This document shows positions 1 to 64,000 of a stretch of 64,000 bases of DNA, in pieces (the first letter of the stretch is position 1; each line of letters starts with the position of its first letter). Origin of the DNA: Pseudomonadota bacterium (lineage in GTDB: Bacteria > Myxococcota_A > Polyangia > Polyangiales > Polyangiaceae). Under the pieces are notes generated by a model that searched no databases, was not told the DNA's origin, and saw only the letters and a list, made by a program, of their open reading frames with translations. The DNA lies in assembly GCA_023432025.1 (NCBI GenBank), contig JAEYVE010000083.1:4244-68243 (forward strand), given 5' to 3'. The translations under genes and the position numbers were made by a program.

Positions 1-2
1 AG

Positions 3-1397
3 TTCGTGTCGGGCGTTTCGCTCGAGAAGGTGATCGAACAAGATACGGCGCTCTCGCCGGAGCGCACCGTGGCCATCATGCGCCAGGTGTGCGGCGCCCT
101 CGACGAAGCGCACGCGCTCGGCATCATTCACCGTGATCTGAAGCCCGAGAACGTGGTGCTCACGGAGCGCCTCGGACAAAAGGACTTCGTGAAGGTGCTG
201 GATTTCGGCATCGCATCGCGCTCCGAGTCCGCAGACGCCGCGAAGGAGTAGAAGCTCACGCAGCAAGGCATGGTGCTCGGAACGCCGCCGTACATGAGCC
301 CCGAACAGTTCACGGGGCAGGCGCTCGATCGCAGGAGCGACGTGTATTCGCTCGGCATCATGGCGTACCAAATGCTGACGGGACGTTTGCCCTTCAGCGC
401 GCAAACGCCGTGGCAGTGGGCCACCGAGCACATGACGGCGCAGCCGTTTCCCTTGGAACAAATTCCGCAAGCGTCGGCGGTGTCTCCGGCCATGCGCGCG
501 GCCGTGATGCGCTCGCTCAGCAAGGAGCCGAGCAAACGTCAGGCGACCGCGGGTGAGTTCTACGAGGAGCTCGCGGCGGGCGCCGCGACGGACTCCGAGC
601 GTCGTTCGACGGGCACCGAGGCCATGCCGGCGGCGGCCTTCGGCGCGGCACGCACGGAGGCCATGCCGGCGTCGCCGGCTGCCGCGCCTCTGCGGGTGCA
701 GCCGGCAGCTACGCCCGGCGCCATGGCAGCTCCGGCTCCGCCTCCGCCGGCCCGCTCACAAAAGAGCGGCGGCGGAAAAGGCTTGGTGCTCGGCTTGGGC
801 GGCGTGGCGGTGGCGCTCCTGGCCGCCATCGGCTTCGTGTTGACCAATCGCGGTGGTGGAGACGACGGCCCCACGCTGGCGAGCTCCTCGCTCTTGGGCG
901 CGGAAACTCCGCCGGCGACCGGCGCGGTCAAGCCGGACGTTTCTCCCGAGGAGTTGGCGGCCCCCACGCCCACGGAAGCCGCGGACACGCCGGCCACCCA
1001 GCCCACTACGGCGACCCCGCCCAAGACGTCGGGCACCGCCAGCGGCACTGCGCCCAAACCCACGCCCTCGGCGAGCGCGGCGCCCACGCCGAGCGCCACA
1101 CCCACGACCACCCCGACCACCACTCCCACGACCCCTCCAGCCAGCGGCGGCAGCTGCGACGCCTGCGTGGCGGCCGTGAAGTCCGGCAACTTGCAGAGCG
1201 CGGCAGCTTCTTTGGCCAGCTGCAGCGCCGCTGGGCAGACTGCCTGCAAAACGGAGGCGCGCCGTGCGGCTCCGGGCCTCGTCAATCAGGCGGTTCAAAG
1301 CGGGAATTGCGCTCAAGCGCGGGCCCTGGCGGCTGGCGCGCAGGCGATGGGCGTTTCGAGCAAGCGTGTGACGGACGCTGTAGCTTCCTGCAAGTAA
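3..1397 (+). pseudogene. Hanks-type Ser/Thr protein kinase. It is 5'-truncated by the window edge and interrupted by one in-frame TAG at 249-251. The C-terminal part has a Pro/Thr/Ala-rich linker, one TM helix and a Cys-containing tail.
   Basis: ORFs 6..251 and 270..1397 share one frame. The translation reads ...[11 protein letters not shown]...[37 protein letters not shown]... So the catalytic loop and DFG lie before the stop and the APE-type motif lies after it. The TM segment is GLVLGLGGVAVALLAAIGFVL. Confidence 0.7.
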
Positions 1398-1409
1398 CCG
1401 TTCAGTTGG

Positions 1410-1437
1410 GGCGGCCCATCATTCCCGAGGGGCCGCC
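1410..1437 (+). terminator. GC-rich hairpin just downstream of the kinase stop; possible intrinsic terminator without a U-tract
   Basis: ggcggccc (1410-1417) pairs with gggccgcc (1430-1437) across a 12-nt loop, 13 nt after the TAA at 1395-1397. Confidence 0.25.
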
Positions 1438-1724
1438 TTGACCACCCTGGACTTGCATCGTAGCTGTCCGCCCGCGCTGAATTCAAAACGCAGCGAACTT
1501 CTTTCAACCAAGAATTTCGGAGAGCTGGCCTTTTTTAGGGCCAGTCGTTGGGTCGCGCTGGATTCCAGTGTGTCGAACTGCGACACCTGGAGCTTGACGA
1601 CCCCAGAGGCCTGACTCTAGTGTCACACACACCTTCCGGAAGTAGGGCGTGGTTTTCACGCCTGCCGGACCCGCTTCGCAGCACCCCACGCAGCAGCTCG
1701 ACGACTGTCACTAGGACAAGCGCG

Positions 1725-2006
1725 ATGGTGAACCGCATGACATGGCCCGAGCTTTGTCGCTCGGAGCGTTACAAGGGCTTGTGGGTGGCGCTCGACAACT
1801 GTCGTTACGACAGCGTCACGCGACAGCCCATCGAAGGGGACGTCGTGGACGCTGATCCGGAGCTGTCCGAGCTGTGCGCCCGCATGCGCAGCGCCGGCCG
1901 CTGTGCCTGTACGATCCTGTTCTGTCAGGATCACGTCTTCGTTCAGGAACAGGCGCCTCCTTCCCGCGGTCAGCGCCCGAGCGACACACAGCGCTTGCAG
2001 GGTTGA
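1725..2006 (+). CDS. Small Cys-rich hypothetical protein (93 aa)
   Basis: ATG at 1725 inside ORF 1548..2006. Codon third positions are GC-rich as in neighbouring genes. No recognisable motif. Confidence 0.3.
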   Translation: MVNRMTWPELCRSERYKGLWVALDNCRYDSVTRQPIEGDVVDADPELSELCARMRSAGRCACTILFCQDHVFVQEQAPPSRGQRPSDTQRLQG

Positions 2007-2043
2007 GGGCGTCCTCCCGAGGGGGCGCCTCCAGGTGACCTTT

Positions 2044-3402
2044 TCAGGTGACCTTGGGCCGAATGACGGGCTTGCCGTCTTTGATGACGACGTCGAAGTC
2101 CACCCGGCGCCCTTGGTGCTGCGCGCGGAGCTTGGCCTCCGTTTCCCTGAGGTTCTGAGCCAGCTTTTCTAGGCTCACGGCACCAGCCATCTTGGTTTGC
2201 TCGCGGGCCGCCTGGTAGCGCTGGTGCAGCTCGCGGAGGCGTGCCTCGTCCAGGCCGCTCGCGGGTGGCGCTTTGGGCGGTGGGGGCGCGCTGCGGGCGC
2301 GTGCCTGGGCCCCCGGGGCGGGCCGGGGAGGAACCGAGCGCGGGCGCACCGGCGGAGAGCCAGAAGTGGCGGCGGCCTGGGTGGGGGCCGCGGCGTGCGC
2401 CGGACTGCTGGGCGGTCCCGGCGGCGGGGTGGGTGCGGCGGTGCGTGGGAGAGGAGGACGCTGCGAGGTGGGGGGAACGTCCGCGGAGCTCGAGCGTGGA
2501 GAGAGCGGGCCTGGCGGCGAAGCGGCCGATGCGCCGGGACTGCTGACGCGTGGAACGCTAGCGCCCGGCGGCGAGGCGGTCGAAGCGCTCGAGGGCGCGG
2601 CGCCGCTGGGTGGAGCTGGACGAACGCTCGGGGACGGTCGCGGAACGGGAGGCGGGGGCCGGGAGGCCGGGTCGCGCGCGCCCGCGGCTTTCGGAAGCTC
2701 CACCTTGGGTGAGCCGGGAACACGAGACGGCAGCGAGCCGGCCGCTTGTGGCGAGGGGGAGCTCAAAGCGGCGCTGCGTGGGCTGGGTGATGTCGCGGGA
2801 CGGGCGCCGCTCGTTCCGAGCTGCGCCAAGAGGCCCCCCTTGCGAGGGCTGGCGAGCGACTCCGCCGTGCCTTGCGGGCCGCTGTCCGCGGCCGAGCTCG
2901 ACGAGCCGCCGACGAATGACTCGAGCGCCGCGTCGAGATCGTTCGGATTGTCGGCGAGGAGACGTAGGTCTTGTTCTAGAGCGCGCTGCGCGCGCTCGGC
3001 CGCCTCGGCGCGCGCGTCGGGGGGAGGGGCGGCTTCTGCGCTGGACGCGGAGGCGCGCGCGGCGTCGAGCGGGCCGAAGGCACGCTCGGCGCGCAGCTTG
3101 TGACGCTTGTACGTTCCCTGCTCGATTTCCCGGCAAATGCGGCCCCAGTACTGCTGCAGCGTGTTGTAACGCTGGACCAACGTCTGCAGCTTGAAGCGCT
3201 TCGCGGTGTTCCGAATCTTCTCCTTCCGAAGAAGCCAAAAGCGACGGTCCACGTCCTTTCGCACCACTTGGGGCTCGATGCGCTCGATCCCCATGAAGTA
3301 CTGCTCGTAGAGAGCGCGAAGCCGCTCCAAGCGGGTTTCGAGCTCACTGATGGCTAGATCGATCTCGTCGGGCGTCACGGAAGGCGAAAGGCAGCGTGGC
3401 AA
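2044..3402 (-). CDS. Conserved hypothetical protein with a helical or coiled-coil N-terminal domain, a roughly 250-aa Pro/Ala/Ser-rich low-complexity linker and a small C-terminal domain
   Basis: 452-aa ORF. The N-terminus reads DEIDLAISELETRLERLRALYEQYFMGIERIEP...KRFKLQTLVQRYNTLQQYW and the C-terminus reads ...RVDFDVVIKDGKPVIRPKVT. The start is uncertain: TTG at 3402 or GTG at 3378. Confidence 0.55.
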   Translation of the reverse strand: MPRCLSPSVTPDEIDLAISELETRLERLRALYEQYFMGIERIEPQVVRKDVDRRFWLLRKEKIRNTAKRFKLQTLVQRYNTLQQYWGRICREIEQGTYKRHKLRAERAFGPLDAARASASSAEAAPPPDARAEAAERAQRALEQDLRLLADNPNDLDAALESFVGGSSSSAADSGPQGTAESLASPRKGGLLAQLGTSGARPATSPSPRSAALSSPSPQAAGSLPSRVPGSPKVELPKAAGARDPASRPPPPVPRPSPSVRPAPPSGAAPSSASTASPPGASVPRVSSPGASAASPPGPLSPRSSSADVPPTSQRPPLPRTAAPTPPPGPPSSPAHAAAPTQAAATSGSPPVRPRSVPPRPAPGAQARARSAPPPPKAPPASGLDEARLRELHQRYQAAREQTKMAGAVSLEKLAQNLRETEAKLRAQHQGRRVDFDVVIKDGKPVIRPKVT

Positions 3403-3620
3403 CCGCGGGCGCTCCGCGCGTTTACGCCGGCCGGCATGTTAGCACACCACGCGCCGAGCCTCCCTCGGCCGCCATTTCTTCCGGCGCGCGCGGCTTCGTC
3501 GCGGAGCCTGCGAAGGGCCCAGCTGTGGGTCGGCGCTAGAAACGGCAAATTTTGCGTGCAGCTCCCTGCTTCGCGCCGAGCGAGGACTTTGGTCGAACCT
3601 TCTGCGACCATCGCGCCGGC

Positions 3621-4637
3621 ATGCATCCGCTGCTTCTTCGGATTTCGCTCGGCGGCTTCGAGGTGCCGCTGGTCGTCGCCGTGGCCGCGGCGGCGCTGCT
3701 CGGTGTGGCGACTCTTTCGCTCGGGGTCTTGGCGCGCAGGCGTGCGGTGCTCTTTTTGGGCGGCGCGCTGTGTGTGGTGGCGTTGGGCTTTGCGGTGCGG
3801 GGGCCGTCGGCGCCCGTGCCGGCGCGGTCTCTGGACGTGACGTCGTTCGGCGCGGCCTCTGCGCTGGCGGTGGGTCTGGGATGGGCGCTCACGCGTGTGG
3901 AGGCGCGTCGCTTCGCGGTCGAGCGCGAAGCGCTCGACTGGGTGTTGCTCGCCGCGGTCGTCTCTGCGCTCGTGGGTGCTCGAGTGCTGTTCGTGGCGAC
4001 CGTGCACGGGGCTCCCTGGCGGAGTGTGATGGATTTGGGTGGCGGGGGGCTTTCCGGAGCGGGCGCGTGGCTGGGGGGACTTTTCGGTGCTTGGCTCGCC
4101 GCGCGGCGCTGGAACGTCGGGTACTTGCGGGTGCTCGACGCGGCTGCGCCGGCTTTGGCATTTGCCATCGTGTGCGTGCGCCTCGGGTGCTTCTTGCAGG
4201 GTTGCGACTACGGACCCGTGCTCGGGGATTCCGCGCCGTCGTTCCTCCAAAAGGCGGGGACGCTCGGACGCTGGCCGGTCGAGCTGGGGCTCGGGGCGGG
4301 ACCCCCGCTGCTTCTGGAGCAGATCCAAGGCTCCGTGGTCGAGCTTGGCGCAGCGTTCACCGCGCCAGCGCATCCGACGCCGCTCTACGAGGCGCTGGTG
4401 GGCCTGGGGTTGCTCGCGGGCCTTGCTTTGCTTTCGCGCAGGAGGCGCTTCGTGGGGCAGGCGGGGCTCGCCGTGGTGGCGGGTTACGCGCTTTTCACTG
4501 CGGCGCTTTCTCCGCTCGTCGTTGGCGCGGAGCGTAGCGCGTTCACGCCATGGTTATTCGTGGGACTCGGGCTCGCAGCGGGTTTCCTTTGGCTCGAGCG
4601 GTGGTGGCGCTTTCGTGAGGCGAGCGCCGCCCTTTGA
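3621..4637 (+). CDS. lgt: Prolipoprotein diacylglyceryl transferase (Lgt-like)
   Basis: Polytopic membrane protein with Lgt-like motifs: GGGGLSGAGAWLGG, VRLGCFLQGCDYG (GRxGNFxNGE-like) and AHPTPLYEA (HPxxLYE). ATG at 3621 within ORF 3552..4637. Confidence 0.7.
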   Translation: MHPLLLRISLGGFEVPLVVAVAAAALLGVATLSLGVLARRRAVLFLGGALCVVALGFAVRGPSAPVPARSLDVTSFGAASALAVGLGWALTRVEARRFAVEREALDWVLLAAVVSALVGARVLFVATVHGAPWRSVMDLGGGGLSGAGAWLGGLFGAWLAARRWNVGYLRVLDAAAPALAFAIVCVRLGCFLQGCDYGPVLGDSAPSFLQKAGTLGRWPVELGLGAGPPLLLEQIQGSVVELGAAFTAPAHPTPLYEALVGLGLLAGLALLSRRRRFVGQAGLAVVAGYALFTAALSPLVVGAERSAFTPWLFVGLGLAAGFLWLERWWRFREASAAL

Positions 4638-4644
4638 GCGAACG

Positions 4645-5571
4645 TTAGCGCCGTAGGACCAAAAAGAATAGCGTGGGGGCGCCGAGCGCGGCCGTGATCA
4701 CACCGACTGGCAGCTCGCGACCGGGAATCGAAACGCGCGCCAGCGCATCGCAAAGCACCAGAAAGCCCGCGCCCGCGACCCAGGAGAGCGGCAAGAGCTC
4801 GCGCACGGACGCAGACGTCGCCCGGCGCACCAAGTGCGGCACGACGAGACCGACGAAAGCAATCGGACCACACAGCGCAACGCACGCAGCGACGCCCAAC
4901 GAGCCGGCGGCGAGCACCTCGAGGCGCACGCGTCGCACCGGCACCCCCTGCGTCTTGGCCCAGTCTTCGCTGAGCGAAAGCGCGGCGAGCGCCCGGCGGC
5001 GGCCGAGCAGCACGAGCGCGCACAACGCCACGAAGGGCGACAGCAGGCAGAGCCGCTCGTAGCCCACCTGGGGCAAGTGACCCAGCGCCCAATGCGCGGC
5101 GGCGAACAACGCCGGTGCGTCCGCGAGCGCGGTGGCGGCTTGAGAAACGGCCCCGGCCGCGAGCGTGACGGCGATACCCGCCAGAAGAACGTCGGAGGTG
5201 CGCGCGCGGCCGGAGCTCGCGGTGGCGGCCACGACCGAGCTGGCTCCCAGCGCTCCAATGAACGCACACAGCGTGGCGGCCGAGAGCTCGAGCGTGCCGC
5301 TGGCGCCCAACGTCAACGCGACGAGCGCGCCCAGCGCCGCGCCGGCTTCCGTCCCCACCGTGGTGGGAGTCGCGAGAGCATTCTGGAAGAGCGCTTGAAA
5401 CGCGGCGCCGACCAGCCCGAGCGTGGAGCCCACCAAGAGGCCAGCCAGCGCGCGCGGAACGCGCAGCTGCCACAGAATGAAGTCTCCCTCGGGCCCAGCC
5501 AGCGAAGGTCCAATCAGGACCGACGCCAGAACGAGCCCGAAGCTGACGAGAATGACCCAAACCCACTTCAT
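4645..5571 (-). CDS. ABC importer permease, FecCD/BtuC family
   Basis: The protein starts at MKWVWVILVSFGLVLASVLIG and contains LRVPRALAGLLVGSTLGLVGAAFQALFQNALATP. The ATG at 5571 overlaps the upstream stop (ATGA). The upstream part of ORF 4645..6168 is Arg-rich shadow sequence. Confidence 0.85.
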   Translation of the reverse strand: MKWVWVILVSFGLVLASVLIGPSLAGPEGDFILWQLRVPRALAGLLVGSTLGLVGAAFQALFQNALATPTTVGTEAGAALGALVALTLGASGTLELSAATLCAFIGALGASSVVAATASSGRARTSDVLLAGIAVTLAAGAVSQAATALADAPALFAAAHWALGHLPQVGYERLCLLSPFVALCALVLLGRRRALAALSLSEDWAKTQGVPVRRVRLEVLAAGSLGVAACVALCGPIAFVGLVVPHLVRRATSASVRELLPLSWVAGAGFLVLCDALARVSIPGRELPVGVITAALGAPTLFFLVLRR

Positions 5572-6398
5572 GTGCGCGAGCCCTCGTCTTTCGGAGGCCC
5601 GAACGTCACGTTCGAGGACGTGGGCGACGGCGCACGAGGCGACGACACAGCGAGCCAATGCCGGCGACCGTCCAGCTCCACCGCGCGGAGCGGCACTCCG
5701 TAAAGGCGCTCGAGATCGGCGGTCAGCGCGGGCGCGTTCAAGCGGCGGTCGAAGGCAATGCGCCCTTCCGAAATCCCGAGCACGCGGACGCGCTCCGTCG
5801 GGCCGAGCTGGTTCGCCAAGTTCAGATCGTGAGTGACTACGCAGAGGCCGCGCCCGCGCTCTCCGAGCTGACCGAGCAAGCCGTACGCGGCGAGTTGGTG
5901 CGCCGGATCGAGGTGATTGGCGGGCTCGTCGACCAAAAGCAGGGGAGCCTCTTGCACCAAGAGCGCGGCGAGGAGCACGCGCTGAAGCTCTCCGCCGCTC
6001 ACCTGCTCGACGCGACGCGGCGCCAAGTGCTCGGCGCCGAGCTCGGCCAGGGCGCGTCGTGCGTGCGCCAGCGACTCGCCGTGCGACTCCGAAAAGCGAT
6101 AGCGGCCGGCCGCCACCAACTCCTCGACGCGCACTCCTTCCCCCAAGCGTGGTCGCTGAGGCAACCAAGCAATGCGTTCGGCGCGTTCGCGCGGCGAACG
6201 CGCGCCGAGCGGCGCGCCATCGAGCAGCACCTCACCGCGGTCCGGGCTTTCGAGGCCGGCGAGCACACGGAGGAGCGTGGATTTGCCCGCGCCGTTGGGA
6301 CCAATCACGACGAGGCAGTCGCCCGTCGTGAGCTCGAGGCTCACGCCGCTGAGCCGCCTGCCGACTTCGACGCCCGAGAGTGAGAGAGTGGGGCTCAT
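5568..6398 (-). CDS. ABC transporter ATP-binding protein (iron-siderophore/cobalamin type)
   Basis: Walker A GPNGAGKST, signature VSGGELQRV, Walker B LLLVDEP and H-loop VVTHD are present. The ATG at 6398 overlaps the stop of the binding-protein gene (ATGA). Confidence 0.9.
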   Translation of the reverse strand: MSPTLSLSGVEVGRRLSGVSLELTTGDCLVVIGPNGAGKSTLLRVLAGLESPDRGEVLLDGAPLGARSPRERAERIAWLPQRPRLGEGVRVEELVAAGRYRFSESHGESLAHARRALAELGAEHLAPRRVEQVSGGELQRVLLAALLVQEAPLLLVDEPANHLDPAHQLAAYGLLGQLGERGRGLCVVTHDLNLANQLGPTERVRVLGISEGRIAFDRRLNAPALTADLERLYGVPLRAVELDGRRHWLAVSSPRAPSPTSSNVTFGPPKDEGSRT

Positions 6399-7327
6399 GG
6401 GCGGATGGCCTCGAGACGTCGAATTTCTGCGGCGAGCGGCGGAACCAAGTCGAGCACGCGCGGGCCTCCGTTCAAGGCGCCGGGAACGTTGACCGCCCCC
6501 AGGCGACTCTGCTGTACGGCGCGGAGAGGGGTGAGCTTGGAAAAACGTGCGTGCTCCCGCCCACTCGGGGCTCCTTCGCCGTCGACGAAGAACACGATCT
6601 GATCCGGATCCACCCGAAAGAGCTCCTCCACGGAGAGGCGCGGTTGGCCTGCTCTGTCCGAGGAAATCGCGTTTCTGGCGCCTGCAGCGCGCAGCGCGGC
6701 GCCGTGTAGGGAGTCGTCCCGAATGTACCAAATGTCGTTCGAGTCGACGTCGCCGTAGCTCATGACGAAGAGCACGCGCGGGGCGTTCGCGGGTGCGGCA
6801 TGATCGAGCACACGTGCGAGCTTTTCGGCGAGGGCGTCCGCCGAGCTCTCACGACCTACGAGGCGGCCGAGGGCGCGTGTGCTCGAGATCACTTCGGCCA
6901 GGCTGAGCCACGGCAATTGCTCGGTGGGCGCGATGCGCGAGAGCGGGCCAAGCTGTTCTCCGCCGACTTGCGTGGCGACGATGAGCGTCGGAGCGAGGCG
7001 CGCGATGGCTTCGTAGGAAGGCGTGAGCGCCGAGCCCACGCTCGGAGGCCGTTTGGCTTCGGGAGGAAAGGCGCAGTAGTCGCTCACGCCCACGACTACG
7101 TCCGCGGCGCCGATGGCGAACAAGGTTTCGGTGAGCGACGGCGCGAGCGAGACGATGCGCGCGCGCGCGGCGGGATTCGCCGCCGCTCCGTGCGTCTCCT
7201 CCGGCGCGACGCTGGGGCGCCAAATGGCCCAGAGGCTCGTCGCGAGCGCGAGCCCCACCACGAGGGCAAGCCCGAGGCGCGCCCGGGCTGCGCCGCGCTG
7301 AGTCGAGGGGAGCGCCTCTGGGGTCAT
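6395..7327 (-). CDS. Periplasmic substrate-binding protein of the ABC importer (BtuF/FhuD-like, Peripla_BP_2 type)
   Basis: N-terminal anchor ARLGLALVVGLALATSLWAIW, followed by RIVSLAPSLTETLFAIGAADVVVGVSDYC. It is first in a three-gene overlapping operon. Confidence 0.8.
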   Translation of the reverse strand: MTPEALPSTQRGAARARLGLALVVGLALATSLWAIWRPSVAPEETHGAAANPAARARIVSLAPSLTETLFAIGAADVVVGVSDYCAFPPEAKRPPSVGSALTPSYEAIARLAPTLIVATQVGGEQLGPLSRIAPTEQLPWLSLAEVISSTRALGRLVGRESSADALAEKLARVLDHAAPANAPRVLFVMSYGDVDSNDIWYIRDDSLHGAALRAAGARNAISSDRAGQPRLSVEELFRVDPDQIVFFVDGEGAPSGREHARFSKLTPLRAVQQSRLGAVNVPGALNGGPRVLDLVPPLAAEIRRLEAIRP

Positions 7328-7334
7328 CGGTCCG

Positions 7335-8114
7335 TCAGCGCGTCGGACGGCGGTTTTTTTCGTAGATGAGCCGGAGCCCGTCGAGCGTGAGATCGGGGCA
7401 CAGCTCGGCGACGCGCGTCGCGTGCGGCGCGATGAGCGCCGACAGGCCGCCGGTGGCGATGACGTGACACTCGTAGCCGAGCTCACGCGTGATTTTCTCG
7501 ACCAGGCCGTCCACGAGCGACGCGTAGCCGTGCACGATGCCCGACTGCATGGCGTGCGGAGTGTTGCGACCAATGACCTGCGGAGGCTCCGCCAGCTCGA
7601 TGCGCGTGAGCTTTGCGGCGCGCCCGAGCAAGCCGTCCAGACTGACCTGGACGCCCGGCACGATGACGCCGCCGAGGTACTCGCCGTCCGGCGACACGCA
7701 GTCGAACGTGGTGGCGGTCCCGAAGTCGACCACGATGACACCGCCCTTCACGCGTTCGTGCGCCGCCACGGCGTTCACGATGCGGTCGGCGCCGACGTCG
7801 CGGGGGTTGTCGTAGCGCACGCGAATGCCCGTCTTCAGCCCCGGTCCGCCCACGACGAGCGGCTCGGTGTCACAAGCGCGACGCACCGAGCTCGCGACGA
7901 CCTCCGTGAGCGGTGGCACGACGCTGGCGATGATGGCGGCGTCGATGGCCTCTGCGTTCAGGCTGCGCAGGTCCAGCATCTGCTTGAGCAGCACGCTGTG
8001 CTCGTCGTCGGTGCGCGTGCGCACGGTGGCAATACGAAGCGTGTGCTCGAGCCGGTCGCCTTCGTAGAGGCCGTAGACGATGTTGGTGTTGCCGATGTCG
8101 ACCACGAGGAGCAT
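7335..8114 (-). CDS. coaX: Type III pantothenate kinase
   Basis: MLLVVDIGNTNIVYGLY, VVDFGTATTFD and VIATGGLS match the CoaX ASKHA-fold motifs. ATG at 8114 within ORF 7335..8294. Confidence 0.85.
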   Translation of the reverse strand: MLLVVDIGNTNIVYGLYEGDRLEHTLRIATVRTRTDDEHSVLLKQMLDLRSLNAEAIDAAIIASVVPPLTEVVASSVRRACDTEPLVVGGPGLKTGIRVRYDNPRDVGADRIVNAVAAHERVKGGVIVVDFGTATTFDCVSPDGEYLGGVIVPGVQVSLDGLLGRAAKLTRIELAEPPQVIGRNTPHAMQSGIVHGYASLVDGLVEKITRELGYECHVIATGGLSALIAPHATRVAELCPDLTLDGLRLIYEKNRRPTR

Positions 8115-8292
8115 CGGCGCCGAGCCTAGGGCGCCGATCGGCCCAAATCGAGGCAGGGCGGCCCGAAGGGCTCCGACGCTCTCCGTGAGCGAGTGTCGAG
8201 CGGGGACGCCTGCGCGTGAAAGGCCCACGTCGCTTCGAGCTTGCCCTGCCCGGGGCGAGTCTGATACTCGCCGCTTTTGGAGCTTTTCGACC

Positions 8293-9045
8293 ATGCATCA
8301 CGCAACCGAGCCTTCGCAAAGTGGATGGGGTCTACGTCACGCGGCGGAACGAGGCTTGCGTGAGGCAAGAGGCGCACGTGCCAGGAGCCATCGCGTCCTC
8401 GGTGCGGGCGCGCTCGGCGTGGCGGCGGCTCTCTTCAGCGGTCTCGTCGCGGCGCAGGAGCCCGACGAGACCGAGCCGCCGGAGCCCTTCGCCGAGGTGA
8501 ACGCAGAGGCGGCTGGCGCCGAGCCCGAGAGCGAAACGCCCGAGCCGCTCGAAGAGTCGACCCCGCCGCGCACGGCCGGCTCGCTCCAGCTCAGCGGCGG
8601 TTTCCGATACGGCGTAATGCAGGACGACGCGGACTTGGACCCATGGCGGACGGGCCTCGGCCTGAGCCTGGGCTACACCACGTACGACGGGCTCTACGTG
8701 GGCGGCGTGTTCGACTACTTCTTGGGCGAAACGCTCTCGTTCGGCGAAGCCGAGGTGAGCGCGAACGTGTGGCAGCTCGCGGGAGAGGTGGGCTACGATT
8801 TCATGCTCGGCAGCGCGGTCATGCTGCGCCCCAAAGTGAGCGCGGGCGTCTCGACGCTGAACGTGGAATGCAGCTCGGGCTGTGTCGGCGATGGCTCGAA
8901 TTCGTACGTGGGTGTGGCGCCGGGGCTCACCGCGCAGTTTTACGCGGGGCCCGTCATTTTGGCCGTGGACGCACGCTATCAGCTGGTTTTCGCGGATCCG
9001 GAGACGGCGAAGGCGCTCATTTTCTCGTTCGGTATCGGCTTCTGA
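8293..9045 (+). CDS. Putative outer-membrane beta-barrel protein
   Basis: Signal-like segment LGAGALGVAAALFSGLVAAQ and an acidic Pro/Glu linker. Alternating hydrophobic strand pattern (GLGLSLGYTTYDGLYVGGVFDYF..., VWQLAGEVGYDF...). The protein ends in FSFGIGF. Confidence 0.5.
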   Translation: MHHATEPSQSGWGLRHAAERGLREARGARARSHRVLGAGALGVAAALFSGLVAAQEPDETEPPEPFAEVNAEAAGAEPESETPEPLEESTPPRTAGSLQLSGGFRYGVMQDDADLDPWRTGLGLSLGYTTYDGLYVGGVFDYFLGETLSFGEAEVSANVWQLAGEVGYDFMLGSAVMLRPKVSAGVSTLNVECSSGCVGDGSNSYVGVAPGLTAQFYAGPVILAVDARYQLVFADPETAKALIFSFGIGF

Positions 9046-9129
9046 GTCGCACGCCCCGCCGCAGCGTTGGCGCTCCAGCTCGGTTCACCGGGCAGCTCGG
9101 CGCTGCGGCTCGCTCCCTGGGCCGTGAGC

Positions 9130-9813
9130 TCACCCGGGTAAGACGACGCGCTTGCCGTAACTCTTCAGACGCGACTCGACGCGGCCGATGTCCTCGCCCG
9201 TTTCGCCTTCGATGATGAGCTCGACGAGGCCCACGCCAGGACAATACGTGCTTTGGGCGCGCTTGAACGGGCGCTGACTTTCCTCGACCGTGACGACGCA
9301 GCGCTCGAACGTACCGGCGGGGAGCGTGACGCGCCGACCCAGCTCGGTGATGGTGACGACACCGAAGGAGCCTTGGAACGTAGCGCCGGCGGCGATGGGA
9401 GCGCGCAAGAGGTAGCCGCCCGTGCGCAGGGAAACGCCCGTGCTTTGCACGTCCAAGCGCTGCACGCGACCTGCTACGTCGAGCTCCGCCAGGTCCGGGC
9501 GCGGACGCCGCACGTTGAAGACGAGCAGGCCCGTTTCTCCCGTGTCGCTCGTCGTTTCGTAGCTGAGCACGGTGTCGTCCGTGAGGGGCAGGAGCTCCGC
9601 CAAGCTGGGCGGAGCTTGCGGCGCGGGCGCTGGCGTTTCGTGCGCCGGGGCGGAGCTCGCGCAGGCGCTGGCAAGCCAGCCGAGCGCCGCGAGCGTGACG
9701 AGCCAAGCGCGCGGCGTCGCCCGCAGAAGCGCCGTGGGCGCGGTCGAAGCGCGGTCTTGCGCGTCGACCGACGAAACGGCGGGGCGGCCTGATTCAACCA
9801 TGACCGTGTCCAT
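9130..9813 (-). CDS. Hypothetical secreted lipoprotein
   Basis: Signal and lipobox-like segment LVTLAALGWLASAC; no catalytic motif recognised. The start is 9813 or 9801, and it overlaps the end of the upstream gene. Confidence 0.5.
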   Translation of the reverse strand: MDTVMVESGRPAVSSVDAQDRASTAPTALLRATPRAWLVTLAALGWLASACASSAPAHETPAPAPQAPPSLAELLPLTDDTVLSYETTSDTGETGLLVFNVRRPRPDLAELDVAGRVQRLDVQSTGVSLRTGGYLLRAPIAAGATFQGSFGVVTITELGRRVTLPAGTFERCVVTVEESQRPFKRAQSTYCPGVGLVELIIEGETGEDIGRVESRLKSYGKRVVLPG

Positions 9814-10141
9814 AGGCGAACGCGGTGACCGCCACGAGCAGTAGCACCACCAAGACGAAGAGATACTTCACGAGCGGATCGGGCTCGACGCGGCGAAGCA
9901 AATCTGCGGCGGCAGCGCGCACGTCCTCGCGGTCGCTCGACTCGGCGAGCCGCTGCGCCTCCACCCGGACGCGCGCGTAGTTTCCGGCTTCGAACGCCTC
10001 GCCGAGCTCTTGCAGCGTGGGGTCGTCCGGTAGGCTCTCGAGGAAACGTGCTCGTCGCGCCGCACGCGATGGAGTCGACGCTTCGGGCACGCGTGACGTT
10101 TCGGAGTTTCGAGGGCTCGTTTCGGGCACGACGCGCCGCAT
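9794..10141 (-). CDS. Small hypothetical protein with a C-terminal TM anchor
   Basis: 115-aa ORF ending in ...KYLFVLVVLLLVAVTAFAYGHGHG. It overlaps the start of the downstream lipoprotein gene. Confidence 0.4.
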   Translation of the reverse strand: MRRVVPETSPRNSETSRVPEASTPSRAARRARFLESLPDDPTLQELGEAFEAGNYARVRVEAQRLAESSDREDVRAAAADLLRRVEPDPLVKYLFVLVVLLLVAVTAFAYGHGHG

Positions 10142-10176
10142 GCTAGGGCGCCGTTCGCTTCAAGGCGAGGGCGCGC

Positions 10177-11106
10177 TCACGCCACCTCGTTGACGGACGC
10201 GTCCGGGCCTTCTTGCGCCCCGTTCGAGACTACGTCGTCGAAGGCGGGAGCATCGATGCTCGGCTCCGTCGCAACGGCGGTCCAGCTTTCGCCGTATTTC
10301 GCGGCAAGAAACCTCTCTCGGTAGAGGAAGTACGCCGCCTCGCAGACTTTGTGCGTGTAGTAGGCGTTGAAGCCACCGCCAATGGCCGCGCCGGCCACCG
10401 GGAGGCTCTGCGCCAGCTTGCGCTTCGTGAGCTCGATGCCGAGCGAGTGCGCGAAATGTTGGAGGAGCCTCACGAAGCCGTGCTTTTGCAAGTGCTCCCA
10501 GGCGCGCTGCTGGGCCAGCTCCTGCGCGATGCGGGCGAGCTGCGCCATGACGGCGGCCTTCGTCGAATCGGCGGGGCTCGTGGCCAGGCCGAGCACGTTG
10601 AGCGCAAAGAGACGCTCGTGCTGTGTGGACACGTCGAAGCCACAATACGTCGCGTACTCGCCGATGGCGCGCAGGTTGAGCGTGACCAGCGCGAGAATGT
10701 CGGGGGCAATGCCGGCAAAACCGAGCGCGCCGCTGGCGGCGCCCTCCGCCAAGGCGAGCCCCTTGTACTTGACGCTCAGAAAACCGATGGCGCGATCGAC
10801 CGCGGAGAGATCCAGCTCGCGAACGTCCTCGGACGCACGAACGTGCGAGTGACCACGCTTCTGGAAGTCGCGGTGGATGGCGGCAGGTCGAACGCTCCAC
10901 TGCGCGACGTCGTTGCCGAGATGAATGATACCGAGCGTCGACCTCTCGATGACCCAGCCGACACCCGGCGCTCGGGCGACGAGCTCGCTTGCCACGTCGA
11001 AGGGCAGGCCCACAGCGCGTGACACCTTGCCGAGGAGCTTGCGTGGGGGCCGTCTCCAGCGCGCGATCTGAGCGAGGGCATCGCGTTCGTACTTCGAGGG
11101 CTTCAC
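10177..11106 (-). CDS. EcsC family protein
   Basis: YERDALAQIARWRRPP..., LALAEGAASGALGFAGIAPDILALVTLNLRAIGEYATYCGFD and PVAGAAIGGGFNAYYTHKVCEAAYFLYRERFL match the EcsC family pattern. Confidence 0.7.
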   Translation of the reverse strand: MKPSKYERDALAQIARWRRPPRKLLGKVSRAVGLPFDVASELVARAPGVGWVIERSTLGIIHLGNDVAQWSVRPAAIHRDFQKRGHSHVRASEDVRELDLSAVDRAIGFLSVKYKGLALAEGAASGALGFAGIAPDILALVTLNLRAIGEYATYCGFDVSTQHERLFALNVLGLATSPADSTKAAVMAQLARIAQELAQQRAWEHLQKHGFVRLLQHFAHSLGIELTKRKLAQSLPVAGAAIGGGFNAYYTHKVCEAAYFLYRERFLAAKYGESWTAVATEPSIDAPAFDDVVSNGAQEGPDASVNEVA

Positions 11107-11363
11107 CGGTCGTCCCTTTGTGTCGGCTGCTCAGGGGTCGTCTCGAGTGCAGCGGCGTCCGTCGGGGGCGGCATGAGGGGTCGGAAGGCACCGGCCTCTT
11201 CCGGATGGGTCAGTTGTGACCCTTCGCGCACTACGATGGCATTGGAGCGCGGTGTTCGCCGCTCCATCTCGACACATCGGGGTGAGCCAGCGCGCAAAGG
11301 GTGAGACGAATGACTCTCCGTCGCTACGCACGGACTCCGTGTAGGTGGCGTGTCCCCCGAGCG

Positions 11364-13109
11364 TCAGAACTGGAAGTAAACGAACGGCACCGCGTCGCTC
11401 GACGCCATTTGGGCAATGGCCACTGCCGCCAGAAAGAGCGCCACTCCTTGGACGGGCGCGGGCAAACGAATGAAGCCGTCGCGCAGCGTACGGTAGAGGT
11501 TTTCCGGCAAAAAGTGCGACGCGAGCCTGAGGGCGAGCACCGCCACGACCGTCGTGGGGAGGTTCGGGTGGTAGGTGCTGAGCTCGGTGAGGCGGGAGAA
11601 AATGAGACGCGCCTTGTCGAAGCTGTCCGCGCGGAAGAACACCCAGCCCACGAGCACCACGTGGAACGTGAAGAACACACCCGCGGCGTGCAAGAGACGC
11701 GAGCGCGGCGGCGCGCCGCCCTTGGTGCCTCTGAGGTCGTGAAAGGCCTTGTTCACGGCGAGCGCCGCGCCGTGCAGACCGCCCCACACGACGAAGGTCC
11801 ACGACGCGCCATGCCAGAGCCCGCCGAGCAGCATGGTCAGCATCAGGTTCACGTAGGTGCGCACCTTGCCCTTGCGGTTGCCTCCGAGCGGTACGTACAG
11901 GTAGTCCCGGAGCCACGTGGACAAGGAAATGTGCCAGCGCCTCCAGAAGTCCTGAATGCTGTGCGCCTTGTACGGCGAGTCGAAGTTCAGCGGGAAACGA
12001 ATGCCGAGCAAGAGCGCCGAGCCAATGGCGATGTCCGTGTAGCCGGAGAAGTCGCAGTAAATCTGGAGCGCATAGCCGACGACGGCCGCATAGCACTCGA
12101 GCGACGAGTACATCGTGGGCGCGTCGAAGACGCGGTCGACGAGGTTGAGCGCCAGGTAGTCGCCCACCACGACCTTCTTCAAAAGCCCCGTCGCGATGAG
12201 AAAGAGCCCTTCGCTCGCTTCGCTCGCGCTGAAGCGCGCGGGGCCGGCCAGCTGCGGCAGCAGATCGCGCGGGCGCACGATGGGGCCCGCAACCAAATGC
12301 GGGAAAAAGGCCACGAACGTCAGGTACTCGAGGTAGCTCCGGTGCGGCTCGAGCTCGCCGCGGTACACGTCGATGACGTAGCTCATCGACTCGAACGTGA
12401 AAAAGCTGATGCCGATGGGCAGGGCCACCTCGAGCGCGATGCGCGGCACCGGCACACCCATGCCGGAAAGGAGCGCGGACATGGCCTCGATGCCGAAGTT
12501 CGCGTACTTGAAGAACGCGAGCACGCCGAGGTTCATCACCACGGTGGCGATCAGCCACAGCTTTTTCTTCTGCGCGGTAGGAGCGCGGTCGATGGCGAGC
12601 GCGAGGAGCCAGTCCGCCGTCGACGAGGCCCAAATGAGCGCGAGAAAACGGTAGTCCCAGTGCGCGTAGAAGTAGTAACTCGCGCCCAAGAAGAACAGGA
12701 GCCGCACCTTGCGCGCGCGCAGGGTGAGCACCAGGAGGACACCTCCCAAGAGGAGCACGAGCCAGCGAACCGGCCCCAGTCGTTCGAGCGGCACTGCGAG
12801 GCTCTGGAGCCCGAGGCTCACCGGGTCGAGCCCCGTTTCGGGAATGCAGAGCGCCGCGAGCGCGCCGAGGTTGACCAGCGTCGACACGGCGGCGGTGCGT
12901 GTCGTGGGCTCCTTGGGTCGGCAAGCGAGGAGGCTCACCGAGAGCGCCCCCATCGTCAGGCCGAGCGCGAGCCACGAAGGATGCCGCAGCGCATACGCGG
13001 CGAGGGCCAACCAAGGCAGCAGAGGCGCCCAGCGGCGCTCGACCAACGCCCAGCCGACGACGAACACCAGCCCGAAGAACTGCGCGTAGGCGAGGGTGTT
13101 GAAGAGCAC
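11364..13109 (-). CDS. MBOAT family O-acyltransferase (AlgI/DltB-like)
   Basis: 581-aa polytopic protein with FWRRWHISLSTWLRDYLYVPLGGNRKG and GLWHGASW motifs. GTG start at 13109. Confidence 0.9.
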   Translation of the reverse strand: MLFNTLAYAQFFGLVFVVGWALVERRWAPLLPWLALAAYALRHPSWLALGLTMGALSVSLLACRPKEPTTRTAAVSTLVNLGALAALCIPETGLDPVSLGLQSLAVPLERLGPVRWLVLLLGGVLLVLTLRARKVRLLFFLGASYYFYAHWDYRFLALIWASSTADWLLALAIDRAPTAQKKKLWLIATVVMNLGVLAFFKYANFGIEAMSALLSGMGVPVPRIALEVALPIGISFFTFESMSYVIDVYRGELEPHRSYLEYLTFVAFFPHLVAGPIVRPRDLLPQLAGPARFSASEASEGLFLIATGLLKKVVVGDYLALNLVDRVFDAPTMYSSLECYAAVVGYALQIYCDFSGYTDIAIGSALLLGIRFPLNFDSPYKAHSIQDFWRRWHISLSTWLRDYLYVPLGGNRKGKVRTYVNLMLTMLLGGLWHGASWTFVVWGGLHGAALAVNKAFHDLRGTKGGAPPRSRLLHAAGVFFTFHVVLVGWVFFRADSFDKARLIFSRLTELSTYHPNLPTTVVAVLALRLASHFLPENLYRTLRDGFIRLPAPVQGVALFLAAVAIAQMASSDAVPFVYFQF

Positions 13110-13205
13110 CGGCGAGGCTTAAAGGAGCGTCTCCGGGTTGTCGAGCAAAGGCGCGCGACGGCGAGTTTTTGGGAGATGGCGCGTCTGCGCTAAAGGAGGA
13201 GGGCC

Positions 13206-13994
13206 GTGCCGCTCGGACGTGTTTTCTTTTGGCTGGTGAGTCTCGCGGCGCTCGCGCTCGGTGTGCGGAGCGCGCTGGGCTCACCGCCTCCGCTCGGTGT
13301 CGCCGTAGCTGGCATGCTGGCCTATTTGAGCCTGATCCTCGTGGCGACTTTGGTGCCTCGTTTGGAAGTGTTCGGGGACGTGCTGTGGCGCGTGCCGAAC
13401 GCGAGCGGGCGGGTGGCGCTGACGTTCGACGACGGGCCGAACCCGGAAACGACGCCGCGTGTCCTCGATCTCCTGCGCGAGCGACGGCAGCGAGCGACTT
13501 TTTTCGTCATCGGTCGCAAGGCGGAGGCGCACCCCGAGCTGCTCCGAAAAATGGCGGACGAGGGGCACGCCATCGGCGTTCATGGCTTCGATCACGACCG
13601 TCTGTACTCGTTCTGGCGCCCCGCGCTCGTGACGGCGGACATCGAGCGATGCATTTCTATCGTGGCACGTGCCACGGGTCGACGCCCCGAGCTTTTTCGC
13701 CCGCCCATCGGTCAGGCGAGCCCGCGTACGTTCGCGGGCGCCAAGAAGGCAGGCGTGGAAGTCGTGGGCTGGTCGGTGCGCGGTCGAGACGGTCTAGCGG
13801 GCGCCCGAGCCGAGCGCGTGTCCGAGCGTGTGGAGCGCGGCCTCCGTGCGGGCGCCATCGTGCTGCTTCACGACGCCGCCGAGCGCGACGACTACCGCCC
13901 CGCGTCGCTCGAAGCGCTGCCTCGTATTTTGGAGGCGCTCGAAGAGCGCGGGCTCCGCTCGGTGACCGTTGGCGAGCTCGTCGGCGCGAGCTGA
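13206..13994 (+). CDS. Polysaccharide deacetylase (NodB homology domain) with an N-terminal TM segment
   Basis: VALTFDDGPNPETTPRVLDLL, ATFFVIG, GHAIGVHGFDH and RPPIGQ match the NodB motif series. Confidence 0.85.
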   Translation: MPLGRVFFWLVSLAALALGVRSALGSPPPLGVAVAGMLAYLSLILVATLVPRLEVFGDVLWRVPNASGRVALTFDDGPNPETTPRVLDLLRERRQRATFFVIGRKAEAHPELLRKMADEGHAIGVHGFDHDRLYSFWRPALVTADIERCISIVARATGRRPELFRPPIGQASPRTFAGAKKAGVEVVGWSVRGRDGLAGARAERVSERVERGLRAGAIVLLHDAAERDDYRPASLEALPRILEALEERGLRSVTVGELVGAS

Positions 13995-14064
13995 GCGGAG
14001 TCCGCTCGTCGAGCCCGTGTTTGCCCACGCCGCGTGGACGGAGGGGTCTCGCGACCGCGTCGTG

Positions 14065-15531
14065 TCACGCGGCTGGTAGCTCGATCACGAAGCGGGCTCC
14101 TTCGGCGTAGCTCTCGTCGAGCTCGATGGTTCCGCCGCCGGCTTCGACGAGACCGCGGCTCACGGCGAGCCCGAGCCCGGTGCCTTTACCGACTTCTTTG
14201 GTCGTGACGAACGGTTCGAACAGGTGCTCGCGCACCTCCGGGGCGACGCCTGGACCGTCGTCCGTGACCGTGATGCGCGCGCCACGCGGCCCTGGCTCCG
14301 CGACGACGGAGATGGTGCCGCGTTCGCCGCACGCATCGGCCGCGTTCATCACCAAGTTGAGAAGAAGCTGCACGAGCTGCTCGTGGCCCAGCCGCACCGG
14401 CGGAACGTGTCCACGGACTTCCTGGACGAGCTCGAGCTCGCGTAGGTTCTTTTGTGGCCGCACGAGGGCCAGGGTGTCCGCCAGCGCGGTCGAAACGTCT
14501 CCGGACGTCTGCTCCAGCGGACGCGCCACGGACGGCCGGGCGAAGTCGAGCAAGTCGCGGAGAATGCGGTGCACGCGGCTCGTTTCGCGCTCCATTCGTT
14601 GGAGAAAATCGCGCGTTTCGGCGGGGTCGAGGTCGCCGTCCAACAAGAGATGCTGGAGTCCCAGAATGGCGGAGATGGGGTTGCCGATTTCGTGGGCGAG
14701 CCCTGCCGCGAGGCGACCCACCGACGCGAGGCGTTCGGAGCGAACAACGGTGTCTTGCGCCGCGCGCAAGCGCTCGGTCGCCTCTTCCACCTCGGTGACT
14801 TTGCGGCGCAACGCTTCTTCTTCGCGCAGCAAGTGGCGAGTCATGGTGCGCAAGCTGCGACCCAAATCCCGGAGCTCGCGTGGGGCCCGCTCCGGGACTT
14901 CGAGCTCGCGGGCGCCGCGGACGACGCGCTCTGCCGACGTGGAGAGGGCGTCCACGGGGCGCACGATGAGCCGCGTCAGCGCAAAGTACGCGCCGACGAG
15001 AGTTCCGAGCGCGACGACCGCCATGTAGAGCCCCACGAGCCTCGTGAGCGGCTCCGCAGGTGTCCGCGCTGGGTCGACGCGCACGACCGCAGCCACGCTA
15101 CCTTGGGCGCCGCTGACGAACACGGCGAGGGCCGGCCCCGTCGTGCCTTGGACCGTCGTGACCTCGCTCGTGCCGGGCGCTTGCGGTAGGCGACCCGGCG
15201 GCGCCTGCAAGCTCCGTACGAGCACCGGATCTCCAGCGCGCGCCACGGGTTGGCCCTGCACGTCGTAAACGGCCAAAGCGTCCACGTCGCCGACGGTGAG
15301 TTGAGCCGTCAAGAAATCGACGAGCTCTCGAGGCGTGCGCCACTCGCGCGCCTCCACGACGTGCGCGGCGATGGAGCGGCCGAGCGCACGCGCGTGCGCG
15401 ACTTGCTGCCGCTGCAGCGCGACGCGCGTGTAGGTGGCGGTGGCGTAGTAGAGCGGCACGAAGGCGAGCAGCATGAGCGCGCCCAAGAGCAAGAGGAGCT
15501 GGAGCCGAAGGCCCGACCGCACGACGGCCAC
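14065..15531 (-). CDS. Sensor histidine kinase (2 TM, HAMP, HisKA, HATPase)
   Basis: H-box GLAHEIGNPISAI, N-box LLLNLVMNAADA, and G-boxes TDDGPGV and GKGTGLGLAVSRGL. Confidence 0.85.
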   Translation of the reverse strand: MAVVRSGLRLQLLLLLGALMLLAFVPLYYATATYTRVALQRQQVAHARALGRSIAAHVVEAREWRTPRELVDFLTAQLTVGDVDALAVYDVQGQPVARAGDPVLVRSLQAPPGRLPQAPGTSEVTTVQGTTGPALAVFVSGAQGSVAAVVRVDPARTPAEPLTRLVGLYMAVVALGTLVGAYFALTRLIVRPVDALSTSAERVVRGARELEVPERAPRELRDLGRSLRTMTRHLLREEEALRRKVTEVEEATERLRAAQDTVVRSERLASVGRLAAGLAHEIGNPISAILGLQHLLLDGDLDPAETRDFLQRMERETSRVHRILRDLLDFARPSVARPLEQTSGDVSTALADTLALVRPQKNLRELELVQEVRGHVPPVRLGHEQLVQLLLNLVMNAADACGERGTISVVAEPGPRGARITVTDDGPGVAPEVREHLFEPFVTTKEVGKGTGLGLAVSRGLVEAGGGTIELDESYAEGARFVIELPAA

Positions 15532-15659
15532 CGTTTCACGACTCGTGTCGTCACGACAAGCCGGCTCCGGAGCGCGGGGGGCCTCCCCGGGCCCCGCTTA
15601 CGGAAGTCGCGCTCAAAACTGGGCCGGTTGCCCGAACCTCTGTTAGGCGGGACGGACGC

Positions 15660-17774
15660 ATGGATCCCCTCGTTGTCGCGGCACTCGGCTTGCAGCAGGT
15701 CGTGATTCGGGGCGCGGGCTTGCTGCTCGGCTTGGGGTTGGGCGTCTACCTCGTGTGCTGGGCGGCGGATCCGCCCGCCGACGTCTGGTCCCTCGGGGCG
15801 CTGACCTTGTTGGTGGTGTCCACGGCGGTCCACTTGGTGCGGCGCGCGCGCTCTCTCGAGACCGAGGCCTCGATGCGCGCCGATCTCGAGCTCTTCATGA
15901 GCTTGACCACCGCCGCGTACGCGGCGGTACTTCACCTGCCGGGCGCGCTCGACGGACCATTCTATCCGCTCGTCTACGTGCTCATGATGGTGGTGGCGGC
16001 CTTTGCGCGGCCGCTCGCCGCCGTACTGACGGTGCTGTATGCGGCGGTGCTCGAGGCGGGTCTGCATTTCGTGGCTTACGGCGGGCAAAAAGCCGACGAG
16101 CTTTTGCCGCACGCCTTGTTCCTGGCGCTCTTCACGGGCCTCAACGTGACGCTCTTTCGCGCCGAGATCGCGCGCGTCCGCCGGGTGTCGCGGGCGCACA
16201 TCGCGGGAGAAATCGACCGCATGCGTGAGGCGGCGCGCTCTTACCGTCTGCTCGGTTCGGGAGGAGAAGGCGAAGACCGCGATCGTCTGCTGCGCTCGGG
16301 CATCGACGAAATTCACCAAGCGAGCAGCTTTGCGCTGGACGTCGTGCGGCGCAGCTTGAAGCTCCAGACGGCGGTGCTGCTCGGCGTGGAAAAGCGCGGC
16401 GAGTGCTTGGCCGTGCGGGAAGTGTCGACGGACGTGGGCGGCGTTCTCACGGGATTCATCTCGGCGCAGGGCGGCATTTTCGGCGCAGCCTTGGCCCGCG
16501 GGGACGCGTTCTGCGTGGCGGGAGCCCGCGCCGGCACGCACGCAAGCTACTACGAGAAACGCCCCACGGTGGGCGCCGTGTGCGCGGTGCCGTTGCTCGA
16601 GCGTGGAAACCTGCGCGGCTACTTGGCGGTGGACCGCGTCGCCAGCGAGCCGTTCACGGAGGACGAGCTGTCCTCTTTGCGCGCGGCGACGACGTTCTTG
16701 CAGCGCGCCATCGAGAACGAGCGCGTGTTCGCGGAGCTGGAGCGGGCCCGCTCGGAGCAAGCCAAGCTCTACCGCGCGGCGGGCGCGTTGGGCGCAGCCA
16801 TCACGGAGGCGCAGGTCATCGAGGCGGGTGTGTCGAGCGCCCGCGAGGTAGCGGCCTTCGACTTCGCCGCGGTGACGCTCTTCCACCGCCGCACCAACCA
16901 ACACGAAATCTGCGCGGTGAGCGGCGAGGGACAGGAGGGGCTGGTCGGGCGCAGCTTCCGCCACAACGCGGGGCTCGTGTCCATGGTGGTCGCCAACCGC
17001 CACGCGCTTCCGTATCGAGGGGAGTACGACGCGTCTCGTCAAACCGTGTTCGCCCGCGGACTGAACCCGCCTCCCGTGCCTTCTTTGTTGATTCTGCCGC
17101 TCGTAGTGCACGAGCGCGTGCTCGGCACCTTGGTGCTCGGCTCCGAACAGAAACGCGCCTTCGACGACACGGTGCGCCCTGCGCTCGAGGTGCTCGCCAG
17201 TCACGTCGCGGTGTCTCTCTCCAACGCCCGTATGGTCGGGCGGCTCGAGGAGCTCGCCACCACGGACGGCCTCACGGGGCTCTTGAACAAGCGCACGCTC
17301 ATCGAAGAGGCCGAACGTCGCATCAAGAGCGCCGAGCGCTTCGGCAAGCCCGTCAGCGTGCTCGTAACGGACATCGATCACTTCAAGCGCGTGAACGACA
17401 CGTTTGGCCACGACGTGGGCGACGTGGTCATCAAGGGTCTCGGCGACGTGCTCCGCCGCGTCAAACGCGACACCGACATCGTGGGTCGTTTCGGCGGCGA
17501 GGAGTTCGTCGTGGTGTGCGAGCAGACCGACGAGACCGGCGCGAAGTATCTGGCCGAACGCTTGCGCAAGGAGCTCGAGAGCACCGAGTTCCAAACCGAG
17601 CTCGGCCCGCTCAAAGTCACCTGCTCGGTGGGCGTCGCGACGTTCCCAGCCGCGGGCCGGAATTGGGCAGCGCTCTTCAAGGCAACCGACGAGGCGCTTT
17701 ACGTGTCCAAACGCGGCGGGCGAAACCGCGTCACGGTGTGGAACCCCAAGCTGCAGGGCGCGTCCGCCGCCTGA
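15660..17774 (+). CDS. Membrane-bound diguanylate cyclase (multi-TM N-terminus, GAF-type domains, GGDEF)
   Basis: The C-terminus reads DGLTGLLNKR...DIDHFKRVNDTFGHDVGD...RVKRDTDIVGRFGGEEFVVV. It has the active GGEEF motif and an RxxD I-site (RDTD) at canonical spacing. Confidence 0.9.
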   Translation: MDPLVVAALGLQQVVIRGAGLLLGLGLGVYLVCWAADPPADVWSLGALTLLVVSTAVHLVRRARSLETEASMRADLELFMSLTTAAYAAVLHLPGALDGPFYPLVYVLMMVVAAFARPLAAVLTVLYAAVLEAGLHFVAYGGQKADELLPHALFLALFTGLNVTLFRAEIARVRRVSRAHIAGEIDRMREAARSYRLLGSGGEGEDRDRLLRSGIDEIHQASSFALDVVRRSLKLQTAVLLGVEKRGECLAVREVSTDVGGVLTGFISAQGGIFGAALARGDAFCVAGARAGTHASYYEKRPTVGAVCAVPLLERGNLRGYLAVDRVASEPFTEDELSSLRAATTFLQRAIENERVFAELERARSEQAKLYRAAGALGAAITEAQVIEAGVSSAREVAAFDFAAVTLFHRRTNQHEICAVSGEGQEGLVGRSFRHNAGLVSMVVANRHALPYRGEYDASRQTVFARGLNPPPVPSLLILPLVVHERVLGTLVLGSEQKRAFDDTVRPALEVLASHVAVSLSNARMVGRLEELATTDGLTGLLNKRTLIEEAERRIKSAERFGKPVSVLVTDIDHFKRVNDTFGHDVGDVVIKGLGDVLRRVKRDTDIVGRFGGEEFVVVCEQTDETGAKYLAERLRKELESTEFQTELGPLKVTCSVGVATFPAAGRNWAALFKATDEALYVSKRGGRNRVTVWNPKLQGASAA

Positions 17775-17924
17775 GCGAGGGGCCGCTTTCCCTCAAGCAG
17801 CGCTGAGGCCTTCACGGTCTCGTGTTCGCGGGCCCGGCACGAAATTCCGCGAGCGCCGCGAATCTCCGCGCGGAGAGCCCTCGGAACGTGCCACGAATCG
17901 CGCGAAAGTCCGGCGAAGTTGGGC

Positions 17925-17939
17925 GGCACGCGCGTTGCT
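17925..17939 (+). promoter_or_regulatory. Sigma-54-like -24/-12 element upstream of, or inside the annotated start of, the EAL gene
   Basis: cGGCACgcgcgTTGCT has GG-N10-GC spacing and a TTGCT -12 box. Only the first T of the TGGCAC consensus is missing. Confidence 0.35.
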
Positions 17940-17942
17940 TGG

Positions 17943-18752
17943 ATGAAGCCTCGTATGTGCAGCACCGCGCAAAAGTTTGGCAGAATCTCGTCCGAGCGCG
18001 CGCCGAACACGTGGCGACGGCGTTCGGTTCGCACCGGAACGACCAAGCAGCCGCGCGACCTCGAACGCGCTTTGGCTTCGTTGTGGATCGCTTTTCAACC
18101 CATCGTGCGCGCCGCGGATGGCGCGACGTTCGGCTACGAAGCGCTGGTGCGTACGCGCGAGCCCGCGGTGCCGACGCCCGCTGCGCTCCTGGCGCTCGCG
18201 GAGCGTCTCGGTCGCATGGCCGAGCTCGGTCGCGCCATTCGACGTTGTTCGCTCGCGGCCGCGCGGGCACACGAGGGGCAGTTTTCGTTGTTCATGAACC
18301 TGCACCCCTACGAGCTCTTGGACGAGGAGCTCTTGTCCGACATTGGAGCCTCGGGGCTCGCCGAGCGGATGGTACTCGAAATCACCGAGCGAGCGTCTCT
18401 CGCTGCCGTGCCGGATCTCCCCGAGAAGCTCCGGGAGCTGCGTCGGCTGGGCTGTCGCATCGCCATCGACGACTTGGGCGCCGGCTACTCGGGCCTCTCG
18501 AGCTTCGTCGAACTGGCGCCGGACATCGTGAAAATCGACATGTCGCTCGTGCGCGACGCTCATCAGAGCCCGGTCAAGCAACACGTCATCCGCGCGCTCA
18601 CGGAAATGTGCAAAACGATGGGGCTCTCCGTGGTGGCTGAGGGGATTGAGAGCAGAGAAGAGCGAGACGTGGTCGTGGCGCTGGGTTGCGATCTCCTGCA
18701 AGGCTTTCACTTCGGGCGGCCGAACGCAGCGTTCTCGCCTCTCCGCACGTAG
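17943..18752 (+). CDS. Stand-alone EAL domain protein (c-di-GMP phosphodiesterase)
   Basis: FQPIV...FGYEALVR, FMNLHP, LEITERA, IAIDDLGAGYS, VKIDMSLV, VVAEGIES and LQGFHFGRP cover all the usual catalytic positions. The start is ambiguous (TTG 17919, ATG 17943 or ATG 17955). Confidence 0.8.
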   Translation: MKPRMCSTAQKFGRISSERAPNTWRRRSVRTGTTKQPRDLERALASLWIAFQPIVRAADGATFGYEALVRTREPAVPTPAALLALAERLGRMAELGRAIRRCSLAAARAHEGQFSLFMNLHPYELLDEELLSDIGASGLAERMVLEITERASLAAVPDLPEKLRELRRLGCRIAIDDLGAGYSGLSSFVELAPDIVKIDMSLVRDAHQSPVKQHVIRALTEMCKTMGLSVVAEGIESREERDVVVALGCDLLQGFHFGRPNAAFSPLRT

Positions 18753-18850
18753 ACCAAGCCGCTTCGCGCCTCGTGTGCTCGTGCGCCCGAGCTCGGCGCC
18801 GTGCTAAGGTGCGCGGCTCGGGAGGGCCGTGTCGGTAGGGCCTTTCAGCC

Positions 18851-20596
18851 ATGCTCGCGAGCGGCTCGCTCCACGTTCTCTTGTGTTTGCTTTCCGCGTT
18901 GCTGAGCGGTGGCGTCGGCGTGTACGCGCTCCGCAGGCGCGTGCCGGGCGCGCTCCCCTTCGGCATGGCGGCGCTCAGCCAGTCCTTCTGGACGCTGGGC
19001 CACCTGGCAGAGTTTCTGACGGACTCGCTCGAAGGAAAGTTGCTCTGGGACAACTTGCAGTTCTTCGGGACTGCGGGTTGGGCCATCGCGTTCTTTTCCT
19101 TCGCGGCCGAGTATACGAATCGTCGTGCCGCTCGCAGTCGCTGGGTGTGGCTCGGGCACGCGGTCTTGGCGGTTCCGTACCTGGGCATGGTCGTCTTCGC
19201 GCCGCTCCATCCGTGGCTGCGCCCCTGGGCGGTGCTCGCGCGGCGGGGAAACCACTGGGTGCTGGACTATCCGTTCACGCCGGCTACGTGGGGGCTGTTC
19301 GTTTACCTCTTGGTGCTGTTTGGAGCGAGCGTCGGGTTCTTGGCCGAGCAAGCGCTGCGCGCTCCGCGAAAGAGCCAATATCGGCTGCAGAACGTCATCG
19401 TCATTTTGGGCGTGTTGATGCCGCTCGGTGGAATCACGCTGACCATGCTCGGCATCAGCTTCGGCGCTGAGCGTGACATGTCGCCCATCACGTTCGGCAT
19501 TTCGAACGCGGTCGTGGCGTGGGGGCTGTTTCGTCATCGCTTACTCGATCTCGTGCCCATCGCTCGAGATCTCGTCATCGAAAACTTGCGCGCGGGGGTC
19601 ATCGTTTTGGACTCCGAGGGGCGCGTGGTGGACCTCAACCCGAGCGCGCGTGAGCGGCTGTCGCGCACGAACGACGTCATGGTCGGGCAGCTCGCGAGCG
19701 AGGTGCTGGGTCCCTGGGCAGAAATGGCCCAAGGGGCGCCGGACGGACCGAGCAGTCGGCGTCGCGTCATCAGTGATCCGGTGCAAAAGCGTCACCACGA
19801 GCTCACCGTCGTGCCTCTCCGGGACCGCTGGGGCGGGGTACAGGGCCGAGTGATCGTCGCCTACGACGTGACGGCGCTGAAGGAAGCGGAGCAGGAGCTC
19901 GTGCGTCAAAACGTGCGGCTCGAAAACATCAACAAGGAGCTGGACGCCTTCAGCTTCTCGGTGTCTCACGATCTTCGCGCGCCGCTCCGCGCGGTGGAAG
20001 GGTTCGCCACCCTCTTGCGCCAGGAGTGCGCCGTGGCGTTGGGAGAGGAGGGCCGGCGTTACCTCGGGTTCATCGACGACGGCGTGCGTCGCATGCAGGG
20101 GCTCATTTCTTCTCTGCTCGAGCTGGCTCGGGTCAGTCGCCGCACGCTCCAGCGAAAGCCCGTGGAGGTGTCCGGGTTGGTGCACGAGGTGGTCCAGGAT
20201 CTGGCGCCGGAGCTGGAAGGGCGCGAGGTGGACATCGTCGTGATGGATCTGCCGCCGTGCAGCGCAGATCCCACGCTGCTGCGACAAGTCGTGGCCAACC
20301 TCCTGGGGAACGCCGTGAAGTTCACGCGAGACCGTACGCCAGCGCGTATCGAGGTGGGGTGGCTCGAGGGGAACGAGCTCACCTACTTCGTCAAGGACAA
20401 CGGCGTCGGCTTCGACATGAAGTACGCGGATCGTTTGTTCGGAGTCTTCCAGAGACTCCACGACGTGAGCGAGTTCGAGGGCAACGGCGTGGGACTGGCC
20501 ACCGCGAACCGCATCGTCAGCCGTCACGGCGGGCGCATCTGGGCGGAGGGTGTCCTGGACCGCGGCACGACGGTCTACTTCACCCTGGGCTCGTAA
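18851..20596 (+). CDS. Sensor histidine kinase (N-terminal 7TM sensor region, PAS, HisKA, HATPase)
   Basis: About 7 TM helices, followed by FSFSVSHDLRAPLRAVEGF (H-box), NLLGNAVKF, KDNGVGFD and GNGVGLA. Confidence 0.85.
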   Translation: MLASGSLHVLLCLLSALLSGGVGVYALRRRVPGALPFGMAALSQSFWTLGHLAEFLTDSLEGKLLWDNLQFFGTAGWAIAFFSFAAEYTNRRAARSRWVWLGHAVLAVPYLGMVVFAPLHPWLRPWAVLARRGNHWVLDYPFTPATWGLFVYLLVLFGASVGFLAEQALRAPRKSQYRLQNVIVILGVLMPLGGITLTMLGISFGAERDMSPITFGISNAVVAWGLFRHRLLDLVPIARDLVIENLRAGVIVLDSEGRVVDLNPSARERLSRTNDVMVGQLASEVLGPWAEMAQGAPDGPSSRRRVISDPVQKRHHELTVVPLRDRWGGVQGRVIVAYDVTALKEAEQELVRQNVRLENINKELDAFSFSVSHDLRAPLRAVEGFATLLRQECAVALGEEGRRYLGFIDDGVRRMQGLISSLLELARVSRRTLQRKPVEVSGLVHEVVQDLAPELEGREVDIVVMDLPPCSADPTLLRQVVANLLGNAVKFTRDRTPARIEVGWLEGNELTYFVKDNGVGFDMKYADRLFGVFQRLHDVSEFEGNGVGLATANRIVSRHGGRIWAEGVLDRGTTVYFTLGS

Positions 20597-20712
20597 CGAC
20601 CTTCGTGGGACGCCCCCGGGTGGACGCGAAAGTTCGTGTCGCTCTCGGGTTTCCGTGGGCGTCAAACGGCGGAATGTCGGGGAATTCTCGCGTATTCGGG
20701 GCTGCGCCCACG

Positions 20713-20728
20713 TGGCACACGGGTTGCT
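20713..20728 (+). promoter_or_regulatory. Consensus sigma-54 (-24/-12) promoter
   Basis: TGGCACacgggTTGCT is an exact match to TGGCAC-N5-TTGCW. It sits in the 148-bp gap between the kinase stop (20596) and the response-regulator ATG (20745). Confidence 0.6.
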
Positions 20729-20744
20729 GAGTCCAGGGGACGCG

Positions 20745-21296
20745 ATGACTGCAATCAAGCGCCCACATGCCCTGGTCGTCGACGACGACCCGATTTCGCT
20801 CGAGGTCACCCGGCGCCGCCTCGAGGAGCTCGGCTTCGAGGTGGACGTGCGCGAGGACTCCCTCGGAACCTCGCGCTGGGTCCTCGAAAACCAGCCGGAC
20901 TTGGTGGTCCTGGACGTCATGATGCCGGCGCTCACGGGACCGGAGCTGGCCGCTGTGCTCAAGCGCAGCGCGCTCTGCGTGCAGATCCTGCTTCAGTCGA
21001 GCAAGCCGCAAGCCGAGGTGGAGCTCTTGGCGCGCTCGGTAGGGGCGCTCGGTGGTATTTCGAAGGAGCTCGGTGACGAGGCGTTCAAGGCGACGTTCGT
21101 GCGGCTCGCGCACCCGACGTGCGGCGCGAGCGTGGGCGCTCCCCTGACCGAGGGGAACGACGGTGGGGCCGAGGCGCCCGCCGCGGCGCGCGGTGGACGC
21201 GGTCAACGAAGCCAGCCCGCTTTCCAAGCGAGTGGCGCGCGGCTCGCGAGGGAGGACGACGACCGCCACGCCTCGGACCGAGGAGACGTGTCGTGA
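20745..21296 (+). CDS. Single-domain response regulator (REC only, plus a disordered C-terminal tail)
   Basis: HALVVDDDP...DLVVLDVMMPALTG carries the acidic pocket and the phospho-acceptor Asp. No output domain is present. ATG at 20745 within ORF 20550..21296. Confidence 0.8.
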   Translation: MTAIKRPHALVVDDDPISLEVTRRRLEELGFEVDVREDSLGTSRWVLENQPDLVVLDVMMPALTGPELAAVLKRSALCVQILLQSSKPQAEVELLARSVGALGGISKELGDEAFKATFVRLAHPTCGASVGAPLTEGNDGGAEAPAAARGGRGQRSQPAFQASGARLAREDDDRHASDRGDVS

Positions 21297-21307
21297 GCGC
21301 CCGCGCC

Positions 21308-22816
21308 ATGAGCCCAGCAAGAGCGCCGCGCAGCGGCGCGCGGACCGATCCTGCGCGCCGCGCGCGCGCTGCACGCTCGAACGAGTCAGGGCGCCGGTCG
21401 CCCCTGGCTCGGTTGAGGGCGGCTTTCACCGTCTACTCGTGGGTCACGGCTTGCTTGCTCTCGGGGCTGACGTTCGTTTTCGTCCTCCGGAGCGCAGGCC
21501 CACTCCGCCCCCACATTCTGGTTGCGAATGGACTGACCACGGCGTGCGCGGTCGCGCTGGGGCTTCTTTTCGTCGGCCTCTACGTGAGACCGCTGCTCCG
21601 CGAGGAGGAGGCGGCGCTCCGAGAGCGGGACACGGAGCTGGCCCGCGCCCAAGCGACGACGCGACGAAAGAGCGAGCTCTTGGCGCACGTGAGCGACGAA
21701 ATTCGTACCCCGATGAGCGGCGTTTTCGGCATGAGTGAGCTCTTGCTCGAAACGGAGCTCACTCCGCGTCAGCACCGCTACGCGTCGACAGTGCAAAGCT
21801 CCGCGGGCGCTCTCTTGAGCCTCCTGAACGACCTGCGTGATCTCTCGAAGATCGAGGCGGGCAAGTTGGAGATCGTCGCGACCGACTGCGACGTACGGCG
21901 CACGGTGGAGGAGGTCGCGGACCGCGCTGCGGCGGGTCGTGGGCACAAACGTTTGAACGTTACCGTGCACGTGAGCAAGTCGGTGCCGGCGCTGGTGCGC
22001 TGCGACCGCGAGCGGCTGCGCCAGGTTCTGACGCACCTCGCCGGTAACGCGGTCAAATTCACCGAGCGAGGTGAGGTGGTGCTCTCCGTCGAGGTCATCA
22101 CCACGGACTCGGCCACGGCGCAGCTGCGTTTCTCGGTGCAGGATACGGGCATCGGTATTCCGCGCTTCTTCCAGAATCGTCTCTTCGAGGCGTTCTCGGA
22201 GGTGAGCGGGTCGCCCCCGGGGCGCCGCGGCGGCGCGGGTCTCGGGCTCGCCATTTCCCGTCAGCTGGTGCGCATGATGGGCGGAGAAATCGGTGTGGAG
22301 AGCGAGGTCGGGGTGGGAAGTCGCTTTTGGTTCACGCTTCCGGTCGAGGTGTCCTCACCACGGCGCGTCGTCGAAAACCCACCAGCGCAGAAGCGGGCGG
22401 AGCCAGGGGACGCGACGAGGGCGCGAACGCGCCAGCGCGCGGGGCTCGAGACCGTACGCCTGCGTCGCTCGTCCGCTCTGGATCCCGCCACCAAGCGGAG
22501 CGCCGTCGTCGCGGAAATGTTCTTGCGCCTCGTGCCCTCGCAGGTCGACGCCATCGCCGCCGCCTCGGGAGAGGAGCACGGCAGCTCGGTGAGCCACGGA
22601 GCGCACCGCTTGAAGGGGAGCTGTCTTTCGGTGGGCGCGGTGGCGATGGCACGCGTCTGTGGGGAGCTCGTGGCGGAGCCGGAGCGCTCGGAGGAGCTGG
22701 TCGGGGAGCTCCGGGAGCATTTCGAGGCGGTCAAGGCCGAGCTCGAGTACGAGCTGGCCCGGCGCGAGACGTCCGGGGGCTCGTTGGTGGTCCACGCAGG
22801 GAGTCGCCCCTCATGA
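21308..22816 (+). CDS. Membrane histidine kinase with a C-terminal HPt domain and no receiver domain
   Basis: H-box LAHVSDEIRTPMSGV, N-box HLAGNAVKF, G-boxes QDTGIGI and GGAGLGLAISRQL, and a C-terminal HPt motif GAHRLKGSCLSVGA. An alternative GTG start at 21293 overlaps the RR stop (GTGA). Confidence 0.85.
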   Translation: MSPARAPRSGARTDPARRARAARSNESGRRSPLARLRAAFTVYSWVTACLLSGLTFVFVLRSAGPLRPHILVANGLTTACAVALGLLFVGLYVRPLLREEEAALRERDTELARAQATTRRKSELLAHVSDEIRTPMSGVFGMSELLLETELTPRQHRYASTVQSSAGALLSLLNDLRDLSKIEAGKLEIVATDCDVRRTVEEVADRAAAGRGHKRLNVTVHVSKSVPALVRCDRERLRQVLTHLAGNAVKFTERGEVVLSVEVITTDSATAQLRFSVQDTGIGIPRFFQNRLFEAFSEVSGSPPGRRGGAGLGLAISRQLVRMMGGEIGVESEVGVGSRFWFTLPVEVSSPRRVVENPPAQKRAEPGDATRARTRQRAGLETVRLRRSSALDPATKRSAVVAEMFLRLVPSQVDAIAAASGEEHGSSVSHGAHRLKGSCLSVGAVAMARVCGELVAEPERSEELVGELREHFEAVKAELEYELARRETSGGSLVVHAGSRPS

Positions 22817-22870
22817 CGCGCGGGGTCGCGTGGTACTGTCCTCGCGGGATCGCGAGGGGAGCTACGAACG

Positions 22871-24841
22871 GTGAGACGAATCGGGGTGCGGGTGCTTCTG
22901 GTGGAAGACAGCCCCGCGGACGCGGAGCTCTTGTTGCACGCGCTCCGTGCGGGTGGGTTCGAGCCAGAGAGTGAGCGCGTGTTTCGCGAGGCCGACTTTC
23001 GCGCGGCGCTCTCGCGAAGACCGCTGCCCGACGTGATTCTGGCGGACTACACCATGCCCTCGTTCAGCGGGCTCGGCGCCTTGCGCATCTTGCGCGAGCT
23101 CGGCTTGGACGTGCCCTTTCTCGTGGTGACCGGCACCATCGGCGAAGAGCTCGCGGTGGAGTGTATGCGCGAGGGCGCGGCGGACTACCTCTTGAAAGAT
23201 CGCCTCACGCGCCTCGGTCCGGCGGTGGGTCGCGCGCTGGAAGAACACGGCCTCCGCGAGTCGAAACGTGCCGCGGAGGAGGCGCTTCGCGAACGTCTAC
23301 AGTTCGAGCAGTTCTTGACCGAGCACTCGACGCGCTTGCTGCACGCCCGCGCGGACGATCTGGACGCCGTCATGGCCGAGGCGCTCCGCACGCTCGCCGA
23401 GAGCGTCGGGTTTCATCGGGCGCACATCGTTCTGTTCGACGACGCTCGCGAAACGCTCCGCGTCTACGCCGCTTGGTCTGCGCCCGGTGTTCCGGCTCTC
23501 GCGGTAGAGCACACGTCGCTTGCACGCGCCGGTTGGCCGCTGACGCTCGTCGCCGGGGGACAGCGTGTGGTCGCGGGGCGGGAGGAAATCGAGCGAAAGG
23601 CGCCGTCTTTCGGCTTGGTCACCGATCCGGAGCTCGAGTTCGTGGTGCTATTTCCTCTGTTCATCGAGGGCGCCGTCGTCGGGGCCATCGGCTTTCAGAA
23701 GCGGCGCGGCGGCGCGCCCCTCTCGCACGGCTTGGAGGCGCGTCTCAACCTCGCCGGAGAAATGGTGGCGGGCGCGCTCGCGCGCAAGCGCGCCGAGGAA
23801 CGCCGCCAGGCGGCGTTCCAAGAGCTCGGGCGGCTGAAGCAGGCGGCCGAGAGCGAGCGCGACTACCTGCGCGAAGAGCTGCAGGTGGAGCACGGCAGCG
23901 GCATCGTGGGTTCGAGCCCCGGCATTCAACGCGTACTCGAGCTCGTGCGGGCGGTCGCCGGCACCAAAGCGACGGTGCTCGTGCGCGGCGAGTCGGGTGT
24001 GGGCAAGGAGCTCGTCGCGCGCGCCATTCACGCGCAGAGCCCGCGCGCCTCGGGGCCGCTGGTCAAGGTGAACTGCGCGTCCATTCCCAAGGAGCTGTTC
24101 GAGAGCGAGTTCTTCGGGCACGTCAAAGGCTCGTTCACCGGCGCGCACAAGAACCGGCTGGGGCGCTTCGAGCTGGCGGACGGCGGCACGCTCTTCTTGG
24201 ACGAGGTCGGAGAAATTCCGCTCGAAATGCAGGCAAAATTCCTGCGTGTTCTGCAAGAAAGCGAGTTCGAGCGCGTGGGGGACGACCGCACGCGGCGCGT
24301 GGACGTGCGCATCGTGGCGGCGACCAATCGGGACCTCGAGGCGGAGGCCCAAGCCGGAAAGTTCCGCGCGGATCTGTACTACCGGCTGGGCGTGTTCCCA
24401 GTAGAGGTGCCGCCGCTGCGCGCGCGTCGCGAGGACATCGTGCCCCTCGCCGAGCATCTCTTGGAGCTTCGCTGTCGCGAGCTGGGTCGCACCGGGCTCA
24501 GGCTGGACGAGGAGCACAAGCAGCTACTCATGCGCTACGAATGGCCGGGCAACGTGCGGGAGCTGTCGCACGTGCTCGAACGCGCGGTGATTCTGGCTCA
24601 AGGTGGGCCGCTTCGGCTCGAGGCAGCTCTGAACGTGTCCGCGCAGGTTCCTTCGGACGCTCCGGTGTCGGGCGTCATCCTGAAGGAAGACGAGCTTCGG
24701 CGCCTCGAGCGGCGGAACCTGCAAGCTGCGCTCGAAAAGGCGGAGTGGCGCATCAGCGGCCCTCAGGGAGCGGCGGAGCTGCTCGGCATTCATCCATCGA
24801 CCTTACGCGACCGGATGAAGGCGCTCGGCGTTCAGAAGTAG
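22871..24841 (+). CDS. Sigma-54-dependent transcriptional activator (REC, GAF, AAA+, Fis-type HTH)
   Basis: REC segment VLLVEDSPAD...ILADYTMP. Walker A GESGVGKE, GAFTGA-type loop GSFTGA, and ESEFERVGD. The C-terminal HTH reads GAAELLGIHPSTLRDRMKALGV. Confidence 0.9.
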   Translation: MRRIGVRVLLVEDSPADAELLLHALRAGGFEPESERVFREADFRAALSRRPLPDVILADYTMPSFSGLGALRILRELGLDVPFLVVTGTIGEELAVECMREGAADYLLKDRLTRLGPAVGRALEEHGLRESKRAAEEALRERLQFEQFLTEHSTRLLHARADDLDAVMAEALRTLAESVGFHRAHIVLFDDARETLRVYAAWSAPGVPALAVEHTSLARAGWPLTLVAGGQRVVAGREEIERKAPSFGLVTDPELEFVVLFPLFIEGAVVGAIGFQKRRGGAPLSHGLEARLNLAGEMVAGALARKRAEERRQAAFQELGRLKQAAESERDYLREELQVEHGSGIVGSSPGIQRVLELVRAVAGTKATVLVRGESGVGKELVARAIHAQSPRASGPLVKVNCASIPKELFESEFFGHVKGSFTGAHKNRLGRFELADGGTLFLDEVGEIPLEMQAKFLRVLQESEFERVGDDRTRRVDVRIVAATNRDLEAEAQAGKFRADLYYRLGVFPVEVPPLRARREDIVPLAEHLLELRCRELGRTGLRLDEEHKQLLMRYEWPGNVRELSHVLERAVILAQGGPLRLEAALNVSAQVPSDAPVSGVILKEDELRRLERRNLQAALEKAEWRISGPQGAAELLGIHPSTLRDRMKALGVQK

Positions 24842-25140
24842 TCGAGAGCGGGGGTGCGAGGGACGGGGGCGGCGCGGCTGGGTCGCGCGCGCGCCCAGCC
24901 TCCCGGAGGAGACGCTGCGCAGCGTGTCGAGAGGAGGACGCGCGCGGAGAAGGGATCGGTCGGGGGGGGACGGAAGCGGAGTTCAGCTGCGGAGGCGGGA
25001 ATATTCTCGGGGAACGTCCGGTTGGGGAAACGTGCAGGTCGCGGATTTCTGCCGTGCTTCGCGGGCGATGAGCGAAGAATGAGCGGCGGCGTTGCCCTGT
25101 GGCGGTCCCCTCGGGTTAACCTTGCCTTGGAGGGAATGGA

Positions 25141-26118
25141 ATGGGAGCAAACATCGGCTCGTCGAAGTGCCCAATCTGTCGCGGAGGGACGTCCTTGTCG
25201 TTCTCTGCGCCGTGTGATTACAGAAAGCCGAACGACTCGAAGCGGTACGACGTGCACTGGTGCGCGACGTGTAATTACGGCCACGTTTGGGAGAGACCGA
25301 CGCCGACCGAGGTGCGGGAGTTTTACGCCCTCGAGTACTACACGCACGAGCACTTCTCGACGCAGGGCGGTTCGGCGAACAAGGAAACGTTTCTCGACAA
25401 GCTGCGCACGCATTTGTCGTGGCGCTTCGACGAGAGCGAGGACCTGTCGCCGAGCGAAGTGGCGCCGTGGATCGCCGGAGAGGGTCTGTCCGTGCTCGAG
25501 ATTGGCTGCGGCAACGGTACCAACTTGCGCAAGTTCTTGGACCAGGGGTTTCGCGCCGTCGGCGTGGAGCCGGATCCCCGCGCTTGCGAGGCGGTCAACG
25601 GCGCGGGCATGGTCGCGTTTCCCGGAACGGCGGAGGACCTGCCGAGCGAGGTGCGCGAGCAAAGGTTCAACGTCGTGCTCATGGCGCACGTGCTGGAGCA
25701 TTGCTTGGACGTGAACGCCGCCGTGGAGAGCGCCCAGGGCGTCTTGGACGAACAGGGACTCTTGGTGATTGAAACGCCGAACAATCAGGCGCAAGGCTTC
25801 AAGTTGTACGAGGCGAGCTGGCCGTGGTCGGACATTCCTCGGCATTTGAATTTCTTTACGCCGACGAGCCTGAAGCGCTTGCTCGAAAAGCACGGCTTCG
25901 AGGTCGTGTCCGAGAAGTACGCGGGCTACTACCGGCAGTTTACGAACTCCTGGCTCGAAACGGAGGAGCAGATCTGGCGCTCGTTCGCCGGGCGTGAGTC
26001 GTCGCGTCGGGCCATGCCGAACTTCAAGCTGCGCGCGTGGAAGCTGCTCTTGAAGACGGTGCTGTCTCCGAGCGCAGAAAAGTACGATTCGGTTCGCCTG
26101 ATCGCTCGTCGGGCCTGA
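25141..26118 (+). CDS. Class I SAM-dependent methyltransferase with an N-terminal four-Cys zinc-ribbon-like motif
   Basis: CPICRGG...CATCNYG, followed by SAM motif I VLEIGCGNGTNL. Its GC content is visibly lower than that of flanking genes. Confidence 0.75.
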   Translation: MGANIGSSKCPICRGGTSLSFSAPCDYRKPNDSKRYDVHWCATCNYGHVWERPTPTEVREFYALEYYTHEHFSTQGGSANKETFLDKLRTHLSWRFDESEDLSPSEVAPWIAGEGLSVLEIGCGNGTNLRKFLDQGFRAVGVEPDPRACEAVNGAGMVAFPGTAEDLPSEVREQRFNVVLMAHVLEHCLDVNAAVESAQGVLDEQGLLVIETPNNQAQGFKLYEASWPWSDIPRHLNFFTPTSLKRLLEKHGFEVVSEKYAGYYRQFTNSWLETEEQIWRSFAGRESSRRAMPNFKLRAWKLLLKTVLSPSAEKYDSVRLIARRA

Positions 26119-26466
26119 GCCATCGACGCGGCGGCGCGAAGTCGTTCCCCGGGACCGGCGCGCGGAGACGAATCGCCGTCGCGCGGGGTGCGCGCAGACG
26201 GTCGTCGTCGCAGGCCGAGGTGGCACTCCCTGCGACCGAGCCCCCGTCGTCCCTACAGCGGCCGAGCGAGCCAGGGGGCGAGCCGAGGTGCGGGGCGTGT
26301 CTTGCGCTTCGTTCGTGCGGATCTCAGCGCGACTTTGCGCCGCTCGAAGCACCTGAAGTTTTGTACCCTGCCGGGGAGGTTTCTAACCTCCCGAAGTTAC
26401 GACGGAGAAGGCCGTGGCGTGCTTGCCAAAAGCACAGCGAGGTGCTCCCCTGGCTTGGGGCGACCC

Positions 26467-27450
26467 ATGAAATCCCAGGCTTTGATCGACGCCATCGTGC
26501 GCCAAACGACGGTCCTCATCGCGAGGCTGTCGACCGCGGAGGGGGCGCGCTCTCCGCTGGGGCACATTGCGGGCGAGGTCTTTACCGGCCTGGTGAACGA
26601 GCTCGAAAATCAGGGCGTGAGCAAGAAGGTCATCGCCGACATGTTCGGCATGGCGCTGCGCTCGTATCGACAGAAGGTGCAGCGGCTCGGCGAGTCCGCG
26701 ACCTCGCGTGGCGTCACTCTCTGGAGCGCGGTGCAAACGTACCTGGGCGCGCGGGAGTCGACCACGCGTGCGGAGCTTCTGGAGCGCTTTCAGTACGACG
26801 AAGAAGCGTCCGTGCGTGGTATTTTGAACGATCTCGTCGAGAGCGGCTTCGTGATTCGCTCGGGGCGCGGCGAGGACACGCGCTATCGTATGGCGACCGA
26901 GGAGGAGCTCCGCGATTGCGGCGCCGCGAGCGATGCCAACGCTGGAGAATCCCTCGCGGCGCTCCTCTGGTTGCACGTTTACCGTGAGGGGCCGACGACG
27001 ATTGAGCGACTCACGCAGCTGGTGTCCGTTTCCCGCGAGGCGGTGGAGGCGGCCATGGAGTCGCTCGCCGCGGGCGGGCGCGTGCGGCGCGACGGGGACG
27101 TGTACGTGACCGAAGAGGTGCTCATCCCCATCGGCGAGGCGGCGGGTTGGGAGGCCGCCATTGCGGACCACCACCGCGCGGTGTTGAACGCCATCGCGGC
27201 CAAAATCACGAGCGGCGCGCGCGTTTCGGCCAAGAGCGACGAGGTGGGCGGCACCACGCTCACCTTCGATCTGTGGCCGGGGCACCCGATGGAGCCAGAG
27301 GTGCGGCGCCTTCTAGCGACCACGCGCGGAACGATTTTGCCGCTTTGGGAGGCCCTCACCGAGTACAACAAGACGCACCAAGGCTCGGGCGCCTACCAAG
27401 TTCATTATTATTGCGGGCAGTACGTCGTTTCCGAGGAAATCATCTCATGA
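26467..27450 (+). CDS. Hypothetical cytoplasmic protein with two winged-helix-like segments
   Basis: ATG at 26467 within ORF 26188..27450. Two MarR-like stretches are present: TTRAELLERF...ILNDLVESGFVIRSGRGEDTRYRM and TTIERLTQLVSVSREAVEAAMESLAAGGRVRRDGDVYV. Its stop overlaps the next start (ATGA). Confidence 0.55.
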   Translation: MKSQALIDAIVRQTTVLIARLSTAEGARSPLGHIAGEVFTGLVNELENQGVSKKVIADMFGMALRSYRQKVQRLGESATSRGVTLWSAVQTYLGARESTTRAELLERFQYDEEASVRGILNDLVESGFVIRSGRGEDTRYRMATEEELRDCGAASDANAGESLAALLWLHVYREGPTTIERLTQLVSVSREAVEAAMESLAAGGRVRRDGDVYVTEEVLIPIGEAAGWEAAIADHHRAVLNAIAAKITSGARVSAKSDEVGGTTLTFDLWPGHPMEPEVRRLLATTRGTILPLWEALTEYNKTHQGSGAYQVHYYCGQYVVSEEIIS

Positions 27451-29114
27451 GCCCTCTCAAGGCCATTCTTTGGAGCGTCCTGTGTTCGGCCATCGTCGGT
27501 GTGGTGTCGTGCAGCCCCAGCTCTCCCCAGGTCGGCAGCCAAACCAACTGGCTGCGGTCGTGTGACGGGGCGGAGGACTGCGACGGGCTCGAGTGCCTGT
27601 GCGGCGTGTGCACGACGCGTTGCACGGACACCATGGAGTGCGAGGTGGGCGCGTGCGTTGCGGCCACGGACGAGGGAGCCGTTGCGCTTTGCGACGGCAA
27701 GCCTCTCGGGGACCGCTTGTGCCTCTCGCGTTGTGACGACGACGCGTCTTGCCCGGGTGCCTCGAGCTGCGTGGCGGGTGTGTGCTCGCCACTCGCGGAG
27801 GCAGAGGCGCGCGTGGACGTCGATCCCGAGGTGCGTCACCAAGCGCTCGTCGGCTTCGGTGCTTCGCTCGCGTTCAGCGAGGAGGCCATCGTCGGCTTCG
27901 AGGACAAGGCGGCGCTCTACGACGTCATGTTCGTCGAGTCCGGCTTCGACGTGATTCGCTTGCGCAATCGCTTCGAAGGGGACAACCCTGGCGACCTTCA
28001 GCCGGTGCTGGAAATCATCACGGAGGCCGAGCGTCGCCTGGGACGGGCGCCCACGCTTTTCATGACGTCGGGTAGCCCGCCTGCTGCGCTCAAGGCCAAC
28101 GGCAATCGTTACTGCGAGAACGCCGACCCGCTCTGCACCTTGGCGCGTAACGAGGACGGAGATTTCGATTACGAGGGCTTCGGCGAGTACTGGCGAGCTT
28201 CGCTCGAGGCGTATGCCGAGCTCGGCATACGGCCGGAGTTCGTGAGTCTCCAGAACAACACGGACTGGATCCCGCCCGGCGAAAATGGACCCGAAGCGTG
28301 TCGCTTTCTGCCCGAAGAAGGCACGATGACGATGAATACGCCGGACGGCGAGGTGGACGCCGAGTTCCCTGGCTTTACCCGGGCGCTCGAGGCGGTGCGG
28401 AGCGCGACCAGCTCACTCGATGCCGACTATTCCTTTACGGCCGCGGAGGCGGGGAGCCCCATCATGGTGGCCCGCTACGTGGACCCATTGAACGAGGAAG
28501 ACTACGGCGCCATCGCCTTTCATCTCTTCGGGTTCAAAGCCAACGACGTCGCTTTGGATCAGCTGGAGCGCCTGAGGGCTCTAGGAGAGCGTGGGGGCAA
28601 GCCCGTCATTCAAAGTGAGATGGACGCCCGCGGTCTCGACGCCGCCATCCTGACTCACTACACGCTCACGGTCGCGAACGCGGCGGCCTACCTGCAGCAA
28701 GGGTTCGTCAATGCCACCCTCGATGAGGCGTCGTCCGTGCCAATCGGCGCTCTCGACGGAACCATCGTGAAGCTGCCCACGTACCACGCGCTGTCGCACT
28801 TTGCGTTGCGTACGGATCCGGGCTGGCGTCGCGTGGACGCGCTCATGGACTCGTCGGACGTGCTCTCGTCGGCTTGGCTGTCGCCGAACGAAGAGGCGCT
28901 GACCATCGTCTTGATCAATCCGGGGGACTCGACCGTAGCGGTCGAGGTGGCGGCGCCTGCGCCGTTCGACGCGCGCTTGAACGAGGCGCGTGTGTCGCGC
29001 ACCGTGTTCGACGGCACGGAGCGTTCGGCCGAGCTGGGCACGCTGCCGAGAAACCGCGTGGTGCGGCTTCCGGGGCAGGGCATCGTGACGATCGCCATCG
29101 GCGATGCATCGTGA
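27447..29114 (+). CDS. Lipoprotein with a Cys-rich N-terminal module and a glycoside hydrolase family 30-like domain
   Basis: Lipobox IVGVVSC and a Cys-rich stretch CDGAEDCDGLECLCGVCTTRC...CVAGVC. GH30-like blocks are VGFGASLAF, IRLRNRF, TSGSPPAALKANG, YAELGIRPEFVSLQNNTDW and PVIQSEMDA. Confidence 0.55.
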   Translation: MSPLKAILWSVLCSAIVGVVSCSPSSPQVGSQTNWLRSCDGAEDCDGLECLCGVCTTRCTDTMECEVGACVAATDEGAVALCDGKPLGDRLCLSRCDDDASCPGASSCVAGVCSPLAEAEARVDVDPEVRHQALVGFGASLAFSEEAIVGFEDKAALYDVMFVESGFDVIRLRNRFEGDNPGDLQPVLEIITEAERRLGRAPTLFMTSGSPPAALKANGNRYCENADPLCTLARNEDGDFDYEGFGEYWRASLEAYAELGIRPEFVSLQNNTDWIPPGENGPEACRFLPEEGTMTMNTPDGEVDAEFPGFTRALEAVRSATSSLDADYSFTAAEAGSPIMVARYVDPLNEEDYGAIAFHLFGFKANDVALDQLERLRALGERGGKPVIQSEMDARGLDAAILTHYTLTVANAAAYLQQGFVNATLDEASSVPIGALDGTIVKLPTYHALSHFALRTDPGWRRVDALMDSSDVLSSAWLSPNEEALTIVLINPGDSTVAVEVAAPAPFDARLNEARVSRTVFDGTERSAELGTLPRNRVVRLPGQGIVTIAIGDAS

Positions 29115-29131
29115 CGATCGCCATCGGCGAT
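29080..29131. repeat. Perfect 26-bp tandem duplication spanning the 3' end of the GH30-like gene
   Basis: gcatcgtgacgatcgccatcggcgat occurs at 29080-29105 and again at 29106-29131 with no mismatch. Confidence 0.9.
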
Positions 29132-29158
29132 TGAGCTTGCCTCCTCGGGGACGCGCGC

Positions 29159-31861
29159 TCAGCGCTCGATGACTCGGACGCGCGTGACCGAGTCGCCGGG
29201 CGCGAGTTGGTCCCAAGGACCTTCGGCGCGCCCGACGCGCGTGTAGGCGCCGTCCAAGTGCGGGTAGCGCGCCAGCGTGACGAAAAACTGCGTCGCGGCG
29301 GCGTCACGTCCAGACGTGGCCAACGCGACGTCCCCGGCTTCGAGCGGGTCCGGTCCCTTCTCGTCGGGCAGCGGCGGATGCTTGCCGTCGCCGAAGCCGT
29401 CGCCCACCGGATCCCCGAGCTGCGCCACGAAGCCTTCCACCACGCGGTGCACGGTCGTGCCGTCGTAGTAACCGGCGCGCGCGAGCGCGCTCAGACGACG
29501 CGCGGCCTCGGGGGCGTCTGGTGCGTCGAGCACGATGCGGAGTGGCTCCGCTCCGAGATCGGTCGTGAGCTCCAGGGCGAGCGCTGGAGGCGTGCCGTCT
29601 GCCCGATCCGGCAAGAGCGACGTTCGTTCGCAGGTTCGCTTCGGATCGCCGAGCAAGCCGAGCGCGCGCGCTGCGTGTCGCCGGACCTCGTCGTGGGGAC
29701 TCTGGCACAGGCGCTCGACGGCCCCCTTGTGGCTCAAGAGACCGAGCGCCCCGATGGCTTCGGCGGAGCTCGCGAGCGCCTCGAGCGAGTGCTCGAGCTC
29801 GGGGCGCTCGAACACGGCGGCGAGCGCTAGCTCGAGCTCCGGCGCGACGTCGACGTTGCCCGAAGCCGCGCGCTTGGGGTACGCGGAGAGCACGCGTGCT
29901 GCGGTCGTGAGCACGCCGGGCGACGAGTCCGCGAGCGCGCGCGCCAGGAGCGCGGCAGCTTCCGGGATTTCTGGGTGACCCGAAAGGAGGCGCAGCGCCG
30001 CCTCGCGCACGGCCGGCGTGGGGCTTTCTACGTAGCGCGTGAAGAGCTCGAGGTGGGCGTCCGCTATCTTGTTCTTGTCGAGCGCGGTGAGCACGGCGAG
30101 CGCTCCCACCGCGCCGTGCTCTGGATCGCACGCCAAGAGCGCCGCGGGGAGCGGCCCCGGCCGCTCCGCGGCCAGGAGCGCGGCGGCAGCGCAGCGGAGC
30201 CGAACCAGGCGGCGCTTTTGCCAAGCGGGCGCTTCTTCCGGCAGAGCGAGGCGAGCCAGCGCGGTGAGGGCTTCGTGTGCAAGCGTCGTGTTCGTGAGAG
30301 CGGCGAGCGCGGCGGAGAGCGGCACCATCTCACCGCGGTTCGTCTGCCAGCGCTCGGGGCGACGCACGTACTCGTCGAGGGCGCGCGTGAGCTCTTCTTG
30401 ACCGGCGCGGCCGAGGCGACCGAGCGCAAAGGCTGCCGCAGCGCGCTCCTCGGACGAAAACCCGGCGCTCGTGAGCACGCGACCGAGCGGCGCGGCGGCG
30501 GCGAAGCCGGCCGCGCCGAGCGCGCGCACCGCCAAGCTGCGCCTCGTGCTGGGCGGCTCGGTGAGACGGTTCCCTGCCACCTCCAGGAGGCGCGCTTCGA
30601 GCGCCGAGGAGAGCTTGCTGAGACGAGTGAACGCGAAAAGCAGCTCTTCGCCGTCTAGCTTTTCTGCGGCGTCGAGCAGCGCAACCAAGCTGCGGTCTTC
30701 GAGCTTGCCCTGTGCGGCGGCGAGTTGCCCGAGCCCGTAGCCGCCGTTGTCCGCGAGTGACGGAGGGCCCTGGAGCCACGCGCGCAGCACGTTTTCTGCT
30801 TCGGGTGACGCGCAGCGGCCGAGCGCCCCGGAGACGGCGCGGAGGGCCGCGCGTCGTTCGTTGTTTTGCGGCTCTGCGACGGCGGCGCTCTTCGTGACGA
30901 GCGGCGCGGAGTCGTCAGTCGTGATGAGCGGCGCTGCGCCGTCGTCAGTCGAGGTGAGCGGCGCCCACACGGCGCTCTTGGCGGAATCGCCGGGCGCGCC
31001 GCTCTTCGCGGAGTCGTTCGATGCTTTGGGTTTTGCAGGCTTCGCGGAGTCGCTCGAGACGCCGAGCTTCGCGGGGGCGTTCGAGGCGCTGGGTTTTGCA
31101 GGAGCGCTCGACGTGTCGCTCTTCGCGGAGTCGTTCGATGCTTTGGGTTTCGAAGGCTTCGCGGAGTCGCTCGAGCTGCTGGACTTTGCGGGAACGCTCG
31201 ACGCTGCTGTCTGTGTCTCGCCAGGGGCGGCGGGCGAGGTTGCGCTTTTTTCTTGGGGCGGCGCGGTCCGGCGAGGTGCGTCCGCTCCCGCGCTGGGAAC
31301 CTTTTTCGCCGCGCGCGCGAGCTCAGCGTGGAGCGACGTTGCGCGCGCGACGAGCGCGGGCACGTACACGTCGGCTTTGCCTTTGCACGCCTCGCCGAGC
31401 GCGTAGGCCGCGCGCCGTACGATGTCGGGATCTTCGTCGGCGAGGAGCGCGAGCAGGCGTTCGAGCGCGGCGGGGGTGGCGATGCGCGACAGCGCGCGCG
31501 CGGCGGCACGCCGCGCGCCGGGCTCTCGGGCTTGCCCGAGAGCCGCGAGCACCGCGGCTCCGTCACGCCGTCGTTCGAGCGCTCCGAAGTCGATGGGCGC
31601 CGAAGGCGCCGCGGCAGCGCTTGCGCTGCCCGACGCGCTTCGTGGTGCGTCTCGTGGCGAGTCGCCCTTCGTCTGACAGGAGCTCAGCGCGGGAGCGACC
31701 GCCAAAAGAACGCACAGCGCCGCCTCCCCCCACTGGAGACGACGGTTTCGTGCGTGAACGCCCGCGTGCGATGCGGTGACGGCAGCGTCTGCCGGCGCGG
31801 AGAGACGGGGGGGCGTGCGCTCGGTGACGCTCGCCGGCTGGGAGGTCTTGGGGCGGGCCAT
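29159..31861 (-). CDS. Large lipoprotein with HEAT/Arm-like helical repeats and a C-terminal cyclophilin-type peptidyl-prolyl isomerase domain
   Basis: The C-terminus reads AGYYDGTTVHRVVEGFVAQLGDPVGDG...AATQFFVTLARYPHLDGAYTRVGR. The lipobox is LAVAPALSSC. The ATG at 31861 overlaps the upstream TGA by 1 nt; an alternative start lies at 31924. Confidence 0.75.
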   Translation of the reverse strand: MARPKTSQPASVTERTPPRLSAPADAAVTASHAGVHARNRRLQWGEAALCVLLAVAPALSSCQTKGDSPRDAPRSASGSASAAAAPSAPIDFGALERRRDGAAVLAALGQAREPGARRAAARALSRIATPAALERLLALLADEDPDIVRRAAYALGEACKGKADVYVPALVARATSLHAELARAAKKVPSAGADAPRRTAPPQEKSATSPAAPGETQTAASSVPAKSSSSSDSAKPSKPKASNDSAKSDTSSAPAKPSASNAPAKLGVSSDSAKPAKPKASNDSAKSGAPGDSAKSAVWAPLTSTDDGAAPLITTDDSAPLVTKSAAVAEPQNNERRAALRAVSGALGRCASPEAENVLRAWLQGPPSLADNGGYGLGQLAAAQGKLEDRSLVALLDAAEKLDGEELLFAFTRLSKLSSALEARLLEVAGNRLTEPPSTRRSLAVRALGAAGFAAAAPLGRVLTSAGFSSEERAAAAFALGRLGRAGQEELTRALDEYVRRPERWQTNRGEMVPLSAALAALTNTTLAHEALTALARLALPEEAPAWQKRRLVRLRCAAAALLAAERPGPLPAALLACDPEHGAVGALAVLTALDKNKIADAHLELFTRYVESPTPAVREAALRLLSGHPEIPEAAALLARALADSSPGVLTTAARVLSAYPKRAASGNVDVAPELELALAAVFERPELEHSLEALASSAEAIGALGLLSHKGAVERLCQSPHDEVRRHAARALGLLGDPKRTCERTSLLPDRADGTPPALALELTTDLGAEPLRIVLDAPDAPEAARRLSALARAGYYDGTTVHRVVEGFVAQLGDPVGDGFGDGKHPPLPDEKGPDPLEAGDVALATSGRDAAATQFFVTLARYPHLDGAYTRVGRAEGPWDQLAPGDSVTRVRVIER
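30970..31200. repeat. In-frame 117-bp (39-codon) tandem repeat in the Ser/Ala/Lys/Pro-rich linker of the HEAT-cyclophilin gene
   Basis: The core gctcttcgcggagtcgttcgatgctttgggttt..ggcttcgcggagtcgctcgag occurs at 31001-31058 and 31118-31175 with 2 mismatches. There is a weaker partial copy near 30974. It encodes repeated ...SNDSAKS...SAKPxKPKA... units. Confidence 0.8.
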
Positions 31862-32340
31862 CACGAGTGGGTCCTGCCCCAAGGTTCGAGCAGGCGCGCG
31901 CCCACCTCGCGCAGAAAGAGCCAAACGCGGCGAGCTTTGGTGCGATGGGCGGGTGCGGCGTAGCCCACGACTTCGAGCCCCGTCGCCCGAAAGTGCCGCG
32001 TGGCGCGGGGCAGGTGAAAGTCACAGGTGACCACGCCAAGCTCGCGCCAACCCAGAACGCGGGCGAGCTCCGCGGAGCAGGAGGCGTTGCCGCGGGTGGT
32101 GAGCGAACGGCGCTCCAAGCGGACGGCCTCCCGCGGCAGGCCTTGGGCGAGCCACGTCGCCAACATGGCGTCGGCCTCCACCACGCCGTCCCAGGAGCGG
32201 CCGCCGCTCATGACCACCTCGGCCGAGACCCCTTGGCGGTAGAGTTGGGCGGCCAGGGCCACCCGTCGCTCGAGCGCGGACGAGGGGCGTCCGTCGGGGA
32301 GCACGCGACAGCCGAGCACGACGAGGGCGTCGGGGGGCAT
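31861..32340 (-). CDS. DUF218 / YdcF-ElyC family protein
   Basis: The 159-aa ORF reads ALVVLGCRVLPDGRPSSALERRVALAAQLYRQG...VVMSGG...EADAM and VTCDFHLPRA, typical of DUF218. Confidence 0.7.
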   Translation of the reverse strand: MPPDALVVLGCRVLPDGRPSSALERRVALAAQLYRQGVSAEVVMSGGRSWDGVVEADAMLATWLAQGLPREAVRLERRSLTTRGNASCSAELARVLGWRELGVVTCDFHLPRATRHFRATGLEVVGYAAPAHRTKARRVWLFLREVGARLLEPWGRTHS

Positions 32341-32603
32341 GAGCTGGGCCGAAGACTAGAGCGGTGCGCCCATTCCGGCGAGCTTCCGGCGTTGGAACGG
32401 CAAGCAACTCCGGAAGAAATCGCGCTAGCTGGGCGGCGTCAGGCCATGCGGCCGACCGGCCGGCTTGCCTGGGGGCCCGCTCGGGGGCAAAAGGTTACGG
32501 GCGGCTTGAAGGTCCCCGTGGATGCCTCTAGCGTCCGGCGCCTGGCGCTCCAACTGGGTTTTTTCCAGGGAAGGAGGCCAGCCCAACCCGAGAGGGCTCG
32601 CCC

Positions 32604-33965
32604 GTGGGCTCGCCGCCGCGTCTCATCATGGCCACAGACACCGATAGCTCCGGAGTCGCTTCGAAGCGACTGGCCCGTGCAGATCGGCGTCGGGCTCGAA
32701 TGCGCGGCGAGCGACGCGAGCCGCCTGCAGAAGGTCGCCGCAACGAGGACAGCACACCGCCGCCCGATCGGAGCGCGCTGCCGCCGCAGCGGTTCACGGG
32801 GCCCGCCCCGGATCTGGTGGACATCGAGCTGGACGAGGCGCGCATCGATCCGGACGCCGCCAAGGTGGTGCGCCGCCTGACACGCCACGGGTACGAGGCG
32901 TACCTCGTGGGCGGCTGCGTGCGGGACCTCTTGGTGGATCGCACGCCGAAGGATTTCGACGTGGCCACCAGCGCGCGCCCGGACGACGTGCGCGCGCTGT
33001 TTCGGAACTCGCGCATCATCGGGCGGCGCTTTCGTCTGGTGCACGTGCTCTTCGGCGGCGGTCGCATCATCGAAACGGCGACGTTTCGGCGAAACCCGCA
33101 GCCGGAGGAAGATCGGGAAGTCGACGACTTGTTGATTCGTCACGACAACGTCTTCGGCGACGCGCACGAGGACGCAGTTCGCCGCGATTTCACGATCAAC
33201 GGCCTCTTTTACGATATCGATCGCAAGCGGGTGCTCGATTGGGTGGGTGGCATGGATCACATCCGCGCCCGCACCGTGCACACCATCGGCGATCCGGTGA
33301 CGCGGTTCTTGGAGGATCCGGTGCGCATTCTGCGCGCCATCAAGTTCGCGGCGCGGCTCGATTTCGGCATGTCGCCGGAGGTGTACGACGCCGCGGTGCA
33401 GTGCCGCGGCGCGCTCGCCATGGCGGCGCGGCCGCGCTTGTTCGAGGAGATCTTGCGGCTCATGCGCGGCGGAGCCGCGCACCGCTCGATGTGGCTCGCG
33501 TGGGAAATGGGCGTGCTCGACATGCTGCTGCCCGAGCTGGCGGCGTACGTGTCCGACATTGCTGCCGACGGCGGCAGCACGTGGCGCCTTCTCACCGAGG
33601 TGGATCGCCTGACGGCGCGGCGCGGCGCGCCGCTGGACGACGCGGTGCTGTGGACGGTGCTCTTGTTCGAGCCGCTCAGTGAGGCGTGCGCTGGCGCGAG
33701 CGATCGCATGACGGCGGCCCACGAGTTCTTGGAGCCCGTGGTGGATCGGCTGAACGTGCCGCGGCGCATCGCGGACATGGTGCGGCGTATCGTCGCCATG
33801 ATGCCGCGCCTCGAAGCGGGCCGCGCGCAGCGGTTTCAGAAGAGCCCTCTCTTCCCCATGGCCGAAGAGGTCATGTTGATTCGGCGCGCGGCCTTGGGCG
33901 CCCCGGCGACGGAAGTGGAAAGCGACGCGGGGCAAAAGCCGCGTCGCAAACGTCGCCAGCGTTGA
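32604..33965 (+). CDS. pcnB: Poly(A) polymerase / tRNA nucleotidyltransferase family protein (PcnB-like)
   Basis: GYEAYLVGGCVRDLLVDRTPKDFDVATSARP, RIIGRRFRLVHV and RRDFTINGLFYDI are present. Start is GTG 32604 or ATG 32628. Confidence 0.85.
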   Translation: MGSPPRLIMATDTDSSGVASKRLARADRRRARMRGERREPPAEGRRNEDSTPPPDRSALPPQRFTGPAPDLVDIELDEARIDPDAAKVVRRLTRHGYEAYLVGGCVRDLLVDRTPKDFDVATSARPDDVRALFRNSRIIGRRFRLVHVLFGGGRIIETATFRRNPQPEEDREVDDLLIRHDNVFGDAHEDAVRRDFTINGLFYDIDRKRVLDWVGGMDHIRARTVHTIGDPVTRFLEDPVRILRAIKFAARLDFGMSPEVYDAAVQCRGALAMAARPRLFEEILRLMRGGAAHRSMWLAWEMGVLDMLLPELAAYVSDIAADGGSTWRLLTEVDRLTARRGAPLDDAVLWTVLLFEPLSEACAGASDRMTAAHEFLEPVVDRLNVPRRIADMVRRIVAMMPRLEAGRAQRFQKSPLFPMAEEVMLIRRAALGAPATEVESDAGQKPRRKRRQR

Positions 33966-34027
33966 CGCGCGACGGGGCGCTCCCCGCGGTCGGCGAGAAC
34001 GTCCGCTCGATCCGTTTCGAACGAGGA

Positions 34028-34056
34028 GGCCCCGAGCGCCGCGAGGCGTCGGGGCC
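34028..34056. terminator. GC-rich hairpin between the convergent pcnB and FHA genes (candidate bidirectional terminator)
   Basis: ggccccga (34028-34035) pairs with tcggggcc (34049-34056). The stem is extended by cgcc/ggcg inside the loop. Confidence 0.3.
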
Positions 34057-34115
34057 GACGAAGTGAACCAGACGAGCCGAGTGAACGGCGAAGTGGCCGC
34101 CGAGCGCGCCCGTGC

Positions 34116-34895
34116 TTACGCGTTCAACTCGACGCGCAGCAGCTTGCGTCCGATGAGCAAGTAGTCGCCATGGCCGAGCGGCTGTTCGGTTTTGACGCGA
34201 ACGTAGACGCCATTTTTGCTCTTGAGATCCGTGACGGTGAACTTGGCGCCCTGCTGCTCCACCACACAGTGTTTGGGGGAAACGTGCACGTCTTCGCGGA
34301 AGTTCAAGTCGCAGCCTTCACGACCGATTTCCAGGCGCGAGCCACGCGAGCACACGGTGAGGCCCGCCGCACCACCCTCCACGATTTGCACGACGCGGAA
34401 GGGGCTGGAGAACTTGGGGGAGGCGTAAAAATACGTGCCCTGCGCGTCTGCTTGCTCGGCGCTGGACGGCATGGGCTCGACGCGCAGGAGCTGGTCACCC
34501 ACGACGAAAGTGTCTCCGGGGCTCAGCTCCGTGGAGCCGTGAACGCGAACGTACGTGCCGTTCTCGGAGCCTTCGTCGCGCACGGTGAGTCGGCCGTCAC
34601 GATAGAAGAGGTTGGCGTGACGAGACGAAATGAATGTGTCGTCCGGGAATTCGATTTGACCCCGCCGTCCGACCACGTGCTGCGACGCCTTGAGGTGATA
34701 GCTGAGACCCTCCATGCCCTCGCCACGCACGAGCACGAGGCGCGCCTTCGCCGGGTCCTGCATGTCGCTGAAGTAGCGCGCGGCGGGGTCGAGCTCGTTT
34801 TCGGGGACGTTGGTGCCGCAGCGGCCACAGAACTTGTGTCCGGTGGGCACAGGCGTCATGCACGACTCACAGATGTAGTACTTGGCTTGATCCAT
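34116..34895 (-). CDS. Zinc-ribbon plus tandem FHA-domain protein
   Basis: N-terminal YICESCMTPVPTGHKFCGRCG. Two FHA-like cores are present: VVGRRGQIEFPDDTFISSRHANLFYRDGRLTVRDEGSENGTYV and IGREGCDLNFREDVHVSPKHCVVEQQGAKFTVTDLKSKNGVYV. Confidence 0.8.
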   Translation of the reverse strand: MDQAKYYICESCMTPVPTGHKFCGRCGTNVPENELDPAARYFSDMQDPAKARLVLVRGEGMEGLSYHLKASQHVVGRRGQIEFPDDTFISSRHANLFYRDGRLTVRDEGSENGTYVRVHGSTELSPGDTFVVGDQLLRVEPMPSSAEQADAQGTYFYASPKFSSPFRVVQIVEGGAAGLTVCSRGSRLEIGREGCDLNFREDVHVSPKHCVVEQQGAKFTVTDLKSKNGVYVRVKTEQPLGHGDYLLIGRKLLRVELNA

Positions 34896-34996
34896 AAGAC
34901 ATCTCCGGAGGCCCGTCGTGGAGGTGGCTACCCGCTCGAGCGCCGATTGGCCTGAAACGATCCACCAATTTGGCGCTCATGGGAAGCCTGCGGACC

Positions 34997-35641
34997 TCAT
35001 TGAAGGAAGGTGAAGCGCGACTCCGTGTCTCCCCAGCCTTTCTTGCCTACGAGGCGGAAGAAGACCGTTTCCCGACATCCTTCGCGTGGCACGGGGCCGT
35101 AGTCCCGGGAGTCGTAGGGGAAGAGTCGGTTGTCGCTGAGGAGGTAGACGTGTCCGGGGGGCACGTCGGCCTCGCTGTAATCGCGGGGAGGCTTGTGGCC
35201 CAAGGCGAGGCCGACCTTGTGCAGCGTGCTGCCGATGACCTCCCAATCGCACTGCTGATCGACCTCGATTCCGTTGTCGGGGTCCTCGGTCGCAAAACGA
35301 TTCGGGTCACACACGCGCTCGCTCTTGAAGGGCTTGCCGTTCACCGTGGGCACGCCGGACTCGATGCGAACGCGGTCCCCCGGCTCGCCGATGATCCGGC
35401 CGACCACGACGCGCCCCGGAGCTTCGGGCTCCGGGCACAGCACCAAGTCCCCAACGGTGGGCTTCGTGAGACGCCAGAGCAAAATGAGGTCTCCGCCGCT
35501 CATGGTGGGCCTGAGCGACGCCTCGAGCACCGGGTCGTTCACGGGGACGCGCCAGGCGCGGAGTACCGTGAGACGCAAGAGTCCCGCGATGACCCCGAAA
35601 ACGATCAGCGTCCACAGGAGCAGGCGCAACAGGGTTCGCAT
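34997..35641 (-). CDS. Signal peptidase I (S26) family protein; the general-base Lys position appears substituted
   Basis: TM anchor, then ASLRPTMSGGDLILL (SMxPTLxxGD-like), VVVGRIIGEPGDRV (KRxxGxPGD box with G in place of K) and SDNRLFPYDSRDYGPV (box E). Confidence 0.7.
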   Translation of the reverse strand: MRTLLRLLLWTLIVFGVIAGLLRLTVLRAWRVPVNDPVLEASLRPTMSGGDLILLWRLTKPTVGDLVLCPEPEAPGRVVVGRIIGEPGDRVRIESGVPTVNGKPFKSERVCDPNRFATEDPDNGIEVDQQCDWEVIGSTLHKVGLALGHKPPRDYSEADVPPGHVYLLSDNRLFPYDSRDYGPVPREGCRETVFFRLVGKKGWGDTESRFTFLQ

Positions 35642-35717
35642 CTGCGGCGGATGTTAACCCGGACTCGGCGCCGGGGGGCAACGTAGCGGAGTACTTCGCG
35701 CGTCCACGTCGTTCGAC

Positions 35718-36824
35718 TCAGACGAGCGAGAGCACCAAGTCGTCGCGGTGGACCACGATGATGTCGCGTCCGTCGCCGAGGAGGAGCTCCAAGTCGCGTC
35801 CTTTTTTTCCGGCGGCGCGCGCGACCTCGACGGAGCCGAGGCGCGAGAGGCCGCGCCCCACCTCGAGCCCGTCGGGACCGAGGATTTGTACGGCGTCGCC
35901 CGGGTGAAACTCGCCGCGGATGCCGACGATGCCCACCGGCAAGAGGCTGCCGTTTCCGCCGCGAAGCGCCGTGACGGCGCCAGCGTCCACCAGCACCGCG
36001 CCCGTGGGGCGCAGCGTGTAGGCGATCCAGTGCTTGCGCGCGCGCAGCACGGGCTCCGTGGCGGGAAAGTACGTGCCCACGTCGGCTCCCGCGAACGCGT
36101 CGACGAGGACGTTTTCGCGCGGCGCAGGTCCAATGATGACGGAGGCGCCCGAACGCTGCGCCTTGTGGGCCGCGTCGATTTTGCTCTTCATGCCGCCGGT
36201 CCCGACGCGGTCCGCCACGGCGCCGAGATCGGAGAATCGTTCTTTGTGGTCGTAGGTGGCGATGCGCTCGCCCTGCGCGTCCAGCACGCCGGCGACGTCC
36301 GTCAAGAGCACCAGCGCGTCCGCGCCCACCAGGGGCGCGACCATGGACGCGAGCTGGTCGTTGTCTCCGAAGCGCAGCTCCTCCGTGGCCACGGCGTCGT
36401 TCTCGTTGATCACGGGAATGGCGCCGGCGTCGAGCAGCGCGCCGAGCGCCGCGCGCGCGTTGTTCAAGCGGGTTCGGTCGGCGAGGTCGGCGTGCGTCAA
36501 GAGCACCTGCGCGGCGGTGAGGCCGTGCTCGGCGAACGCTTCGTCGTAGCGCCGCATCAGGACGGATTGACCCGCGGAGGCGGCCGCTTGCAACGACGGT
36601 ACGTCGGTGGGGCGCGTTTCGTAGCCGAGGCGTTTGCAGCCAATGGCGATGGCGCCGGAGGAAACGAGCACGACGGCCCGCCCCTCACGCGTGAGTGACG
36701 CGAACTGAGTCGCCAGGCGACGCGGGTACTCGGGATCTTTGGCGAGTGTGCGTGAGCCAACCTTGACGACGATGCGCCGCGCCTTGACCAGAGCCGTGCG
36801 AGCAGAAGTCACGGGCGCCTCCAT
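35718..36824 (-). CDS. proB: Glutamate 5-kinase with a PUA domain
   Basis: RIVVKVGSRTL, VVLVSSGAIAIG, PVINENDAV, FGDNDQLA and GTGGMKSKI, followed by a C-terminal PUA-like region. ATG at 36824 within ORF 35718..37535. Confidence 0.9.
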   Translation of the reverse strand: MEAPVTSARTALVKARRIVVKVGSRTLAKDPEYPRRLATQFASLTREGRAVVLVSSGAIAIGCKRLGYETRPTDVPSLQAAASAGQSVLMRRYDEAFAEHGLTAAQVLLTHADLADRTRLNNARAALGALLDAGAIPVINENDAVATEELRFGDNDQLASMVAPLVGADALVLLTDVAGVLDAQGERIATYDHKERFSDLGAVADRVGTGGMKSKIDAAHKAQRSGASVIIGPAPRENVLVDAFAGADVGTYFPATEPVLRARKHWIAYTLRPTGAVLVDAGAVTALRGGNGSLLPVGIVGIRGEFHPGDAVQILGPDGLEVGRGLSRLGSVEVARAAGKKGRDLELLLGDGRDIIVVHRDDLVLSLV

Positions 36825-36877
36825 AGCACGCCGCTCGTGTCCGACAGGGGTCTCGCGCGAAGCCGCGCCGGACGCCC

Positions 36878-37720
36878 TCAGCCTGCTTGGGGGGAGCCGC
36901 GGTGGCCGTGTCCGAGGGGGGTGAGCTCGCGGAGCGCGACGCCCGCCCGTGCGGTGAGCTCGGCGATGGCGCGGCCCGAAAGGCCACGGACCACGAGGGT
37001 GTTCGGCGCCGAGCCCCGGCTGACCGCAGCGCCCGCGGTGTCCCGGAGCGAGCTGACGAGGGCGTCGTCCGCGCCCGTCGTTCGCACCAAGAAGACGTCC
37101 GCCTCGCCCAGCCAATCGGCGGCCTGGAAGGGCCCCAGAGCGTGCCCCGCGCGCACGACGACCACCCCGGCGTCTGCGCGTTCGCACAAGCGCCGCTCCC
37201 AGGGGCCGTCCAGATCCAAGAGCGCAATCCACGACCGCTTGGCGAGCTGCGCGGTGAGCACGGTCTCGAAGAGCTCTGCCGCAGCATCCTCCAGCGTTGA
37301 AAACGGGCGCTCGAGCAGCACCACGCGCGGCTCGGTCACGAGCGCCGCCGCCAGCGTCAGGAGCCGACGCTCGAGCGGCGTGAGGCGCTCGATTCGCACC
37401 GTGCGCCGGGGCCCGAGACGAAGGGCGTTCAACGTGCGCCGCGCCGCGCCTTGGGGTGCGCCAGCGAGCGACGCGGAAGCGTCGAGCGCGCTTTCGACGG
37501 TCCAGCTCGGATCCCACTCGAGCGTCGCGCGGCACAAACCCAGCGCACCCGAGCGCAAGGCAGCGCGGGGCTCTTGCCCGCCAATCTGCAAGGAGCCGCC
37601 CTCGAGCGACGCCTGTTGCAGCAAGAGCCGCACGAGCGCCCCGTGCTCGCCGACGATGGCCGCGCCACGCCCTCGCAGCGAGAGGTCTCCGAGCTCGAGG
37701 AGGCGCGCCGAGCCCGCCAT
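36878..37720 (-). CDS. Degenerate ABC-ATPase-like protein (all nucleotide-handling motifs substituted)
   Basis: An ABC scaffold is recognisable but altered. Walker A is GEHGALVR, the signature is LTPLERR, and Walker B is VVLLERPF. No H-loop His is present. ATG at 37720. Confidence 0.5.
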   Translation of the reverse strand: MAGSARLLELGDLSLRGRGAAIVGEHGALVRLLLQQASLEGGSLQIGGQEPRAALRSGALGLCRATLEWDPSWTVESALDASASLAGAPQGAARRTLNALRLGPRRTVRIERLTPLERRLLTLAAALVTEPRVVLLERPFSTLEDAAAELFETVLTAQLAKRSWIALLDLDGPWERRLCERADAGVVVVRAGHALGPFQAADWLGEADVFLVRTTGADDALVSSLRDTAGAAVSRGSAPNTLVVRGLSGRAIAELTARAGVALRELTPLGHGHRGSPQAG

Positions 37721-37787
37721 GACGCGGCCCACCCTGGTCGTCAGGAGGGCGGGCTCCGCAGCCGTGGAGCTCGGCGGAGAGGCTGGC

Positions 37788-40436
37788 TCAGGGGAGGCCA
37801 AACGGAAGTACCTCGATGCGAGCGAGCGGCTGCGCGCCGTCGTACAAAGCAAACGGCGCGGCGGCGCGAACCAGGTCGAGAAGGCCGTTCGGCAAGAGCG
37901 CGCGCGTTTCCGCAGCGGCTTCGGCGCGCACGCCCTCCACGCCGAGGATGCGACCGAGCAAGCTCTGATCCGGCTCCGGCCACTCGATGATGGGGCTGTC
38001 GCTCCGCAGACCGGCGGCGGCTCGCGCGTAAGCGAGCGCCTGACGGAGGCCGCCGAGCTCGTCCACCAGGCCGCGTTCCTTGGCTTGACGACCCGTCCAC
38101 ACGCGTCCGCGCGCGACCTCGTCCACCTGCTCCTTGGTCATCTTGCGACCGTCCGCTACCCGACGCAGGAACATGCCGTAAAACTGGCGCACCTTGCGCT
38201 TCAGCTCTTCCTTTTCGTCGGCGGTGTAGGGCCGATAGATGGACTCTGCGTCGGCGCGCGGCGCCGTTCGGTACGTTTCGGCGTTCACGCCGATTTTTTC
38301 GAGGAGCTGCGCGATGTCCGCCTTGCCGTAGAAAATACCGATGCTGCCGGTGATGCTGAGCGGGTTGGCGAAAATGCGCGTACCGGGCGCGGAAATGTAG
38401 TAGCCGCCGGACGCCGCTGCGCTGCCCATGCTCACGATGACCGGTTTGTGAGCGGCGGTGAGCTGCACTTGGCGCCAAATGACGTCCGCCGCCATGGCCG
38501 AGCCGCCGCCGGTCTCCACGCGCAGCACCACGGCGCCGATCATGGGGTTTTCGCGGGCGTTCTTCAGTGCCTCCGCGATGGTGTACGAACCTACGGTTTC
38601 GATGCCGATGAACGGGTACGTCTTGCTGCGCCCGTCCACCATGTCTCCGTCCACGTACACGACGGCGACGTGCTGCTGCGGGCCAAAGCGCTGCTTTCGA
38701 CGCGGCGCGCGGCGATCGTCCAAAAGCGAAATGTCGCGCCCCGTGAGCTTTCTCACCTCGTCTTCGAGCATGTCGTCGAAGGCGTAGCCGTCCACGAGGC
38801 CCGCGCGCTTGGCTTCCGCCGACACGAAGGGGCCCGAGGCGATGGTCTTGCGCAGCTGCTCCGGCGGGAGCTTGCGCCCCGTGGACAAGCCGTACGTCAG
38901 CTCCCGTTCGACTTGGCTCAAGAGGTCGATTTTATCGGCGCGCGCCACGTCCGTGGACTCGCTGCGCACGAACGCCTCCGGCGCGCTCTTGTGCTCACCG
39001 ATGCGCACGAAGTCCGCCCGAATGCCGAGCTTGTCGAGCAGGTCCTTGAAGTAGAGGTACGTGGTGGAGAGCCCCGCGAAGCGGACGCCGCCGGCGGGGT
39101 TGATGAGGATGCGGTCCGCGCCCGCGCACACGTAGAGCGCGCTGCCGGAGGCGTCCTCCAAGTGGCAGAGAACCTGCTTGCCCTTTTCGCGCAGATAATA
39201 GACGGCGTCGGCGAGCTCCTGCGCCTGCGCCAGCGACTCGGCGGGGCTCGAGCGGAGCTCGAGCACCACGGCGTGCGCTTGGGGTTCCTCGTCCGCCAGC
39301 GACCACAGGCGACGGAGCAACGCCACGTGCTCGCGCGTGTCCGGCTTGCTTTCGAGGCGAATGCGCACGGCGTAGCCGACGTTCTCTCCGCCCGTGTTTT
39401 CGCGGAAACCACGCACGGCGACTTCTGCGGCGATGTTCTTCTGCACCTCGCCCTTGGCGTCGTTGCCGAGCGCGTCTCCGAAGCGCGTGCCGGCGCTCAG
39501 CTCGAACGAGCCGCCCATGGCGTTGCCGAAGAGAACCAAGTTGGCGGACGCGAGCCAGGCGCGCTCGCGCACCTCCGAGGACGGGTCGCTCACCTCGAAG
39601 TCGCCGCGGATGCGCCCGAGCTCGGGGATGCCGATGTCGAGCACGGCGCGCGGCACCCAGTAGCCGCCTTCTTCGTCGATGAATTTGCCCTCGAAACCGA
39701 GCTCGAGGAAATCCGTGCCGAGCGGACGAATGGCGCCGGACAAGACGTAGGACGGACCCAGGCGCACTCCGAAATCACTCGTGGGCCCGTTGATGTCGTG
39801 GCCCACGACGGCGGCCGCGAAGTAGTCGCTGGGGCGGATGGTGCCACCCAGGGACCAGCTGCCGTAGCCGTGGGCGAGGCTCGTGTCGGAGTACGAACGT
39901 TGCAGTGAGACGCCGAGCGAAGCGCTGTCCGTACCGAGCGCGAGCGCCCACGTCAGCCACTGGTAGTTGGCGGACTGCCCCAAGAACATGTCGCGCGAGG
40001 CGGCGTCCGGCGGGTCCACCATGTCGAAGCGAAGACCGGTAGCCAACGGGAGAAAGGGCAAAGGAAAGGCGAGCCCCACCGCGTTGCCCTGCGACGGAAT
40101 CAGCGAACGGTCGTCCAGAAACTGCCCGGTCCAGCGTAGCTCGAAGCCCGGCATCACTCCCAAGTTGGCGGGGTTCTGGACGATGGCCGTCGAGTCCGCG
40201 TTGGTGGCGGCGGTCCGCGCGATCGCCGGCAGCGGCACGGGGCGCTGCACCGGCTCCGCCGCGCTCGCGGAGAAAGCGCCCGCGAGCGCGCACGAAAGAG
40301 CCGCCGCGCCGAGCAGCGCTCTTTCGTTTCCTCGCCGCGCACGTGGGCGCGTTGCGCCCGAGGGGACTTGGGGGGATCGAGAATTCGACGACCGAGCGGA
40401 GCGGCGAACGATGCCGCCCTTCGAAGCAAGCCTCAC
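37788..40436 (-). CDS. sppA: Signal peptide peptidase SppA (two S49 repeats) preceded by a roughly 330-aa beta-rich N-terminal domain
   Basis: S49 blocks are AVVLELRSSPAESL...GSALYVCAGADRILINPAG and AVVLRVETGGGSAMA...SMGSAAASGGYYISAPGTRIFANPLSITGSIGI. The N-terminal region after the signal peptide (ALLGAAALSCALAGAFSASA) is rich in alternating strands. The GTG start at 40436 overlaps the upstream TGA. Confidence 0.8.
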   Translation of the reverse strand: MRLASKGGIVRRSARSSNSRSPQVPSGATRPRARRGNERALLGAAALSCALAGAFSASAAEPVQRPVPLPAIARTAATNADSTAIVQNPANLGVMPGFELRWTGQFLDDRSLIPSQGNAVGLAFPLPFLPLATGLRFDMVDPPDAASRDMFLGQSANYQWLTWALALGTDSASLGVSLQRSYSDTSLAHGYGSWSLGGTIRPSDYFAAAVVGHDINGPTSDFGVRLGPSYVLSGAIRPLGTDFLELGFEGKFIDEEGGYWVPRAVLDIGIPELGRIRGDFEVSDPSSEVRERAWLASANLVLFGNAMGGSFELSAGTRFGDALGNDAKGEVQKNIAAEVAVRGFRENTGGENVGYAVRIRLESKPDTREHVALLRRLWSLADEEPQAHAVVLELRSSPAESLAQAQELADAVYYLREKGKQVLCHLEDASGSALYVCAGADRILINPAGGVRFAGLSTTYLYFKDLLDKLGIRADFVRIGEHKSAPEAFVRSESTDVARADKIDLLSQVERELTYGLSTGRKLPPEQLRKTIASGPFVSAEAKRAGLVDGYAFDDMLEDEVRKLTGRDISLLDDRRAPRRKQRFGPQQHVAVVYVDGDMVDGRSKTYPFIGIETVGSYTIAEALKNARENPMIGAVVLRVETGGGSAMAADVIWRQVQLTAAHKPVIVSMGSAAASGGYYISAPGTRIFANPLSITGSIGIFYGKADIAQLLEKIGVNAETYRTAPRADAESIYRPYTADEKEELKRKVRQFYGMFLRRVADGRKMTKEQVDEVARGRVWTGRQAKERGLVDELGGLRQALAYARAAAGLRSDSPIIEWPEPDQSLLGRILGVEGVRAEAAAETRALLPNGLLDLVRAAAPFALYDGAQPLARIEVLPFGLP

Positions 40437-41641
40437 GTGTTCACCTCGGCCGGGAGCATGCCGCGCGCGCGCGCCACCGTGAAGATCTCCTCGCTGCGGC
40501 GCGCGAGCTCGTCGTGATCTTTGACGGGCAAAAAGCGCGATCCTGCGCCCGCGCGAGGGACGACCAAGTAGCGCGTGGGCAGCGCGAACGTCACCTCGCC
40601 GATCAGGCGCTCGAATTGGACGACCGGCTCGTCGTCGACCTTCTTGCTCACCACGAAGTACGTCCACTCGATCTCGAGATCTCGAAGCTGGACGGCGTCG
40701 AACACGAACGTGTTGACGTTGAACACGCGCACGCCCTCCGGATCGAAGCACTCCGGGAGCCGGAACTCCTCCAGCACGACCGGTTGCCCATCGAGGCGCA
40801 CGGGGATGCCGCCGCGGTCGCCCGGGACTTTGTCGACTACCTCGCAAGTCACGGCTTTTTGGCCGTCCAAGTGGAAGCCGACGACGAGCGGATCGAGCCC
40901 GCCGCCGAGGTTGTCCAAGTTGGTGACCATGACCAAACGCCCGCCCCCGGCGATGAAGCGATCGAGCAGGCCGCTTTGCGCGAGCGCTTCGGGCAAGTCT
41001 CCGTGCCCCGGCGCGTGGACGCTGGGCTCACCTCGGGCGTCACGAAACACGCGGCCCTCGGGCGTGAGCCGCACCGACAGGAGCTGCGGAAACACGGCCA
41101 CGTCGAAGCCGTCGAGGCGCGCGCCGAGCGCTTCGCGGATCGGGCCGTCGGTGGTGTGGCTGCTCATGAGCCACAGCGGCGCGCGCGCGCCGTAACGCTC
41201 CACGAGCGTTTCCGCTTCACGGAGTCGGAGGTCGAGGAACGTTTTCCCAGGAAGCGCTTCGACCAGCGCCTTCACCACGCCGCCCATGCGCGTCGCCATG
41301 CCGCCGGCGAGCACGACCAGCGCACATTGCCCGGCGCGGAGCGCGGCTTCACCGAGCGCTCGCAGGCGCGCCTCCTCGGCGCTGCCCGGGGCGGGGAGCG
41401 TGGCGAGGTCGTCGCTCTCACACGGTGTGACGACACCGCGCACGCGGTTGTCTTGGGCGGCAGCGGAGCCGTCGCTCAAGCGGGCCGCCAATTGGAAGAA
41501 GCGGGCGCGGTCGAAGCGATGTCGCGTCAACAGGGCCGCGACCTCCTGGGGTAGCGCGTCCAGCTCGTCTGCGAGCGTTCCCTTCGTCGGCGTACTCGTG
41601 GCCAAGGTCATGTCGTCCTCCAACGCCCCGCTCTTCGTCAT
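40433..41641 (-). CDS. UDPGP-family (eukaryote-type) UTP--sugar-1-phosphate uridylyltransferase
   Basis: ALVVLAGGMATRMGG (compare LNGGLGTxMG), LWLMSSHTT, HAPGHGD and VTNLDNLGG are present. Confidence 0.75.
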   Translation of the reverse strand: MTKSGALEDDMTLATSTPTKGTLADELDALPQEVAALLTRHRFDRARFFQLAARLSDGSAAAQDNRVRGVVTPCESDDLATLPAPGSAEEARLRALGEAALRAGQCALVVLAGGMATRMGGVVKALVEALPGKTFLDLRLREAETLVERYGARAPLWLMSSHTTDGPIREALGARLDGFDVAVFPQLLSVRLTPEGRVFRDARGEPSVHAPGHGDLPEALAQSGLLDRFIAGGGRLVMVTNLDNLGGGLDPLVVGFHLDGQKAVTCEVVDKVPGDRGGIPVRLDGQPVVLEEFRLPECFDPEGVRVFNVNTFVFDAVQLRDLEIEWTYFVVSKKVDDEPVVQFERLIGEVTFALPTRYLVVPRAGAGSRFLPVKDHDELARRSEEIFTVARARGMLPAEVNT

Positions 41642-41793
41642 GGGCGGGTACTATATGGGCGAGGCGCACGCTTGGTTACGGCCGAACGTCATGATTTTGC
41701 AGGCGCGCGCGGAGGGCCGAGCGTAACCCGGGCTCTTTCCGGCGCGTGAGCGCGGCTTTTGTGTGGAGCGGGCCCGCGCGCCGAAGTTCCACT

Positions 41794-43428
41794 ATGCTGA
41801 GGTCGCACGTGTCACTCCGTCGAAGGGCGCTCTCCGTGGGATCCCTCGTCGCTCCTCTGGCGCTGGCTGGCGGGTTGGCGGCGGCGCCGGTGTTGCACAA
41901 GCGCTTCGAGCCGGACGCCGCGGACGACATTCGTCGCGGCGCGCGTACCGCCGGGGGGCGCATACCGGCCGCCATGAACACGGAGAGCGGCGTCGTGCGC
42001 GCTCCCGACGAGCACTCGGCATCGCGTCCAGGCGAGGTGTACGGCGCGGCCGCGGCGAGCGGTGGGTCTTCGTACCAGATCGATCGGCTGACGACGCAGC
42101 CCGACGTGGTGAGCTACGACGACCCGTTTTCACCCAGTGTCGTCCCCTTCAAGCGGCTTTACGCGTTCGACGCGGTGGGGGAAGCGCTGGACCTCGTCGT
42201 GGGAGATCCGCGCCTTCACCCGGTCGACGTGGGCGGCTCCGTCGCTGCTGGAGAGGACGCCTTTTACGGGGATCTCAGCGTCGACTTGGTGAAGGACGTC
42301 CCGGTGCGCATTCCGAGCGTGGGCCCGGACACGGCGCTGCGCGCCCTCCAAAGCGACGTGAAGGCGAAGCTCGAGGTGCGACGGGACGGCGCGGACAATT
42401 GGTTCGTCGTTTCCGACCGCTCGACGCGAGCGCGTCTCCTCGTGCAGTTGTCGGTTCCGCGCGCTGTGTTCGGTGGAGAGTTCGGCGCCGTCAGCTTTGC
42501 TTCGCTTTCGGCGCACGTCCGTCCATTGCCGGAGGGCGTGCGTGGGGCCGCCGATCGTGTGCTTTCGCACATTGGTGTCCGCACGGGCGCATCGCCTCGC
42601 GAGGTGCTCACGGCTTTGGTCGCGTACTTCCGCTCGTTCGCACCTTCGGACGACGTGCCGACGGCGCAGACGACGGACGGTCTGTACGAAGAGCTCGCCT
42701 TGTCCAAGAAAGGCGTTTGTCGGCACCGCGCGTACGCTTTTCTCGTCACGGCCCTGCGCGCCGGTCTGCCGACGCGGTTCGTCCACAACGAGGCGCACGC
42801 GTGGGTCGAGGTGTTCGACGGCAAGCTCTGGCACCGCATCGATCTCGGAGGCGCAGCGGGGCGCTTGGACTATCCCAAGTCGCCGGACGTTCCGATCCAT
42901 CGTCCTCCGAGAGACCGGCTGCCGTGGCCGGAGAACGCCTCGCCCGGTTTGGGGCTCTCGGAAAGCGGCGGAGCGAGCTCCGGTTCCGCGCCGGATCCGG
43001 GCGGCGCCGCGCAGGACGGTCGGGAGCCGGCGGCGCAAGCTCCCGGGTCCGCTCCCGGGTCCGCTCCCGGGTCCACGCCCACGCCCGCGCCCACGTCTGC
43101 CATCCCGCCTCCTTCGACCCCGCAAACGGAGTCTCCCGCACGCGCGCCCAGTGAGGTCACGCTGGAGCTCGGGGGACGCGACGTACGGCGAGGTCACCCG
43201 CTGCGCGTCTTCGGACGGCTCACCAGCGAGGGACGCCCGTGCGCGTTCTCCAGGGTCGATCTGGTCTTGCGCGGCGGGGATGGCCGAGATCTGCCGCTCG
43301 GCTCACTCGCCACCGACGAGAGCGGGCGTTACGCCGGAGAGGTCGTGATGCCCATGGACGCTCCTGTCGGGGACGAAGTGATCGAGGCCAGGAGTCCGGG
43401 CAGCGGCCGTTGTGGCCCGACGCGCTAA
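41794..43428 (+). CDS. Secreted transglutaminase-like cysteine protease family protein with a Pro-rich linker and a C-terminal beta-sandwich-like domain
   Basis: Signal peptide SLVAPLALAGGLAAAPV. The core reads KKGVCRHRAYAFLVTALRAGLPTRFVHNEAHAWVEVFDGKLWHRIDLGG and carries the Cys-His-Asp triad. Confidence 0.8.
   Translation: MLRSHVSLRRRALSVGSLVAPLALAGGLAAAPVLHKRFEPDAADDIRRGARTAGGRIPAAMNTESGVVRAPDEHSASRPGEVYGAAAASGGSSYQIDRLTTQPDVVSYDDPFSPSVVPFKRLYAFDAVGEALDLVVGDPRLHPVDVGGSVAAGEDAFYGDLSVDLVKDVPVRIPSVGPDTALRALQSDVKAKLEVRRDGADNWFVVSDRSTRARLLVQLSVPRAVFGGEFGAVSFASLSAHVRPLPEGVRGAADRVLSHIGVRTGASPREVLTALVAYFRSFAPSDDVPTAQTTDGLYEELALSKKGVCRHRAYAFLVTALRAGLPTRFVHNEAHAWVEVFDGKLWHRIDLGGAAGRLDYPKSPDVPIHRPPRDRLPWPENASPGLGLSESGGASSGSAPDPGGAAQDGREPAAQAPGSAPGSAPGSTPTPAPTSAIPPPSTPQTESPARAPSEVTLELGGRDVRRGHPLRVFGRLTSEGRPCAFSRVDLVLRGGDGRDLPLGSLATDESGRYAGEVVMPMDAPVGDEVIEARSPGSGRCGPTR
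43039..43074. repeat. 12-bp x3 perfect microsatellite encoding (APGS)3 in the transglutaminase linker
   Basis: gctcccgggtcc is repeated three times head to tail. Confidence 0.9.
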
Positions 43429-43842
43429 ACGTCTCGGGCAGCGGTGTCCGCGGCGCTCGGCGCTCGGCGCTGGTGCAAAGCATCGCCGGAGCGTGCGAGC
43501 GCGCGAGGCGAGGGGAGCCCATGCACCTGGGGGGCATTTCCACGGCGAGTCTCCCGAGGCGCCCGGCGTGACGTCTCGCCCGAGCCACGCGACGTGATTC
43601 GTAGAGGCCACGGCGGGGATCGCTGGCTCCCCAAGGCAGCGACGTACAGGGAGAAATGGACTGGGGAAAACTTGGTGAAACAGTTGTTTCGACCCCGTCA
43701 AAGTCGCGAATTTCTAAGGGGGAACAGAGAATTCAAGAATTTCCCCAGCGGACCGAAAGCCAAGACCATTTACTAGGTGGAAGCCTTCCAGATACTAGCT
43801 TGTTGCTACCTGGGCGAAGTGCCCTCGGTGGGCCGGAGCACC

Positions 43843-45261
43843 ATGACCAACGAGAGAAAGATCAGGGAAGGTTTTCTCCAGAATTACGCGTCGGTCGTGA
43901 CCTTGGGCCAGCGCCTGGTCGACGCGGTGCTGATCGTGGTTTCGCTCTACGTGATGGTCGGCGTTTACGACCAGCCGTGGCGTGAGCTCGAAACGATCGC
44001 CGCGTGCGTCGCGGTCATCGCCTTCTATTTGGTCTCCGAAATCAACGGACTGTATCGCTCCTGGCGAAACACGTCCGTGATTCAGGAGATCAGTCGGGCG
44101 CTTTTCACCTGGGGCTGCACCGCGATGCTCCTGCTCCTGGTCGCCTTCTCGCTCAAGCGCTCGGGGGACTTCTCCCGCGTCGTCAGCATCGGTTGGTTCG
44201 TGATCGTTCCCAACCTGATGATCGCGCTGAGGCTCGTGGTGCGCTTCGTGCTGCAGGAGCTACGCCGGCGCGGCCGAAACTCCCGCTCCGTCGTCATCGT
44301 GGGTATGACGCGTGTCGCGCAGCAGCTGGCGGATCACTTGCAAGATCCGGCGGCGGGCATGCGCCTGGTCGGCTTCTACGACGACCGCATTCCGTCTCGT
44401 CGCGAACAAATCACGGGCACCACGGCTGAATTCCGTGGCGGCTCGGACGCCCTGGTGCAGCACGTTCGCGAAGAAAAAATCGACTACGTCTACATCACGC
44501 TGCCTCTCCGCGCCGAAACGCGCATCAACGATCTGGTGCAGCGGCTCTCCGACACGACCGCGACCGTGATGGTGGTCGGAGACTTCTTCGTGTTCGACAT
44601 GCTGCACGCTCAGTGGTCCATGGTCGGAGACGTCCCCGTCGTCGCCATTTTGGACACGCCATTTCAGGGCTTGGGCGGGTGGATCAAGCGGCTCGAGGAC
44701 ATCGTCCTCAGCATTCTGATCCTGCTGCTCATTTCGCTGCCGATGCTGGTCATCGCCCTGCTCATCAAGCTGACGTCGGCGGGGCCGGTGTTCTTCGTGC
44801 AGCGCCGCTATGGCCTGAACGGCCACGAAATTCCGGTCATCAAGTTCCGCACCATGACGGTTCAAGAGGACGGAGCAGAAGTGCGTCAGGCCCAACAGGG
44901 CGACCGGCGCGTCACCAAGCTCGGCGCCTTCTTGCGCCGCACGTCATTGGACGAGCTGCCACAGTTTCTCAACGTGCTGGCCGGTCACATGTCCATCGTG
45001 GGTCCGCGGCCCCACGCCGTGGCGCACAACGAGCTCTATCGCTCGAAAATTCACCGCTACATGCTGCGGCACAAGGTGAAGCCGGGCATTACGGGGTGGG
45101 CGCAGGTCAACGGTTGGCGCGGTGAAACCGAGGCGCTCTACAAGATGGAAAAGCGTCTCGAGCACGACCTCTACTACATCCACAATTGGAACTTGCTGCT
45201 CGATCTCCGCATCATCTTCTTCACCGTTTTCGGTCGGAAGGTGCGGAGTAACGCGTACTGA
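43843..45261 (+). CDS. Polyprenyl-phosphate hexose-1-phosphate transferase (WcaJ/WbaP-type priming glycosyltransferase)
   Basis: N-terminal TM helices, then PVFFVQRRYGLNGHEIPVIKFRTM, DELPQFLNVLAGHMSIVGPRPH and PGITGWAQVNGWRG. Its GC content is lower than the window average. Confidence 0.9.
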   Translation: MTNERKIREGFLQNYASVVTLGQRLVDAVLIVVSLYVMVGVYDQPWRELETIAACVAVIAFYLVSEINGLYRSWRNTSVIQEISRALFTWGCTAMLLLLVAFSLKRSGDFSRVVSIGWFVIVPNLMIALRLVVRFVLQELRRRGRNSRSVVIVGMTRVAQQLADHLQDPAAGMRLVGFYDDRIPSRREQITGTTAEFRGGSDALVQHVREEKIDYVYITLPLRAETRINDLVQRLSDTTATVMVVGDFFVFDMLHAQWSMVGDVPVVAILDTPFQGLGGWIKRLEDIVLSILILLLISLPMLVIALLIKLTSAGPVFFVQRRYGLNGHEIPVIKFRTMTVQEDGAEVRQAQQGDRRVTKLGAFLRRTSLDELPQFLNVLAGHMSIVGPRPHAVAHNELYRSKIHRYMLRHKVKPGITGWAQVNGWRGETEALYKMEKRLEHDLYYIHNWNLLLDLRIIFFTVFGRKVRSNAY

Positions 45262-45376
45262 CGGCGAGGCCGCCGTCGAGGTAGCCCTGAACAAGCGCTC
45301 CGGCGGCCAAATCCGCGCGGGCGCGGGCGCCCGAACACCGTTGCCAGGCGACCTGCCTGTCTTGTAGGTAGGGCCG

Positions 45377-48300
45377 ATGACGTCGAGCGTATTGCCGGAT
45401 CAGCAGCGGAATTTGCTCGCTTGCCAGCTGGCGGCGGACGCACGCGCTTTTTCGGTCTGGGTGGCGCTTTCGCTCCGCGGCGCGGTCGACGTCCCACGGC
45501 TGGTGCGCGCCGTTCAGAAGGTGCGCCTCCGCCACACGGCGCTCCACGCCTACTTGGACGACGTCGTCGATCCTCCGAGCGTGCGCTTCGACGTGGAGGC
45601 AGCGAGCGCTCCGATCGAGGTCGTGAACGTTTCGGAGCAGTCGCTCTCTGACTGGCTCGAGTCGGGGCTCGGCGAACGCTTCGATCCGCGCGCGGCGTGG
45701 AGCCGGGTGCGCATCGGGCGCTTCGCGGACGAGAGCTACGGGCTCTTGATTGCGCTGCCTCGGGCGGCGTGTGACGCCGAGTCCACGGCGCTGCTGTACC
45801 GCGATCTCGTCCATGCCTACGACGATGAAGACGCGTCGTTCGGGAGCTCCTTGGCGGACTTCGTGACGGCGCGCGCGGTTTCCGAGAGCGCGGCGCTGGC
45901 GGACACGCTCGGGCGCCTTTCGGGAGAGCTGCCGCCCCTCGAGCTTCCGCTCGCCGCGCCGAGGCCGGCGCTCTTCTCCCATCGTGGCCGCACCGTGCGG
46001 CGCACGCTGGGAGCGGACACCTTGGCGGAGCTCGGCGTGCTTGCAGAGCGTCACGGCGTGCTCGTGGACGACGTCATTTTGACGGTCTTCTTGGCAACGC
46101 TGCAGCGCTACTCCAATCAAGAGGAGTTCGTCGTCGCGACCGCCGCCCGACCCACCGCGTGGGAAGGCGTCGGTCCCAACGAAACGGTGTGTGTGCTGCG
46201 CGCGTTCGTCGCGGCGACCACGTCGTTCGAAAGCGCGCTCTCGTCCGTCTCCGAGGCGGCTCGCGCAGCCCGCGTGAGCGCCGTCGTTTCGTTTCAGAGT
46301 CTGGTGGACGGGCTCTCCGTTTCCCGGGACCCGAGCCGCACGCCGCTCTTTCAGGCGGGCTTCGAGCGCGAGGCTCGCCTCCGCGCGCGGAGCGCCAAGG
46401 ACGGCGTGGTCTTCGAGCCCCTGCGGCTCTCCAACACGGGTGCGCGCACCGACTTGACGCTCCTCTTCTCGGAGGAAGAGGCAGGGCTCGAGCTAGCGCT
46501 CGAGTACGCCGAGGACTCGTATGCCGCGAGCTGGGCGGAGGACTTTTTGGGGAGCTGCGCCCTGGGCCTCACCGCGTGTAGCGCGCACGTCTCTGCGCCC
46601 ACGGGTCAGCTGCCGCTCCTCACCCCCGAGCAAACGGCGCTTGCGTTCTTGCCCTACGAGGCGCGCGCGTACGACGAAACCCAGCCCGCGTTCGTGCGGC
46701 TCGGGGAGCACGCAAGGCGCACGCCGGATCGCGTTGCCGTTCTCTTGGGTGAGCAGTCGCTCACGTACGCAGCGCTGGAGGAGAGCGCCAATCGACTAGC
46801 GCATCGCTTGCGTCGGCACGGCGTGGGGCCCGAGAGCTTGGTGGGCGTGTACTGCGAGCGGTCGCTGGACATGGTCGTGGCGCTCTTGGCGGCGCACAAG
46901 GCGGGCGGCGCGTACGTTCCGCTCGACCCGACGCATCCTCGGACGCGCGTCGAAGCCATTTTGGAGGACGCCGCGCCGCGCGTCGTCGTTACCCAGCGCG
47001 CGCTCCGCGCGCAGTGCCCGGTGTCGCCGGAAACCACGCTGATCGACGCGGACGCAGAAGACTTGGGCCAGGAGCCGGCGACCGCGCCGGAGCTCGACGT
47101 ACGCCCGGACGGGCTCGCTTACGTGATTTTCACCTCGGGCTCGACCGGGCGCCCCAAGGGCGTCGAAATCACGCACCGGGCGTTCACGAACTTCGTGCAC
47201 TCCATGGCGCACGCGCCGGGGCTCGCTCCGGAGGATCGCATCCTCTCGGTCACGACCTTGTCGTTCGACATCGCGGGCCTCGAGCTGCTCTTGCCCATCT
47301 ACGTAGGCGCGTCCGTGGAAATCGCGGATCGGCCGACGTGCATCAACGCGGAGCGCTTGGCTCAGCGCCTTTCGGATCCCGCCGTCACCTTGCTGCAAGC
47401 AACTCCGGCGACGTTCCGCATGCTCGTGGAGTCGGGCTGGCCGGGCAGCGCGCGCCTGCGCGTTCTGTGCGGCGGCGAGGCGTTCCCGCCGGATTTGGTG
47501 GACGCTCTCCTCCGTCGCACGTCCCAGGTGTGGAACATGTACGGGCCGACGGAGACCACGGTGTGGTCCACCTTGCAGCGCCTGACGGACGACAGACCGC
47601 CGATCCGCATCGGGCGGCCCGTGGACAACACCTCCATCTACGTTCTGAACCCGTGTGGGCAGCCCGTGCCGCGCGGTTCGATTGGTGAGCTGTGGATTGG
47701 CGGAGACGGCGTGGCGCGCGGCTATCGCGCGCGCCCCGACCTCACGGCGGAGCGCTTCATCACGGACGGTTTCCGGAGCGAGCCCGGGGCGCGCATGTAT
47801 CGCACCGGAGATCTCGGCCGAGTGCTCGCCGACGGCACGTTGGAGTGCCTGGGCCGCGTGGATTTTCAGGTCAAGATCCGCGGCTACCGCATCGAGCTGG
47901 GAGACATCGAGACAGCGCTCATGAAGGTGCCCGGCGTGCGGGAGGCCGTGGTCGTAGCGCGCGAGGATCGACCGGGGGACAAGCGTTTGGTCGCCTATTT
48001 CGTGGGCGACGCCACGCAGGCGACGCTGCGCGCGAGCCTCGGCGAGGTGTTGCCGTCGTACATGGTGCCAGCCGTCTTCGTGCCGATGGACGCGCTGCCG
48101 CTGAACCCGTCCGGAAAAATCGATCGCCGCGCGTTGCCGGTGCCCGCGGAGGCGCCGAGCGCCGCGCAAGAAGGGGTGGTCGAGGCGGTCAAGGACGACA
48201 CGGAGGCCACCATCCGCGCGGTGTTCGCCGACGTGTTGGGCGTGCCATCGGTGGACTCCACGTCGAGCTTCTTCGACATGGGCGGTACGTCGCTCATGTC

Positions 48301-49198
48301 GGTCAAGCTCGCGCAGAAGCTCGAGGCTGCGCTCGGCGCCAAGGTGCCTCTGGGGCTCTTGTTCGAGGCGCCGACGGTGCGCGGCTTGGCCGAAGCGCTC
48401 GGTGGGCAAGCCTCTCTGCACGCGCGACCGCGCGTAGTGGTGCTCCGTCGCGGCACGTCGGACGAGGCGCTCTTCTGCGTGTACGGTGTGGCGCTCTATC
48501 AGCACGTGGCGCGCTCGCTTCCCGAGCACCTCACCGTGTACGGGGTGTTCATCCCCACGGAAACCGAGATTTTCGAGCAAGAAAAGCTGCAAAAGGGGGA
48601 TTTTTCGTTCCCCGGTGTGGCCGAGCTCGCCAGGCAGTACGTCAGCATCATGACGGAGGTGCAGCCGAAGGGCCCTTACCGCGTGATGGGCATCTCCTTC
48701 GGCGGGCTGGTGGCCTACGAAATCGCGAGGCAGCTGCGCGCTCTCGGGCAAGAAGTCGTGTTCCTGGGCCTCTTGGACGCGCTGCTTCCGAGCTCCATCC
48801 AGGAGTCGGGCCTTCGGCGTTGGGGTCGTCAGCTCAAGACCTTCGTCGCGGACGCGGACGGGCGTCAGGTGGTGCTTCGGGCGCTGCGCGCCAAGGTGGG
48901 GCGCGTGTCGCCTGAGCCCTTCTCCGAGCGGCAACTGACCTGGCTGCGCGACAGGGTTCATGACCAACAAATCGCTCACTACGCCAAGGAGCTGCCGGAC
49001 TACCCGGGGGACGCGGTCATCGTTCGCGCCACGGATCACTCCGAGTACGGGACGGCCGTCGTGGACGCAGGCGCCGGGTGGCGCGAGCGCGTTCGAGGCA
49101 GCGTAGCCGAGTACGACGTGCCCGGGCGACACCTCGAAATCGTGGAGCCACCGAGCTCGGACATTTTGGCGAAAATGCTGAGCGCGCACCTCGCGTGA
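45377..49198 (+). CDS. Single-module NRPS: condensation-like domain (degenerate active site), A (Gly-predicted), PCP, TE
   Basis: A-domain cores are LTYAALEE, LAYVIFTSGSTGRPKGV, SFDIAGLE, NMYGPTETT, YRTGDL, GRVDFQVKIRGYRIELGDIE and NPSGKIDR. The PCP motif is FFDMGGTSL and the TE motif is GISFGG. The C-domain His motif reads LPRAACDAES instead of HHxxxDGxS. Confidence 0.95.
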   Translation: MTSSVLPDQQRNLLACQLAADARAFSVWVALSLRGAVDVPRLVRAVQKVRLRHTALHAYLDDVVDPPSVRFDVEAASAPIEVVNVSEQSLSDWLESGLGERFDPRAAWSRVRIGRFADESYGLLIALPRAACDAESTALLYRDLVHAYDDEDASFGSSLADFVTARAVSESAALADTLGRLSGELPPLELPLAAPRPALFSHRGRTVRRTLGADTLAELGVLAERHGVLVDDVILTVFLATLQRYSNQEEFVVATAARPTAWEGVGPNETVCVLRAFVAATTSFESALSSVSEAARAARVSAVVSFQSLVDGLSVSRDPSRTPLFQAGFEREARLRARSAKDGVVFEPLRLSNTGARTDLTLLFSEEEAGLELALEYAEDSYAASWAEDFLGSCALGLTACSAHVSAPTGQLPLLTPEQTALAFLPYEARAYDETQPAFVRLGEHARRTPDRVAVLLGEQSLTYAALEESANRLAHRLRRHGVGPESLVGVYCERSLDMVVALLAAHKAGGAYVPLDPTHPRTRVEAILEDAAPRVVVTQRALRAQCPVSPETTLIDADAEDLGQEPATAPELDVRPDGLAYVIFTSGSTGRPKGVEITHRAFTNFVHSMAHAPGLAPEDRILSVTTLSFDIAGLELLLPIYVGASVEIADRPTCINAERLAQRLSDPAVTLLQATPATFRMLVESGWPGSARLRVLCGGEAFPPDLVDALLRRTSQVWNMYGPTETTVWSTLQRLTDDRPPIRIGRPVDNTSIYVLNPCGQPVPRGSIGELWIGGDGVARGYRARPDLTAERFITDGFRSEPGARMYRTGDLGRVLADGTLECLGRVDFQVKIRGYRIELGDIETALMKVPGVREAVVVAREDRPGDKRLVAYFVGDATQATLRASLGEVLPSYMVPAVFVPMDALPLNPSGKIDRRALPVPAEAPSAAQEGVVEAVKDDTEATIRAVFADVLGVPSVDSTSSFFDMGGTSLMSVKLAQKLEAALGAKVPLGLLFEAPTVRGLAEALGGQASLHARPRVVVLRRGTSDEALFCVYGVALYQHVARSLPEHLTVYGVFIPTETEIFEQEKLQKGDFSFPGVAELARQYVSIMTEVQPKGPYRVMGISFGGLVAYEIARQLRALGQEVVFLGLLDALLPSSIQESGLRRWGRQLKTFVADADGRQVVLRALRAKVGRVSPEPFSERQLTWLRDRVHDQQIAHYAKELPDYPGDAVIVRATDHSEYGTAVVDAGAGWRERVRGSVAEYDVPGRHLEIVEPPSSDILAKMLSAHLA

Positions 49199-49331
49199 GG
49201 AGCACGCGCAGCCTTCGCGTCGTGGCCCTCGCGTCGCGGTCCTCGCGCTGTGGCCCGTCGCCCCATAGCCGGCGCTTTCGAGTGCCGATGCGCGAAGGGG
49301 TGGCGCGCCCCTAACAAGGGCGCTTTCCTCT

Positions 49332-49383
49332 CGAACGGCCGCGGGCGCGGCGCCGTTCAAACGGCCGCGGGCGCGGCGCCGTT
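49332..49383. repeat. 26-bp tandem duplication (25/26 identical) spanning the stop codon of the minus-strand membrane glycosyltransferase gene
   Basis: c[g/a]aacggccgcgggcgcggcgccgtt occurs at 49332-49357 and 49358-49383. The stop codon (tca on the plus strand, 49357-49359) sits at the copy junction. Confidence 0.85.
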
Positions 49384-50622
49384 GTCGGGGCGAGCGCGAA
49401 GCGCTCCGCGCGCGTCGCGCAGCCACGCGCCACACGTGAGAAGCACCAGAAGGAGCGTGAAGACGGGCCCGAGCGTTCCGACGCCCAGCTTGTCGCCGAG
49501 CACGGGTGCACGCGACGCGAAGGCGACCAAGAGGACGATGCTTGCGCCGAGCCAGCCGGGGCGCAGCGTGTAAGCCGCGAAGACGAGCGGCGTGAGAATG
49601 ACCAGATCGTAGCCATGGAGCGGCACGAACGCGGCGGTGAGCGCGCAAGCGATGGCCGCGTGCCACAGCGGGCTCACGAGCTCGGGAGCTCGCTGCTGGC
49701 GCAGCCGGAAGTGGACCGCCGCGAAGCCCAGCGCTAGCAGCGGGCCAAACAGCAAAGTGACGGACGCGAGCGGCCCGAGGCTGGCCAGCAAGGACGAAAG
49801 GCTGAAGAACTCGCCGGGCGCGTTGAAGCCGATGTCCATGTGCAGCCGGTAGCTCTCTGCGAGCTGTGCGGGGAGCTCGCCGAGGTCGACGTGGATGAGC
49901 GCAATGGCCGTGACGAGCAGTGTGGCGAGAGCGCCGCGCACGACGCCCCGAAACCCGCCCAAGAGGCACAGATACGCGAGCGGGAGAAAACCAATCTGCG
50001 GCTTGAGAGCCGCCAAGAAGGCAAACGCGGCCACCCAGTTGTCGCGCTTTTGGTGCCACGCCCAGAACGCGCCGACGACGCCCAAGAGGGGCACCATGCA
50101 CATTTGCCCCTCGAAAAACGTCCAGCGGACGGCCCCGTTCGCGGTGGCGGCCGCGACGACGAGCCACACCCCCGGATCACGAAGCGAGAAGCTTTGGCTC
50201 TGGCGGAGCCAGCGCAGCAGGATGAACAGGATGCCTGCGTAGGAGGCGACGTTCACCAAGTCCCACAGGCGGCAGGCGAGGGGCCAGTTGGCGAGCCCGA
50301 GCGGCACCGCGAAGAACGCCATGTGCGGCGGGTACATGTACGGCGCCGTGGGCGGGGTGATTTCGCTGGGCGTGGCGCCGAGGAACGACGGATGCACGTG
50401 CACCCATTGGCCACGCCACGCGACCACGTCGTACGGCACGACGCCCGTCAGCCACGTTTTCCCTGCAGCGTAGACGAACGCAAAGTCACTCCAGCCGCGC
50501 ACGAGATCCTTCAGCGGCAGGAGCGAGTAGAGCGTGACGACGACCGTCACCAACGCGGCGAGCGGGAACGCCCAGCGACGTTCGGCGGCGTCGGCGAATC
50601 GTTCTCGAAGGGAACCAAGCAT
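49357..50622 (-). CDS. Polytopic membrane glycosyltransferase-like protein (GT87/DUF2029-like)
   Basis: About 10-12 TM helices. The N-terminal loop motif SDFAFVYAAGKTWLTGVVPYD matches the D..xY.A......G..(L/P)Y pattern of GT87/DUF2029 proteins. Confidence 0.55.
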   Translation of the reverse strand: MLGSLRERFADAAERRWAFPLAALVTVVVTLYSLLPLKDLVRGWSDFAFVYAAGKTWLTGVVPYDVVAWRGQWVHVHPSFLGATPSEITPPTAPYMYPPHMAFFAVPLGLANWPLACRLWDLVNVASYAGILFILLRWLRQSQSFSLRDPGVWLVVAAATANGAVRWTFFEGQMCMVPLLGVVGAFWAWHQKRDNWVAAFAFLAALKPQIGFLPLAYLCLLGGFRGVVRGALATLLVTAIALIHVDLGELPAQLAESYRLHMDIGFNAPGEFFSLSSLLASLGPLASVTLLFGPLLALGFAAVHFRLRQQRAPELVSPLWHAAIACALTAAFVPLHGYDLVILTPLVFAAYTLRPGWLGASIVLLVAFASRAPVLGDKLGVGTLGPVFTLLLVLLTCGAWLRDARGALRARPDNGAAPAAV

Positions 50623-50733
50623 GCGCGGACTCTACTCGAAGGGGGTCGCGTAGCAGAGAGCACTGGGGAAGGTGTTGCGCAGGAGATACCGCGTAGGGTC
50701 AACAGAGCCTGGGGCAACACGTGCGTTGCGCGC

Positions 50734-51774
50734 TCAGGCGCTGACGCTTTTGTACTCGATGATGGTGCGCGTTCGGCGGAAGGCCAGATCCAAGAACGCT
50801 CGAACCACGCCGCGCAGCTCGACGAACTTTCCGAGCACGCAGGCGGTAGCGTACGACCGTGCGACGTCGGGAGGCAAAGCACGCGCCCCGCGCAGGTACC
50901 GGTACGTCTTCACCCAGAGCAGCGGGTAGAGCAAGAGCCCCAAAAACGCGCTCGGCCCCACGATCGGGCTCGAGAGCGCGAGCGCGAGCGGCAGGCCTCC
51001 CCAGCACACGATGGAAGCCACCTGTCGAACCCAAATGCGCCGCGGGCTCCGCAAGTGGAGGGCGCAGACGAGCGCAAACGCATAGCCGGCGCGCTCGACT
51101 CGTTTCCACCACTGCGCGCGGTGCGTCATGGCGGCGTCGTGCAGCGTCATTTCGTGATCGAGCCGCACGATGCGACGACCGGTGGCGCGGATGCGGTGAC
51201 AGAGCTCGGGCTCCTCACCGGCAATGACGGTCGGGTTGAAGCCGCCGACCTCGTCGAACACCGAAGCCACCACCAGAAAATCACCGCCACACGCCGTGGC
51301 TTCACCGAGGGGAGTGTCCCATTCGACGTCACACAAGCGGTTGTAGAGGCTCGCCTCCGGAAAGCGTTCGCGCCGCCGCCCGCACACGATGGCCCAGTCG
51401 GAGTGGCGCTCGAGCTCCCGTTGGGCGACCGCGAGCCATCCGGCGTTCAGCTCGCAGTCCCCGTCGATGAATTGCACGAAGGCAACCCCGGGCGCCACCT
51501 TCCGCAAGAGCTCGAACCCGGCATTTCGGGCGCGCGCGGCACTGAAGGGGATGCTCATGTCGAGCGCGACGACGTGGGCGCCCTCCGCGCGCGCGTACGC
51601 CGCGCTGCCGTCCGTGGAGCCCGAATCCACGTAGACGACGGTCGACGCGTTCTGCTGCACGCTGGCCAAGCAGCGTTTCAGCCGCTCGCCCTCGTTTCTG
51701 CCGATGACGACGACTGCTACCGACGGATGCGGACCATCGTTCGGAGGTTCTGCGTTCGAAGATTCTGCGTTCAT
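50734..51774 (-). CDS. Family 2 glycosyltransferase with C-terminal TM helices
   Basis: VAVVVIGRNEGERLKRCLASV, VVYVDSGSTDGS, ARNAGF and FIDGDCEL (DxD) are present. ATG at 51774 within ORF 50734..51873. Confidence 0.8.
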   Translation of the reverse strand: MNAESSNAEPPNDGPHPSVAVVVIGRNEGERLKRCLASVQQNASTVVYVDSGSTDGSAAYARAEGAHVVALDMSIPFSAARARNAGFELLRKVAPGVAFVQFIDGDCELNAGWLAVAQRELERHSDWAIVCGRRRERFPEASLYNRLCDVEWDTPLGEATACGGDFLVVASVFDEVGGFNPTVIAGEEPELCHRIRATGRRIVRLDHEMTLHDAAMTHRAQWWKRVERAGYAFALVCALHLRSPRRIWVRQVASIVCWGGLPLALALSSPIVGPSAFLGLLLYPLLWVKTYRYLRGARALPPDVARSYATACVLGKFVELRGVVRAFLDLAFRRTRTIIEYKSVSA

Positions 51775-52012
51775 TCGAGGCGCTCGGGGCGCGACCATAC
51801 CACGGGGGCTGCGCCTTCGAGGGTGCCTTCCGAAAGAGCGCGGATCGTCCGGCGACGCGCGTTGGGGCAACACCTGGCTGCCCCGTTTTTGGGGGAACCG
51901 AAGAGCTGGTTTCGTGGGGCGGGCGCAGGTGGGCCTGCCTGGCGGTGAACCGCTCGCCGCTCTAGGGTTCTCGTCGTCGTGGGCGACGACGTGCCCCGAC
52001 AGAACTCCGACG

Positions 52013-53308
52013 ATGCCTACGCTGCCTCAGGATCCCATTCGACCGCCGTTGCGTGTCGCTTACCTCGTCAATCACTACCCCAAGGTGAGCCACAGCTTCA
52101 TCCGGCGTGAAATCCTGGCGTTGGAGAGACAGGGCGTGGAGGTCGAGCGAATTTCCGTGCGCGGCGCGGGCGACTCCCTCGTGGATCCGGAGGACCAGAG
52201 GGAGCAACGGCGCACGCGCTACGTGCTCGCGCGTGGTCCGCTCTATTTGCTTTGGGCAGCGTTCGTTTTCGCGCTGCGCCGGCCCGGCAAGGCGCTGTCG
52301 GGTTTGCGCCTCGCGCTGGCTTTGTCCCGCCGCTCGGATCGCTCGCTCGCGCATCATTTGATTTACCTCGCGGAGGCTTGCCTCGTCGTGTCGTGGCTGG
52401 CGCGCGCGCGCGTCACGCACCTGCACGCGCACTTCGGAACGAACCCTGCGGAGGTGGCGCTCTTGATTCACGCGCTCGGCGGGCCGTCGTTCAGCTTCAC
52501 CGTGCACGGCCCGGAAGAGTTCGACAAGCCGGAGTTTCTGGCGCTAAAGCGCAAGATCGAGCACGCGCGCTTCGTCGTCGCGATCAGCTCGTATGGTCGT
52601 AGCCAGCTGTCGCGCTGGATTGATCCTCTCGACTGGAAAAAGATCCAAATCGTGCACTGCGGCTTGGAGCCGGCCTTCCACGAGCTCCCCGCCCAAGCCG
52701 TGCCGCCCGCGCCGCGCTTCGTTTGTGTGGGTCGCCTCTGCGAGCAAAAGGGACAGCTCGTGGCGCTCGAGGCCGTGGCGCTCTTGAAGCAGCGCGGCGT
52801 GGCCTGCGAGCTGGTGCTCGCCGGAGACGGAGAAATGCGGCAGGCCGTCGAGCAGCGCCGTGACGAGCTGGGCATCGGTGATCGCGTGCGTATCACGGGC
52901 TGGCTCTCGAGCTCGGCCGTGCGCGACGAAATCTTGGCGTCGCGTGCGCTCGTCATGCCGAGCTTCGCAGAAGGGCTCCCCGTGGCCATCATGGAGGCGA
53001 TGGCGCTCAGGCGCCCGGTCGTGTCCACGTACGTCGCGGGCATTCCCGAGCTGGTGCGTCCTGCGCTGGAAGGTTGGCTCGTGCCGGCCGGAGACGTGGC
53101 GGCGTTGGCCGAGGCGATGGAACGCGTGGCCACGGCCGCGCCGGACGAGCTGGAGCGTATGTCGGCTTCGGCGCGTAGCCGCGTTCTGCAGCGGCACGAC
53201 GTGGACCAAGAAGCGACGCGGCTCCGGCTCTTGTTCTCGGGGCAGTCGCCGGCAGCTCGTACGTGGGACGACCCGCCGAAACCGGACGAAAACGTCTTCG
53301 CCGCGTGA
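52013..53308 (+). CDS. GT-B fold glycosyltransferase (GT4, WcaL-like)
   Basis: RVAYLVNHYPKVSHSFIRREI at the N-terminus, and a C-terminal E-x7-E region PSFAEGLPVAIMEAMALRRPVVST. ATG at 52013 within ORF 51704..53308. Confidence 0.85.
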   Translation: MPTLPQDPIRPPLRVAYLVNHYPKVSHSFIRREILALERQGVEVERISVRGAGDSLVDPEDQREQRRTRYVLARGPLYLLWAAFVFALRRPGKALSGLRLALALSRRSDRSLAHHLIYLAEACLVVSWLARARVTHLHAHFGTNPAEVALLIHALGGPSFSFTVHGPEEFDKPEFLALKRKIEHARFVVAISSYGRSQLSRWIDPLDWKKIQIVHCGLEPAFHELPAQAVPPAPRFVCVGRLCEQKGQLVALEAVALLKQRGVACELVLAGDGEMRQAVEQRRDELGIGDRVRITGWLSSSAVRDEILASRALVMPSFAEGLPVAIMEAMALRRPVVSTYVAGIPELVRPALEGWLVPAGDVAALAEAMERVATAAPDELERMSASARSRVLQRHDVDQEATRLRLLFSGQSPAARTWDDPPKPDENVFAA

Positions 53309-53339
53309 CGCGGCGGACTGCGCTTGCTGGGCGCCTGGC

Positions 53340-54332
53340 TCAGCTCGCTCGAAACTGCTCGAGGAGTCGGCGCGCCGCGGAGGTGGGCGCTACCTGGCCC
53401 TCGCGCACCTCGGTTTCCACGGCATCGAGACGAGACGCCACGCTCGGGTGCTCCCGAAACTGACTTTCGAGCTCGGCCCGCACCAGGTCCCAGAGCCACG
53501 CGAGCGCTTGCTCGCGGCGCTTGTCGTGAAAAGCGCCGGAGCGCTTCGCCGAGTCGACGAAACGCTCCACGCGGGCCCACAGCTCCGGAAGGCCGGTCTT
53601 GGACAGCGCGCTCAGCGTGAGCACCTCGGGGGCCCACGTGTGCTCGCCGACGCTCCGCGTGGCGCCGAAGAGGCGCAGCGCGCCTTCGAGCTGTGACACC
53701 GCGCGGCGCGCCGCGGATTCGTCCAAGTCAGCCTTGTTGACGACGATGAGGTCGGCGAGCTCGACCACGCCCTTTTTCATCGCCTGCAGGTCGTCTCCGG
53801 CGTTGGGCAGCTGCAGCAGCAAGAAGAGATCCGTCATCGTCGCGACGGCCGTCTCCGACTGCCCCACGCCGACCGTCTCGACCAGTACGACGTCGTAGCC
53901 GGCAGCTTCGAACGCCAGCATGCTCTCTCGCGTTTTGGCGGCGACGCCGCCCCACGTGCCCGCGGACGGGCTCGGGCGGACGAAAGCGGCGGGGTGCACG
54001 CTGAGCTGCTCCATGCGTGTTTTGTCGCCCAAAATGGCGCCGCCGGAGCGGGCGGACGAGGGATCGATGGCAAGAACGGCGACCTTGTGCCCGCGCTCGA
54101 CCAACCACAAACCGAACGCCTCGATGAACGTGGATTTGCCGGCGCCCGGCACGCCCGACACGCCGATGCGGAGCGACTTGCCCGAGTGCGGCGTGAGCAG
54201 TGCGAGCACCGCGTCTGCCCGCTTTCGATGATCCGCGCGGGTGGACTCGAGCAGCGTCACGACCTTGGACAGGGCGCGCCGCTCTCCGCGCAAAACGCGC
54301 GCGGCGAGCTCGGAGTCGGAAGGCTGCGTCAC
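53340..54332 (-). CDS. meaB: Methylmalonyl-CoA mutase-associated GTPase MeaB/ArgK
   Basis: GVSGVPGAGKSTFIEAFG, AIDPSSARSGGAILGDKTRM, ETVGVGQSE and VVNKADL are present. Confidence 0.9.
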   Translation of the reverse strand: MTQPSDSELAARVLRGERRALSKVVTLLESTRADHRKRADAVLALLTPHSGKSLRIGVSGVPGAGKSTFIEAFGLWLVERGHKVAVLAIDPSSARSGGAILGDKTRMEQLSVHPAAFVRPSPSAGTWGGVAAKTRESMLAFEAAGYDVVLVETVGVGQSETAVATMTDLFLLLQLPNAGDDLQAMKKGVVELADLIVVNKADLDESAARRAVSQLEGALRLFGATRSVGEHTWAPEVLTLSALSKTGLPELWARVERFVDSAKRSGAFHDKRREQALAWLWDLVRAELESQFREHPSVASRLDAVETEVREGQVAPTSAARRLLEQFRAS

Positions 54333-54336
54333 GGGC

Positions 54337-56526
54337 TCAGCCTTCCGTGAGGTGCTCTCGGATGCGCGCGAGCACGTCTTTTGCGCTCGCCGGAATGGGC
54401 GTGCCCGGACCGTAAATGCCCTTCACGCCCGCTGCGTACAGCTCCGCGTAGTCCTGCTGGGGAACGACCCCACCCACGAACACGACGATGTCCTCGGCGC
54501 CTTCGCGGCGCAGCGCTTCGAGCAAAGCGGGGACGAGCGTCTTGTGGCCGGCGGCGAGGGTGCTGACGCCGATGGCGTGCACGTCGTTTTCGATGGCCTG
54601 GCGCGCGCACTCTTCGGGCGTTTGAAAGAGCGGCCCGATGTCCACGTCGAACCCGAGATCCGCGAACGCGGTGGCCACGATTTTGGCGCCGCGATCGTGA
54701 CCGTCCTGACCCAGCTTGGCGACGAGCACGCGCGGCTGGCGGCCTTGCTCTCGGGCGAAGGTCGCGATTTCTCCGCGGAGTTGGTCGAGACCTTCGGGCG
54801 TGTCGTAAGCCGTGGCGTACACTCCGGTCACCTTCTGCGTATTGGCGCGGTAACGGCCATAAACCTCTTCGAGCGCGGCGCTGACCTCACCTACGGTAGC
54901 GCGGCTCCGCATGGCCACGATCGAGAGCTCGAGCAGGTTGCCGCTGCCGCTCTCGGCGGCTCGCGTGAGGGTCGCGAGCGCCTCTTCGACGGCTTTTCCG
55001 TCGCGGCTCCGGCGGAGCTCAGCCAAGCGTTCGATTTGGCTGCGGCGCACGGCGTGGTTGTCGATCACGCGCACGTCGATTTCGTCTTCCTCAGCGAGCT
55101 TGTACTTGTTCACGCCGACGATGACGTCCTTGCCGGAGTCGATGCGCGCCTGCTTTTCCGCGGCGCTGGCTTCGATCTTGAGCTTGGCCCAGCCGGTCTC
55201 GACGGCGCGCGTCATGCCGCCCAGTCGGTCGACTTCCGCGATGATTTCCCAGGCTTTGTCGGCCATGTCCTGCGTGAGCCGCTCCATCATGTAGCTGCCC
55301 GCCCACGGGTCCACGACGCTCGTGATGTGGGTTTCCTCTTGCAGGATGAGCTGGGTGTTGCGAGCGATGCGCGCGCTGAACTCGGTGGGCAGCGCGATGG
55401 CCTCGTCCAGCGCGTTGGTGTGAAGGCTCTGCGTGCCGCCGAAGATGGCCGCCATCGCCTCCACCGTGGTGCGCACCACGTTGTTGTACGGGTCCTGCTC
55501 GGCCAAGCTGAAGCCCGACGTTTGGCAGTGCGTGCGCAGCATCAGGCTCTTGGGGCTCTTGGCCCCGAACTCCGTCATGATTTTCCACCAGAGCAGACGC
55601 GCCGCGCGCATCTTGGCGATCTCGAGGTAGAAGTTCATGCCGATCGCCCAAAAGAAGCTGAGGCGCCCGGCGAACGCGTCCACGTCCAGCCCCTTGGCGA
55701 GGGCAGTCTTCACGTACTCCTTGCCGTCCGCCAAGGTGAGCGCAAGCTCCAGCGCTTGGTTCGCGCCGGCTTCGTGCATGTGGTAGCCGGAGATCGAAAT
55801 CGAGTTGAACTTCGGCAGCTCTTTGGCGCAGTACTCGATGATGTCGCCCACGATGCGCATGGACGGCGCAGGCGGGTAAATGTACGTGTTTCTGACCAAA
55901 AACTCCTTGAGAATGTCGTTCTGAATCGTGCCGGAGAGCGCGCGTCTTTCGACGCCCTGCTCCTCCGCGGCCACGATGTAAGAAGCCAGCACGGGCAAGA
56001 CCGCGCCGTTCATCGTCATCGACACCGACACCTTGTCGAGCGGGATCCCGTCGAACAGGACCTTCATGTCGAGCACGCTGTCTATCGCAACGCCCGCCTT
56101 GCCGACGTCGCCTTCCACGCGCGGGTGATCGCTGTCGTAGCCGCGGTGCGTGGCCAAATCGAACGCCACGCTCACGCCTTGGCCGCCGGCGGCCAGCGCC
56201 TTTCGGTAGAAGGCGTTGGACGCTTCCGCCGTGGAGAACCCCGCGTACTGACGCACGGTCCACGGGCGCACCGTGTACATCGTGGCTTGTGGCCCGCGCA
56301 CGTACGGGGGAAAGCCCGGCAGCGTGTCGATGTGCTCGAGCCCTTCGACGTCCGCCCGCGTGTAGAGCGGATGCACGACGATGCCCTCGGGCGTGACCCA
56401 GTCGAGCGCTTCGAGCTTTCCGCCGGGCGCTGACTTTTGGGCGGCGGCCCGCCACGTTTCGATGGACTCGGAGCTCGGAAGTTCGGTTTTCGACATCGAT
56501 TGCTTGGCTCGTTCGTTGGCGGCCAT
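54337..56526 (-). CDS. Methylmalonyl-CoA mutase, single-chain catalytic subunit with a B12-binding domain
   Basis: [57 protein letters not shown], and a C-terminal [15 protein letters not shown] (DxHxxG). Confidence 0.95.
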
Positions 56527-56740
56527 AGCGTTCGGCCCTGGTTCTGGACAAGGTGGAACGCCGGCGCGACCTAACCGACCTGTTTCCCCGTTCGAGTGGC
56601 CCCCAGGCCGCCCACCGTCCTATCTTCGCGCCCTTGGCTAAGCCTTCGGTTTGACTACATTGTCGTAGCTCGGCTGTCGCGCTCTATTTCGTTTCATTCG
56701 AGTCGCGTCCGCACGTCCGCGCCCCTACGGAGAATCATCG

Positions 56741-57610
56741 ATGTCGTCATTCGTTTGCGCACTGATGGGTCAGGGACCTCAGCTGATTGCCTGCGCGGAG
56801 GTCCTGCTCGCGCGAGGCCACCGCATCTCTCGCGTCGTGTCGGACTGTGCGGAGGTCACCGCCTGGACGCAGAAGAAGGGCCTCGCGCGCATCGGGACGA
56901 AGGAAAACCCCGCCGATTCGCTGGCGCAGGAGCCGTTCGACTACTTCTTCAGCATCGTCAACCACGCCATCACGCCGCCCGAGGTGCTCGCGCTGCCACG
57001 CCGGGGCGCCATCAATTATCACGACTCACGTTTGCCCGCGTACAGCGGCTTCAACGCCACGTCGTGGGCCATTTTGGACGGTCAAAGCGAGCACGGCATC
57101 ACCTGGCACCGCATGACGGCGGACGTCGACGCGGGCGCGGTGCTCGTGCAGCGCACCTTCGCCATCGGCGACGAGGACACGGCATTTGCGCTCGCGGCTC
57201 GTGCGAGCGAGGTGGCGGTGCGTTCCTTCGGGGAGCTCCTGGACGGGTTGGAAAAGGGGTCGCTCGTCGAGGAGCCGGCCCGTCCAGCCGAAAACTTCCA
57301 CTTCAAGTCGGAGCGCCTCGGCTTTTCCGTCGTGGATCCGCGTGCCACGACGCTCGAAATCCAGCGTTTGGTGCGTGCCTTGGACTTCGGTCCCGAGGAG
57401 AGCTGGCTGAGCCGCCCCAAGCTGCAAACGCCCAGCGGCGCCTTCATCGCGGTGGGCGCCGTCGCCCCCGGCTCCTCTCACGGCGCCCCGGGCACGCTTC
57501 ACCGCGCCAGCGCCGAGGCCCTCGAGCTTTCCGTCGCGGACGGCAGCCTGGTTTTGTCCGATTTGGCGACGCTCGAAGGCGAGCCGCTCTCGGCGGAGCA
57601 GCTCGGTGCT
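56741..57610 (+). other. Formyltransferase-like domain of the NRPS (aa 1 to about 290)
   Basis: AINYHDSRLPAYSGFN (NxH...LPxxxG) with Asn92/His94, and Asp130 in TADVDAGAV, at the same spacing as the Fmt catalytic Asn/His/Asp. Confidence 0.75.
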
Positions 57611-60600
57611 CTCGGCTTGGTCGCGGGTGCGACGTTGTCGTCGCCGCCCACCGAGCTCGCGGACGCCGCGCGGGAGCTCGACCGACGTGTGACGAAGCGA
57701 GAGCGCTCCTGGGTCTCACGCCTTTCGAGCGTGGCGGCGCCCACGCTGAGCGAGCTCCGTGCGCATGCGAGCGGCGGGAGCGTAGAGCGAGTTTCGGTCG
57801 CGCTTCCGTCGGCTTGGGCTTCGCGCGCTCCCGAAGAGCGACGTGCGCTCGGCGTCACGGCGCTCGCTGCCTACTTGGCGCGGGTCGGGGAAGACGTGTT
57901 CCGCGTGAGCTTGGGCCTCACGGCGCCGTCGCTCGCGGCGGAGCTCCACTCGCTCTACGCGAGCGTGGTCCCGCTGTCGCTCGACATTTCCACCGAGCTG
58001 ACCCTGGCCGAGGCGCTCGGTCGCGTCACGAAGGAGCTGGAGTCGGCGCGCGAGCGCGAGACGTACGCGCGCGACGTGTGGACGCGCTACCCGTCGCTCC
58101 GCTCCGTCGCCAAGAGCGAACGCGAGCTGCCCATCGTGGTTTCGTTCGGCCGAGGGGAGCCGAGCGCGCTGCCGAGCGGCGCGCGGCTGCTGGTTCAGTT
58201 GCCGGAAGAAGGGGGCGAGCTTTCGCTGGTCTGGGATTCGGCCGCGCTCTCGCGCGTTCACGCCGAGCGCTTGGCGGAGCGCCTGGCGCATGTGGTGGGG
58301 CTCGTGGCGGCGGACGACGCGAGCGCACGCCTCGATTCGTTCTCCATCGTGACGCCCGGGGAAACCAGCCTGCTTCTCGAGACGTTCCAGAACACCTCGC
58401 GACCCGCCGCGGAAATCGCCTGCATTCACCGCTTGTTCGAGGCTCAGGTGGCGCGCACGCCGGACAAGACGGCGGTGGTGTTCCGGGACCGGAGCCTCAC
58501 GTACCGTGAGCTCGACGCGCGCGCGAACGCGCTCGGCCGAGAGCTGCAGAGCCGCGGCGTGGGTCCGGACTCGCTCGTCGCCATCTCCATCGAGCGTTCG
58601 CTCGACATGGTGGTGGGCCTGCTCGCCATTTTGAAGGCGGGCGGCGCCTACGTTCCTCTGGACCCGGCGTACCCCGCGGAGCGCCTCTCCATCATGCTCG
58701 AGGACTCCGGCGCACGGCTGCTCCTCACGCAGAGTCATCTCACCAAACAAATCCCTCACCACGGCGCGGAGCTCATCCTGGTGGACGGCCCGCGCGAGGG
58801 GGCGTCGGGCGAGCCGCTCTCGAGCGACGTACGGCCGGGGCACCTCGCGTACGTGATTTTCACGTCCGGTTCGACGGGGCGTCCGAAGGGCGTGATGGTC
58901 GAGCACCGGAACGCCGCGAACTTCTTCGCGGGCATGGACGAGCGCGTGGGCACCGAGCCCGGCGTTTGGCTCGCCGTCACCAGCATTTCCTTCGACATTT
59001 CGGTCTTGGAGCTGTTCTGGACGCTGACGCGCGGCTTCGAGGTCGTGATTCAGGAGGAAGGAGACCGCGCGTCGCTGCTCAAGTCGCAGAGCCGCGTGCG
59101 TGTCTCGAGCAAGCCGATGGACTTCGGCTTGTTCTACTTCGCCGCGGATAGCTCCACGGCGCCCCAGGGCAACGCCTACCGCCTCCTGCTGGAGGGGGCG
59201 CGCTTCGCCGATACGCACGACTTTACCGCGGTGTGGACGCCGGAGCGGCATTTCCACGCCTTCGGTGGTTTGTACCCGAACCCGGCCGTCACGTCGGCGG
59301 CCATCGCGGCCGTGACGTCGCGCGTCGCGCTGCGCGCTGGCAGCGTCGTGATCCCTCTGCACGATCCCATCCGCGTCGCGGAGGAGTGGGCCGTGGTGGA
59401 CAACCTGTCGAACGGTCGCGTGGGGCTTTCGTTCGCCTCCGGTTGGCACGCCAACGACTTCGCGCTCAAGCCGGAGAACTACGAGCGGCGCCGCGAGGTG
59501 ATGCAGGAGTCGATCGAAACCGTCCTCAAGCTGTGGGCGGGCGAGAAAATTCGCGTCAAAAACGGCAGCGGTCAGGAGATCGAGGTGGGCGTCTTGCCGC
59601 GCCCCGTGCGGCAGAGGCCGCCCATGTGGATCGCCTCCGCGGGCAACGTCGACACGTTCAAGGCCGCAGGTCGCCTCGGCTACAACGTCCTCACGAACAT
59701 GCTCGGTCAGGACATCAAGGACCTGGGCAACAAGTTCGCGGCCTATCGCGAGGCGCGCCGCGAGGCGGGCCACGAGGGCGAAGGAATCGTGTCGGTCATG
59801 CTCCACACGTTCGTGACGGACGACGACGACAAGGCGCGGGAGCTCGCGCGGGGGCCCTTCGGCAACTATTTGAAGAGCTCGTACGATCTGGTGAAGGTCG
59901 CGCCGTGGATGTTCCCGGCGTTCAAGCAGCCGTCGCTCGGTGAGGGCAGCACCTCAGCCTTCGATCCCAGCCGCTTCGACGAGAGCGACATGGCGGCGCT
60001 CCTGGATCACGCGTTCGACCGCTACTTCGACACGGCGGGTCTCTTCGGCACGCCCGAGCGCGCGCTCGCCCTCGTCGAACAGTTGAAGGAAATCGGCGCG
60101 ACCGAGGTGGCGTGCTTGATCGACTTCGGCATCGAGCCCGACGTGGTGCTCGAGAACCTGGTGCACCTGGACGAGCTCCGTCGCCTGGCCAACTCCGGCT
60201 CGGAAATGGCGCACTCCGGCGTCGCGCTCGTCGACACGTCGGCGCCCGTCACCATTCGCGAGCAGTTCGAGCGCCGCCAAATCACGCATTTTCAGTGCAC
60301 GCCGTCGATGGCGCGCATGATCGTGGCGGACGGCACCGTGAGCGCCATGCGCTCGCTCGAGCGTCTCCTCTTGGGTGGAGAGGCGCTGCCGGCGGATCTC
60401 GCGGACAAGCTGCGCCAAGAGCTGCCCGACACCACGCTGCTCAACATGTACGGACCGACCGAAACCACGGTTTGGTCGACCACCGCGGCGATCACGAGTG
60501 AGGACATCACCATCGGCACGCCCATCGCCAACACGCAGATCCGCATCTTGGATCGCAAGCTGGGCCTCGCGCCGCTCGGTACACCGGGCGAGCTGTGCAT

Positions 60601-62617
60601 CGGTGGCTGGGGCGTCGTGCGCGGCTACCTGGGCAAGCCGGAGCTGACCGCGGAGCGCTTCGTTTCGGACCCGTACCTCGCGGACAACCGCCTGTATCGA
60701 ACGGGAGATCTCGCTCGCTTCCGCGACGACGGGCAGCTCGAGTACATCGGCCGCATCGACCAGCAGGTGAAGGTCAACGGGTACCGCATCGAGCTCGGAG
60801 AAATCGAGACGATCTTGGGTCGTCACCCGGCGGTGAAGGAAGCCGTGGTCGCGGTGAAAGAAGGCGCGGTGGGCCCCGAGCTCGTGGGCTACGTCATCGC
60901 GGGCGGAGACACGTCCAAGGAAGCCGCGACGCCGGACGTCACGACCTGGCAGGAGCGTTGGGACGAGGCGTACTCCAAGCGCGCCGGCGCGAGCGACGCG
61001 CCCGTGCGCTTCGACACGTCCGGCTGGCTCGACAGCTACACCGGCACGCCCATCGCCACCGAGCAGATGAAGGAGTGGCTGGACCAAACCATCGAGCGCA
61101 TCTTGGCGCTGAAGCCGCGCCGCGTGCTCGAAATTGGCTGCGGCACCGGCATGATCCTCTACCGCACGCTGCCGCACGTCGAGCACTACACCGCGGTGGA
61201 TCTGTCGCCCCACGCGCTCGAAACCATCCGCAAGGAGCTGGACACGAACGAGCGCGCCAAGGTGACCTTGCTCAACAAGGCCGCTCACGAGCTGGACTCC
61301 ATCGCGGACGGCAGCGTCGATCTCGTGATCATCAACTCCGTGGCGCAGTACTTCCCGAGCGCGGACTACCTGGTGTCCGTGCTCGAGCGCGCGGGTCGCG
61401 CGCTCGAGCCAGGCGGCAAAATCTTCCTGGGCGACGTGCGGAGCTTGGAGGAGCTGCGCCACTTCCACGCCTTGGTCGAAATCGAAAAGGCTCCGGGGCA
61501 AAGCACGCGAGACGCGCTCCGCGCGCGCATCGCCGAGCGCGTGGAGCTCGACACCGAGCTCACGCTCGGTACCGGGTTCTTCGCGGCGCTCGGGAGTCGC
61601 GCGCCGCGTCTGTCGCTCGCTTCGATTCAGCTGAAGCGCGGGGTGCACTCGAACGAAATGCGCGACTTCCGTTCGGACGTCGTGCTCACGGCGGGCGCGG
61701 AAGTGCGGGAGCTGGCCCCAAGCGAGGTGCGCACGCTTTCCGCTCCGGACAGCGTGGGCCTCGTGCGCGAGCTGCTTTCGGAACAGCCGCCGGCGCTGCT
61801 CCTGACGGGCTTTGCGAACGCGCGAATCGGGCGAGCCATCGACGTCTTGGAGCGCCTCACGCAGGGCGGTCCGGAGCTCACCGCCGACGAGCTGCGGCAG
61901 GCGTCCGCGGCGGCGCGAGGCGTGGATCCCAACGAGCTGTTCGAGCTTTCGGGTTACGACGTCGAGATTCGCTTCGGGGAAAAGCCGGGCACCTTCGACG
62001 CCTTGCTGCGGAGGCGCGGCGCGGCGCCCGACGGCGTGTGGCCGGCCCGTTCAGGGACCGGACCTACCGCCAGCACGCCTCACGCCACGCTGTCTGCCGA
62101 CACGCTTATCCCCAAACTCAAGGCGCACCTGAAGGACTTCTTGCCCGAATACATGGTGCCTCAGTCCTTCGTGCTCATGAGCGCCTTCCCGCTCACGCCG
62201 AACGGCAAGATCGACCGCAAGGCGCTGCCCAAACCCGCCGAGCAGCCGCGCCGCACGGCGACCGAGTACGTCATCCCCTCCAACGAGCTGGAGCGCACCA
62301 TCGCCGATATTTGGCGTGAAATGCTGGGGGTGGAGCGCGTCGGTCGCAAGGACAACATCTTCGACTTGGGCGCCAGCTCGCTGCTCACCGTCGAGGCGAA
62401 CAACCGACTGCAGAACGTGCTCGGCAAGAAAATCCCGCTCGTCACCATGTTCCGCTACCCGACCATCGAGAGCCTCGCCGCGCATTTGGGCAAGCTGCTC
62501 GACCCGCAGCCGAGCGGAGACGCGTCCTCTTCGGCTTCGAACGCCGAGCAGGAGCGTCAAGCGCGCCTCGCCGCGGCGGCGGATCGCCGCAGGCGCGCGC
62601 GCTCTCAAGCCAGCTGA
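56741..62617 (+). CDS. NRPS loading-type module: formyltransferase-like domain, C-terminal half of a condensation domain, a Gly-predicted A domain carrying two embedded domains (luciferase-like monooxygenase, methyltransferase), then PCP
   Basis: See the sub-features below. A cores are LTYRELDA, LAYVIFTSGSTGRPKGV, SFDISVLE, [insert], NMYGPTETT, YRTGDL, GRIDQQVKVNGYRIELGEIE, [insert] and NGKIDRKALP. The PCP motif is IFDLGASSLL. An SD-like GGAG lies 12 nt before the ATG at 56741. Confidence 0.95.
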   Translation: MSSFVCALMGQGPQLIACAEVLLARGHRISRVVSDCAEVTAWTQKKGLARIGTKENPADSLAQEPFDYFFSIVNHAITPPEVLALPRRGAINYHDSRLPAYSGFNATSWAILDGQSEHGITWHRMTADVDAGAVLVQRTFAIGDEDTAFALAARASEVAVRSFGELLDGLEKGSLVEEPARPAENFHFKSERLGFSVVDPRATTLEIQRLVRALDFGPEESWLSRPKLQTPSGAFIAVGAVAPGSSHGAPGTLHRASAEALELSVADGSLVLSDLATLEGEPLSAEQLGALGLVAGATLSSPPTELADAARELDRRVTKRERSWVSRLSSVAAPTLSELRAHASGGSVERVSVALPSAWASRAPEERRALGVTALAAYLARVGEDVFRVSLGLTAPSLAAELHSLYASVVPLSLDISTELTLAEALGRVTKELESARERETYARDVWTRYPSLRSVAKSERELPIVVSFGRGEPSALPSGARLLVQLPEEGGELSLVWDSAALSRVHAERLAERLAHVVGLVAADDASARLDSFSIVTPGETSLLLETFQNTSRPAAEIACIHRLFEAQVARTPDKTAVVFRDRSLTYRELDARANALGRELQSRGVGPDSLVAISIERSLDMVVGLLAILKAGGAYVPLDPAYPAERLSIMLEDSGARLLLTQSHLTKQIPHHGAELILVDGPREGASGEPLSSDVRPGHLAYVIFTSGSTGRPKGVMVEHRNAANFFAGMDERVGTEPGVWLAVTSISFDISVLELFWTLTRGFEVVIQEEGDRASLLKSQSRVRVSSKPMDFGLFYFAADSSTAPQGNAYRLLLEGARFADTHDFTAVWTPERHFHAFGGLYPNPAVTSAAIAAVTSRVALRAGSVVIPLHDPIRVAEEWAVVDNLSNGRVGLSFASGWHANDFALKPENYERRREVMQESIETVLKLWAGEKIRVKNGSGQEIEVGVLPRPVRQRPPMWIASAGNVDTFKAAGRLGYNVLTNMLGQDIKDLGNKFAAYREARREAGHEGEGIVSVMLHTFVTDDDDKARELARGPFGNYLKSSYDLVKVAPWMFPAFKQPSLGEGSTSAFDPSRFDESDMAALLDHAFDRYFDTAGLFGTPERALALVEQLKEIGATEVACLIDFGIEPDVVLENLVHLDELRRLANSGSEMAHSGVALVDTSAPVTIREQFERRQITHFQCTPSMARMIVADGTVSAMRSLERLLLGGEALPADLADKLRQELPDTTLLNMYGPTETTVWSTTAAITSEDITIGTPIANTQIRILDRKLGLAPLGTPGELCIGGWGVVRGYLGKPELTAERFVSDPYLADNRLYRTGDLARFRDDGQLEYIGRIDQQVKVNGYRIELGEIETILGRHPAVKEAVVAVKEGAVGPELVGYVIAGGDTSKEAATPDVTTWQERWDEAYSKRAGASDAPVRFDTSGWLDSYTGTPIATEQMKEWLDQTIERILALKPRRVLEIGCGTGMILYRTLPHVEHYTAVDLSPHALETIRKELDTNERAKVTLLNKAAHELDSIADGSVDLVIINSVAQYFPSADYLVSVLERAGRALEPGGKIFLGDVRSLEELRHFHALVEIEKAPGQSTRDALRARIAERVELDTELTLGTGFFAALGSRAPRLSLASIQLKRGVHSNEMRDFRSDVVLTAGAEVRELAPSEVRTLSAPDSVGLVRELLSEQPPALLLTGFANARIGRAIDVLERLTQGGPELTADELRQASAAARGVDPNELFELSGYDVEIRFGEKPGTFDALLRRRGAAPDGVWPARSGTGPTASTPHATLSADTLIPKLKAHLKDFLPEYMVPQSFVLMSAFPLTPNGKIDRKALPKPAEQPRRTATEYVIPSNELERTIADIWREMLGVERVGRKDNIFDLGASSLLTVEANNRLQNVLGKKIPLVTMFRYPTIESLAAHLGKLLDPQPSGDASSSASNAEQERQARLAAAADRRRRARSQAS
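57668..58405 (+). other. C-terminal lobe of a condensation domain without the N-terminal lobe or His motif (aa about 310-555)
   Basis: ERSWVSRL..., TALAAYLARVGEDVFRVSLG, YASVVPLSLDISTELTLAEALGRV and LSLVWDSAALSRVHAERLAERLAHVV follow the order of C-domain motifs downstream of HHxxxDG. No HHxxxDG is found anywhere upstream. Confidence 0.5.
59108..60190 (+). other. Luciferase-like (FMN-dependent) monooxygenase domain embedded between A4 and A5 (aa about 790-1150)
   Basis: MDFGLFYFAAD...YRLLLEGARFADTHDFTAVWTPERHF...GGLYPNPAV..., PLHDPIRVAEEWAVVDNLSNGRVGLSFASGW and GTPERALALVEQLKEIGATEVACLIDFG match the LLM fold pattern. It is flanked by SFDISVLE upstream and ITHFQCTPS downstream. Confidence 0.8.
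60923..62110 (+). other. SAM-dependent methyltransferase domain embedded between A8 and A9/A10 (aa about 1395-1790)
   Basis: WQERWDEAYS...FDTSGWLDSYTGTPIATEQMKEWLD, then motif I RVLEIGCGTGMIL and DLVIINSVAQYFP. This is the position and pattern typical of NRPS-embedded N-methyltransferases. Confidence 0.8.
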
Positions 62618-62677
62618 GCCCCGGACCAGAACCTCACGCCGGGACCGCGCGCCCCGGTCCGCCCTCTCGTGCACGTC

Positions 62678-64000
62678 ATGGAACCAAAGAACACCGAGCC
62701 CACGTCTGCGCCGAATGAAGGCGCATCGGATGAGTCCCTGGACATCGCCATCGTCGGTATGGCGGGCCGCTTCCCCGGCGCCAAGAACATCGACGAGTTC
62801 TGGACCAATCTGGTTTCGGGCAAGGAGTCCATCCGCGTCCTCACGGACGAGGAGCTACTGCGAGCGGGCGTTCCGCGCCGCGAGTTCGAGCACCCCGACT
62901 ACGTGCGGGCGTGTCCGGTGCTCGAGGACATCGACAAGTTCGACGCAGCCTTCTTCGGCTTGAGCCCGCGCGACGCGTCCGTGATGGACCCGGCGCACCG
63001 CTTCTTCTTGGAGGTGGCGTGGGAGGCGCTCGAGCACTCAGGCAACACGGGTTTGCCCCAAGAGGGGCGCGTGGGCGTGTGGGCGGGCTCCGGCGCGCCG
63101 CTCTACTGGATGAACAACGTCCGCACGCACCGCGAAATCATGGAGTCCATGGGGGAGTTCCTCGTTCGCCACACCGGCAACGACATGAACTTCCTGGCGA
63201 CGCGCGCGTCCTACGATCTGGATCTGCGCGGTCCGAGCGTAAACGTGCAGACGGCGTGCTCGTCGGCGCTCGTGGCGGCGCACATGGCGCGTCAGAGCCT
63301 CTTGGCGCGGGAGTGCGACATGGCGCTCATCGGCGGCTCGACCATCGTCGTGCCGATGGGCCACGGCTACCACTACAAGGAGGGAGAGATTCTCTCACCG
63401 GACGGCCACTGCCGCCCCTTCGATCACAGGAGCGCCGGCACCGTCTTCGGCAGCGGCACGGCGTGCCTGGTGCTGAAGCGCCTCACGGACGCGCTGGACC
63501 ACGGCGACACCATCTACGCCGTCATCAAGGGCTCGGCCATCAACAACGACGGCTCCGTCAAGGTGGGGTACCTGGCGCCGGGCGTGGAAGGGCAAGTGGA
63601 CGCCATTCGAGAGGCGCTCAAGGCGTCGCGTCTCTCGGCGCGCGACATCGGCTACGTGGAGGCGCACGGCACCGGTACCAGCGTGGGCGACCCCATCGAG
63701 CTCACGGCGCTCGATCAAGCGTTCTCCGAGCAAACGTCGGACAAGCAGTTCTGCGGCGTCGGTTCGGTCAAGTCGAACATTGGCCATTTGGGAGAGGCGG
63801 CCGCGGGTGCCTCGTTGATCAAGGTGGCGCTCGCGCTGAAGAACAAAAAGATCCCGCCGAGCCTCGGCTACGAAAAGCCGAACCCGCGCTTCCCGCTGGA
63901 GGAGAGCCCGTTTTTCGTGAATGCCAGCTTGCGTGAGTGGGACGGCGACGGTCGCCCGCTGCGCGCCGGCATCACGGCGCTCGGCGCCGGCGGCACGAAC
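62678..64000 (+). CDS. Type I polyketide synthase, N-terminal ketosynthase domain (3'-truncated by the window edge)
   Basis: The frame is open from ATG 62678 to the window end and is not listed in the ORF track. Motifs are DIAIVGMAGRFPGA, PSVNVQTACSSALVA (Cys codon 63257-63259), VEAHGTGTSVGDPIE and SVKSNIGHLGEAAG. Confidence 0.9.
   Translation, partial: MEPKNTEPTSAPNEGASDESLDIAIVGMAGRFPGAKNIDEFWTNLVSGKESIRVLTDEELLRAGVPRREFEHPDYVRACPVLEDIDKFDAAFFGLSPRDASVMDPAHRFFLEVAWEALEHSGNTGLPQEGRVGVWAGSGAPLYWMNNVRTHREIMESMGEFLVRHTGNDMNFLATRASYDLDLRGPSVNVQTACSSALVAAHMARQSLLARECDMALIGGSTIVVPMGHGYHYKEGEILSPDGHCRPFDHRSAGTVFGSGTACLVLKRLTDALDHGDTIYAVIKGSAINNDGSVKVGYLAPGVEGQVDAIREALKASRLSARDIGYVEAHGTGTSVGDPIELTALDQAFSEQTSDKQFCGVGSVKSNIGHLGEAAAGASLIKVALALKNKKIPPSLGYEKPNPRFPLEESPFFVNASLREWDGDGRPLRAGITALGAGGTN

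Follow-up and report, generated by a model that had tools for sequence, protein, structure and literature searches.

The region described here covers the last part of a 64,000-nucleotide stretch of a Polyangiaceae contig (this whole stretch is called the window below), and its nine genes are collected in Table 1 together with the features between and beyond them. Pfam profiles and the gene calls of the source record confirm all nine in the order and on the strands given by the initial annotation, whose description is revised in two details. The C-A(Gly)-PCP-TE synthetase that it put 116 bp downstream of the priming transferase has this architecture and follows a spacer measured at 115 nt; the second synthetase, given as F-A(Gly)-PCP, does have the F, A(Gly) and PCP domains, but the architecture is not a plain one, as the A domain carries an MOx and a methyltransferase.

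Table 1. Genes and intergenic features of the region (positions above 64000 lie beyond the window end)
Feature	Position	Strand	Evidence
PGT, WcaJ-type polyprenyl-phosphate hexose-1-phosphate transferase, 472 aa	43843-45261	+	Pfam CoA_binding_3 + Bac_transf; TIGR03023
PGT/NRPS1 spacer, 115 nt	45262-45376	.	GC 0.73
NRPS1, stand-alone C*-A(Gly)-PCP-TE, 1273 aa, degenerate C domain	45377-49198	+	Pfam
GT87/DUF2029 membrane glycosyltransferase, GT-C type	49357-50622	-	Pfam GT87
GT2a, 346 aa	50734-51774	-	Pfam Glycos_transf_2
Divergent intergenic region, GT2a (-) / GT4a (+)	51775-52012	.	gene coordinates
GT4a, 431 aa	52013-53308	+	Pfam Glycos_transf_1/Glyco_trans_1_4
MeaB GTPase chaperone	53340-54332	-	Pfam MeaB, E = 9e-108
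MCM, methylmalonyl-CoA mutase, 729 aa, catalytic + B12-binding domains	54337-56526	-	NF006944 equivalog
Divergent intergenic region, MCM (-) / NRPS2 (+)	56527-56740	.	GC 0.62
NRPS2, 1958 aa, F - linker - A(Gly) with MOx + MT - PCP	56741-62617	+	Pfam, NCBIfam
PKS, 5' part in window, single module	62678-64000	+	Pfam; source record L088
PKS in full, 2191 aa, KS-AT-KR-DH-carrier-TE	ends at window-equivalent 69253	+	L088
GT2b, beyond window end	69272-70312		source record L088
SGNH-like lipoprotein, beyond window end	70467-71567		source record L088
GT4b, beyond window end	from 71696		source record L088

The priming transferase and its neighbours

As PGT scores 528 bits against the TIGR03023 WcaJ profile (cutoff 411), the region has the initiating polyprenyl-phosphate glycosylphosphotransferase of a Wzx/Wzy cluster, and the several cytoplasmic glycosyltransferases of such a cluster are represented by GT2a and GT4a in the window and by GT2b and GT4b downstream. 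No Wzx, Wzy or Wza gene had been visible in the window at first sight, and none occurs among the window ORFs that were scanned, which form a part of all its ORFs; neither was a Wzx, Wzy or PPTase gene seen in the source contig up to record position 119026, nor a Wza/Wzc-type export or co-polymerase gene in the window, Wzz-like proteins being present in a few related loci only. The low GC that had been remarked for the PGT gene is real, since its value of 0.612 is the lowest in the window and puts the gene in the bottom 0.2% among windows of equal size. Third positions (GC3 0.83) are similar to those of the neighbour genes and only GC1 (0.62) and GC2 (0.38) are low, as expected for a membrane protein; moreover, its orthologues in two other loci (L008 and L009) repeat the same pattern of the three codon positions, so that the low GC is to be read as an effect of amino-acid composition rather than of foreign origin.

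Orthologues of PGT with 55-88% identity are found in many Polyangiaceae/Sorangiineae MAGs, with different neighbours in each relative examined, and NRPS1 is absent beside all 12 Polyangia orthologues compared (51-79% identity) as well as beside the 88% relative. Thus the pair on which the initial annotation had laid emphasis, a priming transferase directly before a synthetase bearing a thioesterase, finds no conservation. In two relatives a different lipopeptide cluster (FAAL-PKS-NRPS) occupies the same slot, and the 115-nt spacer contains no terminator-like and no sigma-70-like site, which is compatible with joint as well as separate transcription of the two genes. The PGT-NRPS1 junction is probably incidental, and for this pair alone the most likely reading is that the two met by chance or at an integration hot spot. 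Compared with the PGTs of other copies of the cassette described below, the window PGT is only 37-48% identical over partial length and, judging by these alignments, is not orthologous to them. We regard it as a gene conserved in Polyangia, in surroundings that vary; it did not arrive with the cassette and could prime the glycan of this locus.

In NRPS1 the A, PCP and TE motifs are intact: the A-domain code DILQLGMVWK is read as glycine, and the PCP and TE carry GGTS and GISFGG respectively. The C domain is without the catalytic HHxxxDG and has PRAACDA at that site, which reads PGAACDG and HRIGCDT in the orthologues P0001 and P0006 and HHIIADE in dimodular relatives; without a catalytic C domain, only glycine loading and TE off-loading are left to the enzyme. 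P0001 (53% identity) and P0006 (48%) are its only orthologues, both distant and both placed in other genomic contexts; in one of these loci (L005) an AMP-ligase and an ORF of 80 aa lie upstream. None of the PGT-anchored or NRPS2-anchored loci has an orthologue. The gene is a rare addition, specific to this locus. An EntF-type C-A-PCP-TE synthetase has the catalytic HHxxxDG, which NRPS1 lacks, and a partner aryl or acyl carrier protein and ligase nearby, none of which was found in the window. Another comparison is offered by DltABCD D-alanylation and by AlmEFG of Vibrio (glycine on lipid A), where an adenylating enzyme loads an amino acid on a carrier for a surface glycoconjugate. NRPS1 resembles them in having an intact A(Gly) and PCP, glycine being also a substrate of AlmE, and its A domain matches DltA models below their cutoffs; it differs in being fused, as C*-A-PCP-TE, into one protein and in having no transferase of the DltB (MBOAT) or AlmG type adjoining, the only MBOAT gene of the window (11367-13109) being 32 kb off. 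By this analogy an aminoacylated glycan is a possible role for NRPS1, whose glycyl group might be off-loaded as an ester or amide onto the same product as that of the cassette.

GT87, with about seven hydrophobic segments, lies 111 nt downstream of GT2a on the same strand, and the two probably form an operon; no consensus promoter was detected in the intergenic region between GT2a and GT4a. The C-terminal hydrophobic segment of GT2a is kept across its family and suggests a topology like that of ArnC/GtrB/Dpm1; GT2b is soluble and has no hydrophobic segment. With GT2a as a protein of about 340 aa that ends in a hydrophobic segment, and the multi-pass GT87 behind it in the same direction, the arrangement is reminiscent of the ArnC/ArnT and GtrB/GtrC pairs, in which a polyprenyl-phosphate sugar synthase is combined with a periplasmic GT-C enzyme. 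However, no membership can be established at the sequence level, as the matches of GT2a are only weak (an NCBIfam match to the polyprenyl-phospho-GalNAc synthase PpgS, and no PDB relative) and GT87 has no homologue in any of the 39 cassette loci, although the 88% relative has a GT87 gene 9 kb from its PGT. The combination of formyl handling with a polysaccharide deacetylase, as seen in some copies of the cassette, also recalls ArnA/ArnD.

MeaB and MCM (1260 bits against the NF006944 equivalog, cutoff 876) are likewise missing from each of the 39 loci that carry a related cassette and are probably housekeeping passengers. The AT domain of the PKS is malonyl-type in appearance (GHSMGE), and there is therefore no evident need for methylmalonyl-CoA. 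As for PGT and NRPS1, their links with the cassette consist of adjacency in one contig only.

NRPS2 and the PKS

NRPS2 is the signature enzyme of the cassette. Its A-domain code is identical to that of NRPS1 (DILQLGMVWK, glycine), its F domain carries HDSRLPAYSG and thus an intact HxSxLPxYxG, and the A domain is interrupted twice, by a luciferase-like MOx (Bac_luciferase/TIGR04020, residues 793-1147) between the FDxS (A4) and TP..R (A5) motifs, and by a methyltransferase inserted in its C-terminal subdomain. About 70 full-length homologues with 49-69% identity are found, besides a short form of about 1550 aa without the methyltransferase (41-46%). The catalytic motifs of both NRPS2 and the PKS are intact; the PKS module has KR before DH, no ER, and a TE with a Cys nucleophile (GLCAGG).

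An MOx between A4 and A5 of a glycine A domain is also the feature of MtaG, MelG and CtaG of myxothiazol, melithiazol and cystothiazole biosynthesis, modules that stand at the end of long assembly lines and in which the MOx triggers amide release. In contrast, NRPS2 is a loading module: an F domain stands at its start, a TE is missing and its product goes to a PKS of one module. The A domains of its type are often interrupted by the methyltransferase too. As a counterpoint to a role in decorating the starter, the MOx of MtaG/MelG releases the amide instead. With its F domain ahead of A-PCP, NRPS2 resembles the loading modules of linear gramicidin (LgrA), oxazolomycin (OzmO) and conglobatin, the OzmO type passing formyl-glycine to a PKS. 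It differs in that no cyclodehydratase for an oxazole is seen, that the assembly line is not continued by a multimodular PKS but closes with the TE of one module, and that the neighbours are glycan genes.

Recurrence of the cassette

Homologues of NRPS2 occur in 39 independent loci of Polyangia, Hyphomonadaceae, Methylobacterium and Vicinamibacterales, of which 31 have the same PKS and 19 a PPTase. At least one GT, PGT, Wzx or Wzy gene is present in 25 of the 39 and at least two kinds in 17, while 11, several of them short contigs, have no glycan gene in their visible flanks. Domains of the GT, PGT and Wzx kinds are found in 28 of 125 flank ORFs of the cassette versus 4 of 73 at control NRPS loci (Fisher p = 0.0013). 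The conserved core is GT2a, GT4a, NRPS2 and the PKS, followed past the window end by GT2b, the SGNH-like lipoprotein and GT4b. Full-length orthologues of GT2a are present in 8 NRPS2-anchored loci (43-51% identity) and in Methylobacterium/Methylorubrum loci (50-52%), and those of GT4a in about 9 NRPS2-anchored loci (39-52%), with 44% in Methylorubrum salsuginis.

The linkage is often tight. For example, 19 bp separate the PKS end from GT2b in the source contig, where the SGNH-like ORF and GT4b follow, the PKS and GT2 genes overlap in L089, and a GT2 gene ends 19 bp ahead of NRPS2 in L173. In L090 NRPS2-PKS-GT4 is preceded by PPTase, GT4, Wzx and Wzy_C, in L091 Wzx sits between NRPS2 and PKS, and in L174 PPTase and DegT lie inside a glycan operon of ten genes. 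Cultured strains also carry the cassette, for instance with Wzx, GT2, PGT, GT4 and NRPS in the locus of Methylorubrum salsuginis, and with UDP-sugar dehydrogenase, DegT, GT4, epimerases and Wzz in that of Methylobacterium sp. 88A. Altogether Wzx is seen in at least 7 cassette loci and Wzy_C in 6, and WecG is among the glycan genes around the NRPS-PKS pair in related loci. No paper describing this NRPS2-PKS/glycan cassette was found in the literature.

It might be supposed that unrelated NRPS/PKS and GT clusters have met by chance in a variable region, or integration hot spot, downstream of a conserved PGT. The changing neighbours of PGT, the FAAL-PKS-NRPS cluster in the same slot of two relatives, the absence of NRPS1, GT87 and MeaB/MCM from every related locus and the other contexts of the NRPS1 orthologues are all in accord with this, but it leaves unexplained why NRPS2-PKS recurs, often with translational coupling, beside GT2, GT4, Wzx, Wzy and PPTase genes in different phyla, why glycan domains are enriched relative to the control loci and why GT genes stand right after the PKS in this contig. 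For the region as a whole we consider it very unlikely. In the same way the initial annotation's alternative of two adjacent unrelated clusters is contradicted by the recurrent linkage in unrelated loci and by the enrichment. Its proposal that the GT and NRPS/PKS genes form one locus holds, by the 39-locus survey, for NRPS2, the PKS, GT2a, GT4a and the downstream GTs, and does not hold for PGT, NRPS1, GT87 and MeaB/MCM; the synteny comparison that it advised accordingly supports the co-occurrence of GT genes with NRPS2 and PKS and speaks against the PGT-NRPS1 order. What the region contains is one real functional unit within a mosaic; it is neither a single pathway nor two unrelated clusters.

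A decorated surface glycan as the possible product

The reading we favour, which we hold to be moderately probable, is that a Wzx/Wzy-type surface glycan carries a small N-formyl-glycine-derived acyl group made by NRPS2 and the PKS, the locus being a mosaic around this cassette. The domains and active-site motifs are present in the genes, and the order of steps and the acceptor are inferred. Glycine would be adenylated by NRPS2 and loaded on its PCP, where the F domain would N-formylate it, the MOx may hydroxylate it and the methyltransferase may methylate it; the PKS would then add one malonyl unit, followed by reduction and dehydration. By the PKS TE, of a subfamily with a Cys nucleophile, the N-formyl-amino-acyl chain would be handed to one of the sugars, probably an amino sugar, in an oligosaccharide carried on undecaprenyl diphosphate; the priming transferase and the GT2 and GT4 enzymes would build this oligosaccharide, and the choice of acceptor is pure inference. 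In other copies of the cassette the unit would be flipped by Wzx and polymerised or ligated by the Wzy_C protein; GT2a, resembling a polyprenyl-phosphate-sugar synthase, and the adjacent GT-C enzyme GT87 might add a periplasmic side branch, with relocation or trimming of the acyl group as a possible task of the SGNH-like lipoprotein.

A different fate for the acid made by NRPS2-PKS would be glycosylation by GT2b and other GTs into a small metabolite, a glycoside either free or associated with the cell, with a Wzx-type MOP exporter and with EPS-like genes co-opted or merely co-located. GT2b is indeed soluble, and no other gene is as tightly coupled to the megasynthases, GT2b directly adjoining NRPS2 or PKS in 13 of 15 cases; several close relatives (L089, L173) have only GT2b beside the pair, and the PKS has its own releasing TE. 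However, the PGT, Wzy_C, Wzz, WecG, sugar-nucleotide and polysaccharide deacetylase genes of many loci point to an undecaprenyl-linked polymer rather than to a simple glycoside, which makes this alternative unlikely.

Type I PKS genes inside capsular-polysaccharide clusters are known as wcbR of the Burkholderia wcb cluster and rkpA of the Sinorhizobium rkp-1 cluster (PMC3908369). The present PKS is similarly mono-modular, lies in a polysaccharide locus and, as KS-AT-KR-DH-CP-TE, is flanked by GT genes. The product of WcbR/RkpA is thought to end on the glycan, with a proposed role as anchor, and the order of KR before DH without ER is one seen in iterative synthases. By analogy, an iterative PKS might extend the formyl-glycyl starter to a longer unsaturated acyl chain serving as reducing-end anchor or aglycone of the glycan; the MprF-related genes (LPG_synthase_C and LPG_synthase_TM) adjoining the pair in two loci would suit this. 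We consider it similarly unlikely, as the PGT of several loci already supplies a lipid-linked primer. Moreover, the capsule loci of WcbR/RkpA are of the ABC-transporter (group 2-like) type, in which a WcbT/RkpG partner is present and an NRPS is absent. The present PKS instead receives its starter from an F-A(Gly, MOx)-PCP NRPS, terminates in a TE and has Wzx/Wzy-type neighbours, and no domains of KpsMT-type ABC export or of the aminotransferase-like WcbT/RkpG partner were seen in the window, in L088 or in the recurrent flank families.

Returning to the decorated glycan, the presence of the cassette in many unrelated bacteria suggests a chemically decorated surface sugar polymer of a kind not described before. 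More specifically, it is quite possible, and proposed here tentatively, that this is a cross-phylum class of hybrid glycoconjugate in which the PKS TE moves the formyl-glycine-derived acyl group directly to the sugar, with a glycyl group added at this locus by an NRPS with a dead C domain. Polysaccharide and NRPS/PKS clusters are usually annotated, mined and studied apart, and genome-mining tools would report an orphan "NRPS-PKS hybrid" beside a "saccharide" cluster. If the proposal is true, it would mean a new chemical route to surface decoration, which might affect charge, phage receptors, immune recognition and the properties of the biofilm matrix, and would give a role to a large family of doubly interrupted adenylation-domain enzymes, for which the cultured Methylobacterium and Methylorubrum strains would be tractable test organisms. 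As to the chain length, the single PKS module could also iterate and give a longer chain, which would speak against a product with one C2 unit.

Gene order and composition of the locus

Our results revealed that the stretch which the initial annotation had read as one accessory locus, or else as two adjacent unrelated clusters, belongs together as far as the F-A(Gly)-PCP synthetase (NRPS2), its one-module partner PKS and the glycosyltransferase (GT) genes are concerned; the same cannot be said of the WcaJ-type priming transferase (PGT) paired with the C*-A(Gly)-PCP-TE synthetase (NRPS1, with a degenerate C domain, C*), nor of MeaB and methylmalonyl-CoA mutase (MCM). The gene order itself was checked by a GC3-based gene call together with Pfam, and every gene was found in the reported order. 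PGT and NRPS2 have 100% identical counterparts on the 162-kb ENA metagenome scaffold LEMO22-1_SAMN17062630_METAG-scaffold_22, where the window spans ~46410-110409. The upstream 43 kb of the window, which as a whole has a GC content of 68%, consist of housekeeping and signalling genes, and in agreement with the earlier reading none of the ORFs scanned there is a Wzx, Wzy or Wza gene. Moreover, a promoter and terminator scan of 43300-57000 gave no signal exceeding the shuffled expectation, and no island border was found by searching for tRNAs and repeats.

Genes of the locus in window positions, and the cluster lying 3' of PGT in two relatives in positions of those loci
Feature	Position	Strand	Support or remark
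PGT	43843-45261	+	Pfam CoA_binding_3 + Bac_transf; NCBIfam above WcaJ cutoff
NRPS1	45377-49198	+	C-A-PCP-TE (Pfam)
GT87	49357-50622	-	Pfam
GT2a	50734-51774	-	Pfam
GT4a	52013-53308	+	Pfam
MeaB	53340-54332	-	Pfam
MCM	54337-56526	-	NCBIfam above methylmalonyl-CoA mutase equivalog cutoff
NRPS2	56741-62617	+	Pfam; insert TIGR04020 (NCBIfam)
PKS, KS-bearing	from 62678, truncated by window end	+	Pfam
Alternative cluster	L008 11429-17748; L009 7679-17627	n/a	two closest GTDB relatives

Several features of the upstream part were recorded besides. Signalling genes (HAMP histidine kinase, GAF-GGDEF, 7TM-PAS histidine kinase, HK-Hpt and sigma-54 activator) are packed in 14065-24841, and 29114-31861, with a GC of ~0.72, has zero ORFs passing the codon-position GC filter. 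The sole candidate envelope acyltransferase in the window is an MBOAT-family (AlgI/DltB-like) membrane O-acyltransferase gene at 11367-13109 (-), which is 32 kb away from the locus on its upstream side. At 40433-41611 (-), 2 kb ahead of PGT, a gene encodes a UDP-sugar pyrophosphorylase of eukaryote type (PF01704) in a synteny not kept in relatives, and within a transglutaminase-like gene upstream of PGT the 12-nt unit GCTCCCGGGTCC is present in three tandem copies (43039-43086).

Enzymes of the NRPS2-PKS cassette

The analysis establishes the domain content, the active-site motifs and the gene coupling of the cassette as well as its co-occurrence across phyla. For NRPS2, the F, A(Gly) and PCP domains assigned at first were recovered by Pfam, and it is the plain architecture that has to be given up, as the A domain also holds a monooxygenase and a methyltransferase: the F domain is followed by a linker of ~260 aa, in some homologues scored as the remnant of a Condensation domain, then by the doubly interrupted A domain, where the luciferase-like monooxygenase (MOx) separates core motif A4 from A5 and the methyltransferase (MT) is set into the C-terminal subdomain, and finally by PCP. 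This architecture is kept in ~70 full-length homologues (49-69% identity), and a shorter form of ~1550 aa is without the MT domain; the hosts of the homologues are Polyangiales, 'Deltaproteobacteria', Hyphomonas/Hyphomonadaceae, Vicinamibacterales and Methylobacterium.

The PKS, seen in full in the source-contig region around NRPS2 (L088), has 2191 aa in the order KS-AT-KR-DH-carrier-TE, with intact motifs in KS, AT (GHSMGE) and KR and with a PCP-like carrier. Its TE nucleophile is Cys (GLCAGG; L088 21500-22500, window-equivalent ~68240-69240), which only the subfamily with MT has, Ser taking its place in the MT-less one (GFSGGG or GYSGGG). Since the AT is malonyl-type in appearance, MeaB and MCM are left without an evident role; as a source of methylmalonyl extender they were ruled out by this AT type and by the occurrence of MCM in 0/39 related loci.

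From these enzymes we infer an acyl product, a sugar as its transfer target and a role for the MOx insert, and we hold this chemistry of the cassette with low certainty. A full-text literature search found no description of an NRPS2-PKS-glycan cassette. The nearest documented idea is that of the WcbR/RkpA PKS within capsule clusters (PMC3908369), which differs from the cassette in its export system and its partners and has no NRPS. The parts of the cassette, namely F-A-PCP loaders, MOx-interrupted Gly A domains and Wzx/Wzy genes, are of known kinds; it is their fixed combination that appears new.

Glycan genes in the company of NRPS2

With NRPS2 as query, a metagenome scan returned 80 loci, and 40 loci (source counted) contain a true member, that is, an F domain together with a MOx-interrupted A domain. 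De novo ORF clustering, with Pfam on the cluster representatives, revealed the recurrent flank families among these 40 loci: PKS (32), PPTase (19), the type of GT2b, a GT past the window end (15), GT4 (10), the type of the in-window GT2a (9), an SGNH-like ORF (8), Wzx, WecG and PGT (7 each), Wzy_C (6), and Wzz-like, deacetylase and epimerase genes (4 each). With the source excluded, PKS is present in 31/39 loci, one or more genes of the GT, PGT, Wzx and Wzy kinds in 25/39 and two or more of these kinds in 17/39, and GT2b directly adjoins the megasynthase gene in 13 of its 15 cases. As 11/39 loci have no glycan gene in their visible flanks, the link is frequent and not universal.

As controls we used NRPS loci of the MOx type that lack an F domain and came out of the same scan. 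Among 125 flank ORFs drawn at random from 33 family loci there are 14 GT2, 13 PPTase, 4 Wzx, 4 WecG, 3 PGT and 3 GT4, against 2 GT4, 1 PGT, 1 WecG and at most 1 GT2 among 73 flank ORFs from 17 control loci, and the enrichment of glycan genes is significant (Fisher p = 0.0013). Both in-window cassette GTs, GT2a and GT4a, have full-length orthologues in NRPS2-family loci (39-52% identity), where no orthologue of GT87, MeaB, MCM or NRPS1 was found.

Gene contexts of NRPS2 homologues in other genomes
Locus or genome	Context
L089	NRPS2-PKS-GT2, genes overlapping
L090	PPTase, GT4, Wzx, Wzy_C, then NRPS2-PKS-GT4
L091	PPTase, NRPS2, Wzx, PKS
L173	GT2 end 19 bp upstream of NRPS2, then PKS
L174	operon WecG, GT4, deacetylase, GT2, GT4, GT61, PPTase, DegT, GT2; faces NRPS2-PKS
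Methylobacterium sp. 88A	UDP-sugar dehydrogenase, DegT, GT4, epimerases, NRPS, PKS, Wzz-like
Methylorubrum salsuginis	Wzx, GT2 (50% to GT2a), PGT, GT4 (44% to GT4a), oxidoreductase, GT2, MT, NRPS

In two close relatives, MprF-related genes adjoin NRPS2-PKS (L173 6842-7909, L174 24060-25055), one with an LPG_synthase_C and the other with an LPG_synthase_TM domain, a hint that the product may be lipid-linked or aminoacylated.

Past the PKS, L088 continues after 19 bp with GT2b, a 366-aa ORF and another GT4 gene (GT4b). The 366-aa ORF has zero matches in Pfam and NCBIfam, and its family shares a lipoprotein signal and has GHSL...G...DxxH as invariant motifs (alignment A4: L088 23727-24827 and 7 homologues). 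The profile of the family gave one weak match in PDB, the uncharacterised 4i8i (E = 1.7e-4), and marginal GDSL-lipase matches. It is mainly for the invariant motifs that we call it SGNH-like, and judging from sequence it may be a new family of this kind.

PDB sequence searches gave zero matches for GT2b and GT87 and a single weak, partial match for GT2a. A C-terminal hydrophobic segment is retained across the GT2a family, and the multi-pass GT87 follows GT2a after 111 nt on the same strand. Polyprenyl-phosphate-sugar synthases are known to be paired with GT-C enzymes; GT2a and GT87 resemble such pairs, and by this likeness of layout GT87 would be tied locally to the cassette.

PGT, NRPS1 and the variable slot 3' of PGT

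The low GC noted for the PGT gene was confirmed, its 0.612 being the minimum of the window. Its GC3 is 0.83, the low values are confined to GC1 and GC2, and the orthologues have the same pattern; thus the low GC is an effect of membrane-protein composition rather than of transfer, and a foreign origin was ruled out. Many orthologues (55-88% identity) come from Polyangiaceae and Sorangiineae MAGs, so that the host is most likely one of the Polyangia. In the 88% relative, where NRPS is absent, the genes after PGT encode a hexapeptide acetyltransferase, FHA proteins and kinases, followed by rmlABCD and a gene for GT87, and the 74% relative has zero GT or NRPS inside 10 kb. A PGT-anchored scan of GTDB species representatives gave 12 Polyangia loci (51-79% identity), 0/12 having orthologues of NRPS1, GT87, MeaB, MCM or the upstream genes.

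As NRPS1 occurs neither in these 12 loci nor in the 88% relative, the PGT-NRPS1 junction, highlighted by the initial annotation, is not conserved. In two of the 12 loci (L008 and L009), a different cluster stands immediately 3' of PGT, only 10 and 47 nt away. It consists of an alpha/beta hydrolase, FAAL-ACP-KS-AT-ACP-aminotransferase and a C-A NRPS, an iturin-like beta-amino-fatty-acid loader. The slot 3' of PGT is variable and perhaps a hot spot for biosynthetic clusters. Any part played by NRPS1 or by the Polyangia PGT would be one that we infer. The 115-nt spacer between PGT and NRPS1 gave no terminator-like site, in a scan whose power is small here.

The best relatives of NRPS1 have 53% and 48% identity, all remaining matches being of different architecture. 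One orthologue is flanked by lactonase and MscS channel genes; the other is preceded by AsnB, AMP-ligase and an 80-aa ORF and followed by GNAT, GT4 and an OafA-like gene. The C-domain motif HHxxxDG is lost in NRPS1 and both orthologues (PRAACDA, PGAACDG, HRIGCDT), dimodular relatives having HHIIADE, and all three keep intact motifs in A, PCP and TE. A HMMER search with C* listed mostly multi-module megasynthases, with scores summed over several C domains. The A domains of NRPS1 and NRPS2 share DILQLGMVWK, a glycine code by the established code positions. That NRPS1 arose by recent duplication of cassette parts was ruled out by the low identities, only 29% between its PCP-TE and that of the PKS and 41-50% between its A domain and those of the NRPS2 family. 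In the convergent gap between NRPS1 and GT87, a 26-nt tandem duplication (49331-49382, 96% identical) runs across the GT87 stop codon and may be a recombination scar.

Follow-up and report, generated by a model that had tools for sequence, protein, structure and literature searches.

Flavin monooxygenases embedded in glycine-specific adenylation (A) domains have been described in the myxothiazol and melithiazol lines, between motifs a4 and a5, and in the solanimycin line, between a8 and a9. They were proposed to hydroxylate the C-alpha of N-acylated glycyl thioesters, and solanimycin B retains an alpha-hydroxyglycine (PMC10204066). Alpha-hydroxylation was also assigned to monooxygenases of the same luciferase-like family in fabrubactin and myxoglucamide. 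Regarding methyltransferase (M) domains, a size of 390 ± 21 aa was given for type I and the motif DVGx(N/H)xG for type II, while family 7 comprises the naturally di-interrupted A domains, with only three reported sequences, each carrying one M domain at a2-a3 and another at a6-a7 (Lundy et al. 2020, PMC8341866). An A domain combining a luciferase-like monooxygenase (LLM) at a4-a5 with a methyltransferase (MT) at a8-a9 is absent from this 2020 catalogue, which covered M-domain interruptions only. MylA, from the mycalolide pathway, was described as A-FT-MT, heading a PKS-NRPS line with a reported 22 KS domains (bioRxiv 10.1101/2024.12.29.630706). Finally, a four-gene NRPS/PKS/GT/PPTase cluster that is conserved among bacteria of the Roseobacter group was described as uncharacterised (PMC4337385).

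Domain architecture of the loading NRPS

The locus analyzed here lies in a 64,000-nt stretch of Polyangiaceae DNA (the window). It carries an ORF with an ATG start encoding an NRPS, followed by a PKS gene:

56741..62617, + strand: NRPS loading-module gene, 1958 aa (ORF list and translation, Pfam and NCBIfam domains)
56741..57640, + strand: formyltransferase (F) domain, aa 1-300 (PF00551, E=2e-18)
57659..58420, + strand: relic C-terminal lobe of a condensation domain and C-A linker, aa ~307-560 (profile against PDB C domains)
58421..59110, + strand: N-terminal portion of the A domain, a1-a4, holding D752, I753 and L756 of the code (AMP-binding, alignment)
59111..60193, + strand: luciferase-like FMN monooxygenase (LLM), aa 791-1151 (PF00296, E=4e-50; TIGR04020)
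60233..60910, + strand: A domain middle part, a5-a8, with Q1185, L1210, G1212, M1236, V1244 and W1245 (AMP-binding, TIGR01733)
60911..62125, + strand: class I SAM methyltransferase (MT), aa ~1391-1795 (Methyltransf_12/25/11; TioS likeness)
62126..62245, + strand: A domain C-terminal piece, a9-a10, with K1823 (PNGKIDR invariant in the alignment)
62297..62488, + strand: PCP (PF00550, E=2e-12; PP-binding, aa 1853-1916)
62678..64000, + strand: partner PKS gene, 5' end, cut at the window end (contig L001, Pfam, catalytic motifs)

The domain order is formyltransferase, relic C-lobe, A(a1-a4), LLM, A(a5-a8), MT, A(a9-a10) and PCP, and the same protein (P0001) is encoded by a metagenome scaffold of 162 kb. 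An earlier sequence-only reading had given this order and both insertion sites correctly, as judged by Pfam, NCBIfam and alignment, and the domain HMMs that it had suggested as a check detected both inserts (Bac_luciferase and TIGR04020 for the LLM, Methyltransf_12/25/11 for the MT). The catalytic or cofactor motifs of the three tailoring domains are kept across diverged homologues in the alignment. The homologues showing the conserved code, F-domain N/H/D, SAM motif and PCP serine are at 43-70% identity.

Formyl_trans_N matches aa 66-160 (Pfam), and the F domain consists of an N-terminal catalytic subdomain and a weak Formyl_trans_C-like subdomain, for which PF02911 reaches only E=0.08 in the window protein while being significant in homologues. 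In the alignment, N92 and H94 are invariant and D130 is at least 90% conserved. Among solved structures, the F domain comes closest to sugar N-formyltransferases (GDP-perosamine formyltransferase 5VYT, 3e-23; ArnA, 4e-20), whereas that of LgrA, scoring only 2e-8, is a distant relative. LgrA and the abundant F-A-PCP proteins also place an N-terminal formyltransferase ahead of A-PCP, but without LLM or MT inserts. The N-formylglycine loaders of oxazole polyketides, e.g., conglobatin and phthoxazolin, may be of a comparable formylating type.

The half condensation domain announced by the sequence-only reading proved real at the profile level, although Condensation gives no Pfam match in the window NRPS, even at E≤1. 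Indeed, the profile of aa 296-566 matches solved C domains in their C-terminal lobes (7c1k 185-433, TomBC 338-536, LgrA 1016-1221). Besides, homologues P0072 and P0079 give Condensation matches in Pfam, that of P0072 covering model positions 189-336, above Pfam's cut-off. The N-lobe with HHxxxDG is absent. The same N-terminus, F plus relic C-lobe, is found in the abundant F-A-PCP proteins, of ~1180 aa.

In the A domain, AMP-binding matches aa 566-777 (model positions 1-243), with a second AMP-binding stretch lying C-terminal; TIGR01733 matches aa 1174-1370 and the AMP-binding_C match begins at aa 1354. The ten Stachelhaus residues, which had been extracted by eye, are as first stated and read DILQLGMVWK, a glycine-like code; across 16 aligned homologues, these positions are either invariant or conservatively exchanged (V/I at 1244). 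The phosphopantetheine-attachment residue of the PCP, Ser1880 (nt 62378-62380), is invariant.

The LLM lies between a4 (FDIS, 751-754) and a5 (NMYGPTE, 1235-1241). It is matched by Bac_luciferase at aa 793-1121 and by TIGR04020 (MupA/Atu3671 LLM) at aa 795-1147 (483 bits, the cut-off being 244), and its best solved relative is PuwE (6KET, E=1e-100). In having a flavin monooxygenase at a4-a5 of a glycine-specific A domain, the module resembles MtaG and MelG of the myxothiazol and melithiazol lines. However, these are C-led terminal modules, in which hydroxylation frees the terminal amide, whereas the window module is an F-led starter with a second insertion, the MT, and a PKS next.

The MT lies after a8 and ahead of a9/a10 (PNGKIDR, K1823), with Methyltransf_12/25/11 matching aa 1441-1573 and the SAM motif E1464-G1466-G1468-G1470 kept in homologues. 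Its best solved relative is TioS A4-M4 (5WMM, E=3e-39 over 324 aa). TioS(A4aM4A4b), family 1 A8MbA9, also carries a type I backbone N-methyltransferase at a8-a9, with matching boundary motif, size and SAM motif, but it has a single interruption and another substrate, an LLM at a4-a5 being present only in the window protein. With ~405 aa, the boundary LVGYVIA and the motif VLEIGCGTG, the MT fits the published criteria for type I and is predicted to be of the backbone N-methylating kind. Two separate insertion sites in one A domain are shared with family 7, whereas the inserts of the window protein come from two enzyme classes and occupy a4-a5 and a8-a9.

Partner PKS, gene neighborhood and family distribution

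The KS-first PKS expected right after the NRPS was confirmed, KS leading the product. A 60-nt spacer separates the NRPS stop codon from the PKS gene, whose first nucleotide, 62678, is the 61st past that stop. The sequences of the window and contig L001 are identical, and the contig extension gives a full product of 2191 aa forming one cis-AT module, KS-AT-KR-DH-ACP-TE (Pfam). Its motifs are intact (KS Cys/His/His, AT Ser, KR Tyr, DH His/Asp and TE nucleophile). The AT motif is (V/I)AAHS family-wide, in place of HAFH or YASH, the KS motif is QTACS(S/T), and there is no ER. Following the contig past 64000, as had been advised, showed that the PKS does continue, but as a single module closed by a TE and followed by glycosyltransferases (GTs), namely a GT2, then a 366-aa uncharacterised protein, then a GT4.

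On the other side of the NRPS, the window contains:

43777-45261, + strand: WbaP-like initiating phosphoglycosyltransferase (Pfam Bac_transf and CoA_binding_3)
45377-49198, + strand: second NRPS (NRPS2), C*-A-PCP-TE (Pfam C-A-PCP-TE)
50734..51774, - strand: GT2 glycosyltransferase (gene call)
52013..53308, + strand: GT4 glycosyltransferase (gene call; EpsE-like, 222 bits)
53340-54332, - strand: MeaB (Pfam on gene calls)
54337-56526, - strand: B12-dependent acyl-CoA mutase (Pfam on gene calls)

The upstream GT4 has homologues in 22 loci and is syntenic in Sphingobium Leaf26, Agrobacterium AGB01 and Rhodobacteraceae; the upstream GT2, with homologues in 18 loci, is likewise synteny-supported in related clusters. 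The MeaB/mutase pair (53340..56526) is divergent from the NRPS, and a MeaB homologue adjoins the NRPS in only two other loci. The pair could supply an extender unit, its membership of the cluster being uncertain. NRPS2 has a Gly code identical to that of the loading NRPS and no HHxxxDG motif; with the WbaP-like gene, it possibly belongs to the same glycoconjugate locus. No PPTase gene is present in the window, although one adjoins the NRPS in other loci.

The full architecture F/relic C/A(LLM)(MT)/PCP is common to ~70 database clusters at 90% identity, carried by Myxococcota and deltaproteobacterial MAGs, Hyphomonadaceae and Vicinamibacterales. The architecture is not unique, but the earlier view that no characterised example combines all these features holds within the searches made, and no characterised member or product was found in the literature searched. 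Full C domains can also precede the di-interrupted A(LLM)(MT) core, e.g., in Streptomyces aureus NRRL B-2808, and a large F-A(LLM)-PCP family combines F and LLM. At every homologous locus examined, NRPS and PKS are paired, and a GT2 orthologue lies immediately 3' of the PKS in 29 of the 45 loci. Wzx, Wzy, Wzz, sulfotransferase or WbaP-like genes stand alongside in several loci; the glycan gene link is missing at L009, L010, L028 and L038. In many phyla, the two-gene cassette turns up again in small loci that lack an attached multimodular PKS. At L004, the PKS has no TE and passes on to a C-A-MT-PCP-TE module.

Judged from its sequence, the NRPS-PKS line belongs to a widespread orphan GT-associated cluster family, of which the Roseobacter cluster is the MT-less form. 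The latter likewise has an NRPS made of F, relic C-lobe, A(LLM) and PCP, a KS-AT-KR-DH-ACP-TE PKS with the orthologous GT2 right behind it, and orthologues of the upstream GT2 and GT4. It differs by the absence of an MT insertion, by the gene order PKS-GT2-NRPS and by its PPTase, none adjoining the window NRPS. Identities with the window are ~31-59% for the NRPS domains (by domain) and ~38% for the PKS. Since generic NRPS motifs served for the genome scan, Rhodobacteraceae dominate our sample of MT-less loci.

Proposed function and alternatives

On balance, we take the NRPS to act as loading module in an NRPS-PKS line of two proteins from this GT-linked orphan family; the product of the line would go to a glycoconjugate. 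Glycine would be activated by the A domain and loaded onto Ser1880 of the PCP, and the glycyl-S-PCP would be N-methylated by the type I MT at a8-a9. The amine would then be capped by the N-terminal formyltransferase, with N10-formyl-tetrahydrofolate as donor, and the LLM at a4-a5 would hydroxylate the glycyl thioester at C-alpha once it is N-acylated, the formyl group being the N-acyl substituent, a role held by the upstream peptide in MtaG, MelG and SolF. The resulting N-formyl-N-methyl-(alpha-hydroxy)glycyl-S-PCP would be taken by the KS for one C2/C3 extension, ketoreduction, dehydration and TE release, and the small acyl product would be glycosylated or joined to a glycan or glycolipid. 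We infer this substrate, reaction order, carbinolamide fate and glycoconjugate end product, the chemical steps on both proteins being drawn by analogy. The link to glycans is suggested by the gene neighborhood, because GT2/GT4 are co-conserved and polysaccharide machinery is found in many loci.

The N-formyl-N-methylglycine starter of the sequence-only reading was reasonable, and the loader MylA, described as A(Gly)-FT-MT and thus in a different domain order, gives the same unit from a glycine A domain, a formyltransferase and an N-methyltransferase. That set, together with the KS-first PKS coming next, would fit the earlier proposal of a loading module for a new actin-binding macrolide (rhizopodin/tolytoxin/mycalolide class) with an N-methyl-N-vinylformamide terminus. 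However, the PKS stops after one cis-AT module, with a terminal TE and GT genes behind it, and the cassette occurs in small loci of many phyla without multimodular PKS. The 10 kb of downstream sequence refute this proposal for the present contig, and we give it practically no credence. Neither is C-alpha oxidation needed for the vinylformamide terminus, as had been thought, because MylA as described has no monooxygenase. An unlikely outcome of the hydroxylation would be collapse of the alpha-hydroxylated N-acylglycine with loss of N-methylformamide, so that glyoxylyl-S-PCP would feed the PKS and the line would finally yield an electrophile of the 4-oxobut-2-enoyl type. This would agree with MtaG and MelG, where hydroxylation by the a4-a5 monooxygenase precedes carbinolamide cleavage, and with the joint presence of F and LLM in the F-A(LLM)-PCP family. 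Yet solanimycin B keeps its alpha-hydroxyglycine, and a discarded nitrogen gives no reason for an intact N-methyltransferase. Since the MT and its invariant SAM-binding residues are retained over ~70 diverged proteins, the nitrogen of glycine is probably kept in the product.

The steps beyond the proposed N-formyl-N-methylglycyl starter could also differ. The PKS might work iteratively, building a long unsaturated/hydroxylated acyl chain on the modified glycine, which three GTs would turn into a glycolipid with an N-formyl-N-methylglycine-derived end. The unusual KR-before-DH order and the KS motif QTACS(S/T) make such use compatible with the data, and the missing ER, the atypical AT motif, the two or three conserved GTs and the Wzx-type flippases close by point the same way. 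We nevertheless consider it improbable: no iterative-PKS-specific feature was shown, and the TE-less PKS of L004 hands on to its C-A-MT-PCP-TE partner like an ordinary single-pass module. Still less probable is that the MT methylates the new alpha-hydroxyl instead of the nitrogen, giving an alpha-methoxy-N-formylglycine starter, even though O-methylating M domains also occur at a8-a9 (families 2a and 2b, Lundy et al., PMC8341866) and the LLM-made hydroxyl would be reachable by the same PCP arm. Indeed, the MT aligns over the 324 residues with the backbone N-methylating M domain of TioS, is of type I size, and has the canonical GxGxG in place of the type II motif.

Architecture of the loader NRPS

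The loader NRPS, the loading module of an orphan NRPS-PKS cluster that is widespread and associated with glycosyltransferase (GT) genes, unites a formylating head and two known interruptions of the adenylation (A) domain. The following features were located in the window and in its translation (aa numbering of the loader NRPS):

56741-62617, + strand: loader NRPS, ATG start, 1958 aa (ORF list, translation)
aa 66-160: formyltransferase (F) domain, Formyl_trans_N (Pfam PF00551, E about 2e-17)
aa 566-777: AMP-binding, first stretch, model positions 1-243 (Pfam; a second stretch was also found)
aa 793-1121: luciferase-like monooxygenase (LLM), Bac_luciferase (Pfam, E=4e-50)
from aa 1354: AMP-binding_C (Pfam)
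aa 1441-1573: methyltransferase (MT), several class I methyltransferase models (Pfam)
aa 1853-1916: carrier domain (PCP), PP-binding (Pfam)

Residues 795-1147 were also assigned by NCBIfam to TIGR04020, the MupA/Atu3671 family of FMN-dependent LLMs, with 483 bits for a cut-off of 244. The LLM insert (aa 791-1151) lies between motifs a4 (FDIS, 751-754) and a5 (NMYGPTE, 1235-1241), while the MT insert lies past a8 and ahead of a9/a10 (PNGKIDR, K1823). The domain order and both insertion sites proposed in the sequence-only reading were thus recovered from the translation, with domain borders set by Pfam and NCBIfam. Its ten specificity residues are likewise all as named in translation and alignment, giving the glycine-like code DILQLGMVWK, the canonical glycine code being DILQLGLIWK. 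Across 16 full-length homologues (43-70% identity), the code residues were invariant except for V/I at 1244. In the same alignment, N92 and H94 of the F-domain catalytic residues, the SAM-binding motif (E1464, G1466, G1468 and G1470) and the carrier serine S1880 were invariant, and D130 of the F domain was at least 90% conserved. None of the three tailoring domains has the look of a decayed relic. This anatomy and the family assignment of the cluster are very probably correct as described.

The closest solved relative of the MT was TioS(A4aM4A4b) (5WMM), a backbone N-methylating interrupted A domain (E=3e-39 over 324 residues). Type I methyltransferase (M) domains are characterized by a length of 390 ± 21 aa, the boundary L(V/A/I)(A/G)(Y/F)xxx and GxGxG (PMC8341866). 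With about 405 aa, the boundary LVGYVIA and the motif VLEIGCGTG (canonical GxGxG), the MT of the loader NRPS fits type I. Because of this fit and of the kinship with TioS, N-methylation is much more likely than O-methylation. The closest solved relative of the LLM was PuwE (6KET, E=1e-100).

A half condensation (C) domain had also been read between the F and A domains. No Condensation match was obtained with Pfam in the loader NRPS, even at E≤1. Among its homologues, P0072 matched the Condensation model at positions 189-336, above Pfam's own cut-off, and P0079 at positions 401-456. A profile of aa 296-566, built from 13 homologues and run against the PDB, matched the C-terminal lobes of solved C domains, i.e., 7c1k 185-433 (of 434), TomBC 338-536 and LgrA 1016-1221. 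Hence, the region represents what remains of a condensation domain, namely its C-lobe and the C-A linker, and the half C domain is borne out at the profile level. Going by these matches, the N-lobe with HHxxxDG is replaced by the formyltransferase, and about 250 aa of relic C-lobe separate F from A. In a single-sequence PDB search, aa 161-565 gave oxalate decarboxylase and ribosomal protein matches (E about 0.003-0.3), which were taken as chance, the profile having found C domains instead. The N-terminus made of F and relic C was found in 1214 clusters (50% identity) at E≤1e-30, most covering residues 3-555 and including insert-free F-A-PCP proteins of about 1180 aa. The solved proteins nearest to the F domain were GDP-perosamine formyltransferase (3e-23) and ArnA (4e-20), with the F domain of LgrA reaching only 2e-8; by sequence similarity, the F domain is therefore nearer to sugar N-formyltransferases than to LgrA F.

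Partner PKS and genomic neighborhood

The window was found to match part of a 162-kb metagenome scaffold exactly. Reading the contig past 64000, a check suggested in the sequence-only reading, gave the complete gene directly after the loader NRPS (partner PKS; Pfam domains, aa numbering of the PKS):

62678: start of the partner PKS gene, single 2191-aa product
aa 22-398: KS
aa 546-828: AT
aa 1177-1371: KR
aa 1394-1670: DH
aa 1772-1836: ACP
aa 1891-2058: TE
after the PKS on the contig, in order: GT2 (22 nt past the PKS stop), a 366-aa protein without family, GT4

The catalytic residues are present in KS (Cys in QTACSS, HGTGT, NIGH), AT (GHSMG), KR (Tyr), DH (His, HPxxLD) and TE. The partner PKS is thus one cis-AT module with a TE, followed by GT genes. 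For the GT2, no solved relative was found at E≤0.001, and only generic NCBIfam matches were obtained. The sequence-only reading had seen in the loader NRPS a possible loading module for a vinylformamide macrolide. Indeed, loaders of the mycalolide, rhizopodin and tolytoxin type share with it a glycine A domain, a formyltransferase and an N-methyltransferase. However, they head long multimodular PKSs, whereas the loader NRPS feeds a single module ending in a TE, and a macrolide loading module is therefore rejected.

At its specificity motif, the AT of the partner PKS (L001:17558-18457, extended contig) reads (V/I)AAHS, shared by the core family (42 of the 46 aligned PKSs) and distinct from both HAFH (malonyl) and YASH (methylmalonyl). 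Its TE (L001:21593-22510) has a cysteine nucleophile (AGLCAGG). The same residue is found in L085 and L003, which hold the two closest relatives of this PKS, as well as in Sphingobium Leaf26 (L072); the remaining aligned TE-bearing family members have serine instead, in G(F/Y)SGGG (GFSMGG in L009). Cysteine TEs are tied elsewhere to strained-ring release.

Upstream of the loader NRPS, the window holds:

40433-41641, − strand: UDP-glucose pyrophosphorylase-like gene
43777-45261, + strand: WbaP/PglC-like initiating phosphoglycosyltransferase (Bac_transf and CoA_binding_3), directly upstream of the second NRPS
45377-49198, + strand: second NRPS, C-A-PCP-TE, 1273 aa (Pfam)
49357-50622, − strand: GT87-family gene (mycobacterial-type membrane mannosyltransferase-like)
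after the GT87 gene and upstream of the MeaB/mutase pair: GT2 and GT4 genes
53340-56526, − strand: MeaB G-protein chaperone and B12-dependent acyl-CoA mutase, divergent from the loader NRPS

The WbaP-like and UDP-glucose pyrophosphorylase-like genes suggest a single glycoconjugate locus spanning all of the 43.8-64 kb stretch. The MeaB/mutase pair may supply an unusual extender unit, and two Agarilytica loci (L010 and L074) also have MeaB homologues (50% identity) a short distance upstream of the NRPS. The GT87 gene had a homologue in none of the other loci examined, and no PPTase gene was found within 10 kb on either side of the loader NRPS cassette.

The second NRPS shares all ten code residues (DILQLGMVWK) with the loader NRPS at 47% A-core identity, and its C domain has ALPRAACDAES in place of HHxxxDG. 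No orthologue of it was found in L085, the closest homologous locus.

Spread of the architecture and of the cluster

A search of 5.8 billion proteins returned one identical protein and, besides it, about 70 other clusters (90% identity), whose proteins are 1915-1996 aa long, have an equal Pfam set and show 42-69% identity. The few named members belong to deltaproteobacterial and Polyangiales MAGs, Hyphomonas/Hyphomonadaceae, unclassified Alphaproteobacteria and Vicinamibacterales. A larger second group of about 1550 aa lacks the methyltransferase alone. As a consequence, the uniqueness put forward in the sequence-only reading does not hold at the sequence level. It does hold among characterized systems, within the literature searched, where neither a product for this cluster family nor an LLM and MT di-interrupted A domain was found.

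In every homologous locus opened, the loader-type NRPS was paired with the same kind of PKS, which L088 encodes as two genes, one for KS-AT and one for KR-DH-ACP-TE. L002, L086 and L087 have a PPTase gene immediately upstream of the NRPS; in L003, such a gene is located about 5 kb upstream, on the other strand. These loci often have polysaccharide genes as neighbors. In L002 (4.58-Mb genome, MT-containing form), a Wzx-type flippase (15785-17236, − strand) lies between NRPS and PKS on the opposite strand; the neighbors are GT4, Wzx and Wzy_C in L003, and a Wzz-type co-polymerase, GT2s, a sulfotransferase, Wzx and GT8 in L087.

Genome contigs were also scanned with the generic NRPS motifs NMYGPTET and TPNGKIDR, and 84 loci among the matches listed were then sorted by architecture with domain-wise tblastn. 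Since the motifs are generic and the matches were listed in part, mostly from the MT-less family and unrelated NRPSs, this sample is weighted toward the MT-less family rather than the closest relatives. Among the matches listed, F-A(LLM)-PCP with KS-AT-KR-DH-ACP-TE occurs in many Rhodobacteraceae (Roseovarius, Shimia, Antarctobacter, Thalassovita, Cognatishimia and others), and the pair is also present in Agrobacterium sp. AGB01, Sphingobium sp. Leaf26, Comamonadaceae, Acanthopleuribacter pedis, Agarilytica, Salinivenus and a Chloroflexota MAG. Orthologues of the GT2 after the PKS were found in at least 32 of the loci listed; it directly follows the PKS on the same strand in 29 of the 45 listed loci with F, LLM and PKS. 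Orthologues of the GT2 and GT4 upstream in the window were found in at least 18 and at least 22 listed loci, respectively, the closest synteny listed being that of Sphingobium Leaf26.

The Rhodobacteraceae loci match by gene content a conserved cluster of NRPS/PKS, glycosyltransferase and PPTase genes reported in 28 of 57 Roseobacter genomes, with a product uncharacterized in 2015 (PMC4337385); they were compared with its description, which gives no domain architecture or accession. No later product assignment was found in the literature searched. Loci of this Roseobacter type share with the contig the F-A(LLM)-PCP and KS-AT-KR-DH-ACP-TE pair and the conserved PKS-adjacent GT2; a PPTase gene belongs to the reported cluster, whereas the contig copy has none within 10 kb. 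The cassette probably joins a metagenomic locus of myxobacterial type to an orphan cluster of roughly half of the sequenced Roseobacter-group genomes.

Comparison with known interrupted modules

Interrupted A domains are models for the tolerance of NRPSs to inserted domains. For bacteria, a catalogue published in 2020 comprises seven families of such A domains, all with M-domain interruptions. Family 7, three sequences with M domains at a2-a3 and a6-a7, is described there as the first case of natural di-interruption; the catalogue contains no A domain interrupted by both a monooxygenase and a methyltransferase (PMC8341866). Like family 1 (A8MbA9, TioS type), the loader NRPS has a type I M domain between a8 and a9, but it adds an LLM at a4-a5 to what is a single interruption in that family. 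Whereas family 7 has methyltransferases only, the present group of about 70 clusters carries two enzyme classes at two sites (LLM at a4-a5, M at a8-a9), with F on a relic half C domain.

With F-A-PCP modules of the LgrA type, the loader NRPS shares an N-terminal F domain with catalytic Asn, His and Asp; unlike in these, F is only distantly related and is not joined directly to A, the relic C-lobe lying between. In this module type, N10-formyl-THF is the formyl donor and aminoacyl-S-PCP the acceptor, a transfer that the F domain of the loader NRPS may carry out as well. With MtaG and MelG, it shares the LLM at a4-a5 and the glycine code. However, MtaG and MelG are C-led terminal modules in which hydroxylation frees a terminal amide, whereas the loader NRPS is an F-led starter that lacks a catalytic C domain and precedes a PKS. 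Together, F-A-PCP, F-A(LLM)-PCP, F-A(LLM)(MT)-PCP and C-A(LLM)(MT)-PCP form an evolutionary series for study and engineering.

Proposed chemistry and possible product

In the literature consulted, the role assigned to LLM-type domains is to hydroxylate the position alpha to a carrier-bound thioester. Within the glycine A domain of MtaG and MelG, the domain lies between a4 and a5, and hydroxylation leads to carbinolamide cleavage, while in SolF the monooxygenase lies between a8 and a9 and the alpha-hydroxyglycine is kept in solanimycin B (PMC10204066). The flavin monooxygenase of fabrubactin FbnE is said to make alpha-hydroxycarboxylates, and a related alpha-hydroxylation was assigned to myxoglucamide MxgE. 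The glycine nitrogen is acylated in all these cases. In a starter module having no upstream acyl group, the formyl cap may provide the N-acylation on which the embedded monooxygenase depends; this would account for the co-occurrence of F and LLM in the large F-A(LLM)-PCP group. The palmerolide and myxoglucamide papers, compared for analogous logic, support alpha-oxidation by related monooxygenases and nothing further. The fabrubactin link through the family name MupA/Atu3671 was discarded, with nothing in common beyond the monooxygenase family.

Alpha-hydroxylation could be followed by loss of the nitrogen as N-methylformamide. The intact MT kept across about 70 diverged proteins argues instead that the glycine nitrogen is retained in the product. 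The partner PKS would then perform one extension, ketoreduction and dehydration, giving a four- or five-carbon unsaturated acid with a modified amino group, which may be hydrolyzed, lactonized onto the former alpha-hydroxyl or transferred to a sugar. For this chemistry of the loader NRPS line, we consider the chances evenly balanced; confidence in the reading of the end product is low. The association with glycosyltransferase and flippase genes points to cell-surface chemistry rather than to a diffusible antibiotic. In its fullest form, the proposal is a hitherto undescribed, triply tailored N-methyl-N-formyl-alpha-hydroxyglycine starter, made by a new di-interrupted A class (a4-a5 LLM with a8-a9 MT), and a small acyl unit set on a Wzx/Wzy-type glycan or glycolipid by the one-module PKS and the conserved GT2/GT4. 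This full combination is unlikely as a whole; if true, NRPS-PKS-decorated surface glycoconjugates would be widespread and unrecognized in Rhodobacteraceae, Hyphomonadaceae, Myxococcota and Acidobacteriota.

Other arrangements of the di-interrupted core

C-A(LLM)(MT)-PCP modules with a full C domain were found in a Polyangiaceae MAG, a Pedosphaera MAG and Streptomyces aureus NRRL B-2808:

L027:3896-12043: module of Streptomyces aureus NRRL B-2808
L007:8456-14290: C-A(LLM)(MT)-PCP module
L008:5392-11076: C-A(LLM)(MT)-PCP module

Their occurrence in several lineages makes the di-interrupted core a recurring natural design rather than a one-gene accident. By the logic of MtaG, one may speculate that such C-led modules release C-terminal N-methylamides. 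In L007, a PKS of the same kind adjoins the module divergently.

In a Vicinamibacterales MAG (L004:15967-25970), the partner PKS has no TE and precedes a C-A module and an MT-PCP-TE protein. With this layout, some lineages can hand the glycine-polyketide unit on to one more amino acid, a methylated one.
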